64,000 nt of DNA from Octopus sinensis. Its lineage: Eukaryota. Positions 1 through 64,000 of the stretch are shown here, piece by piece; position 1 is the first letter of the stretch, and each line of letters starts with the position of its first letter. The position numbers and the translations under genes are program-made. Where the stretch lies: assembly GCF_006345805.1 (NCBI RefSeq), contig NC_043014.1, positions 31,620,001 to 31,684,000 on the forward strand. Reading direction: 5' to 3'. The notes under the pieces were generated by a model that searched no databases, had not been told where the DNA came from, and saw only the letters and a list, made by a program, of their open reading frames with translations.

Positions 1-529
1 GAACATACCAAAGCAGATACAGGAGTGTAACACAGTCCTCGGACTCATCACCATCCCACTCATAACAGGATGGAACATAGACATTAAATGATGATGATGA
101 TGAGCACACATTATGCCATTTTAAGTAAGAACACTCCCATCAAAGAGATACATAATTAGCTTCCTTGTGTGTCAGGCAAACATCAATGTAGGGTTCACTT
201 TGCTGGACATTGCATGTGAACTATTGTACATTCAGAGACAATAAAAGCTAATGTCATCATCTGTTGTTTACTCTTTCTCTCTTTTATTTGTTTCAGTCAT
301 TTGACTGCGGCCATGCTGGAGCACCGCCTTTAGTCGAGCAAATCGACCCCGGGACTTATTCTTTGTAAGCCCAGTACTTATTCTATCGGTCTCTTTTGCC
401 GAACCGCTAAGTGACGGGGACGTAAACACACCACCATCGGTTGTCAAGCAATGGTAGGGGGACAAACACACACACACAAACATACACATGGATATAAACA
501 CATGTTTATGGATATCTTTTTTTAATTTT

Positions 530-2030
530 CTTTTATCTTTTTACTTGTTTCAGTCATTAGACTGTGGCTCTGCCTTGAGGAATTTGTAGTTGGATGAATC
601 AACTGCGGTACATCCCCCCCCCCCCACTTAAGCTTGGTACTTATTCTATTGGTCGTTTTAGCCAAACCACTAAGTTACGGGGACATAAACACACCAGCAC
701 CACCAGTTGTCAAGCAGTGATGGAGGACAAACACAGAAACAAAGACACATATACAAAGACATATTATACGTGGTGTAATTAATAAGAGTCTGGACTGTTG
801 CCATAGTAGTGAAGCTAAAGCACAGAATAAAGCCACTTAGCACAGATTGACCTTGAACTCTGCTGTGCATGCACTCTAAGTTTTAACATTCTAGCTCACT
901 GCTGTTGTTTACAGCAGTGCTTGGAAGGGAGGTGTGTAGCATGTGATCATCACATTGACCATGACAGAGAAAGTTGTCATGAAAATACCCGCTCAGAGGA
1001 TTATGCAAAGTTGCAGAAAGTGTATGGAGTGGAGTGTATGAGCTGTGTACAAGTGGTTCAGATGTTTCCAAGATGGCCGAAAAGATGTCAAACATTCTGG
1101 AAGACCTGCAACCAGCAGAACTTAGAAAAACATCACATATGTGCATGCAGCTGTGAGGGGAAATCATTGAATCACCATCCATGAGTTATCAGAAAATGTG
1201 CAGATTAGTTACAGTTCAGTTCAGTCCATTATCACTCAAGATTTGGGTATGAGACATGTGTCTGCCAAGTTTGTACCAAAACTGCTTTCAGTTGATCAAA
1301 AAGACATTTGGGTTTCAATTGCACAAGATCTCCTTGATTGTGTTGAGAACAGTGAAAACTTTTTTAAAATGGTCATAACGGACGATGAATTGTGGGTCTA
1401 TGTCTATGACCCGAAACAAAGGCTCAGTCTTTGCAGTGGAAGATTCCAATCTCTCCGAAACCGAAGAAAGCATGAATGAGATGAAGCAATGTGAAGACAC
1501 TGTTGACTGTTTTCTTTGACTACAAAGAGATTTTTCATCATGAATATGCCGCAATGTTTTGCAGCATTTGCAGGATGCTATTCATCGGAAAAGGCCACAA
1601 TTGTACCATGACAACACACCAGCCCATTCAGCACAGCAGTTTTGGGCTAGATACAGCATTTCCCAGATCTTGCCCTTTGCGTCTTTTTCTTCTTTTCAAA
1701 AATCAAATCTCACTTGAAAGGAATATTTCAGGATGTCGAGGAAACCAAAGAAAATGCAACAAAGCAGCTACTAATTATCCCAGAAAACGACTTCCAGGAA
1801 TGCTTCCATCAATGGAAACACCACTGGATTAAGTGTGTGGCTTCCAAAGGGGACTACTTTGAAGATTAAATGCCAAATGTTGTACTATTGTTTTTATAGC
1901 ACCAGTCTGGATACTTATTGATCAGACCTCATATACATATATATATATATGACAGGCTTCTTTCACTTTCAGTCTACCAAATCCACTCACAAGGGTTTGG
2001 TCAGCAGAGAAGGCTATAGTAAAAGACACT
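530..2030 (-). mobile_element. tRNA-derived SINE (family A) split by a mariner insertion in its internal (TA)n tract
   Basis: Family A 3' half at 530-766 and 5'-proximal part resuming at ~1950 (gacaggcttctttc...tctaccaaatccactcacaag), matching the intact copies at 6995-7396 and 63062-63490. Confidence 0.8.
769..1931 (+). mobile_element. Mariner DNA transposon, degenerate near-full-length copy
   Basis: Diverged TIRs (ta|cgtggtgtaattaataagagtctggactg ... cagtctggatacttattgatcagacctca|ta) with TA TSD. Frameshifted transposase includes ...LGMRHVSAKFVPKLL...VITDDELWVYVYDP (mariner WVPxxL and TGDExW motifs). Confidence 0.9.
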
Positions 2031-3671
2031 AGCCCGACGAAAAATAGTTGAGAACCAGTGACTTACAGTATTCTGTCATTCCTTGCAGTGAATCTGGTGA
2101 TCTCGGTTAGAGCTGACGCCAAATAAAAAGCACGCAGTTCACTGATAAATGTTTAGTGTTAAGAAGAAATCATGCTCAAGTAGACGGTGGCCCTTGGCGT
2201 AGTCTTCCGGTTTGTGAGCTCCTGTCAAACCGTCCAACCCATGCGACATGGTTAGGTGGTTGACGATATGATACCAAATGAGAGAACCATCATGTTGCGC
2301 CGTACCACATTACAAAGTCACAAAATAGTTTAACTGTATTGTTCTTTTAGCCTAGATACTGAAACGGTTACATACTATACGCACAATGTTTTCAACATCA
2401 AATTTCACCTTCCCGACGTAAATCCTGTTGCATTGCGCAGAAAGACAATTTCCGGGAATACCTTTATGTTTTTCCACGCTTATATTGTCAGTAGTGTATG
2501 GAGACACTATATTCAAATCTGGACTTGATGTCTCTAGTTAGTAACTGATTTGTTATTTCTTCGCAAATTAAATGTTACAAAAGCCAGCTAACACGTGCTG
2601 CACTCCCTTCGCAAAATCGAAGTATCTCAAAGTATTGACAAACGCTTTATTTTCGGCATTAGTTGCTACTGAAAAGCCCAAATCATACTGTGTAATGTGT
2701 CTCTCAGACTTTTCTAGATTATTTTCACATGGAATTTTTGCTTTAGTTTTCCTATCGATACGTCATTTTATATTGCTTTATCAATTTTAACCCCACAATA
2801 AACATTTTTGTACGACTGATATGCTTCACAGGGTGATACACTTTACACAGTTTTGCAATTAAAATTGTATCATAATGAGTTGATAGAAACAGGGAGAAAA
2901 TGATGGCAAATGATGGCGTACCAGTAATACGAGAGGGTCGTTCAACTCCACTTTTTCCGCAATTCAACCACATAACTTGAGACAGTACAACAGACATATT
3001 CACAAAAACGTGCAAGTTACCTTTCCTGAGTTTTAGCAATAGATACAAATTTTTTAGATCACTCCGTGATTAAACATAGTCTGTTTTCGACATTTACTTA
3101 GAGGCTTGAAACAAGAACAAATAAACATAACCACTCCTCAGTGTGACTTCGGTCAGACTCCACATTCGACGTACGTGACTGACTTGTACTTTGCAAACAA
3201 GTGGCGAGTTGCCTTAGCTTTTTGTTTTGCGGAAAAATCATAAACATAGCATCACGTTATAATTTTTACTAAACTGTTATCATTATATAGAAACCTTAAT
3301 ACTAGCATCTTTAAAGGCTTCTTTTTTTATAAACTCGAATAAAGTTTGTCGCTGTTATAAGCATACTTGACGGTAATAACTCATCTAAGGTCCAAAGAAA
3401 AACAAATTAGTCACCAGTTAAAGTTGTGAGTGGATGGAGAAGAGAACACGAAAACAACAGGACTGTCTGATCTCCAATCTAAGAACACTTTTAAAAAAGG
3501 TATCAATCTTAATGGGTAAAGAACATAAAAACAACCAATCTGGGTTTCGATTCTATCGTGGCTCCCATTTGATTTTTCGGTCGTGTTATGTCGCTAGGTT
3601 TATCTCAAATAGGATATATTACATTTAAAACAACAGTATGTGTATGATATATATTGTATGTATGTACACAT

Positions 3672-3727
<56 letters not shown>

Positions 3728-4945
3728 ATGTATACATACATACAATATATATATTGTTTGTATGTATGTATACATACATCCATCCATCAAGTTCGGTGTA
3801 ACATTTACGGAGAAATATGTACAATATTTGAACTGAACGATCAAAGTATATTCAGTGAAAAAGGAAAGCATAGAAATCCCCAAAGGCAAAAAAAAAAAGT
3901 AAGGAGTATATTTAAAATTAATAAATAATGTTTGTCTGAAAATCGTGAAATTGTAATCGGACAAATTACTTAACATGAGAGTTATTTCACTGACACGAGA
4001 GGTAAAAACACGGCTAAATAAAGAAGAACAACGGTGGTATTATGGAATTATTATTTCCGTGAACATAGCTGGTGAAATCTGTAAAGCAGTTCAGTTTAAT
4101 AGCTGTTAAAAACTTACCTAAAACAACCGTCAAAACAGTTAGGGTTGCATTCGTTTACACGTGGGAGTAATCCGGACATGCACAAACACTATCTACTTCC
4201 GCTTTCAAGAACATCATGCAGATAATGCCGGCTCGGCTACATGCGGTAGCAAAATTAAGAGCTGTAATTCGAAATTATTTTTAATTGTAAGCATTTTAAT
4301 TACAATTTTGTTAAATGTTTAAATAATACTATCTTTGTGTTTATCAACCCCCACCATAAATCTAAATGTTAAAGCAGTAGTTCGCTAGAGGATCACACCG
4401 GAAGTTTATACCATATGATTTCTATGCGATGTTTTCTTTCTGCACGTGAAATATCATCGTAAATTAAAAGTTTAAGTTAGTGACGAACAGAGTCTATGAT
4501 TCTAGTAGAAGCTATTCCGCCTCAACTATGTCACTTTCTGACCTGAAAAACAATGGGGGAGCATGTAATCACACCATCTACTACTGTTATAAATCTACGT
4601 CCGATATTCAAAACAAACATTACATAACTGCATTTCTCATTGTGCGGCTGTGACAATCGATAAATAACTTGCTTTTTTAAGTTCTTGACACTGGATTGTG
4701 GCTATGCTGGGGTACTGCTCTGAAGGGTTTTAGTCGAACAAATCGACACCAGTACTTATTAAATAAGTACTTAAGTACTATTATTAATATTCTTTATGGT
4801 GTATAAATGAGACTATAAGGCTGCTTGACTCAGTGTTATTGTTATTGTAAATTGACTTTTGTTGATTTTATTTTGTATGAAACTATTATAAATATTCTTT
4901 GCTATATTATTGGAATATAACACGTGTGTATATGATTATATATAT

Positions 4946-5167
4946 GGTACTATTTAAGAAGAGTGGTCCCGGTACGCGCATCCGCGCTAGCTAGTCGTGA
5001 CTAGTCGATCCTTTGTGTTTTTGCGTTTTATTTACTTTGTTTAAAAAAAAATTATTTACTTTGTGTAAAAAAATTATTTATTTTGCTAGGTAGTCGTTGT
5101 AGGATCGACTAGTCACGACTAGCTAGCGCGAGTGCGCGCACCGGGACCCCTCTTCTTAAATAGTACC
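4946..5167. mobile_element. MITE with ~67-bp TIRs starting GGTAC (Merlin-like termini)
   Basis: ggtactatttaagaagagtggtcccggtacgcgcatccgcgctagctagtcgtgactagtcgatcct (4946-5012) is mirrored at 5101-5167 around an AT-rich spacer. No TSD evident. Confidence 0.75.
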
Positions 5168-5194
5168 TCTCTTTCTATATATATATAATACAAA

Positions 5195-6380
5195 ACTACA
5201 TTGAGAATATAAATCCAAAACCGGATGGAGTGCTGGAAGAAAGAAAGAAATACATCAAATCAAAAGCAAGTGCCTCAACTGGGTTACACACCACCAGGTC
5301 CAACGGAAGCTATTGAAGCAATCCAACACATTCGCGACATTACCACAGGTGATGGCGAGGTTAAGGCGTTGTTGGAACAGCCAAACTCCCTCACAGGCAT
5401 CACTTGGCACCTTGGTAAGGTGAGCCGCTAATGATGACAAGAACATCGCCGTTAGCGTCCCTGTTCCTTCAAACGTCTCAAACGCCACAGGCTGGAAGAA
5501 ATAGTTCACTGACAGGTTCCGATACTTAAGGATTTTGTTCTGTTCAGCTACGGAAGCAGTGACCCTCCCATTTACCACAGCCTACAGGATGTGGGAGGGT
5601 GCAAAGGAGACAGAAACTGTAGCATCCCAGATGAGGCATTTACTTCTTACCCAGAGACAAAGGGTAAGACCATCTGGCATCTTCACATCACTTCTGGATA
5701 ATCCTGCCGGTCCCAGAACTGAGGAAATACTAATCTGAGCCAGGGCCCACTTAATGATTAAGTTTAGCTTGGTGTGACAAGCGAAACGACCAACATTTAA
5801 GTGGCAAGAGAGACTGTGGAGTCAAGGGGCCTACCATGGTGACATCTCAGTTTCCCATAGATGTCAGTTCCCACTTTGAGGACAATGGAGATGCGAAACT
5901 CATCTAGACCGAGTACACCACCAATGTTGGCCACAGGCAGGGCATCAATCCAGTCCTTGAAAATTTTGCACTAGCAGAATGTAGGTGGCACCTTGTAAGT
6001 TGATCAATGAGAGTGTTAAAAGTGACACTTGAATTCCAACTGTTCTATAATCTCTGCTTCTGTCTATCCTCAACTATAGCAGAAATTGACAAACCCAGCT
6101 CTCTCGACTGTAACAGAGATTCATCCATCTCCCTATTGGAACTAGTTCATGTTGGAGAGGAGAGGATGTTGCCTACCAAAGGGGAGCAAGCATGGACAGA
6201 AAAAAGAAAACAAGGGATAGAGATGAACACTTATGCGAACCTAGACTCCCAAACTGTTTGGGCAAAGCAGCCTGGTCACAGGCCGCTGGAAAGAGTTTAA
6301 TATTGACCAAGCATTTGACTTTTCTGAAGATTAGGTCGTCCAAGCATTGGAGAGACAATGAGAATCTAATACAATAATTT
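5195..6380 (-). mobile_element. CRE-clade non-LTR retrotransposon, 3' fragment (zinc knuckle + restriction-like endonuclease), decayed
   Basis: Minus-strand translation gives DWIDALP..., LSC...GRFACHTKLNLII, PDGLT, CLIWDAT and AEQNKILKYRNL...FQPVAFETF...QRLNLAITCGNVANVL, which match CRE-type C-terminal motifs. Several stops and frameshifts. Confidence 0.8.
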
Positions 6381-6994
6381 AGGAATCAACTGGTCTCTTT
6401 TGTCAGGCTACTAAGTCACATGAGTGTAAACAAACCAACACCGGTTGTCAAGCAGTGTATGGGACAGACACAGAAACACTCACATGTACATATATGATGA
6501 ACTTTTTGCAGTTTACCAAATCCACTCACAATGCTTTTGCAGGAGTTATAGAGGAAGACACTTGCCCAACAACCACTCTGTGAGACTAAACCTGACACCA
6601 TGCAGTTGGGAAGTAAATGTTTTACCACACAGCCAAGAATAAAATTAAAACTGTTTACACTTTCTAAACTTGTGCTTCAACACCATGGTGATGAAAGAAG
6701 TATCATATAGTTACAAAGTCTATTTCATCTTTTTGATCAGAGAGGGAACAAACATTTCACTAATATTTTGAGAGATGGAGGTGGTAAGGGGTATGCTTTT
6801 TGCAAGTTTGAAAACCACTAATTTATAACACAAAAAGGTAAACAAGACTGAAAATATTTCCAAAACATGTATAAATATGGATCCTAGCTTTCTTTACTGA
6901 TGATATCCAGAAGGAAAGCCTGGGGATTGGTGGTCTCTTGAATAAGGAAGGTACCAATTTTGACAATGAAGTCTTAGATACTTCTAAAAATACT

Positions 6995-7396
6995 GTTACT
7001 CTTTTACTTGTTTCAGTCATTTGACTGCGGCCATGCTGGAGCACCACCTTTAGTCGAGCAAATCGACCCCGGGACTTATTCTTTGTAAGCCCAGTACTTA
7101 TTCTATTGGTCTCTTTTGCCGAACCGCTAAGTTACGGGGACGTAAACACACCAGCATCGGTTATCAAACAATGCTAGGGGGACACAGACACAAACATATA
7201 CACACACATACATATATATACATACATATATACGACAGGCTTCTTTCAGTTTCCGTCTACCAAATCCACTCACAAGGCATTGGTTGGCCCAGGGCTATAG
7301 CAGAAGACACTTGCCCAAGATGCCACGCAGTGGGACTGAACTCGGAACCATGTGGCTGGTAAGCAAACTACTTACCACACAGCCACTCCTGCGCCT
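6995..7396 (-). mobile_element. tRNA-derived SINE family A, full length
   Basis: Head ggcgcaggagtggctgtgtggtaag (A box) and gagttcagtccc (B-box-like), cttgggcaagtgtc CORE-like block, internal (TA/TG)n, tail ggtggtgctccagcatggccgcagtcaaatgactgaaacaagtaaaagag. Confidence 0.9.
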
Positions 7397-7444
7397 GTTG
7401 GCAAGTTTTTAATTATATGTATAACCTAGGTTTAAACAATGCTA

Positions 7445-7830
7445 TGCAGGTGAGCCTGTGTGGTAAGAAGCTTGCTTCCCAACCACATGGTTCTAGGTTG
7501 AGTCCCACAGTGTGAGACAATGGGCAAGTGTCATTTACTATAGCCTTGGACCAACCAAAGTCTTGTGAGTGGATTTGGTAGACAGAAACTGAAAGAAGCC
7601 TGTCATATGTGTACATGTGTGTCTGTGTTTGTCCTGTGCCATTGCTTTACAATCAGAGTTGGTGTTATTGTCACTGAGACTTATCAGTTCAGCAAAAGAG
7701 ACTGATAGAATGAGCACCAGACGTAAAAAATAAGTACTGGGGTCAATTCATTCAACTAAAAATTCTTGAAGGTGGTGCCCCAGCATGACCACAGTCTAAT
7801 GACTGAAAGAAGTAGAAGGTAAAAGATAAC
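7445..7830 (+). mobile_element. tRNA-derived SINE family A, older copy, head-to-head with the previous copy
   Basis: Same head, body and tail blocks in the opposite orientation. Confidence 0.85.
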
Positions 7831-7944
7831 ATTAAAATGAGGTTTCTTAATAGCCCCACCACATTTATTAATACATCTTAGTGGGATTCAAACCTCTTGG
7901 ATAAATAAAGTAGCTTTGCATCAGATTTGGCTAGTTACAATTAT

Positions 7945-9090
7945 CTCTTGTCATCAAGGTGTCAAAGTGCATGGTTATGATGTTGCATAGAGACACCAGC
8001 AATGAAAAGATAAGAGATGCTGGCACCACAACATGATCAGGATGTTGGTGGGCAGCTGACATGTCAGTAACAGAAGCAGAAGAAGGCTGTAGTTGAGATA
8101 CCTCATCAGAAACCCATGCAGGGTCAGACACTGACTCTGCACTATCCACTTCCAGCAATTTGGGAAAGCAGACTCAAGAGACAAGAGAGATATGACTCAA
8201 AATGAGGTCTGACTCCTGGTTGAGGAAGAACAAAAGGCCTGAGCCATGCTGTGGAATTTGGATCAGAAAAACCTTAGACAAAACTGGGGCCTACCAAGGT
8301 GGAAGATTATACAACCTGAATTTTGGGGACTGGAACCCTTTCATATCTCTTTTCTGCTCTCTCTCTCATCACTATATGATACTCTTCCAACATCAACAAG
8401 TTTGCACATGTGGGGAATGAGAGAGGACCCACTGTGCTGGTCATGTGGAGAAAGAGGAACATTCGTACATTTACTTGCAAGGTCAGGGTGCAAGGATGTA
8501 CCTAGAGATACAGATAGCATCATGACAAAATTCTGAGAGCAATGACTGATATTGTGGAGTTGGGGAAGCAAAAAAAAAAAGAGAAAATATGTGCGAAACC
8601 CACTAAGGACCAACTTCATTTACCTAGTTCCTGAAAAACAGGGAGAAGTCATCCTCTTTCAAAAAGACTACAAAGACCTGAGAAGAAAACTACCTTTGCC
8701 CCTTGTCATCTAAGCATTCATAAGGCCTGATATAGTCATATACAAACGAGGCAAAGAAGATCATTCTGATTGAACTGATGATTTTATAGGAAGATGGATG
8801 TGAGAAAGCCTTGGAGAGGAAAGCCACCAAACACCAGAACCTAGTCCAACAATGTAAGGATTAAGGATGGTAAACTTGGTTATTTCTGGTTAAGATTGGC
8901 TGCAAAGTTTTCTGGTGCAGTTTGTATAGAAGACACTAAGACAGTTACCTGCAGGTTGGGAGATATAGTGAAAAGTGCCCCTTACTAGTTCCCAAACAAA
9001 TGGGAGAAATTAAGCTACAAACTAAGAGAATATTGGCAGTGAGTAACCATCATTGCCGATTCACTAACTGGAGGGTGTTGTGATTTAGGA
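7945..9090 (+). mobile_element. HERO/NeSL-type non-LTR retrotransposon, 3' fragment, decayed
   Basis: WGLEPFHISFLL..LYDTLPTSTSLHMWGMREDPLCWSCGERGTFVHLL..GC (CCHC knuckle), followed by RPDIV...ILIEL...ERKATKHQNL...GW...KIGCK (PD-D/ExK endonuclease). Confidence 0.85.
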
Positions 9091-10533
9091 TCGACCCAGC
9101 TGAGGAAAGTTGCTCATTTGACAAAATTTCCTGCCCAAAAGCTATATTCATAAAAAAGTAATTGATGGGGTTAGCAATTGCAGAATAGACATCTGACAGT
9201 GATGCACCAAATAAAATACTAAAAATTTTACAGAACTTGGTTTCGTTTTTATAAAGTTATGTGCTCAAATCCCATTAAATTTGACCAAACTTTTATCCTG
9301 TTTTTTAATACATACTGTGTATGATAAATTCAAAGTACTTAAACTACAGTTTTAAAGCTTTCATTGAGGAACTTTCAACAGATGTGAATATATCATCTAT
9401 TCTCTTCATACACAGAAGAATAAAGGAGGTTGTCTATTGTCCTAACATGTCATGGTTTTTTACCATTGACCAAGACAAGAACCTCATTCCTCTACCCACA
9501 CACACAAAAAAAACCATTATAATAATTAGTTTTTGTAAATCTATCACAAACTATATTTACACACACACACTTAGTGGGGGAAGGATATGGGGAAGAGGTA
9601 TATTAGGGACAGTGTAATGTCATACCCATATGGTTTTCATTTTACTTAGCTGAACAGGTCTACTCAAGCAAAGCAAACCACCATTTGTCATGGTCCTTTG
9701 TCATCTCCTCTTGTGAGGTTCAGCATCTAAAGATCATTTTCCATAATTTTGTCCTACATCTTCCTGGGTCTTCCTCTTCCACTATAGTCCTCTATCTTTC
9801 ACAATATGTCCCTGTTGAGTCTCTTCCCCACAACATATCCTCCTGCTACCCCCTCTTACTACATTCCCCACCTCCATCTCCCACTCCCTTTTTGCAAACT
9901 CACAAAATTACTCACCCACTCACCCTCTCCGACCCTGGGTCCACTTCACTGCATACACCTCCCTATAATTTGGATGTAAATACCATCACATCTTATCTCC
10001 TCTTTCTCTCTCTCTCCTCCTCTCCATCTCCTTCTCTCCACTTCAGGTAAACAGGTTTCTCCTCTACTGCAAGATACCTAGTTCTGTCCCTCTATACTAC
10101 TCCTCACCCCCAGTTGAAGGAGTCTTGTCTTGCAGGTTACTGGGTGACCTCACTGCTGCTGGTTCCACATAAAAAGCACTGAATATACTCTGTAAAATGG
10201 TTGACAGCATTGTGAAAGGCATTCAGCAGTAGAAAACATGTCAAAGCAGACAGTAGAACTTGGTGCAGTCTTCAGCCAGCTCCTGTTGAACCTTCCAACC
10301 CATGCCAGCATGGAAAATGTACACTAAATTATGATGACAATTATATTGAAGATGATCACACACATTTTTCAGCTACTAATTAGGAGTGAAATTAAGCAAT
10401 TTGAATAAATGTTTCATTAGTAAATTAAATCTGATAATTTTATTATTCACATCCTGGCCTTTGTTTCATTATTAACATCTTTGACTCTTTGGTTTCTATC
10501 ATGCAGAAATGCTTCAATCTGATAAAGCTTCTT

Positions 10534-10938
10534 ATTTCTTTACTGCCCACAAGGGGTTACACATAGAGGGGACAAACAAACGGATTAAGTCGATTATATC
10601 AACCCCAGTGCATAACTGGTACTTATTTAATCGACCCCGATTGGATGAAAGGCAAAGTCAACCTCGGCAGAATTTGAACTCAGAACGTAGCGGCAGACAA
10701 AATACCTATTTCTTTATTACCCACATGGGGCTAAACACAAACAAGGACAGACAAACGGATTAAGTCGATTATATCGACCCCAGTGCATAACTGGTACTTA
10801 TTTAATCGACCCCGAAAGGATGAAAGGCAAAGTCGACCTTGGCAGAATTTGAACTCAGAACGTAGCGACAGACGAAATACCACTAAGCATTTTACCCGAC
10901 ATGCTAACGCTTCTGCCAGCTTGCCGCCTTTAAAGCTA
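10534..10938 (-). mobile_element. tRNA-derived SINE family B, dimer (head + 2 bodies)
   Basis: 15-bp TSD ctgataaagcttctt at 10519-10533 and 10939-10953. One head (ggcggcaagctggcag). Internal junction aaatacc|tatttc at ~10705. Confidence 0.9.
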
Positions 10939-11321
10939 CTGATAAAGCTTCTTGGCAGATCACATTACCTGTTTCATTATTTGGAACCATCATAATTAAT
11001 ATATATGAGCACATAAATATAAACAAACTAACATTTATTTTTATAAGCTTCAAAATGTGTATTGAATGATACAAATTAGATGATATTTTTTCAAACACAG
11101 AATTGCCATTAGAACAGCAGAAATACTGTGTAAATTACCCTTACAAAGCAGAAAAATTTGTCACTTACCAGCCATGAGTGCATTTATATAATTTGCTGGA
11201 TATGGTTACCAAGGTCTTTCAACATTAAATGGTGTGACTGCAGGACATGTTTTGTGTAACTTTGTTATCTTGTTATCCAGAAACTGTTCTAGCATTAAGT
11301 TGATATTGCAGCTATATGCTC

Positions 11322-11920
11322 ATATTTCTTTATTGCCCACAAGGGGCTACACACAGAGGAGAAAAACAAGGACAGACAAACGGATTAAGTCGATTACATC
11401 GACCCCAGTGCATAGCTGGTACTTAATTTATCGACCCCGAAAGGATGAAAGGCAAAGTCGACCTCGGTGGAATTTGAACTCAGAATGTAGTGACAGACAA
11501 AATACCTATTTCTTTACTACCCACAAGGGGCTACACACAGAGGGGACAAACAAGGACAGACAAATGGATTAAGTCAATTATATCAACTCCAGTGCATAAC
11601 TGGTACTTATTTAATTGACCCTGAAAGGATGAAAGGCAAAGTCGACCTCGGTGGAATTTGAACTCAGAATATAGTGAAAGACGAAATATTTATTTCCTTA
11701 CTACCCACAAGGGGCTAAACACAGGAGGGACAAACAAGGACAGACAAATGGATTAAGTCAATTATATCGACCCCAGTGCATAACTGGTACTTATTTAATT
11801 GACACCGAAAGGATGAAAGGCAAAGTCGACCTCGGCAGAATTTGAACTCAGAACATAACGGCAGACAAAATACCGCTAAGCATTTCACCTGGTGTGCTAA
11901 CATTTCTGCCAGCTCGCAGC
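11322..11920 (-). mobile_element. tRNA-derived SINE family B, trimer (head + 3 bodies of ~184 bp)
   Basis: 16-bp TSD ttgcagctatatg(c/t)tc at 11306-11321 and 11921-11936. Junctions at ~11505 and ~11690. Confidence 0.9.
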
Positions 11921-12169
11921 TTGCAGCTATATGTTCTGTTTGGAAAGATGATTGGATACTGCAGTACAACATAGGAAGGATGCAGCACCTAGATCCTTTT
12001 GATGGCCCAGAATGGAATCACATGACAATATCTTTTGGGTCTGATGGCTTATTATCTATACAAATGGCAGCACATGAAAGCTGAATTTCAATTGGTTTAA
12101 TGATCAGAATACCAAAAGCCTGAAAGACCAAATATTTAGAACATTGAATTTTGAAATATTTAAGGGGAA

Positions 12170-12480
12170 AATATGACAAACAGATTTAAAAAACATTTTT
12201 ATAATTTTAAAAAAGAGTTTATTTAAGAAACATATAGCATGTTTACCTTTTGTTATCATACCATGTCAAAATAACTACTTTAGGTGAAAAGCGAAAAACA
12301 GTCTAAAAAAAGCATATATTTACAGTTTTAAAATGGAGTTTGAAAAACATGTAACATATTTACTTCTTGTATTATGTTTTAGGGGAAAAATAATAAGAAA
12401 AATAGTTTTAAAAACATTTATTTACAGTTTTAAAATGGTGTTTGAGAAACATGTAAGATATTTTTCTTTTTTATTATGCA
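12170..12480. repeat. AT-rich tandem repeat, ~3 diverged units of ~110 bp
   Basis: Recurring aaaaacatttatttacagttttaaaatgg..tttgagaaacatgta block. Confidence 0.6.
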
Positions 12481-12974
12481 AAACAAAGTCAAGTGAGATA
12501 TGGCGAGCATAGTTATTTACAAAAGATAAAAATAAAAAGGGTATTACAGGGATACTGTTATTGAAGATGCAAGGGAAAATCTAAATAGTTTATTTTTTGA
12601 ATTCATCTGTGTTTTTGTTTTTTTCTTTTAATTCTCTCATTGTTGAATATGTTTCTTCTCCCTTTTCAATACAAACATAAACATACCAAACAATTAAAAG
12701 GTTGAATTTGATATATTGAAAGCAGGTTTTATACATTTACTTATCTTCCTTTGCCTTCACTGTAAATTGCTGCATGACTCCATTATATGAAATTCAGCCT
12801 TTAATCATTTAATGTCTTTTATCACATACTTGTTTTAGTTACTGAACCGCAGCCATACTGGGGCACCATAATGAAGGTTTCTAGTTGAGCAAATTGACCC
12901 CAGAACTTATCTTTTGAAGCTTGATATTTATTCTATTGGACCCTTTGGTTAAACCACTAAGTTACAGGGTTTAA

Positions 12975-13195
12975 CACTTTCGTTACCAACCCGGCTGAAA
13001 CCGGCTCTGGCTCAGTAGTACAGATGTCTTGTTTTCATAAGTTTTGAATTAAAATCTTCCACCAAACCTTAATCACAATTAATGTTCCTAACACTAGCTG
13101 AATGATAACTAAGTTATTTTACTAAACTCTTTGTTATATTTAAAGTAATTGAAAGAAACACAGAGCACCTCAAAATAAATACAGTAACAAAAGGG
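12975..13195. mobile_element. piggyBac-type MITE inserted in a family A SINE (12820-13460)
   Basis: TTAA TSD on both sides (12971-12974, 13196-13199). TIRs c(a/c)cttt(c/t)gttac. Confidence 0.85.
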
Positions 13196-14339
13196 TTAAA
13201 GAAACCAACCCAACACTGGTTGTCAAGCAGTGGGTGGGTGGGGAAGGGCTACACAACCCCCTCACACACACACATGTGTGTGTGTGTGTATTCATATATC
13301 AATGGCAGGATTCTTTCAGTTTTCATTTACAAAATCCACTGAGAAAGCTTTAGTTGGCCCAAAGCTATAGTAGGAGAAACATGTGCAAGGAATCATGCTG
13401 TGGGACTGAACCCAAAATAATGTTCGGAAGCAAACTTGTTACCACACATTCATACCTGTCTGTATTAAAAGGAAAGAAGGTAAATATTTAATGAGAGAGT
13501 TCAAAGAATGGAAGTATTCAGTAAATAAAACCATTTCAGATTAATACAGGCTTGTTTTTTACTACCTATAGATGTACATATATATAAAAAGCATCCATGC
13601 AGGTACCATGTGAACAGTTCCTGTGCTGGTGCCATGTAAAAAGCACCGATGATGGTGCCATGTAAAAAGCACCTGTGTTGGTACCACATAAAAAGCACAT
13701 TTGCTGGTACCACTTATAAAGCACTGGTTCTGGTGTCACATAAAAAAAGCACCCAGTGCACTCTGTAGAATGGTTAACATTTGAAGGGCATCGAGCCAGA
13801 GAAATCATACCAAAGCAGGTCAATATAAGCCTGGCGCAATTCTCCACCTTGCCAGCTCCTGTCAAATCATCCAACCCATATCAGCATGGAAAATGGATGT
13901 TAAACGATGATGATGATGACGACATATAATTCACATATACATATATGATTGATAACTCTGTGAGGTAAACAGATCATGTCTTTATGCAGTTATAATGCAT
14001 AGAAGTATTTGTTTATAACAAAAGAACCTATTTTGCTTGTATATGGTTAAATGATGGTCTGAATAGAAATTGTCAGAAAGTATTGTTATATATATTGTTA
14101 TTAATATTTATTGATGTGGTGGCAATCTGGCAGAATTGTTAGCATGTTGCACAAAATGCATACAGGCATTTTGTCTGTCTATATGCTCTCAGTTCAAATT
14201 CTTCCAAGGTTGACTTTGCCTTTCACCCTTTCAGAGTCAACGAAATAAGTACCAGTTGAACACTGGGGTCAATGTAATCAACTAGCTGTCCTCCAAAATC
14301 TTAAGCCTTGAATTCTATAAGGTATGGACTCATACAAAG

Positions 14340-14556
14340 TTTGAATTGTTTTTCAGCCCTCCTGTGAAATCTGGCTTTGAGCACCTCCTGGTGAACAGTT
14401 TTTGTGGAAACTGGGTCCTCAAAGTGGTCATGAATCTCTGCAGTAATTTTGGAAGCTGTACTTTTGTGATCCTTTCTAACAATTTGTGTAAGAGTCTGAC
14501 AGTCCCTATCTGAAAGTTTTGGTCTTCTTCCGGAGTTTTGTTTTGACGAGGAGGTT
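14340..14556 (-). mobile_element. Tc1 transposase N-terminal (HTH) fragment
   Basis: SGRRPKLSDRDCQTLTQIVRKDHKSTASKITAE...VSTKTVHQEV, a typical Tc1 GRPR/HTH_Tnp_Tc3_2 region. Confidence 0.8.
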
Positions 14557-14805
14557 GTGTCCTTGAGCAAGACACTATATTTTCATGTTGCTCCAGTTCA
14601 CTCAGCTGGCAAAAATGAGTTGTACCTGTATTTCAAAGGGCCAGCCCTGTCACACAACTGTGTCATGCTGAATCTCCCTGAGAACTACGTTAAGAATACA
14701 CATGTCTGTGGAATGCTCAACCACTTGCATTTTAATTTCACAAGCAAGCTGTTCTGTTGATCATATCAGCTATCAATTGGGACTCTTATTGTTATCAATG
14801 GAGTG
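14555..14805 (+). mobile_element. Additional SINE family with CORE-like block, 5' truncated
   Basis: gttgtgtccttgagcaagacact...ccagttcactcagctg...aaatgagt CORE-type motif. Confidence 0.55.
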
Positions 14806-14860
14806 CTCCTTTATGTGTGTATGTGTGTGGTGTGTATGTATATATATATATATATATAGA

Positions 14861-15352
14861 TATAATAATAAGGGTTTTTTGCAACAAGTTGCTTAATCAC
14901 ATACCGAAAATTTTAGAAATAGCAGCCAAAAGACTACTATTTCCTTTTACCACAAAAATAAGTCTCCACAGACAACAATATTTGTAACTCACATATGGCA
15001 AAAAAAGAAGAAAAATAATGAAATCACACAATCATGAAATCACCAAATCTTCATTAAATCACATCCCATGGTCTGAACCCAAAGACTGTGTGATTTCATT
15101 ATTTTTCTTCTTTTTTTGCCATATGTGAGTTACAAATATTGTTGTCTTTGGAGACTTATTTTTGTAGTAAAAGGAAATAGTAGTCTTTTGGCTGCTATTT
15201 CCAAAATTTTTGGTATATGGTTTAAGCAACTTGTTGCAAAAAACCCTTATTATTATAATTATATAAATTTTTATCGAATATGGTCCTTTTCCATACCGAA
15301 ATACTACTAGGTGAAATTTGTTGATTTTATTAAATTAATTATATTTTACCCT
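14861..15352. mobile_element. Long asymmetric inverted repeat, probably a Penelope-like pLTR remnant
   Basis: ~170-bp arms (14861-15030 vs 15087-15258) with a one-sided 3' extension, set in a (TA)n context. The same family end forms another inverted repeat at 44790-44990. Confidence 0.65.
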
Positions 15353-15552
15353 AGATAGATAGATAGATAGATAGGGAGGTAGATATATTTGTGTGTGTGT
15401 GTGTGTGTATGTATATATATATATATATATATATGTGATGATGATGATATATATTGTTAAATTTGGTGTTGGTCATTTTTTTTTCTTACCAAATAAGCAC
15501 ACACACTATATATTCATTCTTTACTTGTTTATTATTGTTCTTATTTTATCCA

Positions 15553-15598
15553 TTGTCTGGAAATCTTTCGTCACACATCTGTAACCTTTTCAGCAACA
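15553..15598 (-). ncRNA. Degenerate minimal hammerhead ribozyme candidate
   Basis: CUGAAAA-G-GUUAC-agaugu-GUGAC-GAAA-GAUU-UC-cagac. Stem II and GAAA are correct, but G8 is A and stem I is weak. Confidence 0.4.
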
Positions 15599-17077
15599 CT
15601 TCTATCCCACGTGTATCCTCCTGTTCTGTTTAGTCCATTAGTAAGTAAATATATAGTGCACGTCTTTATTTGGCAGCAAAAAAAATAAAAAGGATTATCC
15701 TAACTATAACAATATCTGTTTTGAACCACCACCAGTTGTAATACAAATGTGCTCAACCCACTGAGAAAACCTGGCCTGTTAGATACAGCTACTAAATCTT
15801 CATTAAATCATATCCCATGGTCTTAAAAATAAAACTTTTGATAAAGTAGTCCAAGAAATAATTACAATATCTGAAAGAAAGGATATTCATGTCTGACATG
15901 TCTTAATCATTGGTCTGTTTGATCAATAGATTGACCAAGGGCTAAACTACTTATCAGCAGTAGCATTGTTGTAACTATTTTGACCACCACCACTACTACC
16001 ACCATTACAAACCAATGAGAAGTCACTATGTGGTTACTTGATTTGCTGGAAGTAATAGCCAAATCTTCCTCAGACCATACCCTACTGTCTTAAAAAGAGC
16101 AAGATTGGGTTGGGTTTCCTGTAAATACTCTTTTACTTGTTTCAGTTACTGGGCTGTGGCCAAGCTGGGACACTACCTTGAAGGGAATTACATGATTATT
16201 TCAACTACAGGACTTAGCTTTTAAGTCTGGTACTTGCCTTTTTTTTCCAGTTGATGTTAACACAAAGACAGACACAAACACACACATGCGCTCACACACA
16301 CACACACACACACATACACACACTCCTGTAAATACATTCATACATACATGCAAACATATACATACATTTATATGTATGTACATATATGTGTGATTGTGTG
16401 AGAGAGAGAGGGGGGTTCTATACAGTTTCCATATCAATTTCACTCTGAAATTTTATAGTAGATGTCATAGAATAGGGCCAGACCCAAGACTTTATGGTTA
16501 TAGGATGAATTTCTTATCACACAGCCATACCTGTTCCTATAGAGAAAATGACAGGATGGTTATATCTGGAATGCCTTTGATCATTGATCTGTTCAATAAA
16601 TGTTGATTTGGGTGGGTCTAAACAGAAATAACAACCATCCACCATTACCATCACCATCACACTAGAACCACCATTGTCCTTCTCCATCTGCAGCTCAACC
16701 ATCAACATCATTGACAACATTATCACCACCACCACCACCACCATCACAACCACCACCACCACCACCACCACCACCACCACCACCACCACCACCACCACTG
16801 CTGCTGCTGCTATTATCTGCCATCATCAATACTGCTTACCCTTTGTTCCCCACCCTGTATTGAGGTAAACCATCTATTTCCAATCTACTGCTGCCTCTTT
16901 GGACCTCTCCCTGACCTCCACCCATCTCTAGGGATTAATCTGTTTTTCAGCAACGCATGATTCCTTTAAAATTCCATCATTAGATATTTATCAAATTATG
17001 ATAGTGGATCCAAGATTTTTCTCATTGTCGTCATCATCATCATCCTCACCACCACCACCACCACCACCACCACCACC

Positions 17078-17108
<31 letters not shown>

Positions 17109-17682
17109 CCATCATCATCATCATCTTCCTCCTCCTCTCTCCTCCTCCTCCCTCCACCATCATTCCCACCATGTATCCATAGTCTATCATTGTTATTCTT
17201 AGTGTTGTTTCAGTAGTAAGGCTGTGAGCTGGCAGAATCATAAGCATGCCAGGCAAAATGCTTAGCAGTATTTCGCCTGTCTACTACACATTCTGAGTTC
17301 AAATTCTGCCAAGGTTGACTTTACCCTTTAATCCTTTTGAGGTTGATAAAACAAAACAAGAACCAGTTGAGTACTGGGGTTGATGAAATTGACTTTCCCT
17401 TTCTCCAGAAGTTGCTGGCCTTGTGCCAAAATTTGAAACCAACAATATTTCAGTAGAAGAACGTGGTGAGCTAACAGAATCATCTGTGCAGTGGACAAAA
17501 TGCTTAGTGGCATTTCTTTTGGCAATATGTTCTGAGCTAAAATTCCTCCAAAATCAACTTTGCCTCTCATTCTTTCGGGGTCGATAAAATAAGGACCAGT
17601 TATGCATAATATCAATGTAATCAACTAGTCCCTTCCTCCAAAACCTCAGGACTCTGTGCCTGCAGTAGACTGGATTATTTAG

Positions 17683-18403
17683 CAGTGATTCTCAACCAGG
17701 GTCCATATAAGATTTTATTGCTAAAGTTTATGTGCAATAAATTGTGAGTAAGGCGGTAAGCTTGCAGAAAGGTTAGCACAGTGGGAGAAATGCTTAGTGG
17801 TATTTCGTCTTTCTTTACGTTCTGAGTTCAAAATCTGCTGAAGTAGACTTTACCTTTCAACCTTTTGGGGTTGATAAATTAAATACCTATTTCTTTACTA
17901 CCCACAAGGGGACACACAGAGAGGACAGACAAATGGATTAAGTCGATTATATCGACCCCAGTGCGTAACTGGTACTTATTTTATCGACCCCAAAAGGATG
18001 AAAGGCAAAGTCGACCTCGGCGGAATTTGAACTCAGAACGTAGCGGCAGATGAAATACTGCTAAGCATTTCACCCGGTCTGCTAACAATTCTGCCAGCTC
18101 GCCACCCTTGATAAATTAAATACCAGTTGTGTATTAAGGTCGATCTAATCGACTGGCCTGTTCTCCCAAAATTTCAGGCTATGTGCCCAGAGTAGAAAAG
18201 AATAAATTGGTTATTCTTCAACAGAATATTTTAACAATTCTTTTATGTGCAATTCCTAATATTATAAAAATTTATGCATTTCCTAATAATTATAAAAATT
18301 CAGTAGGATTTTTTTTTATATACATTGAATAGCTATGGTGGTCCAGAGGAGTAAAATAGGAATCAAAGGAGTCCATAGGAAAAAGAATGGGTGAGAACCA
18401 CTG
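17683..18403. mobile_element. hAT (Charlie-like) MITE containing two nested SINEs
   Basis: TIRs cagtgattctcaacc / ggtgagaaccactg. Inner SINE (+) at ~17750-18200 with TSD aataaattg. Innermost SINE B (-) at 17888-18107 with 17-bp TSD ttgataaattaaatacc. Confidence 0.8.
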
Positions 18404-19734
18404 ATTTAGGCAATGGATGACAGTATAGATAAAGTATCAGACATCTCTTTGGTTACCATCTCTTTGCAACCTTGTTTTTAACTTTTATGAAGGACAATCA
18501 AAAAGTACATACCTGTTGAATTCTTCTGGGTTCATCAATGCCTTTCATCTTTCAGGGTCAATGGAATAAAGTACCAGTCATATACTGAGTTAATTTGGTC
18601 AGCTACACACCTATGTACTGATCTTGAGGGGCTGCAGTTCATGAGAGATGACAAAAGGCCACAAGTGGTGGCAAGATGTTGTGCCACACAAAACCTGCTC
18701 AACCTCAATAGGCATTGTAAAGTGGACATAAACTGGTAATGGTGATGGTTATGATGATGACGATGATGATAATGACGGCAACGATGATGATGGAATAATG
18801 GTGATGATAATGATGACATTGTCAGTGGTGATTATGGTGTCACTGCCGCTGCTGTTGTTGTTGTTAAGCAACAAGACGGGTAAGGGTGATTAGGTGATGG
18901 TCTAGGGCTTAGGGGCGGGAGACCCCAGACCATGGAAAAAAAAAACTTTGGTTGGCTTGTAGTCGAGGGCTCTTCGTTGACGCCTGACACCACTGGGAGG
19001 TGGCCCTTGAAGTCGCTGGAAATGGAGATCTCCAGGTCCAAATTCTTGAACGGCTGCTGTTGCTGCTGCTACTGCTGTGATGACAAGGATGATGATGATG
19101 ATGATGATGAAGAGGACGAGAAGGAGGAGGAGGAAAACAATGATAAGAAGACGATGAGGATGATGAGGGTGTTGATGATGTTGATGATGACAACAACAAC
19201 AAACAATGATAATGATGATAACAATAATGAGGTTGATGATGAAAGTGGTAGTGGTGGCAGTGATGATTATGGCAGAAGTGGTGGTGGTGGTAGTATTAGT
19301 GATGGTGGTGGAGGTAGTGATAAGTTATCATTCAGGCATCTATCGTTATTATTGACATTGTTATTGTTATCAAGTTATTCAACAGTCTGTTATTCCACAA
19401 GGATGGAATCAAAATCGGATATGGCAGTTTCTATGTTTAATTAGTGTCTATACAGGCTATATATCTATGGAGCTGAAGGTGGAGAAACCATAGTTGGCCA
19501 GGACGATTGCATTTCAAACAGTAGACTGAAAGATTCATGGTTCAAATCTCATTACTATTGCTGCACTTTATTTGTAAACAAAGATGCTCTACTCTCAAAT
19601 GATTCCAGTCCACTTAACTGTAAATGGTTCTAGGAGTGAGATAGTTATCTAGATAAAGTTTTTTGGAGCATATGCTCATAGATAATGAGATCGAATATGA
19701 CACTGGCATTTTATTGTTCCTCTGAGAATAGTAT

Positions 19735-20147
19735 TTTACTCTCTTTTACTTGTGTCAGTCATTTGACCGTGGCCATGCTGGAGCACCGCCTTTAGTCGAG
19801 CAAATCGACCCTAGGACTTATTCTTTGTAAGCCTAGTACTTATTCTGTCGGTCTCTTTTTGCCGAACCACTAAGTTATGGGGATGTAAACACATCAGCAT
19901 CGGTTGTCAAGCGATGTTGGGGGGACAAACACAAACACACAAACATATACACACGTCCGTACATATATATATATATATATATACATATATATGATGGGTT
20001 TCTTTCAATTTCCGTCTAGCAAATCTACTCACAAGTCTTTGGTCGGCCTGAGACGATAGTAGAAGACACTTGCCCAAGGTGCCACGCAGTGGGACAGAAC
20101 CCAGAACCATGAGGTTCGTAAGCAAGATACTTACCACACAGCCACTA
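19735..20147 (-). mobile_element. tRNA-derived SINE family A
   Basis: Near-complete match to the family A blocks. Confidence 0.9.
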
Positions 20148-20966
20148 AAAAAAAGCACAACACACTGCCTAGTCTAGGAATTGAAACCACAATTTCAGCA
20201 CTCTAAGCACCAGGCCACGTGCCCTCATATATATAAATCCTCCTCCTCTTCTTTTGAAATATTCCATTATACACCTGTATCTCACATCTTACCTGCTAAA
20301 TGTGATGAAGCCAAAAGTAAGTTCATACACCTCTGGTTCAATGAATGTTCTTGAAGATATTCATGCTATAAGTAGTTGTTGTTTTGACATTAGTTCCATC
20401 TAAACTGAGTTATAATTTCGGAAAGAGCAGAGCAGGAACCAAACAGGGAGCTCTTCATAGTAATTCAATCTGCTAGAAATAGCAAGCAAATCTCTGCCAA
20501 AACACACTTTACTGTCTTAAAATGAAAGAACACATTTCTTCATGTAATCATACTTACAATTATGTTTGGAAAGATGGTAAGGTTATAACTGGAATGTATT
20601 TGGTTATAGGTGTGCTCAGTTAGAGCTCATCTGAGGCTATATCATAAAAACAGTGATCACCATAGTATCACCATTGAAGATTGTTTTTTTTTTTATTTGC
20701 ATTTGCTCTATTTTTTTTAGCAATTTCATATCTTTTGATAACTACAATTTGGATTGTATGAATTAACTCAGGTGACCCGTGCATTAGAAACCGACTATGT
20801 GGCACCTTAGACAAATATCTTCTGCTATAGTCTTGGGCCAACTAAAGTCTTGAGAGTGGATTTGGTAGACAGAAACTGAATGGAGCCTGTTGTGTGTGTA
20901 TGTATGTATATGTATATGTTATATATATATATGTATATATATATATCTATATATCTATATATATAT

Positions 20967-21004
<38 letters not shown>

Positions 21005-21005
<1 letters not shown>

Positions 21006-21692
21006 TCGTGGCCTCTACCTGGGATGTAGCCAGTCGACTTATGCATACCTTTCCTTCTTGGGACACAAAACTCCACTTGTGAAGACCCATTGAGGAAGTG
21101 AAAATCAAATCAGATATCAGAAATCGGAACCAAAATCGAAGTCGATCAACATCAATGGAAATTGCAGTGATACCAATGCCAGTGACACGTAAGCGAACCA
21201 TCCAATCGTGGCCGTTGCCAGCGCCGCCCTGACTGGTCTCCGTGCCGGTAGCATGTAAAAAGCACCATCCGATCGTGGCTGTTGCCAGCCTCGCCTGGCC
21301 CCCATGCCGGTGGCACGTAAAAAGCACCACCTGACCGTGGCCGTTGCCAGCGCTGCCCTGACTGGCCTCCGTGCCGGTGGCACGTAAAAAGCACCATCCG
21401 ATCGTGGCCGTTGCCAGCCTTGTCTTGCCCCCGTGCCGGTGGCACGTAAAAAGCACCATCCGTCCGTGGCTGTTTGCCAGCCCCATCTGGCACCTGTGCG
21501 GGTAAAACGTAAAAAGTACCCACTACACTCACGGAGTGGTTGGCGTTAGGAAGGGCATCCAGCCGTAGAAATACTGCCAGATCAGACTGGGCCTGGTGCA
21601 GCCTTCTGGCTTTCCAGACCCCAGTTGAACTGTCCAACCCATGCTAGCATGGAAAGCGGACGCTAAATGATGATGATGATGATGATGATGAT
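21005..21692 (+). mobile_element. RTE LINE 3' UTR fragment with ~60-bp VNTR and (GAT)n tail
   Basis: Homologous to the 3' UTR of the RTE at 58385-60060. Unit gtgccggtggcacgtaaaaagcaccatccgatcgtggccgttgccagc; tail ...ccaacccatgctagcatggaaagcggacgctaaa(tga)n. Confidence 0.85.
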
Positions 21693-21694
21693 TC

Positions 21695-21892
21695 GGTAGC
21701 CATGATAAAACTCTGAGTTTCGGATGTTGGGGCGGAAACCCATGCCGCCATCTCTTTTTACCCCGACATCCGAAACTCAGAGTTTTATCATGGCTACCAG
21801 ATAATTGTCACATATTATATTTACAGATAAATTCTTCTATTTACATAATATTGAGGTCTCTTTCATTCTTTTGTTGTCTTACCATTTCTATG
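21695..21892 (+). mobile_element. Penelope-like inverted-repeat remnant with the 3' half of a hammerhead-like motif
   Basis: 38-bp inverted arms (21695-21732 / 21761-21798) plus 3' extension. The minus strand reads aga-gaug-gcgg..ccgcc..cauc-c-GAAA-CUC-agag, and the CUGA part is missing. Confidence 0.5.
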
Positions 21893-22619
21893 AATTTTCC
21901 ATAAGAAACATGTTTGGCCATGGGGAAATATTATCTTCCTTGGAAGCAGGTGTTGGTTGGTGACAGGAAAGGCATTCAGTCATAAAAAAATCTACCTCAA
22001 CAAATTCTGTGTAATCCATGCAAGTATGGATAAGTGAATGTTAAATGATGATGATGATGATGATGACAATGCAATGATGATGATGATATATATATCTTAA
22101 CACTGGCTACCTTGTGTAAGGAAAAGTTCCTTTCAAAGAAAAACTATTATGTGTCACATCTATTATTTATAACATTACTCTGTTTGTCATGACATGCATG
22201 GGTGTTATACCCTTAACAAACTTATCTATGGAATGAATTTGAAGATGTTATCAAAATCTTTAACATTATGAAATAATATAGTAAAGATCTATAAATATAT
22301 GATTCAAAATCAAAATAAGAACATTTACAAAACAAGGAATTACCATAGGTACCACCAGTTATTATTATTGGTTTCAAATTTTGGCTCAAATTCAGCAATT
22401 CCAAGAGAGAGTGCAAGCCGACTAAATTGATCCCTAGTCCTCAATTCATACTTATTTTATCAATTCCAAAAGGATGAAAGGCAAAGTCGACAATGGCAGA
22501 ATTTGAACTCAGAATATAAAGATGGAGGAAATGCTGCTAAGCATTTTTGCCTGGCATGCTGATGTTTCTGCCAGCTCACTGCCTTGATGATGATGATGAT
22601 GATGATGATAATAATAATG

Positions 22620-22660
<41 letters not shown>

Positions 22661-22663
<3 letters not shown>

Positions 22664-22980
22664 TATGTACATTATTTACATTCGACGGATAGTTGTCCTC
22701 ATCTTCTTTGTTGTTAACACAACGTTTTGGCTGATATACCCTCTAGCCTTCCTCAGATGTCTTGGGGAAATTTCCTTAGGAATTAGAAAATTACCTTAAT
22801 TAGGAAATTACCTTAGGAATGAGAACCCAGTTTCAAAATTTCCCCAAGACACCTGAAGAAGGCTGGAGGGTATATCAGCCGAAACATTGTGTTAATAACA
22901 AACAAGTTGAGGACAAATATCTGTCAAATGTAAATAATGTAAATAATGTACATAATTCCTCATCTCTTAAATATAAAAAC
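22661..22980 (+). mobile_element. Penelope-like element remnant: inverted pLTR arms each containing a hammerhead
   Basis: Arms 22661-22772 and 22837-22957 plus 3' extension, inserted at an (AAT)n tract. Same family at 40276-40434. Confidence 0.8.
22848..22893 (+). ncRNA. Minimal type I hammerhead ribozyme (second copy on minus strand, 22716-22761)
   Basis: gacac-CUGAAGA-a-GGCUG-gaggguauau-CAGCC-GAAA-C(A/G)-U-U-guguu. Stems I and II pair, and the stem III consensus ACGU is palindromic. Confidence 0.8.
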
Positions 22981-23742
22981 TATAATAATTATGGTTTCAA
23001 ATTTTGGCACAAGGCCTGTAGTTTCAGGGTAGAGGGCAACTCAATTACATTGACTCCAGTGTTTAGCTGTACTTATTTTATTAATTCTGAAAGAATGAAA
23101 GGCAAAGTCGACCTTGATGGAATTTGAACTCAGAACATAAAGACAGATGAAATGCTGCTAAGCATTTAGCCCAGTGTATCAATGATTCTGTCAGCTCACT
23201 GCCTTACCAATTATTATTATTACTACTGTTGCTAAGGCAGCAAGCTGGTAGAATTCTTAGAGCATTGGAAATAAACGTTTTGATGTTTCACTGAATTTCT
23301 TCTTATATGCTACATTTTTTTGAGTTCAAATTCTGTTGAGTCAGTTTTTACCTTTCATTCTTCTGAAGCTGATAAAATATGTACCAACTGAGCACTGGGG
23401 GTCAATGTAGCTGTCTTACACCCATACCCAAAAATAGCTGGCATTGCCAAAATTTGAAACCATTATTAGTAATATTGCGGTACTGTAGTCTGAAGCTTTT
23501 GTATTTACTTATACAATATATGATAGTGCACTGTAAAAGCACCCATACAAGTGTCATGCGAGTGCCTATGCTGATGCCACATAAAAGCGCCCAGTACTCT
23601 CTGTACAGTGGTTGGCATTAGGAAGGGCATCCAACTATAGAAACCATGCCAAAATAGACAAATGGAACTTGGTCAGCTGGAAAGCTGACCAACTCCTGTC
23701 AAACAATCCAACATATGCCAACACAGAGAACGGATGTTAAAA

Positions 23743-23794
<52 letters not shown>

Positions 23795-24002
23795 GTGATG
23801 TTGTTGATGATGATGATGATGATGATGGTAATACAAGTAAAAGCAAGGATTTTGTTTCTGCTGGAACATGAAGACATTGTAATTAAGCAGAGTCAACTAG
23901 CTTAGCTGACTACTAGCATGCAAGAAACTGGATGTTGGTCATTTACATATATATATATATATGTGTATACATACATACATGCATACATACATACATACAT
24001 AC

Positions 24003-24036
<34 letters not shown>

Positions 24037-24995
24037 TAATGTATGTATGTATGTATGTATGTATGTATGCATGTATGTATGTATGCATGTATGTAGGAAT
24101 GTATGTATATGTACACATTTCTGAATGCTACATCATGTAAAGTAAATTTCTGATTGAAGAATTTCCTGTCTCATGTCAGTCATTATTACAAGCAGTGTCG
24201 CATGTCTGAAGATTGAGTTTTGGAATTTTCTTCTACAACATTCCTTTACAATGCAATAATAATAATGTCTGTTTAATTCTCATCACACCCTTCACCAGAT
24301 CTAGTGGTGTCAACCATTTCGAGCGACCCACATGCGAGAAGCCAGTATTGATATGCATTCAAATATATGCATCGACATTTGTGAATTCTACATGCAAGAA
24401 AAGATGCCTGTTAAAGAAGAATTTACTCATTCCAGTCAATAATATTTCATCTAAATTCTAAGCCACTTCTCAAAGCAGAAGCAGAATCTAATTTCAGAAT
24501 TTTGTTTGCTACAGAGTTGATGCCGCTATCATTAATCTTAACCAATGCCGTCCCAATCAACTTTTATTATATTTCTGCCCTAACCCACTGCCGACACCCT
24601 CCAACCCCCACCTCAACAACAACAACAACAACAACAACACTGCTGCCTGACCACAACCACTATCACTACAATCTAGTTACTATCCAATCTCTATCGCAAC
24701 CACCCAATCGCCATCTCTGTCTCCACTACCACCGTTCAGTTATTCCACTTAGTTATATATTCATATATATGTGTATGTATATATATGTGTGTGTGTGTGC
24801 TTGTGTGCATATGTTTAAACACACACACATATATATATATAGATAGATATATACACACATACATCTATATATATATTTATACACACACACACATACTGTC
24901 ATATATATATATTTATATATATGCTTTTAAAGACTCTTGTCTTGACTACTGTATTGTGCTGTTGCAGTTGCTGCCACCACCACCACCACCATGAC

Positions 24996-25034
<39 letters not shown>

Positions 25035-25084
25035 CATTATGCCATTACTTGTTATCAATGTTGTAACTAGTTTAATTATGCTTC

Positions 25085-25712
25085 CCACAGGACCACGCAA
25101 CCCAAGATCTTGCTTGGATGAGAATCTTTCTTGTACCTTTTCCTATTAAGATCCCTCCCATGCTGTTGTTCATAATCTGCCCTTACTTTATATCAAGGAA
25201 TTTTTGGATAATTCTTGCTGATTCAAGCAAACAATGGAGACCAAGCTTTCCAAGGTTTACTCTCAAATTCTTTATCATTCTTTATCACAGTTTCCATAGC
25301 TCCCAATAATAATTGGTCAGATCATGACACTGGCATCTTCTTTATTCCGCATTTGAGAATTTCATGCTTAAAATCAGTGTAAAATTTTACTTTCTTCTTC
25401 TTTCTTCATCTCATATCAAATGGCATGCCATATTAATTACAAGACATTTTCTTCTTATCAATGACTACAATATCAAGCTCACTGTGGTCTATTGTTCTTT
25501 CAGTTTGCAAAGAAAAAAATCCCATAACAGCCCCATTTCTTCATTTTCAAGGACTTTCATATTTGTTCCTAGTGAATGATTATTGCTCTTTTCTGTACAT
25601 GCAAAGCTAAGCCTCCTGTCAAATTTCCAGTGAATTATTACAGCAATTCTCTTGTGTCTATTCTTTTTGCATTTATTTTGCCCAAACTGTGTTTTCTGAT
25701 GTGATGTGAACT
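25085..25712 (-). mobile_element. R4/Dong-clade non-LTR retrotransposon 3' fragment, heavily decayed
   Basis: RIAVIIHWKF...KVLENEEMGLLWDFF.QTERTIDHSELDIVVIDKKK...YTD...IIG...ESARIIQKFL matches the R4/Dong REL endonuclease region. Confidence 0.8.
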
Positions 25713-26792
25713 ATAGGTGCAAGTGTGGCTGTGTGGTAAGAAGCTTGCTTCCCAACCACATGGTTCAGGTTTCAGTCCCTCAGTTTAACGCAAAATTTCA
25801 TGTTTACTCTTTATTCCTATCCATTATAAAATTTTAAACTACAGCATATGCATGATAAAAAAAAAACACAAATTTCACAACTTGCAAAGTAAACACAATG
25901 ATATCACTCAGCACACTGCTTCATGAAGGTCACTGTTAGCTCTCACTGTGCACACAATCATGTGCTGCCATCTGTTGGTGCTCTACAGAACTAGTCTGGA
26001 AATATTTTGATACCATCTTGTAGCTTTGAAGTTTTGATGTTGTGATAGTATATTTTTAAAACGACATTGTCGAAGAGGTGTGGAAGTTCAGGTCTGGCTG
26101 GTTCGAACACAAAACAGGTAGAATATTTGAGCCAGATATGGCCAGTTTAAATGACAAAGGGTTAAGGAAAAAATGTCCCCTTCTTAAAAAGATAGAATCC
26201 TAAACTTGTTTCCTATAATTTTACATCTTGAATATTCATTAACTCACTTCTCCCTCCTTTTTGTTCCATATATAGATACATATGTATATTGTGAGTCACT
26301 TCCTCATCTTCTTGTTGATATCTTTTGACTCCTCATCTTTTCTCCACACTATGATTTCTGCCTCATACCATCTTGGTGATACTGTTCATAAGTAGATATT
26401 GTTTATAAGATATTTCTTAAATGCAATTTGGATTTAAGAATCTTGGCTGTGTTTAAGAAGCCTGCTTCCCAACCATATGGTCTCCAATTCAGTTCCATTG
26501 TGTAGGACCTTAGACAAGTGCCTTCTACTATAGCCCTTGGTCAATCAAAGATTTGTAAATGTATTTGATAGATAGAAACTGAAAGAAGCCTGTTTGTATC
26601 TATATCTATATCTATATATCATCAAAGAATTCATAAATCAGAAAAAAATGCACTTGTATATTTGACATTTGCCATATTTCATTCTATAACCTTCATTTCT
26701 GAAGAATGCAGCGTTACATAACCAAACTGTTACCTAACACTCTGTTGAACCTTTAGTGTGAAACTGATTAGTATGATCAGCCATAATAGATA

Positions 26793-27030
26793 TACAGGAT
26801 GTCCCCAAAAGATTGATATTATTTCATGGTCTAATAACATAGTCAATTTTCAAATGATCTCAAATTTTAACAAAATGTGTAAAAACTAATTTTTTTCCTT
26901 TCTTTTCAGGATGAAGAATGACATTCACTAGAAATGAAAAGGCGGTTTGTGTGCTAGAATATGCTTGAACACAGTTAAACAAGAATGTGCAGCAGGCATT
27001 TTCAAGAAAATTCAATAAAAATGCATTTCT
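26793..27030 (+). mobile_element. Tc1/mariner-superfamily 5' fragment (DUF4817-like N-terminus)
   Basis: ta|caggatgtcccc terminus, followed by MTFTRNEKAVCVLEYA*TQ.NKNVQQAFSRKFNK. Confidence 0.55.
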
Positions 27031-27689
27031 CAATATCAAATCATATCCTAATGTAACTGCAAAATATTTATAAAATTTGCACTAAAGGATCTAGTTGATT
27101 CTAGTCTTTGGCATAAAACTTTTAAAATCATCCATGACCAGATGATTGAATTTACTTCTGTTCCTTCCCTGAGAATATCTGTTATGAGCTTCATTTAGAA
27201 TGAAGGGATTAGTGGTATTACAATCAAAATAAAAGAGAGGATCTCCTCTTGAAAAATGACTCTTCTTATCTATACATCTGCTAACCTGTCTCTTTCAGAT
27301 GGTAACTTCAGTCTTCCATATTGCAGTGCATAATCTAACATTTTCTGAGATCTTAAACAATGTTAGACAATACTTAATATATTAGTATGGAACTAAATTA
27401 TATGCCTTTTTAAATCAGTGTTATTCACAAATTTGTCATTTTCTTTTCCCAGTTCATCAAGGCCATCTTTGGTCTTTCATTTCCCTGCTCATTTTTTTCT
27501 CTTTTCATAGCATTTCCGTTTATCAAACATTAAGTGTTTTAGGTACAGATGTTGGTACATCCCTTGGTAAGTGAAAAATATGAAATTGTTTGTCATTTGA
27601 AACAGCATTTCCTATTAATTTGTCCTTGATATAAGACAAGTTTTTCCCATTAGTTAACTGCAATGATACTATGCCTTTGATATACAACC

Positions 27690-28155
27690 AGGGTTGATCA
27701 ATCTAGTTGCCCCAAGGACAACCTACAATCAAAGTTGATCAATCAAGTTGTCCCATTGTCTACCTACAATCAAAGTTGACTAATCTAATTCTTCCATTTA
27801 TTATCTAGTCATAGTTAACCAGTCAAGTTGTTTGATTGAGTATTCGCAATAATATTTCATCAATCTATTGTTCCACCAACTACCTAATCACAGTCAACCA
27901 ATCAAATTATCTCATTGGTTATCTACAGTCATACTTGACCAGTCAAACTGTCCTACTGATTACCTACAATCCTAGTTGTTCAGACTAGCTGTCCTGTTCA
28001 TCTACAATCATTGTTGACCAATCAAATTGCCTTACTGCCTTCCTAATCATAGTTGACCAATCTAGTTATCTTTGACTATCTACAATCATTGTCAGATAGT
28101 TTGGTTGTCTCACTAAGTATCTATCATAAAGATTGTCAAATGATTAGCTTGACTA
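27690..28155. repeat. Minisatellite, ~12 diverged units of ~38-40 bp
   Basis: Recurring gttgaccaatc(a/t)agttg....ctacaatcat unit. Confidence 0.8.
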
Positions 28156-29009
28156 GGGAGTTACTAAGCACAAAAACTCTTTTGTTACTGCTACAGTTGC
28201 TACTACTACTACTACTAACAGCACCACTGTTACTACTAATACTATTGCTGGTACTGTGAAGTTTCAGTGACCTCTGTTGATACCACCACCACCACCACCA
28301 CCACCACCACCACTACCACCACTACCACCACTGTCACCACCACCACCACCACCAATGCCTCCACCACCACCACCACCACCACCACCACCGCCGCCGCTGC
28401 CACAATACCCCCACCCCATCACCCCCACAGTCATTATCGTTGCCTCTGTAACCAATGCTTGCTGCTAGATCCCATGTATTTCTTTGTTCTGTCGCTTCAA
28501 TTCATGTAGTAGTGTTCATTATTGATGTTGGTTCTTAAAAGAAACACTTCAATAATCCGCAACCCTACCCCTGCCCACCAACTATTGTTTCGAGACTCTC
28601 TTCATGTAAGTATGAAGTGTAGCTATCAGTTTTTTAATCAATCTAATCAATAGGCCAGATCAAATTCTCAGGTAAACCCTTCAGTTTCGATTATTTATCA
28701 TTTATTTTCTACATGTATATTGTTAGGTTCACTTTTATCATTTAAGACCACCATTTTTTTGTATTATATTTATTATTTACTATTATTACCATTATCATTA
28801 TTATTATAAAGGTGGTAAGCTGGCAAAATCATTAACACACCGGACAAAGTACTTAGTGGCATTTTGTCTGTCTTTACATTCTGAGTTCAAATTCTGCTGA
28901 GGTCGAGTTTGCCTTTCATCCTTCCTGGGTGGATAAAATAAGTACTAGTTGAGTACTAGGATCAATATATTTGACTCATCCTCTCCCACAAAACTGCGGG
29001 CCTTGTGCC

Positions 29010-29054
<45 letters not shown>

Positions 29055-29411
29055 CAGTGATGGAGCAGTGCCTGCCATCAAAGTGACACTGGGTTAAAAT
29101 ATACGAAGCCATGATGACTACCCATCTGATAAGGGCACACTTGGCACATGCATCACAACCATATGTGTGTGACATGGTGATCTCATGTCAAAATAAACAG
29201 CACATGACCTTGCAGGTGGGGTCCAGTTAGAATTTCTTCTGCTCGAGTAACCCATCCCGCTCATAAGGTCCCTGAATAAGGGTTGTTTAAGGATGTTGAA
29301 CAAAACACCCATGTTTCCAGAGGTGAATTATTCAAACCCCAAAGAATTCTTTCGATTCATGGCTGATGAGTCTACATCTGCCTTAAAGACAGTTGCACTA
29401 AAAGGTTCCAA

Positions 29412-29925
29412 TCTCTAATTGTGGAGGGAACATGTGGATGGGGTAGATCCAGGAAGACGTGGAACAAAGTAGTGAGAAAGGATCTTCAGATGTTGGACCT
29501 CACTGAGGGGATGACAGGTGACTGAGACTCCTGGTAATTTGCTGTGCTTGAGAAGACATGTCAAACTAAGTAAAATCATGGTTGCCCTTGCATTAAGGTA
29601 TGTCCCCTCTATCCCTCTCCAGCTGAGTGTTCCTAATTTTGCAGGCTTGTGGGTACTGGTATCATGTGAAAAAACACCTGTACCAGTGCCACATATATGC
29701 ATCTATGCTGGTGCTGCATAAAAACACCCAATACACTCTGTAAAGTGGTTGGTGTTAGGAAGGGCATCCAGTTGTAGAAACCCTGCCAAAAAAGACGTGG
29801 TGCCTGGGCAGCCCTTCAGCTGGTTGCTCCTGACAAACCATCCAAATCATGCCAGCATGGAAAGCAGACATTAAATGATGATGAGGAGGATGATGATGAC
29901 GATGATGATGATGACGATGATGATG
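29412..29925 (+). mobile_element. Old RTE LINE 3' end (ORF C-terminus + UTR + (GAT)n)
   Basis: LIVEGTCGWGRSRKTWNKVVRKDLQMLDLTEGM (RTE GRPRKTW motif) followed by the RTE-type tail. Confidence 0.75.
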
Positions 29926-30886
29926 ATAATGGTTGTTACATGAATATTGATTTCTAACATAGGCACAAGGCCAGATATTTCTGAAAGATTTTATCAACTC
30001 CAGTATTTGACAGTTATTTTATTTGACAAAATTCTGGGAAGATGAAAGGAAAAATTGACTTTCATTGATTTTCAGAGTGATTTGAATACAGAATGCAAAA
30101 GATTTTCCACAAACTTTGACATCATTACTATGTGAACATCATTATTACAATTATAACAAGAGTCGTGGATAAGGAAAATATTTAAGATCTGGACAAAATG
30201 CCTTGTAGTATTTAGTTTTGGCAAGAGAGAAAGATATAGATAGATAAATAGAGAGAGAGAGAGAGAAGGATGGATGGAGGGAGAGAGAGAGACTGACAGA
30301 AAGAAAGAAAAAAAAGAAAGAAAGAGTAAGTCCTAGAGAAAAAGGGAGAAAGAGAGAGAGAGTTACAAAGTGAAAATGGTTGACAGAAAGAACAGGATGT
30401 TGTACAATGACAGCTACGATCAATGAAATCAACAATATTCTGAGTTCAAATCCTGCTGCAGTTGATGAACCTTTATTGTCCTGTGAACAATAAAGCAATT
30501 CCACAAAATAAATTAAGTACCAGTCATGTACTGGGATTGATTGAAATACCAACAAATAATTGTGCTTGGTAAAAATACAAAATAAACCCTTCTTGTCCTT
30601 ATTTTTACTGCTAGTTGTAGTAGTGGTGGTGATGGCAGTGGTGGTGGTAGTGGTAATAGCAACAGCAGCTGCTGTAGAGGGAAAGGGGTGTTTTTGTTGT
30701 AATAATTGATGTTGTTGCAGCTGCATGTTCGTTTATATGCGCATATATGCACACAGACAAATGGGTACGCCCAAACAAGTTCAGAGATATACAGCATATA
30801 TACATATATATGTACACACATACATATATTTATGAGTGCATGTGTGTGTGTGTGTATACCTTCATACACACACACATGTATCATGA

Positions 30887-30938
<52 letters not shown>

Positions 30939-31489
30939 TTGTTTTATAAAAATATATTTTATTTGTTATTTCTGTTTTGGTTTATGTCTATCATTGTTTG
31001 AATTGCATAATAGTGGTTTTATCTCTAATTTATATTTTATATATTTATATTGTGAAATTTGATTTAATACTAAATTGAATTTTTCCCTGTAAGTTTTACA
31101 TTAAACTGAAGCATTACTCAATGCCATTTGTAGAGTAGATGAGTACATGTACTTCTACAAAAATATTACATATCGACTCTGTAGTCCCTGATGGTAATTA
31201 TTTGATCTTAACATATTGGGTTTTTAGACTATTTGTGTAAGCCATGTTTTCTTTTCCTTTTCTTTCTTTTTTTTGTTTATATTGCATGCTTTTGTTTTTC
31301 ACTCTGATGAAGATCCGTTGCCTTATTTCGAATACCCTATGAAGATAAAGAACTTTATTCTCCCAATTATTTATAGACTGCATTTTGGCAATCTGATCAG
31401 TATTAAAAAATAAGCTATAAATGTGGTTCAATCAATGAGTTGGTTAATCTGTGGTTTTCTCCATTTTCTAATTAGTTGCATTTATATAT

Positions 31490-32350
31490 CATCATCATCA
31501 TCATTTAGCGTCCGTTTTCCATGCTAGCATGGGTTGGACGGTTCAACTGGGGTCTGGGGAGCCCGAAGGCTGCACCAGGCCAGTCAGATCTGGCAGTGTT
31601 TCTACAGATGGATGCCCTTCCTAACGCCAACCACTCCGAGAGTGTAGTGGGTGATTTTATGTGCCACCGACACAGGTGCCAGACGAGGCTGGCGAACGGC
31701 CACGCTCGGATGGTGTTTTTATGTGCCACCGACACAGGTGCCAGACGAGGCTGGCAGACAGCCACGCCCGGATGGTGTTTTTATGTGCCACCGACACAGG
31801 TGCCAGATGAGGCTGGCGGACGGCCACGATCGGATGGTGTTTGTTACGTCCCCAAAGCACGGAGGCCAGTCTATGCGGTACTGGCTACGGCCACATTCGG
31901 ATGATTTTCTTGTGTGCCACCAGCACTGGTACCACAAAGATACAAATTCCATTGATGTTCATCTATTTTGATTTGTTTTGATTTTCACTTGCCTCAACAG
32001 GTCTTCACAAGTGTCACAAGAAGGAAGGTATGCACAGGTGGACTGACTACGTCCCAGGTAGGGGCCACGGGTTATGGCCTGACTAGTCTTGCCGGGTCTT
32101 CGGATGGTGTTTTTATGTGCCACCGACACAGGTGCCAGACGAGGCTGGCAGACGGCCACGCTCGGATGGTGTTTTTATGTGCCACCGACACAGGTGCCAG
32201 ATGAGGCTGGCGGACGGCCACGATCGGATGGTGTTTGTTACGTCCCCAAAGCACGGAGGCCAGTCGATGCGGTACTGGCTACGGCCACGTTCGGATGGTT
32301 TTCTTGTGTGCCACCGGCACTGGTACCACAAAGATACAAATTCCATTGAT
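31490..32350 (-). mobile_element. RTE 3' UTR fragment, young, very similar to 58385-60090
   Basis: Same VNTR units, cacttgcctcaacaggtcttcacaagtg hairpin and (ATC)n tail. Confidence 0.9.
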
Positions 32351-32514
32351 ATATACATATATATATATATATATATACACACACAGCTGGTGCTGAGTTG
32401 TCAAACATTTAAACCAAATTTTCTCAAAACAACTTGTCTGACCGTTCCATAGGCCTCCCCTTTGAGAAACACTGATTTAACCTAAATTTGAGACACCAGC
32501 AAAAGATGGATTTC

Positions 32515-33212
32515 GACTGATGTACTTACGTGTACAAATGCTCGTTCCCACGGCTTTATTTATCACATTCTCACCTGGAATCGATTTTTGTAATTTTTTT
32601 CAAGACTTATACACGCCCTGATACTGTCGGTATCTACATATCAAATTTGAGTGCAATCGGACGGATGTTGCCTGAGATCCTAGAAGACACACACACAGAC
32701 AACGGATTTTATATAATAGATATACATGTACTAGCAGCTAAGCCTGGTTTCACCTGGTCGGTTTGGATGATGTGGCTGTAAAATCTGCTCTGTGTAAGCA
32801 TTCAACTTGTTGGGGTACGCTTATGTTAAAAAAAAATTTTAGAATGACTTTTTTTTCTGTCAAAACGCTAAAAATAACTGACCAACAAAAAGAAACTAAC
32901 CAAGATTCAACCAAATCAAAAAATAAACCCAGATACTAAATGAACAAAGATGAACCATCCCACTTCCATTGCGTGTGCACACGCACGCACACACACACAA
33001 GCATACACACACACACACATTCACATACCCACCTTTTACATACACACACACACATATATTCACACAGAGATGAAACGCGGTTTGATTTATTTTTTCATTG
33101 TAAAATTTTCATCATCCCACTACCAAGTATGACATCACCCCTTCCTTCCTTATTCATCAATCACATCTTCCTTTCTCATTCACAAACACAAGAGTATTAT
33201 TATACTAGATTA
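32515..33212 (+). mobile_element. Two tandem Helentron-associated (HINE/DINE-like) non-autonomous elements
   Basis: 5' actagcagctaagcctggtttcacctggtc small hairpin. 3' ends ...aaatttgagtgcaatcgg...cacacagacaacggattttatataatagat and ...tattattatactagat. Confidence 0.5.
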
Positions 33213-33664
33213 TCTCGGTAACCATAGGAGCTATGAAAAAAATACAAAGCCGAGTATCACCACCTGATCATTCTACACTTGTATAATTTTTCGCGAAATT
33301 CCACCCAGCCATAAATGAATTGACACAAAATACATGAGAAGTTAACAGAGAAGAAAATCTTCTTTAATTCCAATGACTTAGAAAGGGTATTAAAGAAATG
33401 AGATTGGTTGAATTTATGATCAAAGAAGTGGGTTTTCATCTTACTGAGACAGACAGTGATTTCATGTTTCTCATTTTGTGTAGTTTGAGGTATCTGCTTC
33501 AGTGTGTAAGAGTTGATACGGGTGGAAGTAAGGAAGAAACATTGGACAGTCTAAATGAACTAACGTTTATGGATGAAAGTAACTTGAAAAAAGCTTGCAA
33601 ACAAGTTTGCGTGTGCGCGTATGTGAGAGAAAGAAAGAGAAAGAGAGAAAGATAGATAGATAGG

Positions 33665-33704
<40 letters not shown>

Positions 33705-34889
33705 TTGTACAATAACATTCTTAGTCACAAACACATTGTACACTTATAACCAAAGCTGTGTTGCTAAATTGCGTTTGCAGCTATAGTGATTGCATGAAAA
33801 TTATCGAACAATTAATGGAGCTACTACTTTACTTTATTAGAGCCTAGCTTAAAAGCTGCACACTCTGCGGACTTTTAAGCTGGCTCCTATGGAGGACTAA
33901 TTGAGCCGACTACAAACAGCAGATTAGCTTAACTATAATATAAGTATAATGATTATATGCCCCGTTAGTGTTTGAACAGATGTTTAGGATGGATGAGAAT
34001 TAATCCATCTTTCTATTGTTTCAGTCCCAAGTTGAATTTCAACTGTTGGCCATTTTGTCCCAAAGTTCTTGTCGGGACGTAAAATTAATGAAGCGAACGT
34101 CATTTATCTCCTCCCTTCATTTCTGACGTCATCTGACGAACGCCAAGCTGGCGTGAATTTGCCAAGTTTTACCTGCAAAAAATAGTTTTTGAATTCCAAT
34201 ACTGGATGTCAAGAACCAAAAGAAGGACATATTTTCAATCCTGAGGTCATTCTCATTCCAAAAAGGTATAATGTCTATATTAGAGCAAATGAAGAGTTAG
34301 ATACGATGGTGGCAGACAGACAGAATTTACTGTTTAGTATAATCAAAATATCAAGAAAATATTATCAAACATTTTAAGAGCATCAAACTTAAAACACTTA
34401 CCAATTTTATAACCCTTGTCTCTTCATCTATCCACGGACTGAATGTTGAGTAACCATTAATCGTGTTCATAAGGCAATGAACAGCAGAAAGGTTAGCACG
34501 CCAGCGGCATTTCGTCCACGTTTGCAATCTCAGTTCAAATTTCACGGAGGTCGATGGTTCCCTTGATTCTTTTGTTGTTGATAAAATAAGTTCTAGTCAA
34601 GCTTTGGGTTCAAAATGTTCGACTTTTCATTCCACCAAATTTCAAGCCCTGTTCATATAGCAGAAAGGAATATTTCATTTACGATTTTTATTTACCGATC
34701 TTTACTATCATATCCCGATTGTTTATAATGAAATATTCTGTGTGAATATATCGAGAGTGAACTATCGTTTGTGGTTGGAACCTCCAGGTTTCCTGTCCTG
34801 AAACTGCCTGGCTAAGAGTTCATACGGTTGGAGGAACAATACTGGACACCTTGTAACTATGTTATGGTACCAACCAGCATGTTACAGAG

Positions 34890-35290
34890 GGTGTTTAAGA
34901 ACTCAAAGGTACATAAAACAGCTGACCCACACAACTGTGTCCCGACCTTTGTTTCCTGATAACCTCCAGAAAAAAAGTTGTATTTCCAAAGAAATTTTCT
35001 ATAAATATCTCTCTGATTGCGTAGATTACGATTATATCGGAATTTAATGTAAAAAAAAAAAATTCACGGAAATTCTGGAAATAAATTGGGATGTGGGTCA
35101 GTATATATGTGTGCGCGCCTTCTATTTTCTTCACATTAAATTCTGATATAGTCGTAATGTATGCTATCTGAGAGGTATTTGTAGAATATTTCCTTCAAAG
35201 ATATCTATTTTTTCTTAAAGTTATGAGGAACCAATTGTGAGGAGGGCACAGCTGTGAGGGTCCGCTCAAAATATCCCCACAAACACCAAA
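34890..35290. mobile_element. Diverged foldback/MITE with ~150-bp imperfect inverted arms
   Basis: attacgattatatcggaatttaatgt (35026-35050) mirrors acattaaattctgatatagtcgtaat (35133-35158), and homology extends outward to the gaccc/gggtc blocks. Confidence 0.6.
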
Positions 35291-35569
35291 AACAAGGTGA
35301 AGATGACTCTGACTTCACTCTAGTCTTCAGGTGTCCGGGTGCGTCCCCCGACGCACACATTCCCTAGCCTCTAATCACCGCGAAAGGTTGAAAGAGACTG
35401 AATATTATTTGGAACGAATGCCTTGGAGAAAACGTTTCCGATATTATGACGTCATAATGACAATATGAAGGGAAATGGAAATCTCTGGACTAGACGAGAA
35501 ATTCTTGAATGAATTTCGAACATAGACGCGCACGCACACAATAGCACACACACGTATACACAAACAAAT

Positions 35570-35950
35570 ATTTTTTTTCCTTAGTGAAAATTCCAGGGAT
35601 AGGGAGCTCCTCCTTTTCCGAACCAAAATAAGGGATTTGCAGCATATTAGGGGGTCACGGTACTTGATTCCACAGAAAAAATCCGAATTTTTTTTTTCCT
35701 CAGTGAAAATTTGCTTCGTCTCCCCCGTTCTCTGAACCAAAATATTGGATTTGCAGCATATTAGGAAGTCAAAGTACTTGATTCCACATAAAAAATCCGA
35801 ATTTTTTTTGTCTCAGTGAAAATTCGGTGGGGGTGGGGGCTCACACCCTTTCCAACCCAAAATATGGGATTTGCAGCATATTAGGAGGTCAGGGTACTTG
35901 ATCCCATGCAAAAAATCCGAATTTGTTTTTGTTTTTTTGCTGAAAATCGA
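35570..35950. repeat. Tandem repeat, ~3 units of ~115-120 bp
   Basis: ggatttgcagcatattagg..gtca..gtacttgat.cca...aaaaaatccgaatttt repeated three times. Confidence 0.85.
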
Positions 35951-37559
35951 GCGGGTGTTAATGTGAAAATTTGCCCTAATATTTACATATATAATGTAAG
36001 TATTTACATTAATGTGTTCGTGTTTTCGTGTATGTGTGTCTATGTGTACGTGTGTTTCATGTACTTTTGTGTGTGTGCATACCTATCTGTCTATCAATAT
36101 ATACTAATATAAATGTGACGAACTGGCAGGATCTTTAGCACGACAGGCAAAATACTTAGCAGCATATTGTCCTTCTTCGTGTTCTGAGTTAAAATTCTGC
36201 CGGATTCGACTTTTTTAAAAATCTTTCGGGGTTGATGAAATGAAGTGCTAGCTGATCACTGAGATCTATGTAATGGACCTACCCACTCCCTCGAAACTGC
36301 TGGCCTTGTGCTAAAATTTGAAATGAATATTTACTTGTATAATGGCGGTGAGCTGGCAGGATGGCACGCACACACACGCACTCACGCAAACACTAACACA
36401 CACACACACACAGGTACATGCATTTACGCATACATACAAACATGCAGGCGCACATGCATACACACAGGCACACAATCGGACGTACACACGAACAGACATA
36501 TGCGCGTGCATGTATGTATTTATGAAAGCATGTATAACTGTGAAATCAACTTTAAAATCATTTGCATATGGTTACTGTATATACCCAGCGTTACAAGACT
36601 CCATCATTACTTTATACATACATACGTTCATTCATACGTACATACGTATGTATGTATGTATGTATGTATGTATGTATGTATGTATTATGTATGTATGTAT
36701 GTATGTATGTACGTACGTACATACATACACACGTACATACATATGTACATACGTACATACATACGTACGTACCTACATACATGCGTACGTACATACGTGC
36801 GTACGTACGTACACACACATACATACATACATACATACATACATACATCATACATACATACATACCTACATTAGACTGTAGGATGTTTTTTTCTGTGAGA
36901 TTGGTAAAAGTACATCCTTAACATAGCTAGGATCACATTCCAATGACTTTCATGTCTCCTGAGGCCTGGAAGATACTCTACATTCCAACAATTATCATTA
37001 CTCAACAATGGCAGTTTCCAAAATATTCTTGCACCACAGACTAATTTCATGCAAGATAATTTTCCCCACACCGTTGGATTACATGCATAAGAGAACGCAG
37101 TCAAGTGCATAATTTAATTATTACATTTGTAACACATCATTTACATCTGTAAAAGACACTCTACAGATTGCCATATTCTTTTACTTGTTTCAGTTATGTG
37201 ACTGTGGCTATGCAGGGGCACCATGTTTTAGTCGAACACGTCGACCCCAGGACTTATTTCTTAAGCCTGGTCCTTATTCCATTGATCTCTTTATCTAAGT
37301 TACAGGGACATAAATACACCAGCAGCAGTTGACAAGTAGACACAAAGACACACAGTAATAGATATATATACATATATATATAGGGCGGGTTTCTTTCCGT
37401 CTACCAAATCTGTTCAGAAGGCTTTAGTTGGCCTGCTGCTATAATAGAAGACACCTGTCGAAGGTGCTGTGCAGTGTGACTGAACTCAGACCCATGTGTA
37501 TTGGGAAGCAACTTTCTTACTACACAGACATGCCTATGTCAATAAATTAGAAATATAAT

Positions 37560-37826
37560 TTTAAAGTTTTTCCTTTCTGTACGACCTTGTATCACATGAT
37601 GTGCGACATGTTGCTTGAAGATCCCTGCACTACAAATCTCATTGGAGGTCCACAATTGAGTATTACTCTGATCACATTTGGAATGGAGCTGTTGTTGCAC
37701 ACTTAGTAACATGAGACTGTCTAGTAAAAAAGCCATACGTCTGATTGTCTTTCACCATAAGCGAACTACGTCTTCCCTCTGCATCCCAGAACTGGCTGGA
37801 TTCATGCCATCTTCACTCAACCATTA
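37560..37826 (+). mobile_element. Old LINE (CR1/Jockey-like) RT C-terminal remnant next to the hAT left terminus
   Basis: Degenerate LYKS..RPQLEY.SHIW.GA...KKAIRLI motif. Confidence 0.5.
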
Positions 37827-38497
37827 GTCCCAGTCAGGACTGGATTTAACCCAAAGGGCGCCCGGGGCACTTCAAGTTCAGTGGGCCCCTCAGAAACAAG
37901 ACTTAGAAGCAATGAAAATCAACAGTTTTAAATCTCAAACCCTGTATATTGCCTATAATTGAATTTGATGAGTTAGCAGAGAAAGTTTATATGTATCTAT
38001 TAATGCAGAATTTTGTCATCTTAACTTATCACAGCAAGTTTTACCAACTTAATGCTATATACTACTTCCATACCTACAAAAAATCTTTCTTTCTGCATTT
38101 GGCATTTAAAAAATGTTTAATGAATTCTCAAACTATATTGTCTTTAGGATACTGCTCTCTACATGCAACAAGCACAGAGCACTTTCATGGGCCATCATGG
38201 TCCTCAGGTAATTCTTTATCAGACCCAATTTACTGAATGACCTCTATTCTAAACAATATGTGACCATTAAGCTCAAAAATATTCTAAGAGCTACATCAAC
38301 ATAAGGAAAAGTTTCAATAATCCCTTCGTTATGTATTAAAAGTGCCTGCTGAGATGGGATGAAACATGACCTGAGCTTACAAAAAGCTACAAACCGTACA
38401 ATTTCTTCTATGTACACCTCATTAAAATCACAAAGAAAAGCAGTGATGAGTTTCACAGCTTCAGATCTTGTTTCTGCATTAAGTAAATTACATAATA

Positions 38498-38730
38498 CCT
38501 ATTTCTTTATTACCCATAAGGGGCTAAACACAGAGGGGACAAACAAGGACAGACATAGGTATTAAGTCGATTACATCGACCCCAGTGCGTAACTGGTACT
38601 TAATTTATCGACCTCGAAAGGATGAAAGGCAAAGTCGACCTCGGCGGAATTTGAACTCACAACGTAACGCAGACGAAATACCGCTAAGCATTTCGCCCGG
38701 CGCGCTAACGATTCTGCCAGCTCGCCGCCT
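38498..38730 (-). mobile_element. SINE family B monomer, young
   Basis: TSD ttacataata (38488-38497, 38731-38740). Intact CpG-rich head ggcggcgagctggcagaatcg and B box gagttcaaattc. Confidence 0.92.
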
Positions 38731-39999
38731 TTACATAATATCACTATGATTTTAAACTTGTCATGCACTGATTGATAGGCTACCCTGCATTTTTGTAAGG
38801 CAACAGACAACTGATCTAAAATGACATTGAATGTCCTGTATTTGAATTTTTCTCTTGCAGAAAGGACAACTTCAGAAGAGGTTGATGCTGGATTTACATC
38901 ATGTTTATTTCTCTTCCTTGGTCTATCTATTGTTGCTTTAAACTCTGGGTTTCCACACATGTCCCTGGCATCCAGCTCCAATTCTTCATACCTATCTTGG
39001 AGTGATTTCAGAAAGCTTTCCAAAGAATCAATAAGATCAATCACTTTATTCAAATCAACTTAACTCCTTGAAAAGCTTTATTTGTACTGTTAAACAATAC
39101 AAGAATTATAGGCTAAATCTTAGCCATCAGAGCAGTTTCAAGACAATCCATTTTGTCTGCCAATACCTGAGCTTCATATCTTGCTTCAGGTGTTTGTTCT
39201 AAGTCATCTTCAATATCTCTGAGTGCATTTTGGATGCAACTATATCCATCAATGAGGACTTCAGTAGCATTAGTTCTTGCTGACCAATGTGTTTCTGACA
39301 GGGACTTCAAAGTTAGTGCTCTTTTATTACTTTCCAACGATTTCTTTAAATTTGCCCCTCTGTGCATTGATGCAGAGAATGAGGTATATAACCTTTGTAT
39401 GAAACCAAAATAGCTAACAGCTTCAACACAGCAAGAAGCAGCAGCTTGTCCGACAAGATTTGAAAAAATGAGCAGCACAGGGAATGAAAACTGCAGCCAG
39501 ATTCTTTTCTTTGAGCCTGGCTTGCATTCCTGTATAATGACCAGACATATTACTGGCATTGTCATAGGACTGTCTCCTGCAGTCTTCAAAATTTAAACCC
39601 GTTTTTTCAGGAATTTTAAGAGTGAGGTGCAGCCAGTACTTCCACTTTGTGGGAACCAGTTTGTAGGAAAGTTAAAAACCTTTCTATTGATTTACCAGAA
39701 ATAACATTATGCACAGTAAGTTGTTAGTTGGTGTTGAGTCTACAGAAACAGAGAAATACTTGGCAGTTTTAAGTTCTGCAACAATATTATTTGCGACATA
39801 TTTTGCCAACCACAGAACAATTTCTTTGTGGATAGTAGGTGACATGTATGACTGCTTACCACTTCCAGGATTGCCAACTTTTTTCATGTGGCCCATTAGA
39901 AATAGATGAAATTGTGCTGTAAGTTCCATAATTCCTAGAAAATTCCCATTGTGTTTAGAGCCTACATCTAAATGCTAGACCACTCTCAGCTAAAGATAT

Positions 40000-40214
40000 T
40001 CTTTTCTACTCTACGCACAAGGCCTGAAATTTTTTGGGGAAGGGGCCACTTGATTAGATTGACTCTTGTATGCAACTGGTGCTTAATTTATCGACCACGA
40101 AAGGATGAAAGGCAAAGTCAACCTCAGCGGAATTTGAACTCAGAACGTAAAGACAGATGAAATACCGCTAAGCATTTCACCCAGCATGCTAACGTGTCTA
40201 CCAGCTCACTGCCT
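40000..40214 (-). mobile_element. SINE family B variant (different tail)
   Basis: Same head and body, flanked by tctcagcta...atatt direct repeats. Confidence 0.8.
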
Positions 40215-40275
40215 TCTCAGCTAGAAATATTGTCACAACCATAACATGACACAATACTTCTGTCCAGTATTTCTT

Positions 40276-40434
40276 CATTATTTACATTTGACGGATATTT
40301 TTCCTCGTCTTGTTTATTGTTAACACAAACAAAATGAGGATAAGTGTTAACAACAAACAAGATGAGGAGATATATCTGTCAAATGTAAATCATGTAAATA
40401 ATGTACATAATTTCTCATCTCTTAAATATAGAAC
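40276..40434 (+). mobile_element. Short Penelope-like inverted-repeat remnant (same family as 22661-22980)
   Basis: Shared sequence ...gtcaaatgtaaat.atgtaaataatgtacataatt..tcatctcttaaatatagaac, flanked by ccagta(t/c)ttctt direct repeats. Confidence 0.75.
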
Positions 40435-41724
40435 CAGTACTTCTTGTTTTCTTGGATTTGTTTTTCCAACTCCTTTTTAACATGAGAAAATTCCCTACAT
40501 AAAAGGTTGAACACAGAATCTCTGTGGCCTTGACTTTGTTCATGTGTTTTCATTTTCTCCTCTGCTTTTTCCCAAGTTGACTTGACATTAAGGTACAGCA
40601 AAAGCAATAAACTGTACCCTTTGATGAGCTGTACAGGAGCCACTTTCTGAAAAGCTGCTCACTTTTTTCCAGAATTGTATAAAACATTGAATTTTTATAA
40701 TCACGGTAGTTTATCTTCACCAGATTGATAATGGGGTCGAGATTCTGGGTAGGAGTCAGAATCATTTCTATTTTGACATATGGCTGATTTTTTCTGAAAG
40801 AACATGGACAAATACTTTTCTCTGGCAGAAAACCACTTGGCTGGGTCTGGATCCCATGATGTCGTTATACTATCCATGACAGTAGGAGATGATAGTTCTT
40901 TGTCTTCAATATTTTGAGGTGATATGTTCTTCGTGTTTTCTGCAGATGTACTTGGGAGTGTGACTGGTTCTTCAAAAGGGACATCTGGTACGGATTCTTC
41001 ATCATTAGCCTCTGAATTTTCTTTTTTCAAAGCAAAGAAAGATTCCGTAAGACGTGTCTTTGTTAATACAGCAGCATTTTCTTCACTTTTTTCTTCAGAA
41101 ATTTTTCTCTTTTGAGATCCAGACAGTTGAATTTTCTGTGGCACTCTTGGATATTCCCAGAATATAATATATAATCTGAATAGAAGCAAATGAAAATAAT
41201 TTCAAAAATAAAAGGAAGCTGGAACTGATAACAGCAATGTAGAATCACTTCATTTAATCCTGCTACAGGTATATTAAGACAGGCACTTTATGAATACCTG
41301 TTATTCTTATGTGTTTGGCAGATAAGTAGCCCTGCTGCCAAAGTTAATCAAAATTTAATAGAAAAGAGTTTGAGTGAAACAGCAAATCAAGGATTACAGA
41401 TTAAGGATTTGGTTTCCATAAAATTACTTTTCTTCAAAATTATGTTTCACTTGAAGTGAAATGAATAGGTGTCAGAATCACTTCAAAAGATATAATTTGA
41501 GAAGAAATTTTGTATTGCATAGATCTCTCTAGACTTTAAACTATCTGATGGCAATTTTTGAGCATATAACTTTTCTTTTACATTTGTTATGTTTGTGAAG
41601 GAAGAGGGTATTTTGGATTGCAATTGAGATGTTTTGCTATTCGTATGATCCTTGTTTGTTTGTTTTGACTTTTTTTCATTTTTTATACATCCACCTATTT
41701 AAGGTCAGGTACTTATGGTAGTAG

Positions 41725-43235
41725 ACTTAGATAACTTAGATAACTTAGATATGTTTCAACCAAAGATTGGTCCAGGCCATGTCTAACTTAATAGCACCAC
41801 CTGATAGGATTATTCGAATCCTGTTTAAGTCAAGTTTTGTTCAAGTAGTGAGTTCTTGTTGGGTGAGTTGTATCAAGTTTTGTTCAAGTAGTGAGTTCTT
41901 GTTGGGTGAGTTGTATCGAATTATGGGTGGCTTATCTGGTATTCTTTGAAGGAATCTATCCAGACTCCGTTTAAAGTTGATGGGATCCTTTTCCTCTTTG
42001 ATCTCCCTCGGGACAATGTTAAATAGGGCAGGGCCTGTTGAGGAAAAGAAATTATGTTGCAGTGTACATGTATGCTGTGATCTTGAATTGGGCAGGGGAC
42101 GTATGGCCCGTGGTCCCAGTCTTGGATGAACCTTGAAGCTAATGTTAAGGTCGTTAGGGCAAAGTTGGCGATATATTCTCCACATCGTACAAATGATGTA
42201 CCGCTCACGGCGACGCTGGAGGGAGTAAAGTTTCAAGGCTTTAAGGCGATCCCAATAATCGATAGCAGCCATGCCTTCAATTCTTTTAGTGAGTGTCCTC
42301 TGGGGTGACTCAATTCTGGAGATATTTTGTCTTCTATGGGGAGACCACAGTGAGCAGCAGTATTCAAGGTGTGGCCGTACAAAGGAGGAGAAAAGTGGTA
42401 TGATGACACCTTGTTCTCTGGACCGGAAAGTTCTTACGATCGAGGAACTCATCCTACGAGCTCTATCGACCTTCTTGTTGATGTGTGCACTCCAACTGAG
42501 GTCGTCATCAACAATTACACCCAGGTCTCTGATATTGTTAGAGACTGTGAGCGGTTCCCCTGAAGGAAGAGAGTATGGCTGTTTTACTGAGGAATTTCTT
42601 CCAAAATGCATCAGCTCAAATTTTCCCTCATTCAGTTGCATTTTGTTTCTGTCTGCCCATTGACTCACAGCATATAGATCAGACTGGAGTTGAGTTCGGT
42701 CTGCTTCTTCATTGACGATTTGCTGGAGCTTAGTGTCATCAGCAAATATTTTCACTTTGCAGTAATGTACAACACTGGAAAGGTCGTTTATGTAAATTAT
42801 GAAAAGTAGCAGACCCAAAACAGTCCCCTGGGGAACACCGCTGGTGACTTTTGCTGGGCTTGAGTGGACTCCATCAACTACAACATGTTGTGTTCTATTC
42901 ACCAGGAAATACTTAATCCAGTGTAGAACTTTTCCACGGATTCCAACATTTGCCAATTTTGAGAGTAGGATATTATGGTCTACCCTGTCGAACGCTTTAC
43001 TGAAGTCAAGATATATGACGTCAGAGTTTGAACCTGTTCCGAAGGCTTTGAGTACATCTTCAATGTGGTGTAAGAGCTGTGTTAGACAGTCCCTGCCACA
43101 GCGAAAGCCATGCTGATTTGCATTTAGGAGTTTGTGGGTCTCCAGGAAGTCAGCTATCCTTGATCTTAACACTCTTTCAAACACTTTAATGATGTGGGAG
43201 GTGAGATTGGGTGATAGTTGACTGCGAGGGATCTG
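41725..43235 (-). mobile_element. CR1-like LINE, 5'-truncated, with (ATCTAAGTT)n tail
   Basis: RT ORF, short 3' UTR and a tandem 9-mer tail at 41725-41752. Confidence 0.9.
41841..43184 (-). CDS. Reverse transcriptase domain of the CR1-like LINE ORF2 (5'-truncated, 447 aa open)
   Basis: QHGFR, YLDFSKAFDRVDH, SGVPQGTVLG, FADDTK, DLGV, VRPHLEYC..WSP, LYSLQRRRER. Confidence 0.92.
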   Translation of the reverse strand: MFERVLRSRIADFLETHKLLNANQHGFRCGRDCLTQLLHHIEDVLKAFGTGSNSDVIYLDFSKAFDRVDHNILLSKLANVGIRGKVLHWIKYFLVNRTQHVVVDGVHSSPAKVTSGVPQGTVLGLLLFIIYINDLSSVVHYCKVKIFADDTKLQQIVNEEADRTQLQSDLYAVSQWADRNKMQLNEGKFELMHFGRNSSVKQPYSLPSGEPLTVSNNIRDLGVIVDDDLSWSAHINKKVDRARRMSSSIVRTFRSREQGVIIPLFSSFVRPHLEYCCSLWSPHRRQNISRIESPQRTLTKRIEGMAAIDYWDRLKALKLYSLQRRRERYIICTMWRIYRQLCPNDLNISFKVHPRLGPRAIRPLPNSRSQHTCTLQHNFFSSTGPALFNIVPREIKEEKDPINFKRSLDRFLQRIPDKPPIIRYNSPNKNSLLEQNLIQLTQQELTT

Positions 43236-44694
43236 TTTCCCTGTTCGCTAAAATAACTAATGTTTGGCAGAAATAGTTAAAAATTGGTGGGTATAGACAG
43301 TCTGAAAGAACAATTAGCAAAACTAGAAGGAAAAGTTGCAGGATAGCACCAGCAACAGGGACAAATTCTAAACCACTGTCGTCTGTGAAATTTTTGCAAA
43401 AGTGGAAATGATATGGTAAGCAACATAATACAAAATTATACTTTGTAAAAAACAACATGAAAATAAGTTATAACAAGCTGTAGTTACATTAAAAAAATAA
43501 AGACAGAAACATTTTAAAAATATTTTTTTAAAAATTGAAACATAATAGAAAAAATCATAAGTTATATTCAAAAAATTAAGGCGATCTTTTGTTTTACAGC
43601 CATATTAGGTAAAATATAAACGAAAATGAAACCAACAATAATGGAGAATGGCATAAAAATAACTTGACAATCCTGAATGACAAAAATGAATAGGTTAATG
43701 TAAAGAAGTAGGGTATTATAAATTTCTTATTTTTTTATAATTTTTCAATGACATCATTTTGTTAACTTATTAAAGTAGCATCGGAAGAAAATAAGACAGT
43801 ATAAATCAAGATAATCAAGTCAGTTTTTGTACATTCCCCATTGCTGTTGGTTTCATTTTATTGTAAGCATTAGCAGTGAAACATGAGTTGTGACTACAGA
43901 TGATGACATTTCTCCTACATGCCACTAAATCAAAATGAACTCTTGATAACAACATATCTTCATTGCAAGAGCCCTCTCTCACCAACAAAACTCTTTCCCT
44001 AAAAATTTTAGGATTTGGGAAAGGGATGAAAAATTTTTTTATATTTTTGCCGAACCATATAGGATACAGCGTGTAGAACACAAATTCACAAAATTTTCTG
44101 AAAATACCAAAAAAAAAACGTCATGACTAATTAAATGGTGGGCCAGATGTTGAAGAAGTATTTTTCTGGGACAGAATAGCTGTCCCACACTTTGTTATTT
44201 TATTGTATTCCACATTCTGAAACACATTCAAGTCGCATTAAAACAAATACAAATCTCTTCACCTTACTCCTTAAGTCGTACCTCTCACAAAATTTTGTTT
44301 TTGTTTTATTTTCATTTATGTAAATTTATAAAAAATTCAAGAGATTTGGCTGTTATTTCTAGCATGTGGAGAGACCTAGGCTTAACTTTATGCACTGGTT
44401 GAAAACCACCTAACAAAAATTCTGAGATAGATACATTCGACTAAAAATTCTTCAAGGTGGTACCCCAGCATTACTGCAGTCTAATGATTTAACAAGTACA
44501 AAGGATAAAAAAAAACAAAAAAAAAAAATTAAATATTCGCCGTGGCTGTGTGGTAAGAAGCTTGTTTCCCAACCACATGGTTCCCGGTTCAGTCCCACTG
44601 TTCGGCACCTTGGACAAGTGTCTTCACCTGTAGTTTTGGTCCGACCAAAGCCTTGAAAGTGGATTGAGAGTAGACGGAAACTGAAAGAAGCCCG

Positions 44695-44791
<97 letters not shown>

Positions 44792-44994
44792 TAAAGGGTG
44801 AAATATAATTAATTTAATGAAATCAATAAATTTCACCTAGTAGTATTTCGGTATGGAAAAGGACCATATTCAGTAAAAATTTATATAATTATAATAATAA
44901 GGGTTTTTTGCAACAAGTTGCTTAAACCACTTTGCGGTATGTGGTTTAAGCAACTTGTTGCAAAAAACCCTTATTATTATAATTATATATATAT

Positions 44995-45682
44995 ATAGAA
45001 GTAAATATATGGCACAATGAAGTACTGATATTTACTGGAAAATAGCGAATGTAAGACAAATTTTTTTCAAGTTTGTTGCACACACGCATTTTTGCTAGTA
45101 CATACGCGGTGAAGCTATACATTTGCGTCGTATTTTTCACATTCGCTATTTTCCAGTAAATATCGGTACTTCGTTGTGCCATATATTTACTTCTATGTAT
45201 AATTTTCCCTCATGGGCTATTCTTTACTGGAAAGCAATACTCTCGTATTGCATTACTATTTTTATTGAAACTTCTTCACTGTTCTCGTTCTGTCACCATT
45301 TTGGCGTTTCAGTCGAGTGTATTGGCATTGATGTGGCAACATCTGAAATGTTGTCGAGGTATATGTTGGCTGATGAAGATAAATCAAGTATATGTGTGCA
45401 GACATATCTTGAAAAATCTGAAACCGGTACCACATTATCCCTTTCTAGGTATTTCATCTTTCAGATGTTCTCCCTGGAGGTAAGACAAGTTTGTTGCACA
45501 CACGCATTTTTGCTAGTACATACGCGGTGAAGCTATACATTAGCGTCGTATTTATTACGTTCGCTATTTTCCAGTAAATATCGGTACTTCGTTGTGCCAT
45601 ATATTTACTTCTATGTATAATTTTCCCTCACGGGCTATTCTTTACTGGAAAGCAATACTCTCGTATTGCATTACTATTTTTA
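44995..45682 (+). mobile_element. Non-coding Penelope-like/retrozyme-like element: 418-nt unit with 197-bp terminal direct repeat and 5' inverted segment
   Basis: 45068-45264 is repeated at 45486-45682. 44995-45052 is the reverse complement of 45139-45196. One hammerhead in the unique part; flanked by (TA)n. Confidence 0.85.
45363..45435 (+). ncRNA. Minimal type I hammerhead ribozyme
   Basis: auguugg-CUGAUGA(45370-76)-AGAU-[ucaag.auaugu/acauau.cuuga hairpin]-AUCU-GAAA(45420-23)-CCGG-U-A-ccacau. Predicted cleavage after A45429. Confidence 0.88.
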
Positions 45683-47024
45683 TATATATATGTATGTATG
45701 TACATATTTGTATATGTGTATCTGTGTTTGTCCCTCTACCATCACCTGACAACTGATGTTGGTGTGTTTATGTCCCCGTAACTCAGCAAAAGAGACCAAT
45801 ACAATACGTACAAGGCTTACAAAGAATTAGTCCTGGGGTCGATTTCTTCGACTAAAGTCGGTGCTCTAGTATGGCTGCATTCAAATCACTTAAACAAGTA
45901 AAAGATAAACTACATAAATGTTTTTTACTTTTCTCTGCTGTTTCACTAGCACCATGCTTTTTTTAGGGGACTAGAGTCTGAAACATGGAACAGTCTGTTT
46001 CTTTTTATCACTATATACATTCAAACACACACACACACATGCTTTTGGGAACTTGTGTCACTAAAGTAGAAAAATCTGCTTTTCTTTTGCTTTTTTTTAA
46101 AATTCTATAAACTGTTGTCGCTAAAGTGGAGAAAATCTTTGGTTATTTATCACTACAGAGAATCCATTACATTTTTTAAGCAGTTCAGATCTTTATAATT
46201 TGAAAGGCAGCCTCTTCATGCAAGATTATTGGGAAGTGGAAGGGCCCCTCTGAATTTAGTGCACCATATCCTTCATAAAAAAGTAGCTCTCAATATTAAT
46301 GGGGCGGGTCATTGTCGAGGGTGGTCCAGAATAATTGCACCTTAAGCACCCCCATAAATGTGGACCTTATCCCAGTCATCTCTTTTCAAATGATGCTTTT
46401 TGTACCCAATCTCTTAGGCACCATACAATTCACTACACTCAGCATTTCCTCTTCAGAATCTCGTGTGGATTTGTCTTGATTATACAATTTGTCTAACTGG
46501 ATGTTCATAAGGAGGCTACTAGGTCCGCTAGAAATAGCAGCCAAATCTTGCTCACTACATAAATGAATTAACACAAACTACATGAATTAACACAAAATAC
46601 AGAGCAACGGAAATTAAAAAAAATGTTTATTGATTTGGTAGTCCAGGCTTAAATAGCTGCCATTTGACGTATTTTACCTTTTTTCTACAAGTGGTCACTT
46701 GACCATACCCGTTCATGCCAATTGGATGTTTTAAGTCATCGAAACAGACTGCTTGCCAGACTAGCAGATGTGTGGTCTGTTTTAAGCCAACAGATGGCTA
46801 TAAAAAAAGAATTTGTTTTGGGATAGCCGGAGAGGAGAGAATTATTACTGGAGATATTTAACGCCATGCTTTGTGTTTACCCCTCACACATCACTGGGAA
46901 ATAATGTATTTTTCTTAACAGAACTATTTGTACCTTTGGAACACAAGTGCTACTATATTCTTTTTTGTTAGTTTTGTCATGTAATGTCTCACATCTTGAA
47001 ATACTTGCAAGTTGTATTTTTACT

Positions 47025-47222
47025 GCCGTTTGCCAGCCCCGTCTGGCACCTGTGCTGGTGGCACGTAAAAAGCACCCACTACACTCATGGAGTGGTTGGC
47101 GTTAGGAAGGGCATCCAGCCGTAGAAACATTGCTAGATCAGACTGGGCCTGGTGCAGCCTTCTGGCCTCCCAGACCCCAGTTGAACTGTCCAACCCATGC
47201 TAGCATGGAAAGCGGATGCTAA

Positions 47223-47263
<41 letters not shown>

Positions 47264-47272
47264 GATGATGAT
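47025..47272 (+). mobile_element. RTE 3' tail fragment with (GAT)n
   Basis: Matches 21470-21690. Confidence 0.85.
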
Positions 47273-47469
47273 GTTTTTTTCGCTTGATATGTTTCAGAAA
47301 TTAAACATTTTAATATACAAAATACAGTAAATACTTCACATTATTACATATATTATACATTAATGCAAAAAATATTGTGTTTATTAACTATCTTCAAAAT
47401 TATCACAGCAGCAATGGAAAGTTGAATGCCAACTTGCTAAGGCAGTTTCAAAATTCTATCAAGACCTAA

Positions 47470-47862
47470 CGCCCAGAAAAACTGATGAATGGGGTCTTGT
47501 TTCATTAAGTCAATGCTTTAGCACACAAGTCCTTGGTTTCAATGGCTGCTGTACATGACTGGCTTTGCACTGGTTGATCACCATCCCTATGTTAGGAATT
47601 TGGCTCCATCTGATTATCATCTGTTTCCCATCATGAAAAAATACTCGGCTGGGTACCAGTATCGATGTGATGAAGACGTCTTATCTGCAGTAGTTGACTA
47701 TTTTGACCAACAGGATAGCTTCTTCACCAGTATGATCCAAGTACTGCAACTACTTTGGAAGTTTGTGGACAGTAAGAGGAACTATGTTTAAAAATGAACT
47801 TCATTTAGTCGCATTCCATGAGAGTGTCTTGCTCAGCCTATGAGCATTTCAGTCAACCCTCA
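47470..47862 (+). mobile_element. Mariner transposase C-terminal remnant
   Basis: HHPYVRNLAPSDYHLFPIMKK (YSPDLAPSDYHLF motif). Confidence 0.8.
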
Positions 47863-48713
47863 TGATAATAAAAATCATTATTATATCTGCATTTGTCTTA
47901 TTGTTAACATTGAGAAAATCCTCTTTTTTCATAAAATATTTGGAGCTGGGTTTGCAAATTTTTGTTCCTGTGCCACTGTGTGTGTGTGTGTGTTTGTCCC
48001 CCTGCCATTGTTTGACAACTGGTGCTGGTGTGTTTATGTCCTTGTAACTTAGCAGTTCGGCAAAGAAGACCAATAGGATAAGTACTAGGCTTACAGAGAA
48101 TAAGTCCTGGGGTTGATTTCTTTGACTAAAACCCTTTAAGGCAATGCTCCAGCATGGCTGCAGTCAAATGACTGAAACAAGTAAAAGAAATAAAAGAAAC
48201 AATATATATATACACACATATATATATATATGTTGACATATGCATGTATATATGTATGTGTGTGTGTGTTTGTGTAAATACTATGGATCAGCTTCTAGCG
48301 TTATGTTCATATACATATTTGTATAATGTATTTATAAACACTTTGATGCTGTTAACAACAACCACACCTGTCCATCTTCGGTTTTATCTTTATTTTCATA
48401 AACTCAGCTGAGGTGTTCCCTTAAGCCAACTCATGTTTACTTGGATTATGTCTCCAGTCATTAATGCTGAATTTTAGGTATTTGATCTGGTCTGAGCATT
48501 AATCTGTCTGTATCTATAATATATACTTGTGTGTGTGTGTGTGTGTGTGGTGTGTCTGTGTATGTGTGTGTGTGTGTGTGTGTGTGTATACATACGATAT
48601 AATATATATATGTATGTATGTGTATGTATAGATACATGTAAGTGTACATATCTATTTGTATTATACTTACATACATATATATTCTTTTATTCTTTATGTA
48701 TATATATATATTA

Positions 48714-48873
48714 CGGAGATGTACTTGCATAGCAAGTGATTTGATCTGAGATCGTGTGCTGGAACGAAAACAATTTCAGCGTGGAAGGTGTTGTAAACTT
48801 AAATGTTGAAGTGAATTGAACGGCTTTTGTGTGTTTCTTAAATGGCTTACAAACACCTTCCACGCGGCAATTG

Positions 48874-48876
<3 letters not shown>
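48714..48876. mobile_element. Inverted-structure remnant of the Penelope-like family also at 54100-54346
   Basis: ggagatgtacttgcatagcaagtga...gcgtggaaggtgtt followed by an inverted segment of the same family. Confidence 0.7.
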
Positions 48877-48912
<36 letters not shown>

Positions 48913-48915
<3 letters not shown>

Positions 48916-49766
48916 GGCGTGATGGGTAAATTGTCACTATTTTATATTTCTAGTTTCACACATGCGCATTATTTGTTTTTGATTTTGTCAGCTACACAGT
49001 ATTGTAGGGTGAGTTGGGCACCATGGTGCAATTCACTCTGCTAGAAATTTAGAAATGGCAAGCTGCACAGCTTGACATTCATGCTGAAAGCTCCAATACG
49101 AACCTTTCAGAATTTTTGAGTGTCACTCTGAGTACAGTGTATGTACCGAGAGTGATAACAATCAAACATTCAGTCAACATTATGGTGTTTGGAGTAATCG
49201 CTAGTGATGGTCACATTATGCTTTCATTTATATTCCTACATGGCCTCAGACTCAGCACGGAGGCCTACATCAAGTGCCTGGAGGAGCTAGTGCTGCCCTA
49301 ATTCAAGAACGTGGCTGCTGGAAGACCCTATGTCTGGCAATAGGACTCTGCACCATGCCACACAAGCAGGAGAGCCCAGTCGTGGCTGTCAGACAATTTC
49401 TGCAACCATATCACCACTAACATTTGGCCACCTAACTCCTCAAACTGCAACCCCTTTGATTATTATGTGTGGGTCACAGTTGAGTGAGAGACCAACAAAA
49501 TTCCTTTGTAACACCAAAGATGACCTGAAAGCAAGGATTATGGCAGCATTTACCAACTTAAACAAGGAAACTGTCCAGAAGAGCTGCAGGAGATTCTGAA
49601 GTCGTCTGGAGGCCGTGGTTGAAGCCAATCAATGATTTTATTGAACAAATTTACGCTTTAGCATTTCAAGATATTTTTATGTAATTTTAGTAAGTATAAA
49701 ATGGGATGTCAGTATTATTTTCAGTTTTGTGTAATTTAGATGACAATATATTCACCACAGCCTCTG
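48913..49766 (+). mobile_element. maT/DD37D-type Tc1-mariner element, internally deleted
   Basis: TIRs catggcgtgatgggtaaattgtca / tgacaatatattcaccacagcctctg. IMVFGVIASDG, VWQ*DSAPCH and WPPNS..CNPFDYYVW motifs. Confidence 0.8.
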
Positions 49767-49872
49767 TGTGTGTGAATATATATATATATATATATATATG
49801 CACAAGCACACGCACACTCTCACACACACACACACAATCACAAACACACATATGTGTATGTATATACATGCA

Positions 49873-49904
<32 letters not shown>

Positions 49905-50901
49905 CATACATACATACATACATGTGTGAGTGTCTGTGTATATATACATCCAACTGAATCATATGGATACAAGGATGATTATATAGTTATGGAGTTTATG
50001 TTTTGTTTGACTACTTTCCCAATGTATGATACTTCAGATGAATATCTTCAACTATAACCTCACACTCTTGGGAGTGTGAATGGGTTGACAGAAACTACAG
50101 AGTGTGAATGGTTTGACAGAAATTTGTCATATACATACATGTATATATAGTGAGACATAGCAAGGGTTAAGGAAATATAGTCCATCATCTTATTCCTCAG
50201 TCCATACAGAACCTGGTTAATAGAATACTTAGGTAAGAGAATCAGAATCCATATTTCTTTAATTCATAGCACATTCCATAAAAACTGAAAATCCAAGGTA
50301 ATTCACCTGCATTATTCACAGATTATAATATTAAACAGACTAAAGAATGAAGATGTAAGTATTACATATCTTTATCAAAGGTTGCAATCATTTCAGTTAG
50401 TTAGAGAACTGTTTCATCAATTTGTATGTAAATCCATAAAATAATTAATTTATTAATGCATGAGGTTGCAACCAGCCACCTTGTCAGATCATTGAAAGTT
50501 CGTCATCATCATCATCATCATGTATCATAAGTTTTTACAGTGCATTGATAGCACTACAATGAAAGTCTTCCTGATTTAGCAGTTCTCCCATTAGATGAAG
50601 CTTTATTCTGTTACTTTATTTTGAGTTTCCCATAATGTTTGCTTGACAAGAGATATTCGGGTGGTTTATCATTACCTTTCCCAACTGGATCACTGTTGGC
50701 CGACCAGGAACACATCTGCATTTCGATGGTCTTGTTTTTACTCTTTCTGGGTGTCCAGATGGCTACCTTGCAGGAGTATTAAGCTACTCAAATGGGGAAG
50801 CCAGTTTAGCTACAGATCACTCAACCATGAAATAGGTAGTAATGGTTCACATGGTACCAGAAGCAGATTACATCAGCCTGTGATGAGATCCCTGATCTGG
50901 C

Positions 50902-50946
<45 letters not shown>

Positions 50947-51176
50947 TACTGTTTCAAGTCCAAGGACTTGAGATACTAATATCCAGGAGATATTCTACAA
51001 TCTAATGTCCTTTAATATATTTGTTGGAAATTCTCAAAATTATACTTAGCATATTAACTGCCATGGCCTGGTACTGGAGCTTACTGGTGATGCTATGTAT
51101 TTTGTGTGCTATTGCTGTCAGTGCAATATTAGAATATATCATAATTAAACTTTAATATTTAACACTTAATATTCAA

Positions 51177-51396
51177 CCCTTCAGCATTTATACCAGCATA
51201 TTTGACCAAAATATTCTACCTGTTTTATGTTCAAACAGGCCAGATCCAGGCTCTCTCACCTACCCTACAATGTCATTGTAAAAATAAACAGTGACATCAT
51301 AGAAATCTTGAAGCTACAAGATAATGCATGATTAGTTCAAAACAATGTGAATAAATAAGTATTACACTTGACTGAGTAATCTGGATACTGGTAGGT
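51177..51396. mobile_element. Old piggyBac-type MITE (related partial copy at ~26010-26165)
   Basis: ccctt.agcatt terminus, degenerate TTAA flanks, internal atattctacctgttttatgttcaaac shared with 26090-26130 (reverse). Confidence 0.55.
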
Positions 51397-54281
51397 TAAT
51401 ATTTAGCATTCATGTTTTTTAATATTTAGTATTTAGTACTCATAATGTGGCAAGATGGCAGAATTGTTAGAACACCAAGCAAATTGTTAGTACACCAAAA
51501 TGCTTAGTGACGTTTGTCTGTCTTCACGTTTTGAGTTCAAATTCGGGATTGACTTTTCCTTTCAACCTTTTGGGAATGATTAAATAAGTACCAGTTGAAC
51601 ATTGGGGTTTGTGTAATCAACTTTTCCTCTACCCTAAAATTACTGGCCTTGTGCCAAAACTTGAAACCAATATTTAGCACTCATGTTATTTAAATATCCT
51701 CAAAACCATGCCAAAATTGCAAAATAAAATATTTTCTCAGATTACGAGAAAGGGCCCCCCCACTGGTGCATACAGCAGTTGTATGAATTTTGTGATTAAC
51801 CACCAGTGGTATATGTGGTGATTAACATGTTAAAGTTACTAGGGTATAATTCTGAGTGATGTGATGTTGTAGAGTATCCCATGGACAATACTGTCTTGGG
51901 TCCTTTGATTCATAGGGGTAGTTATCCAGTTTCCATGGCATACAAGGGACCAAGATCACAACATACCTCTGAGTAGGATACCAGTCTATTGCAGGGTTAA
52001 TCTTTTACAGCTAAGTGAGCTAGAGCAACATGAAATGAAATGCTTTGCTCAAGAATAAAATGCATTGCTTGGTCCGGGAATCGAAACCACAGTCTTGCGA
52101 TCATGAGTGCAACACCCTAACGACTAAGCTATGTGCCTTCACTGCAGAATATAAGAAATGTAAATTAAACAGTAAGTGTTCACCCCACCTGGGAGATATT
52201 TCAGTGGATGGATAATGAAGATAAGGTATGTGTCAGATTACTTTCTCTGATCTTGTACAAGTCCTGGAAAGCACCTCAGTCCTTACATGTCAAAAGGTTG
52301 TCAAGTTTATTGTATGTATATCCAGTGAAAGAGAGAAAAGAATTTATGAGAGAAACCAGAATTTCAAAGAAATGGCAGTTTATGGCTACAATCTCAACAT
52401 TGTTAATAAATGGGGGAAAATTAATATAGAGATGAGGATTGAAAGGAATAAAACAAATAAGTGTGTGTGTGTGTGTAAATGTGTGTGAAGGGAAGTTAGA
52501 ATGCTAATGATTCTGCCAGCTTAATGCTTTATACTGGCATTAATAATCCTTTCTTATTATAGGCACAAAGCCTGAAATTTAGTGGGGAGGGTGGTAGGTG
52601 ATTACATTGACCCCAGTGATCAGCTGGTACTCATTTTACCATCCCCAAAAGAATTAAAGGCAAAGTTGACCCCAGCAGAATTTGAGGGAACCCAGCTGTA
52701 GAAACCGTGCCAAAACAGACATAGGGCCTCGGCAGCTCTTCAGCGGGCCAGCTCCTGCAAAAACCATCTAATCTATTCCAGCATGGAAAACAGGCATTAA
52801 ATGATGATGAGGATGATGATGATGATAAATGTAAAAACAGGTGTTAAATGATGATGATGATGATGATGAACATAAAGATAGAGAAAATACCACTAAGCAT
52901 TTTGTCCAGCATGCAAACAATTCTGCCAGCTCACTGCCTTTATGTAAGCACTAATGGTCCTTTCTTCTATAGGCACAAGGCCTGAAATTTTGGGGGAGGG
53001 GGACCAGTTGATTATATTGACCTCAGTGCATAACTGGTACTTATTTTATCGACCCTGAAAGGATGAAATGCAAAGTCGACCTCAGTGGAATTTGAACTCA
53101 AAACGTAAAGATGGATGAAATGCCACTTAGCATTATGCCAGCATGCAAACAGTCCTGCCAGCTCATCACCTTTATGCAGGCATTAATAATAATACAGAAA
53201 AGAACATGCAAATAAAAACTCACACTGCAAAACCCCCACCCCACATGCATATACACACACATACATATGCATACACATACAGAATTTGTACATGATTAAC
53301 TTTACTGATGTTCTTGCATGTATGAAACCTCATTCATTCAATTCCAGTTATTTGACATCCATCATTTCCAGTATGACTTAAAACAAAGCAACACCTAATT
53401 CTTTTGTTATTCACATTTTCTTTTCTTTCTCTGTGCTTATTTCTTCTTTTAACCTACTGGAGAAGGAGCTGATTCTCTAAACATCAAGGACACTTTCATG
53501 TCTCAATCTGACACTCTGAGAAAAGACATATAATAACCAACCCTCTCAGCATTAATCTGGAGATTTAAGGACAAAAACATCACCAACAAATCAAATAGAA
53601 GATCCTTTCTAAGATCAAACATTATATTGATGAACCAAAAAGACGTTCTGTATGCTTGTTTGCAAAACTGTCTCTTTTAAAAGAATATAAAAACCTCAAG
53701 AGACTGTGTGTAAATATTAGGATCAAGTTTTTCTTCATGTCTGCATTTCACAAAAAGATCTTAGTGGTAATTTAAGACACCACTAGACACATCATAGCAC
53801 ATTTCAGTGTTGGTTAATGAAAATTTTCATATCCATAAGACAGTGTGCAGTCAATGATCTCCTCTTGATATCACTGTTTTTTTCTAAATACACAAGCTTA
53901 TTCAAACATTGATTGCTTGAATGCTTTTACTACGCCATCTTGTAATTACTAGCTTGGTAAATGGCAAAATAAATTAATATATTTTAGCCAGTAAACACTA
54001 GATAGCTATTTCACAAGGCTTTTTGTGGTTTTTATTATAATAATATATATTTGTATAAAGTTTAATTTATCACCACTTAAAAGTGGATGTGTTATTTATC
54101 ATGAGAATCTCTCATATGGTTTTGTGGTATATATGAACATTCTTGGAGATGTACTTGCATAGCAAGTGACCTGATCTGAGATCGTGTGCAGGAATGAAAA
54201 CAATTGCAGCATGGAAGGTGTTTATAAGCCATTTAAGAAACACATAAAAACCATTAGATTCACTTCAGCATTTAAATTTAA

Positions 54282-54332
54282 TTTGCCAAAATATTTTCAT
54301 TGCTTTGAGACTGCGACCTGTTCACTGACAAA
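54282..54332 (-). ncRNA. Hammerhead ribozyme variant with G3-C8 core
   Basis: uuuguca-GUGAACA-g-GUCGC-agucucaaa-GCAAU-GAAA-AUAU-U-U-uggcaaa. 7-bp stem I, palindromic stem III, stem II 3' strand explicable by CpG decay of GCGAC. Confidence 0.65.
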
Positions 54333-55401
54333 ATTCCGTGCTGCATCTTGTTTACACCACTAATGGCAGACAATCACTGCCATCTCCACTGCCAGGAATA
54401 CCAGATTATTTGATTTCAGTCTTCTTCAGCTTTGTCAATGGTAGATATAGGACTGCTGGAAATAGCAGTAACTGCCCCACTTGCAATATGCATAGAGTCA
54501 CAGAGCCCAGTCAGTCACTGGTGTCACTAAAAGTCAGTGAGCTTATTAAAAAAATGATTAAAATGGTCAGAACAGTAATCAATACCAAAAGGTAAAATTT
54601 ATCTCTCACTTAAATGGGGTTGTTGTGTTAGAATACAGAATACTGCGTTATTTATTTTGAGAGAATCTCTCATATGGTTTTGTGGTGCATCTACGCACCC
54701 TTCTCTACACTGGTAGTGGGACACAATCACCACCAGGACTACCGGATCATGTGATTTCGACCTTCTTCACCTTGCCAATGGTAGATACCTGACTGCTGGA
54801 AATAGCAGTAACTGAGATTTTCCAATCTTCCATGAAAGCATATCTGGTCGTGGAGAATGTTACCTTACTTGGAAACAAGAGTGGGTTGGCAACAAGAAGA
54901 ACATTGGCTGTAGGAAATCAGTTTCAGCAAATTCCATCCACTCCTTGCAAGCTTGGAAAAATGGATGTTAAATGGTGAAAATGATGATAGCAATATACAT
55001 GTTTGTGAATGTGTATGTATATGCAGCTATTAATAATGCTTTCTGACTTTGGCCCAAGACCAGCAATTTTGTGGGGAGGGTATAAATTGCTTTTTTACAT
55101 CAATTTCAGTGTTCAACTGGTACTTTTTTTTATAGTCTCTGAAAAGAGAAAAGCGAAGTTGTCCTAAGCAGGATTTGAGCTCAGAACATAAGGAGCCAGA
55201 AGAAATGGCACTAAAGATTTTGTTGACTGCACTAACATTTCTGCAAGCTCACCACTTTATGCAGGAATTGATAATAATACTAAGAACATACAAATAAAAT
55301 CTCACAGTGCAAAAAACAAAAACATATGAATACATACCACATCCCCCTTGCCACATATGAATAAATATCCTCACCCTTAACACACAAATACACGACCCTA
55401 T

Positions 55402-55811
55402 TTCTTTATTACCCACAAGGGGCTAAACATAGAAGAGGACAAACAAGACAGACATAGGTATTAAGTCGATTATATCGACCCCAATGCGTAACTGGTACTT
55501 ATTTATCGACCCCGAAAGATGAAAGGCAAAGTCGACCTCGGCGGAATTTGAACTCACAACGTACAGCAGAAAAATACCTATTTCTTTATTACCCACAAGG
55601 GGCTAACACAGAGGGACAAACAAGGACAGACATAGGTATTAAGTCGATTACATCGACCCCAGTGCGTAACTGGTACTTAATTTATCGACCCCGAAAGGAT
55701 GAAAGGCAAAGTCGACCTCAGCGGAATTTGAACTCACAACGTAACAGCAGACGAAATACCGCTAAGCATTTCGCCTGGCGTGCTAACGTTTCTGCCAGCT
55801 CGCTGCCTTCT
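55402..55811 (-). mobile_element. SINE family B dimer
   Basis: 14-bp TSD atacac(g/a)accctat at 55388-55401 and 55812-55825. Junction aaatacc|tatttc at ~55578. Confidence 0.9.
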
Positions 55812-56149
55812 ATACACAACCCTATCCCTTCAACACACACATTTACCTTTACTGTTGCTTTTGCATGTATGAAACTTCATTCCTTCTGGGTCATTTCCAA
55901 TCATTCAACTTCTATCACTTTCAGAGCAACACATAATTCTTTTGTAACTCACACTTTCATTCCTTTCACTACACTTATTATTCCTTCTTCTAACTATCTA
56001 AACTTATTGATGAAGGAGCTTAATCTCTGAACATCAAGGACACTTTCTCATCACAATCTTTCATTGAATGTTAAACTAATAATTACGCTTTACATTCATT
56101 TCATCTTCTCTGTGTAGCCATTTTCATGTTAATATTAAACCCACCACAC

Positions 56150-56299
56150 TCACACATATACACACATGTATATATATATGTTTATATGCATATGTGTACA
56201 CACCACACACACACACATACATACCGTGCGCAGTTAATGATATATATACATATAATATATATACATATATATATATACACACATAAATATATATATGTA

Positions 56300-56345
<46 letters not shown>

Positions 56346-56366
56346 CATAAATATATATATTATATT

Positions 56367-56406
<40 letters not shown>

Positions 56407-56467
56407 TATTTATGTGTGTATATACATATATATATATATGTATATATATCATTAACTGCGCACCGTA

Positions 56468-56520
<53 letters not shown>

Positions 56521-56536
56521 CATACATATATATATA

Positions 56537-56587
<51 letters not shown>

Positions 56588-56591
56588 TGTA

Positions 56592-56625
<34 letters not shown>

Positions 56626-56710
56626 ATATGTACATATATACATACATATATATACATATACATGCATACATACAGACTACATATACACATGCATACGTAC
56701 ATACATACAT
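56150..56710. repeat. Long (TA)n/(CATA)n microsatellite
   Basis: Directly visible. Many similar tracts elsewhere, e.g. 3640-3780, 20890-21005, 36610-36870, 44697-44788. Confidence 0.95.
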
Positions 56711-57314
56711 GTGAATTCATTCAGTAAGCAGAATAGGAAATTATGCAAGACTTTTCTAAAATACAAAACATGACTCTTTGCTGTGGTTATCTAAATATCA
56801 ATGGTGGTACTTTGTTTCTAAGTTACAAACCAATCTCTTCTTTAAAGGAAGATTTCAAAGAATTTAAAATGAAAGAGACATGTAATTATGTAACTATTTA
56901 TATATACATACAATAAACATATACATTCTCATACAACAGTATAAGAATACATCAGAACTTAGAATCAAAAGACAAGATAAATTACTGTACATAATGGTTA
57001 TTATATGTTATAAAATAAAGAACATTTATAAATAATTTAGATTTCTCTTTGAAAATGTTTCCATTTAAAATCACATATTTATAGTGTTCCGTCTTGATAT
57101 AGTAACTATTACCATAAGCTGAACTGACATCATAGCATTGTATGAACATGCTTTGTTTCACCATATGAGTATGCCTGTCAGGTGAATTGTACCTGGGAGT
57201 TGGATGTGTTGGCTTGTATCAGTCACACGGATTCTGCCTGGAGATTATATCAAACGGTGCAAGTGCCCGTAGAATGCTCAGTTATTTGCATGGAAATAAC
57301 TTCTAATGTAGACT

Positions 57315-57770
57315 CCTTCTTCTTCTTCTTCTTCTCCCTCCTCCTTTTTCTTCCTCCTCCACCTCCTCTTCCACATCCTTTTCCACCTCTTCTTCCACCT
57401 TCTTCTCTACCTCCTCCACCTGCTTCCTCTTCCACTTCCTCTTCCCCCTCCTCATCTCCTCCTCCCCGTCCTCCTCCTCCCCGTCCTCCTCCTCCCGCTC
57501 CTCTTCTCTTCCTCCTCCTCTCCTCCCATTCTCCTCTTCTCACTCCTCTGCCTCTACCACCACCTTGTCTTCCACCTCCTCTACCTCTACTCCTCTTCTC
57601 CTCCTCCACTTCCCTCTCCTCCACTTCCTCCTCCTCTATTTCCTCCTTCTCCTCCTCCTGTTCTTCCTCCACACCCCCTCCTCCACTTCCTCCTCCTCCT
57701 CCTCCACATCCTCCCCTCCATTTCTTCCTCCTCCACTTTCTCCTCCTCGTCCCACCTCAGCCCCACCTCC
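57315..57770. repeat. Polypyrimidine (CCT/CTT)n low-complexity tract
   Basis: Directly visible. Confidence 0.95.
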
Positions 57771-58349
57771 TTAGAATTAATCTTATGTAATACATTCATA
57801 TGTCTGCCCTGACTGAGCAGATCAGATCTATGATGGAAGATATCCTATCACTATCCTGTCTTTTTTTCTTCTCCCAGTTTAATATCTAAAACTACACACA
57901 GATGTAGACATAACTATGTGGTTAAGATGCTCACTTCGCTTCTACATGGTTTTGGGTTCATTCCTGCTTTGTGGCAACTTGGGCAGGTGTCTTCTGTTAT
58001 AACCCCATATTGACCAATACCTTGTGAAAGAATTTGGGAGACAGAAACTGTGTGGAAGCCTGTCTTATACATACATACATATATGTGTGTGCATATGTAC
58101 ATATATATATAGTAATATAAATAATATATAAGTATATGCATATATACATACATATATGTACATATCTATATATACATTCATATATGGGTACAGGACATCA
58201 AAAAAACGTTGAACATAATGAGAAACAAAAACATAAAAACAAAAAACATAGAAACAAACTTTTTTTCGAACAACGAAAAAAACAGAGAAACGAGACATAC
58301 AACATAAAGAATATTCCCCTTCTTCAGTTGTCCCTGTTTCATCTACTCC

Positions 58350-58384
<35 letters not shown>

Positions 58385-58385
<1 letters not shown>

Positions 58386-61300
58386 TCATCATCATCATCA
58401 TCATCATTTAGCGTCCGTTTTCCATGCTAGCATGGGTTGGACGGTTCAACTGGGGTCTGGGGAGCCCGAAGGCTGCACCAGGCCAGTCAGATCTGGCAGT
58501 GTTTCTACAGCTGGATGCCCTTCCTAACGCCAACCACTCCGAGAGTGTAGTGGTGATTTTATGTGCCACCGACACAGGTGCCAGGCGAGGCTGGCGAACG
58601 GCCACGCTCGGATGGTGTTTTTATGTGCCACCGACACAGGTGCCAACGAGGCTGGCAGACGGCCACGCTCGGATGGTGTTTTTATGTGCCACCACACACA
58701 GGTGCCAGATGAGGCTGGCAGGTGCCAGACGAGGCTGGCAGACGGCCACGCTCGGATGGTGTTTTTTGTGCCACCGACACAGGTGCCAGATGAGGCTGGC
58801 GGACGGCCACGATCGGATGGTGTTTGTTACGTCCCCAAAGCACGGAGGCCAGTCTATGCGGTACTGGCTACGGCCACGTTCGGATGATTTTCTTGTGTGC
58901 CACCGGCACTGGTACCACAAAGATACAAATTCCATTTATGTTCATCTATTTTGATTTGTTTTGATTTGATTTGATTTCACTTCACTTGCCTCAACAGGTC
59001 TTCACAAGTGTCACTTGCCTCAACAGGTCTTCACAATGTCACAAGAAGGAAGGTATGCACAGGTGGACTGTCTACGTCGCCGGGTCTTCGGATGTGTCTT
59101 TATGTGCCACCGACACAGGTGCCAGATGTGGCTGGCGAACGGCCACGATCGGATGTTTTTCTTGTGTGCCACCGGTACTGGAACCACAAAGATACAAATT
59201 CCATTGATGTTCATCTATTTTGATTTGGTTTGATTTTCACTTGCCTCAACAGGTCTTCACAAGTGTCACGCGTGTCACACACTTGCCTCAACAGGTCTCC
59301 ACAAGTGTCACACACTTGCCTCTGCCTCAACAGGTCTTCACAAAGTGTCACACACTTGCCTCTGCCTCAACAGGTCTTCACAAGTGTCATAAGAGGGAAG
59401 GTATGCACAGGTGGACTGACTACGTCGCCGGGTCTTTGGATGGTGTTTTTATGTGCCACCGACACAGGTGCCAGGTGAGGCTGGCGAACGGCCACGATCA
59501 GATGGTGTTTGTTGTGCCCACAGCACGGAGGCCAGTCGATGCGGTACCAGCTACGGCCACTTCGGATGGTTTTCTTGTGTGCCACCGGTACTGGAACCAC
59601 AAAGATACAAATTCCATTGATATTCATCTATTTTGATTTGGTTTGATTTTCACTTGCCTCAACAGGTCTTCACAAGTGTCACACACTTGCCTCAACAGGT
59701 CTTCACAAGTGTCATAAGAGGGAAGTATGCACAGGTGGACTGACTACGTCGCCGGGTCTTCGGATGGTGTCTTTATGTGCCACCGGCACAGGTGCCAGAT
59801 GAGGCTGGCGAACGGCCACGATCGGATGGTGTTTGTTGTGCCCACAGCACGGAGGCCAGTCGATGCGGTACTGGTTACGGCCACGTTTGGGTGGTTTTCT
59901 TGTGTGCCACCGGCACTGGTACCACAAAGAATACAATTCCACTGATGTTCATCTATTTTGATTTGTTTTGATTTGATTTGATTTCACTTGCCTCAACAGG
60001 TCTTCATAAGTGTCACAAGAAGGAAGGTATGCACAGGACTGACTACGTCCCAGGTCGGGGCCACGGGTTATGCCTGACTAGTCTTGCCGGTCTTCTCATG
60101 CACAGCATACTTCCATAGGTCTCGGTCTCTAGACATTTCCTTAGTGAGACCTAAAGTTCGAAGGTCGTGCTTCACCACCTCGCCCAGTTTTCCTGGTCTA
60201 CCTCTTCCACAGGTTCCCTCCACTGCTAGGGTGTAGCACTTTTGCACACACTATCTTCAGCCTTTCTTGTCACATGACCATACCAGCGCAGCCGTCTCTC
60301 TTGCACGCCACAACTGACGCTTCTTAGGTTCAGCTTTTCTCTCAAGGAACTTACACTCTGACGATTATGAACACTGACATTACACTCCATCGGAGCATAC
60401 TGGCTTCATTTCTTGCGAGCTTACGCATATCCTCAGCAGTCACGGCCCATGTTTCACTACCATGTAGCATGGCTGTACGTACACATGCATCATACAGTCT
60501 GCCTTTTACTCTGAGCGGAGAGGCCTTTTGTCACCAGCAGGGGTAAGAGCTCTCTAAACTTTGCCCAGGCTATTCTTACTCTAGCATTACACTTACACTT
60601 CACACACCCACCCCCGCTACTGACTTGGTCTCCTGGTAGCGGAGCTATCAACTACTTCTAGTTTGTCTCCCTGGAACGTGGCAGAAGTTGGTCTCTGCAT
60701 ATTTCCAGTGTTTATTGCTCTGAGCATTTGCCACAGACAAAAACTATTTTCCTAGTTAGCCTTCCTTTTGACATTGCTGCACCTCTATGTGTCCATAGCT
60801 TACACTTGGTGCATCTTATAGAGTTTCTACCTACACCTTTTTTACAGATCGAGCAGGGCCATCTACCTGAAGGCGTTTGTGATTGATCTACCTTCCTACT
60901 TATTAGAACTTTGGTTTGGCTAGGTTGATTCTAAGGCCCTTCGATTCTAATCCTTGTTTCCACACCTGGAACTTCTCCTCCAGTTCTGATAGTGACTCAG
61001 CAATTAGAGCAAGGTCATCAGCATAGAGGAGCTCCCAGGGGCAACCTGTCTTGAATCCTCCGTTATTGCCTGGAGGACTATGATAAATAGGAGGGGACTG
61101 AGGACTGAACCTTGGTGGACCCCAACCTCTACCCGGATTCTTCACTGTACTCGTTGCCCACCCTCACCTTACTAGCAGCGTCTCTGTACATGGCTTGCAC
61201 AGCTCTCACCAACCATTCTTCTATCCCTAGTTTCCCTCATTGACCACCAGATAAGGGACCGGGGACCCTGTCAAAGGCTTTCTCCAAGTCAACAAAAGCC

Positions 61301-61941
61301 AGGTACAAGGGCTTATCTTTGGCTAGGTATTTCTCCTGCAGCTGTCTTACCAGGAATATAGCATCAGTAGTACTTTTCCCTGGCACGAACCCAAACTGCA
61401 TATCATCTAAGGTAACTCTCTCTCTAATTAGTTGGGCTACACACCTCTCCGTAACCTTCATTACCTGATCCAGCAGCTTGATGCCCCTGTAGTTATTTGT
61501 CTCTAGGGCGTCGCCTTTACCTTTGTAGCAGTTGACTATTATGCTGCTACACCAGTCATGGTATGACCCCGACCCCCTCGTGTATCACCTGGTTAACTAT
61601 ACGGGTGACTAAGCTATAGCCGACACCACCAGATATTTTGAGCATCTCTGCAGTAATTCCTGATGGGCCTGGGGCTTTCCCTGTTTCATATGCTTCTAAT
61701 TGCCTTATCTACTAAGGAACTGTTAACTCGGATTGCTGGTCCCTCTGTTGGGTCGACATTCGGCAGACTCTCTCTTTATCCATTCATTTTCTTCATTCAG
61801 CAACCTATCATAGTGGCGTCCTCCAAGTCTCTCTCTTTGCACCCTCATTAAGTGCAAGTGAACCGTCCTCCTTGCGAACACATTTCTCTCCTACCACGTC
61901 ACGATTCTCTCTCACACACTCTGTCTTGCAACACGAAATAC

Positions 61942-61945
<4 letters not shown>
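58385..61945 (-). mobile_element. RTE-clade LINE, 5'-truncated, with frameshifted RT and ~1.7-kb repeated 3' UTR
   Basis: NYRGIKLL, MQFGFVPGKSTTDAIF, AFVDLEKAFDRVP, LLYADDLAL, HGSETWAV; (GAT)n tail at 58385-58407. Confidence 0.92.
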
Positions 61946-61988
<43 letters not shown>

Positions 61989-62166
61989 ATATGTATGTTT
62001 GTATGTGTATATATATTTGTATGTTTGCATGTGTGTGTGTGTGTGTGTTTGTTGTTGTGTTTGTCCCTCCACCATCATCACCATTTGACAACTGGTGTTG
62101 GTTTGTTTACATTAGCAGTTTGGCAGAAGAGATTGATAGAATAAATACCAGGCATAAAACTAAGTA

Positions 62167-62400
62167 CAGTAATCTCTCGACTATCGCAGGTGTTACGTTC
62201 CAAAACACGCCATGGTAGGTGAAAATCTGTGAAGTAGAAACAGTACTGTACTATATATGTGTTTTTTAATTATTTTTATGATTTGTCTATATTTATTTCA
62301 TTATAAATGCAAAACAAAACCACTGAGAAATTGACGTAAGCTTAAATAATAAACCACGATAGGTGAACAGTGATAGGTAAACCTCGGCGAGAGATTACTG
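62167..62400. mobile_element. Tigger/pogo-type MITE
   Basis: TIRs cagtaatctctcg / cgagagattactg with TA TSD, inserted in the 3' half of a family A SINE. Confidence 0.85.
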
Positions 62401-62687
62401 TATTGGAATTAATCTGTTTGACTAAAACCCTTCAAGATGGCATCCTAGTATGGATTGAAAGAAGTAAAAGATGAGAGAAGATAAAGCTGTATCCAATATG
62501 TTCTTCCTTGTTTAAGACAGCAAGGTGTGACATAAGAGTAATGTAGCTACCATTTCTTGCAGGTTGAGCATTTACATGTGTATGTATAAATGTGTGTGTG
62601 TGTGTGTGTGTGAGTGTGTGTGTGTGTGTGTGCGTGCGTGTGTGTGTGTATGTATGTGTGTGTGTTTGTGAGTGTATGTGTGTTAGT

Positions 62688-63237
62688 CGATGCTGGATTA
62701 ACCATTAAGCAAAACAAGAATGTTCTTTGGGCATCGAAGGAAAGAGGTCACATCAGAAATGGTGAATGGTTTATGGCACAAAAGAAATCACATTAAGCTT
62801 GCTAAAATAATATTTGAAGTGGTTTATGTGATCAGAAATATCTTTTCAAAGTGTACATGGTGTCATAATGAAGATCTGATCAAACTCTTTGGAATTCAAA
62901 AAAGTAACAAGGGGGTCACATCAGAAATGGTAAATGGCTTATGGCACAAAAGAAATCACTTTAAACTTGCTAAAGTAATATTCAGGATGCCTTTTCTCTA
63001 CTAACTACAGAAGCAGAAGTGTTTGCATAAGATTAATTTTGAGGATCTGTTTAAAGACTATAGGCGTAGGAGTGGCTGTGTGGTGAGTAGCTTGCTTACG
63101 AACCACATGGTTCTGGGTTCAGTCCCACTGCATGGCACTTTGGGCAAGTGTCTTCTACTATAGCCTCGGGCCGACCAAAGCTTTGTGAGTGGATTTGGTA
63201 GACAGAAACTGAAAGAAGCCCATCATATATATGTATG

Positions 63238-63274
<37 letters not shown>

Positions 63275-63703
63275 TTGTGTGTCTGTGTTTATCCCCCCCA
63301 ACATCGCTTGACAACCGATGCTGGTGTGCTTACGTCCCCATAACTTAGCGGTTCGGCAAAAGTGACCAATAGAATAAGTACTAGGCTTACAAAGAATAAG
63401 TCCTGGGGTCGATGTGCTCGACTAAAGGCAGTACTCCAGCATGGCCACAGTCAAATGATTGAAACAAGTAAAAGAGTAACAGAGTAAGTGAAAAATGTTG
63501 GAGAAAACTTTTCAAATATATAAATAAAGTGAAAGTATACAAAAAACCCCATTTTTTTCTATCTTGATGCTAGTTTTGCTTCATTTTAAAGCATTAAAAT
63601 TTATTTTATGGCTTATTATTGTTTATATTTTGAATTACATATCTGTGGGGGCACCGAAATGTTTTAAGTGCTTAGGGCCTCTATAGGTCTTAATCTGGCC
63701 CTG
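62688..63703. mobile_element. hAT-type non-autonomous element containing a SINE
   Basis: Right TIR ttaatctggccctg, degenerate left gctggattaacc, internal 180-bp-period duplication (ggtcacatcagaaatggt.aatgg.ttatggcacaaaagaaatcac). Confidence 0.55.
63062..63490 (+). mobile_element. tRNA-derived SINE family A, full length
   Basis: Head aggcgtaggagtggctgtgtgg, B box ggttcagtccc, internal microsatellite, tail gaaacaagtaaaagagtaacagag. Confidence 0.92.
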
Positions 63704-63759
63704 GTAAGTAAGTTAGATGTCGTGTTCCATCGACCCTGTCCCGCAACCATTATTATTAC

Positions 63760-63952
63760 CAGTCATTTGACAGTGGCCATGCTGGGGCACTACCTGGAAG
63801 GGTTTTCTTGAACAAATTGATCCCAGTACTGATTTTTTTAAAGCCTGGTATTTATTCTTTCCATCTCTTTGCATGAAACCACTAAGTTATGGAGATGTAA
63901 ACAAACCAACACTGGTTATCAAGTGGTGATAGAGGACAAATACAAGCACAAA

Positions 63953-63987
<35 letters not shown>

Positions 63988-64000
63988 CAGGCTTCTTTCA
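63760..64000 (-). mobile_element. SINE family A, partial at the window edge
   Basis: Tail and body blocks in reverse orientation. Confidence 0.8.

Follow-up and report, generated by a model that had tools for sequence, protein, structure and literature searches.

Minimal hammerhead ribozymes of metazoan Penelope-like elements are reportedly the subject of a 2017 study by Lunse, Weinberg and Breaker. Motifs of this kind were located in the pseudo-LTRs of such elements by Cervera and de la Pena (2014; PMC4209133), and the portion of that paper covered here describes type I hammerheads with a short stem I, an extra base between positions 9 and 10.1, and a loopless palindromic helix III, which occur as several families per genome, as thousands of lone copies and as close opposite-strand pairs, with U3:A8 as a variant of the core pair. 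That there are many Penelope families, each with a palindromic minimal hammerhead, is already known. In the Poseidon element of Anolis (Frangieh et al., 2024; PMC11167929), insertions into AT-rich targets hold whole hammerheads, and the tail at their 3' end was explained by two starts of reverse transcription. Non-LTR retrozymes (PMC7229834), for which a Penelope origin has been proposed (bioRxiv 10.64898/2026.07.22.740005), are ORF-less units with one type I hammerhead, and in the Sm-alpha-type SINE-like repeats of Schistosoma a promoter is followed by the hammerhead (PMC6765202).

We analyzed a 64,000-nt stretch of the Octopus sinensis genome (the window; NC_043014.1, positions 31,620,001 to 31,684,000), in which the motifs are genuine minimal hammerheads of the kind known from Penelope-like elements, most of them worn (Table 1). 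They and their families share the features listed above from PMC4209133, the extra base being seen in families B, C, D, H and K. They depart from the covered portion of that paper in the G3:C8 core pair of one family (family C), which is absent from its 56-row alignment and from the text examined, in a larger share of 6-8 nt palindromes, and in number, since we estimate ~4e4 intact motifs and 1e5 or more overall for this genome, compared to 2,000-9,000 copies there; the alignment rows examined include no cephalopod. Very probably, the window holds the 5'-truncated and mostly decayed ends of several Penelope-like families with minimal hammerheads, whose palindrome and 3:8 pair have drifted along lineages.

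Table 1. Hammerhead-bearing and related repeat features of the window (positions counted from its first nucleotide)
Feature	Position	Strand	Remarks
Inverted pair, further (TA)n-ended repeat family	14861..15337, also 44790-44997		Two sites, one family
Family D hammerhead	15555..15598	-	Motif 15593-15560; G8 -> A in window copy
Family E remnant and inverted twin	21695..21798	-	Helix III ACUCAGAGU; cut off inside first core box
Family B inverted twin	22664..22785	-	Adjoins (AAT)n; C3 at 22756
Family B 3' end, 5'-truncated	22809..22970	+	Tail of RT + GIY-YIG element
Hammerhead B	22848-22893	+	C3 at 22853; core motif 22853-22888, C3:G8; stems and core well formed
Family F copy	31270..31440	+	CUGAUGA and long stem II kept; site noted earlier as 31300-31410
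Inverted pair of family B 3' pieces	40276..40420		Coreless
Family A inverted partner, short	44990-45054		Opposite to A copy
Family A copy, ~1.5 turns of 426-nt unit	45051..45683	+	Ends at second of two 3' end sites, then (TA)n
Hammerhead A, intact minimal type I	45361..45436	+	C3 at 45370, C3:G8; long stem II
Inverted pair of family C 3' pieces	48714..48874		Coreless; adjoins (TA)n
Family C short copy, 204 nt	54145..54348	-	Hammerhead 54332-54282

A link to Penelope-like elements had been suggested by a sequence-only reading of the window, and the position of the motifs bears it out for five families. Hammerheads B and C are found downstream of ORFs with reverse transcriptase (RT) and GIY-YIG domains, at 0.2-1.5 kb from the stop codon, and those of other families follow GIY-YIG ORFs (K, 16/16; the sister family of C, 20/23; H, 2/3). 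Translations of the B and C parents, all from broken copies, have the layout of an EN+ Penelope-like ORF (RT, then a C-terminal GIY-YIG), with YADD-type and Y-G-T motifs and tblastn matches to PF01541-selected proteins; the B parent matched the RVT_1 domain (Pfam; E 3e-6), and the C parent was missed by Pfam. A CX2-5CxxC linker, which is a feature of Neptune and Nematis (PMC8557442), is found in the C parent and is lacking in the B parent. In an endonuclease tree of 153 columns with long branches and no reference clade sequences, the only strong fork was the one joining C and its sister (100/98). The signature of EN+ Penelope-like elements (PMC8557442) is also present, i.e., 5' truncation, an inverted upstream partner, an optional tail and a (TA)n target. 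Families A, B and C all have the minimal-hammerhead core (NUGANNA, GAAA, 3:8 pair, NUH triplet) and a helix III that is palindromic and forms no stable loop. The extra base between 9 and 10.1, together with G10.1-C11.1, occurs in B, C, D, H and K; stem II of A opens with A-U instead.

The same reading had named three well-formed motifs with the palindromes CCGG, ACGU and AUAU. These do represent three families; A alone has an intact copy in the window. Its core reads CUGAUGA / long stem II / GAA-ACCGGU-A at 45370-45429 (+), with ACCGGU at 45423-45428 (CCGG, 45424-45427), and cleavage is predicted after A45429. Hammerhead B has sound stems and core, but its palindrome reads ACAU at 22884-22887, a decayed form of the family state ACGU, which was present in 7/10 family B copies from a sample of 100 fixed 10-kb stretches of the genome (1 Mb in total, the basis of our family counts); the remaining copies show CpG decay. 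Conversely, its inverted twin keeps ACGU at 22722-22725 (-) but has G12 changed to A. In the C copy, AAUAUU (54295-54290, -; AUAU, 54294-54291) and the core pair G3 (54325):C8 (54320) are in place in a motif at 54325-54289 (-), but two CpG-type changes break stem II, and the copy does not fold as a hammerhead (z +1.1), whereas another copy of the family does (z -2.9). Four weaker motifs had also been listed, and three proved to be damaged copies of families D, E and F. The palindrome of D is AGAUUU, G-U pairs included; F has a hammerhead-like fold with the palindrome ACGGCCGU and GUA instead of GAA, and in its window copy a deletion of 50 nt has removed the palindrome. The fourth site, 50030-50105, was rejected, as its first box is broken and no relative was found in 1.84 Mb of loci. 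All four reported inverted repeats are real: 40276 belongs to B, 48714 to C, and 14861 and 44790 to one further family, in which no valid hammerhead core was found.

Family C departs from the described motifs in its core pair. G3:C8 replaces C3:G8 in 48/53 copies, and the sister family has U3:A8. The full motif followed C ORF ends in 8/30 loci within the 1.5 kb examined, and also in loci L039, L058 and L178, the motif in L178 being intact. Among relatives of the C parent on metagenome contigs, several of which end early, the motif was found in 5/15 loci, three with C3:G8, two with U3:A8 and none of the five with G3:C8. The cleavage triplet of family C is UUU, a weak one for hammerheads. This triplet favors the reading that G3:C8 of family C (and GUA of F) is an inactive or weakened form, amplified since the ribozyme is unneeded for copying. 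Likewise, in vitro insertion was unaffected by hammerhead mutants, the C3G/G8C change restored cleavage only partly (PMC11167929), and family F, with its altered A13, appears to have spread all the same. However, G3:C8 takes a double change by which pairing is regained; the rest of the core is kept, along with the inserted base and G10.1-C11.1; the stems covary with the sister family, with compensatory differences at 3:8 and in both stems (I and II); and two C subfamilies retain the same core and stem despite a different loop II. We consider an inactive or weakened variant possible but doubtful, and the G3:C8 hammerhead is predicted still to cut. In Poseidon this pair is an engineered, partly active rescue (PMC11167929), whereas it is the natural state of the high-copy family C; no natural G3:C8 hammerhead was found in the literature searched, which did not cover Lunse et al. 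(2017).

Within the 3' tail of the family B element, 30 nt behind the stop codon, lies a tRNA-like segment. It came next after the ORF end in 27/30 loci, and the hammerhead was present in 22/30. Short B copies begin at this segment (17/29 matches covering the head start at -20..+6 of the head), and near their 5' end, with the spacing of a tRNA, are what we take by inspection against consensus boxes to be an A box and a B box. A small GC hairpin also lies at the head, and an RT stall there would be another possible origin of these starts. Searches for tRNA fold or homology in the head gave 0 genes by ARAGORN in eight loci and no Rfam tRNA match in L067. An A/B-box segment upstream of a hammerhead recalls the Sm-alpha repeats (PMC6765202), with the differences that here the segment belongs to a protein-coding Penelope-like element, in its 3' tail, and that the hammerhead is of the minimal kind; a literature search found no Penelope-borne SINE. 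We offer tentatively, and as a single joint proposal, that family C is the first natural active G3:C8 hammerhead family, kept through amplification to more than ten thousand copies, so that sister lineages in one genome use C3:G8, U3:A8 and G3:C8, and that the family B tail has its own polymerase III promoter, which spawns a hammerhead-bearing SINE.

Family A is non-coding. Each of 47 distinct copies is built of the 426-nt unit alone, with no ORF; no element ORF lies upstream, and no coding parent was found. A GIY-YIG ORF beside one copy (locus L030) was rejected as the parent since it lies on the opposite strand and belongs to the element into which A inserted. Copies are 291-999 nt long, and 31/47 exceed one unit in a sample biased towards long copies. 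Their 3' ends fall at unit position 283 (20 copies) or 347 (15 copies); this 64-nt tail compares with 30-40 nt in Poseidon, with which the insertions also share the AT-rich target and the whole hammerhead (PMC11167929). Two 3' ends, a (TA)n target and an inverted 5' partner together give A a Penelope-type end signature. At the same time, A is a more-than-unit or tandem non-coding repeat with one type I hammerhead, as retrozymes are, with an ORF-less unit of ~0.4 kb (426 nt versus 170-400 nt). It differs from them in its minimal motif without canonical loop contacts, in its inverted partners and in its two 3' ends, and whereas the hallmark of retrozymes is abundant linear and circular monomer RNA, family A is known here from DNA copies. 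We also surveyed contigs from sequencing runs, four presumed to be RNA and one apparently DNA (type guessed, with no RNA run on record). Such contigs carry no information on cut ends, strand or level. Family A was not over-represented relative to family C in the four presumed-RNA runs, and in 2/4 of them the depth showed a step close to the predicted cut; neither observation was counted as evidence.

The same reading had further suggested that the palindrome could act as a family-specific dimerization code that prevents cross-pairing. Palindromes are indeed conserved within families (ACCGGU in 30/31 copies of A, AAUAUU in 48/53 of C), the 16 families use 12 different ones, a more varied set than that of the published alignment as far as covered, most rows of which have a 4-nt palindrome (PMC4209133), and full pairing in register is impossible for most combinations of two families. 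Against this, ACCGGU, ACGU, ACGCGU and ACAAUUGU are each common to two families, i.e., four shared pairs versus 2.3 expected for random palindromes of the same lengths; since the probability of no sharing by chance is 0.06, sharing is not avoided. The families were split by blast, and some of the sharers (N1, N2) may be distantly related. These two match in helix III and, both ways, in stem I (6/8 and 4/4 pairs), and stem I of J with J2 and of A with H matches one way; A/H and B/B2 have a common palindrome without a full match in stem I. Between sister lineages (K/H, C/sister), palindromes agree in some cases and differ in others, with no pattern. Moreover, stem I also forms between two copies in the dimer model, so pairing specificity cannot depend on the palindrome alone, and dimer partners are thought to be neighbors in one tandem transcript, hence of the same family (PMC6765202). 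Homodimer co-folding with ViennaRNA gave a double hammerhead for H only and other pairings for A, B and C, and was not used. We judge a selected code to be highly unlikely.

The suggestion that self-cleaving motifs abound in this genome held for predicted motifs, of a kind already described for other animals: the 1 Mb sample contained 16 intact motifs, a clear excess over 0-3 in each of 20 local dinucleotide shuffles, and 0 in its reversed sequence. Beside this sample the density in the window is ordinary, and in the window alone the excess over chance is marginal (one match by a strict descriptor, equaled in 6/100 shuffles; two by a relaxed one, equaled in 4/100). A bulge-free descriptor gave 0 matches in the window and the relaxed one detected A and B only; site C was spotted by hand and then confirmed through its repeat family. 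From 14/17 seeded families, the sample yielded 53 copies per Mb. The reported association with (TA)n or (AAT)n tracts was seen in these copies (microsatellite within 250 bp in 39/53, versus 32% of random places), but a microsatellite adjoined only 6/12 window sites tested. Chance matches in AT-rich, repeat-rich DNA might be argued from the window shuffles, from site 50030, which looks like chance, and from an Rfam scan of the window with no hammerhead among the matches listed (150 of 234; microsatellite hairpins), but the excess in the sample, 778 exact genome matches of the C motif (reversed control, 0) and the fixed position behind element ORFs make this exceedingly improbable, and for A, B, C, D and E it is already refuted by the family evidence.

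If the window does hold worn Penelope-like ends, cleavage of the source element's RNA by the hammerhead would likely have required a dimer, in which two hammerheads pair via the helix III palindrome and stem I. Judging from the literature, the element protein would nick AT-rich DNA, and reverse transcription would start at two internal sites and usually stop early or flip. Its template would be uncut RNA, which would account for whole motifs in the genome by tens of thousands; once inserted, these would decay at CpG sites. The palindrome and the 3:8 pair (C3:G8, U3:A8 and, in family C, G3:C8) would drift along lineages without being selected to differ, and if cross-family dimers are blocked at all, this would simply follow from divergence.

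As a rule, hammerhead searches require C3 and G8 or admit U3:A8, and would miss a natural G3:C8 family of such size. With family C, nature offers a way to ask whether position 8 of the 3:8 pair has to be a purine. In addition, matched natural pairs (N1/N2; A/H and B/B2; pairs with neither palindrome nor stem I shared) ease the comparison of homo- and heterodimers in the role of the ribozyme.

A sample of 100 stretches of 10 kb (1 Mb), taken at round coordinates from 22 large contigs, was searched with a descriptor of the minimal type I hammerhead in which any Watson-Crick 3:8 pair was permitted. Strict motifs numbered 16, compared with 0-3 in 20 local dinucleotide shuffles and 0 in the reversed sequence; about one of the 16 would be expected by chance. 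Abundance beyond that of shuffled sequence, as proposed by the sequence-only reading, is thus borne out. With 17 family seeds, 53 copies from 14 families were found in the same 1 Mb, and extrapolation from this sample to the 2.72-Gb genome gives ~4e4 intact and ~1.4e5 total motifs. Since the window holds 6 family copies where 3.4 are expected (P 0.13), and part of the seeds were derived from the window itself, its density is ordinary. The supposed link to microsatellites held in the sample, where 39 of 53 copies had (TA)n or (AAT)n within 250 bp versus 32% of random places, but such tracts did not adjoin most sites in the window (6 of 12 tested).

The window is repeat-rich, and its 29 frames of at least 130 aa gave no evident host exon; one element protein has its best named relative in Octopus vulgaris (53%). 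A LINE-type reverse transcriptase (RT) frame of 468 aa lies at 41841-43247 (-) (RVT_1, E 3.7e-26), and frames at 38571-41201 (-), which we take to resemble pieces of DNA transposase, had no Pfam match. Because the remaining listed sites are decayed, coreless or without relatives, only one of the listed motifs, that of family A, is intact. Motif B does not read ACGU as had been supposed, although ACGU is kept in its inverted twin, where G12 is lost. The window copy of C adopts no hammerhead fold (fold z +1.1, versus -2.9 for a copy that folds, at locus L178), since two CpG-type changes break its stem II. Three of the weaker sites are decayed members of repeat families, whereas that at 50030 had no relative in 1.84 Mb of loci; the four asymmetric inverted repeats exist but none has a valid core.

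Hammerhead motifs and related repeats in the window
Feature	Position	Strand	Remarks
Hammerhead A	45370	+	ACCGGU; descriptor match
Hammerhead B	22853	+	Descriptor match with one helix III mismatch; palindrome ACAU
Hammerhead C	G3 at 54325, C8 at 54320	-	AAUAUU, U17
Family D, decayed member	15593		G8 changed to A
Family E, decayed member	21695-21798		Truncated within first box
Family F, decayed member	31300 (31270-31440)		Palindrome deleted
Inverted repeats	40276 and 48714		Ends of B and C, respectively; core absent
Inverted repeats	14861-15337 and 44790-44997		One further family, (TA)n-ended, with inverted partners; no valid core

The further family in the last row carries CGAAA and a short hairpin, with a valid first box absent, and may be a decayed hammerhead family; a family A copy directly adjoins its repeat at 44790-44997. 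Family F (also at loci L342-L352) has the hammerhead layout, an 8-nt palindrome, ACGGCCGU, and AGUA in place of GAA. Of 11 other copies, 4 retain the whole palindrome and most of the rest are CpG-decayed; the family is either a natural A13U variant or was amplified from a dead motif.

The suspected connection with Penelope-like elements is supported, as the motifs of B, C, K, H and the sister family of C stand behind GIY-YIG open reading frames (ORFs). Long copies of B have the ORF end upstream, and the RT part of the parent matches RVT_1. Among the 30 best B ORF-end loci, one of which is the query's own place, a tRNA-like segment follows in 27 and the hammerhead in 22. Three copies of C extend across a low-complexity tail to reach a different GIY-YIG ORF 0.8-1.5 kb upstream; within 1.5 kb downstream of 30 C ORF ends, the full motif was found at 8, a partial motif at 1 and flank only at 1. 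The motif follows the ORF in 16/16 cases for K (U3:A8, ACAUGU), 2/3 for H (U3:A8, ACCGGU) and 20/23 for the sister of C. Family A comprises 47 distinct copies (60 loci) made solely of a 426-nt unit (length 291-999 nt), and no element ORF continues upstream of these copies. Their 5' ends are scattered, whereas most 3' ends fall at two sites (20 and 15 copies) separated by 64 nt; (TA)n stands behind and an inverted partner often in front. Such insertion marks are listed for Penelope-like elements (PMC8557442), and two RT start sites explain a double 3' end in PMC11167929.

Several GIY-YIG matches fall within open frames 775-883 aa long, among them recurrent frames of 781 aa (e.g., L197, L198, C6:12733272, C6:12759897, C19:35627265), pointing to a Penelope-like family that is young and may still be active. 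A related element on metagenome contig Ga0310342_100051111 (L358) forms a complete pseudo-LTR arrangement, each end carrying the same U3:A8 hammerhead with 3.4 kb between the two. The 5' ends of short family C copies (window 54145-54348 (-); L031-L060) lie at a hot spot, GAGAUG, which can pair with CAUCUC at the 3' end of the element; the cDNA might fold back on its own start and thereby end reverse transcription.

The stem III palindrome had been suggested to act as a family-specific dimerisation code preventing cross-pairing. It is conserved within families, in 30/31 copies of A, 48/53 of C and 16/19 of K (sets biased towards the query) and in 7/10 of B in an unbiased sample, where the remaining copies show CpG decay. 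The code itself, judged from these sequences, is not supported: ACCGGU, ACGU, ACGCGU and ACAAUUGU each occurred twice among 16 family representatives, i.e., 4 shared pairs against 2.3 for random palindromes of equal lengths (D was entered as a variant copy, which leaves the count unaffected). On our reading of the dimer model, the H17 strand, bearing the predicted cut position, and the stem I 3' arm would be supplied by the partner, and therefore stem I must match as well. Among palindrome sharers it does so both ways for N1/N2, one way for J/J2 and A/H, and not at all for B/B2. Distant relatedness among some of the sharers is possible, which would agree with inheritance and not with selection for difference. 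Most rows across phyla in a published alignment carry ACGU (PMC4209133 supplement).

The position, family conservation and end structure of the motifs are established here. Metazoan minimal hammerheads are described as inactive monomers and weakly active dimers (PMC4209133); that of an Anolis element needs the element protein and is dispensable for insertion in vitro, the main template being uncut RNA (PMC11167929). Copies in this genome would have arisen from uncut RNA; they would be mostly lone and decayed and form no population of active ribozymes. A would have been copied by a coding partner from a tandem or circular template.

Family C has the 3:8 core pair as G3:C8 in 48 of 53 copies. 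One exact 43-letter form had 778 genome matches (reversed control, 0); another base at position 3 occurred at only 172 sites, and among the 100 listed C8 was kept in 96 and C3:G8 found in none. The sister family, joined to C at 100/98 in a 10-row endonuclease tree, has U3:A8 and AAUU in 21 of 30 loci, with stem I CUA/UAG versus UCA/UGA in C and stem II GUUGC/GCAAC versus GUCGC/GCGAC. Because relatives on metagenome contigs show C3:G8 (3 of 15 loci) or U3:A8 (2), G3:C8 looks derived. On contig G000:C1, a second C subfamily differs in loop II with core and stem unchanged, and another repeat also matches a loose G3:C8 pattern. Lunse et al. 2017 is said to comprise about 150,000 variants. Its variant lists, bioRxiv supplements and other PMC8557442 files may contain natural G3:C8 rows; none was found in the literature searched, including one PMC8557442 supplementary file. 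U3:A8 was reported as the first natural covariation (PMC3088659), and G3:C8 appears as an engineered, partly active variant in PMC11167929, PMC8495972 and PMC3884650.

The segment in the B tail, ~30 nt behind the ORF stop (L221-L250), shows by inspection A and B boxes spaced as in a tRNA, and behind them comes an (AAT)n tract that varies in length; neither ARAGORN nor Rfam called a tRNA there. Among hammerhead-selected loci, 17 of 29 head-covering matches begin within -20 to +6 of its first G; in the 1 Mb sample 4 of 8 begin at -7 to -10 and none further upstream. These starts may reflect transcription by polymerase III that begins within the tail. Alternatively, RT may stall at a small GC hairpin, on which the short copies are often centred as an inverted pair; that family C shows its 5' hot spot without A/B boxes keeps stalling plausible.

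PMC4209133 already describes genomes with numerous families, the palindromic helix III, dimers and U3:A8; 16 families with over 6,000 motifs are reported in a coral (PMC7229834), and ORF-less units derived from Penelope ends in bioRxiv 10.64898/2026.07.22.740005. The hammerhead observation is real and largely known; family C with its G3:C8 pair and the tRNA-like segment in the B tail would be modest new variants of putative activity.

Follow-up and report, generated by a model that had tools for sequence, protein, structure and literature searches.

In the core of the hammerhead ribozyme, positions 3 and 8 form a pair that exists in the active fold alone; activity is lost when either of them is changed singly, and position 8 acts through its 2'-OH. 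The pair is C3-G8 in nearly all hammerheads. Full pairwise mutagenesis identified the G:C swap as the sole rescue in the 3-8 region (PMC9901934), and in the protein-assisted hammerhead of a Penelope-like element (PLE) the G:C double mutant gave a partial rescue (PMC11167929; review PMC8495972). An earlier, sequence-only reading of the octopus locus described here had stated that the C3G/G8C double mutant restores activity; a rescue has indeed been published, but it is described as partial (PMC11167929). Natural 3-8 covariation is already known as U3-A8 (PMC3088659, PMC4209133). The core variants of Perreault et al. 2011 (PMC3088659) resemble the octopus case in their natural compensatory 3-8 change, and the text of the core-variation section, figures aside, names U3-A8, A6C, insertions and U15.1-A16.1 and does not contain G3-C8. 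The 'G3-C8' that appears in PMC3884650 is an engineered variant. Our search of full-text literature, with figures and several key hammerhead works outside its scope, returned no report of a natural G3-C8 hammerhead or of an octopus PLE hammerhead.

The minimal hammerheads of PLEs (Cervera and De la Pena 2014, PMC4209133) cleave weakly, as dimers. The octopus motif shares with them the type I architecture, the location in a pseudo-LTR, the extra base at 9/10.1, the G10.1-C11.1 pair, a short palindromic stem III, many dispersed truncated copies and natural 3-8 covariation (U3-A8, in Schistosoma). It differs in that its 3-8 pair is G-C and its stem I has 7 bp instead of the usual 4-5, and the searched parts of that paper's text and one supplement yielded no G3-C8 and no octopus row. 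The anole Poseidon element PAc (PMC11167929) is similar in having a hammerhead near the ORF start, a tail of ORF-start sequence and AT-rich targets. Its engineered C3G/G8C variant has the same core pair, which is a laboratory mutant there and the family state in octopus; the octopus motif, unlike that of PAc, is contained entirely in the leader, with 128 nt from its predicted cut to the ATG. Neptune/Nematis-type EN+ PLEs (PMC8557442) share the order RT then GIY-YIG with two inter-motif cysteines, the CX3CxxC linker, (TA)n flanks, inverted 5'-truncated copies and a tail, although the octopus tail is ~55 nt long against the usual 30-40 and the tree containing the octopus elements holds unnamed homologs only.

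We analysed a 64-kb stretch of octopus DNA (the window). A hammerhead scan with the four Watson-Crick 3-8 cores found one G3-C8 match in it, a hammerhead-shaped motif of 51 nt on the minus strand at 54332-54282 (Table 1). The architecture proposed from the sequence was borne out, every part being found at the coordinates previously given. The motif had also been likened to a hammerhead at 22848 with respect to a 7-bp stem I; a canonical C3-G8 minimal hammerhead does lie there in another PLE-like repeat (22846-22895, plus strand, inside inverted arms at 22617-22992), but its stem I has 5 bp and its stem III is decayed. A further hammerhead-shaped match at 5747-5802 (plus strand) has an A3-U8 core, a 7-bp stem I, a paired stem II and a long unpaired stem III region.

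Table 1 Features of the motif and its host repeat in the window. The cut site is predicted from hammerhead numbering.
Feature	Position	Strand	Remarks
Minimal type I hammerhead motif, G3-C8 core, decayed copy	54282..54332	-	sequence, folding
Stem I, 7 bp, one G-U	54332-54326 / 54288-54282	-	
Core positions 3-9, GUGAACA	54325-54319	-	G3 = 54325, C8 = 54320
Extra G between A9 and G10.1	54318	-	conserved in family
Stem II (5 bp) and loop II	54299..54317	-	strands 54317-54313 / 54303-54299; one G-U, one C-A
GAAA core	54298-54295	-	
AUAU of palindromic stem III (AAUAUU)	54294-54291	-	
UU (U16.1, U17)	54290-54289	-	predicted cut between 54289 and 54288
5'-truncated copy (~204 nt) of PLE 3' end (pseudo-LTR and tail)	54145..54348	-	boundaries common to best 30 genomic matches
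Optional tail with first PLE ORF codons	54145..54199	-	ATG at 54160, 128 nt past predicted cut
Second repeat copy, head-to-head inverted, beside (TA)n, without hammerhead	48714..48876	.	

The copy in the window is damaged. In intact copies the 3' strand of stem II reads GCGAC followed by G (27-28 of 29 copies at each position), and the G-U and C-A of the window copy stand where these copies pair; both changes are of the CpG type, as the sequence-only reading had it. When compared with shuffled sequences, the window copy folded no better (z 0.56), with a predicted preference for a GUGA/UCGC hairpin, whereas the minimum-energy structure of two intact family copies consisted of stems I and II (z -3.40 and -2.52). 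Folding of the entire 201-nt unit gave the same contrast: the intact copy retained both stems and the window copy lost them. Intact copies are predicted to have the three-way junction of a hammerhead, in which stem III is short or formed between molecules, and the window copy is not; with its damaged stem II it is probably catalytically dead.

The core of the window copy is nevertheless that of its family. The repeat is abundant in the 2.72-Gb genome, with 3,574 candidates in a first look and 2,936 matches to an exact pattern of 29 letters taken from downstream. The genome belongs to an octopus, since a protein labelled Octopus vulgaris matches it at up to 99%. When the whole genome was searched with exact patterns of the main subfamily, 1,771 copies had G3/C8, 157 combined G3 with a base other than C at 8, and 120 had a base other than G at 3; the GUGAACA core is therefore present in 1,771 of 2,048 matches, and 277 carry another base at one of the two positions. 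Reversed control patterns had no match genome-wide. We sought a C3-G8 subfamily among the 100 non-G3 matches listed and found C3 in 13 and C3 together with G8 in a single copy, which is decayed elsewhere. Selection of copies on downstream sequence only gave a similar picture: 48 of 60 reach position 3, and 45 of these were scored G3/C8, the three exceptions being A/G, G/T and one deletion row that reads G..C by eye. Motifs linked to an ORF have GUGAACA in 23/23 cases, with both stems and the palindrome intact in 19. Among four public runs, each with its own organism label and examined as contigs, none had a different letter at 4% or more at position 3 or 8; one run contributed only 60 records. 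No starts, ends or splice joints with a bearing on cleavage were seen in these contigs.

The family consensus asked for by the earlier reading hence has G3, C8 and a paired stem II fixed. It lacks the literal CUGANGA, so searches with CUGANGA descriptors would indeed miss it, as had been predicted, while a Watson-Crick 3-8 pair and the other core bases (U4, G5, A6, A9, G12, A13, A14, A15.1, U16.1 and H17) are intact. A chance control gave 138 hits in 924 kb of real DNA, from loci chosen for these repeats, and 3 after block shuffling. No hammerhead occurred among the best 150 of 209 Rfam matches in the window, and an intact family copy had no Rfam match; this miss is uninformative, because a canonical C3-G8 minimal hammerhead used as control was likewise unmatched. 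We regard it as virtually certain that the G3/C8 swap is a real, fixed covariant.

The host repeat has the marks of a PLE. A 722-codon frame (P0001) with RT and GIY-YIG motifs was reached via two inverted repeat copies 8 kb apart; it contains YVDD, PTDKS and VYQIKC..YIG, two cysteines between the GIY-YIG motifs and a C-terminal endonuclease. A frame of 1,042 codons is present in L195. Homologs of P0001 carry PF00078 and PF01541, which we take to be RT and GIY-YIG; a Pfam scan of P0001 itself gave no match. The hammerhead unit follows the stop of the RT/GIY-YIG ORF by 0.78-1.13 kb in 23 of 30 protein-selected loci, in agreement with the Penelope-like host that had been suggested. In a tandem copy (L197) the 3' tail of the repeat runs on into the ORF start, which places the hammerhead in the leader at the distance from cut to ATG given in Table 1. 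The single ORF with RT and C-terminal GIY-YIG endonuclease, the pseudo-LTR with hammerhead, the inverted 5'-truncated copies, the optional tail and the microsatellite targets are those of EN+ PLEs. The CX2-5CxxC linker of Neptune or Nematis is present as CQSNCAVC at residue 593 of P0001, and this CX3CxxC form points to one of these two clades. Other repeats were seen in passing. At L131:3636-7575 the PLE 3' region contains an insertion of ~4 kb, likely a DNA transposon, with short terminal inverted repeats and two 597-nt direct repeats. The window also holds a 468-codon frame (41843-43247, minus strand) that by eye resembles a non-LTR (LINE) reverse transcriptase, and an abundant SINE-like repeat of ~180 nt, partly in tandem (10521-11920, 17874-18124, 38498-38729 and 55397-55825).

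The motif begins ~16 nt inside the ~204-nt repeat. The tail is present in 29/60 copies, and 28/60 end ~55 nt earlier, near 54199. The inverted structure of the host repeat noted earlier at 48714-48876 is real as a head-to-head piece of the same repeat, but the hammerhead is absent from it. Such an inverted upstream piece occurs in 58 of 140 distinct copies, and copies frequently adjoin (TA)n; alternative 3' ends, head-to-head copies and (TA)n neighbours are hallmarks of PLEs (PMC8557442, PMC11167929). At the 5' side, among 60 copies that include some pairs representing the two arms of one insertion, 3 begin at the predicted cut, two of them explicable by stem I microhomology, and 31 begin at least 12 bases upstream of stem I.

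The 5' ends of short copies cluster at an AG/ATG just before the hammerhead (24/60; window 54348-54345, minus strand; L196:6480-6502). Long copies have at this point a branch-point-like CTAAC, a pyrimidine run and YAG, and 21 of 114 short copies have GAG instead. The pile-up could mark a splice acceptor, for which we identified no donor, or else an initiator-type start at which the cap G was copied. Folding also predicts that the short unit's initial five bases pair with the tail end and close the entire unit (L196:6500-6700), and this end-to-end pairing might explain why short copies are so uniform. The GAGATG/CATCTC ends could be read as those of a MITE, a reading that we rejected because in long copies the unit runs into the PLE ORF on both sides.

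A comparison is provided by another PLE family of this genome. It contains the closest named homolog of P0001, with 57% protein identity, and the two families are sisters (SH-aLRT 96) in a tree of 25 proteins built without the frameshifted L245 and 8 other homologs. A homologous motif lies behind the ORF in 25 of 30 sister loci and has C3/G8 in 25/25, which makes the swap a true covariation, as the earlier reading had proposed for the core. Between the families both partners differ in five pairs, namely the 3-8 pair, two pairs of stem I, one of stem II and one of stem III (15.2-16.2), against at most two such pairs in slid alignment controls; these are five events over two lineages and not a statistical sample. 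No intermediate PLE family with an equidistant homolog was found, the 30 loci examined out of 80 matches all belonging to the two known families. A metagenomic relative of 42% identity has a canonical CUGAAGA ~170 nt behind its ORF match. Given this relative and the near-universality of C3-G8, G3-C8 would be the derived state.

The sister motif carries a second fixed core variant, A9 to C, in 25/25 copies (L215:4639-4686 and 24 further loci, L215-L244). Its position 17 is U in 11 copies and C in 14, following the NUH rule, and its stem I is weak and bulged (fold z -0.80). With A9 changed, cleavage by one artificial ribozyme fell by a factor of 20 or more, yet a functional natural ribozyme has such a change (PMC10085705). 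The fixed A9C and the weak stem I suggest lax catalytic constraint in the clade. Elsewhere in the genome we observed minimal hammerheads with U3-A8 (L241:4258-4302 and 4622-4666, L030 and L109), two of them within a retrozyme-like 364-nt tandem repeat, and three of the four Watson-Crick 3-8 pairs are present in this one genome.

Between subfamilies of the G3-C8 family, 1 of 42 stem and core positions is variable, compared with 5 of 9 in loop II (Fisher p 0.0003), where the changes are not independent events; compared with the flanks (18/155), the stems and core are not significantly quieter (p 0.08). The sole non-CpG subfamily variant among the 42 constrained positions lies in stem I and keeps the pair as G-U. 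No fixed change is seen across subfamilies at the 16 core and 10 stem II positions, while loop II and the flanks changed. Loop II differs in length by one base between subfamilies with stem II unchanged, so no reading frame explains the conservation and coding constraint is ruled out. As a matter of arithmetic, 3 of the 702 double substitutions possible among the 13 invariant core bases restore a Watson-Crick 3-8 pair. We also compared predicted energies. A catalytic dimer joined through AAUAUU reached -25.4 kcal/mol, close to the 2 x -12.4 kcal/mol of two monomers without stem III. The lowest-energy dimer predicted was non-catalytic (-30.6 kcal/mol), and help from the element's protein would thus be plausible.

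Taken together, we propose, with a probability of about 0.65, that the motif is a PLE minimal hammerhead with G3-C8 fixed, likely kept by selection, and that it would still cut itself today, slowly, after the UU. Selection for the catalytic fold would have retained the 3-8 pair, and its retention would imply that the catalytic fold was retained as well. Such cleavage would proceed as a dimer or with the element's protein. Transcripts of the pseudo-LTR may sometimes be cut, which would release the RNA of the element or shorten its 5' leader, and most integrated copies may derive from uncut RNA. In the anole element, uncut RNA is likewise the main substrate (PMC11167929).

Relaxed catalysis in the clade is a live rival. 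The swap may be real and once selected, and the motif may since have become a remnant of little or no activity in the pseudo-LTR, the element transposing by uncut RNA and having no need of it. We consider this unlikely, even though most copies start upstream of the hammerhead, the sister has A9C throughout and the contrast between core and flanks reaches only p 0.08. It would also be in line with insertion of the anole PLE in vitro, which catalytic mutants left unaffected (PMC11167929), and with Naiad PLEs, which thrive without canonical hammerheads (PMC8557442). A silent relic does not fit easily with 26 core and stem II positions free of fixed change beside a changing loop II and flanks, nor with young ORF-linked copies, 19 of 23 of which have the two stems and the palindrome still intact.

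It is distinctly improbable that the fold is instead a structural element of the 5' leader, for protein binding, translation control or a switch between GUGA and the 5' strand of stem II, with G3/C8 fixed for that role. Such a role would suit the position of the motif 128 nt before the ORF start, the GUGA/UCGC hairpin favoured by the decayed window copy and the predicted pairing of the unit's two ends; however, intact copies favour the hammerhead stems, and a leader function leaves unexplained both the complementary change at exactly positions 3 and 8 and the mix of 11 U and 14 C that the sister shows, in keeping with the NUH rule, at position 17. A resemblance by chance, or a double mutation confined to a single decayed copy, might be suspected from the shuffle-like folding of the window copy and the missing Rfam hammerhead, but is refuted, and its probability negligible, in view of the 1,771 exact G3/C8 matches against none for the reversed control, the homologous sister motif and the excess of real over block-shuffled hits (138 to 3, at loci chosen for these repeats).

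We also scanned phage sequences. Of 25 distinct G3-C8 matches, 2 had full stems; for mismatched controls the figures were 1 of 17 and 1 weak match in 23, and C3-G8 had more than 127 matches. Phage G3-C8 was not used as support because it is not clearly above these controls. The two candidates, on IMG/VR contigs (L249:61-90 and L252:61-91, both minus strand), have full type I hammerhead stems with a G3-C8 core; another sequence (L475) has full stems with unpaired G3/G8. G3-C8 hammerheads are rare and, judging from these sequences, probably not unique. A broader reading, which we offer tentatively as possible but rather doubtful, is that the clade is a natural experiment in which, because weakened ribozymes are propped up by the element's own protein, one sister could pass through a fitness valley of two steps and arrive at an active G3-C8, and the other could fix A9C. 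On this reading, G3-C8 hammerheads of retroelements and phages would form a larger class that has stayed hidden from CUGANGA descriptors.

What the octopus family offers is a known ribozyme, carried by a retroelement of a known kind, whose core shows a compensated change throughout the family; the sister family is an unusually good control, and the activity of the motif is a prediction. In the literature searched, the G:C orientation of the 3-8 pair is found in print only as an engineered mutant, and the octopus family is likely the natural version of that swap. Genome surveys should permit any Watson-Crick 3-8 pair. The pair exists in no conformation but the catalytic one, and that it is conserved is therefore indirect evidence on whether the weak PLE hammerheads cut in vivo. 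The comparison of G3-C8 with the C3-G8/C9 sisters, which come with near-intact ORFs, makes the idea of a protein-assisted ribozyme directly testable, and, in a high-copy element that is still living and has a sister for comparison, the 3-8 pair of the active fold would gain phylogenetic proof in the G:C orientation.
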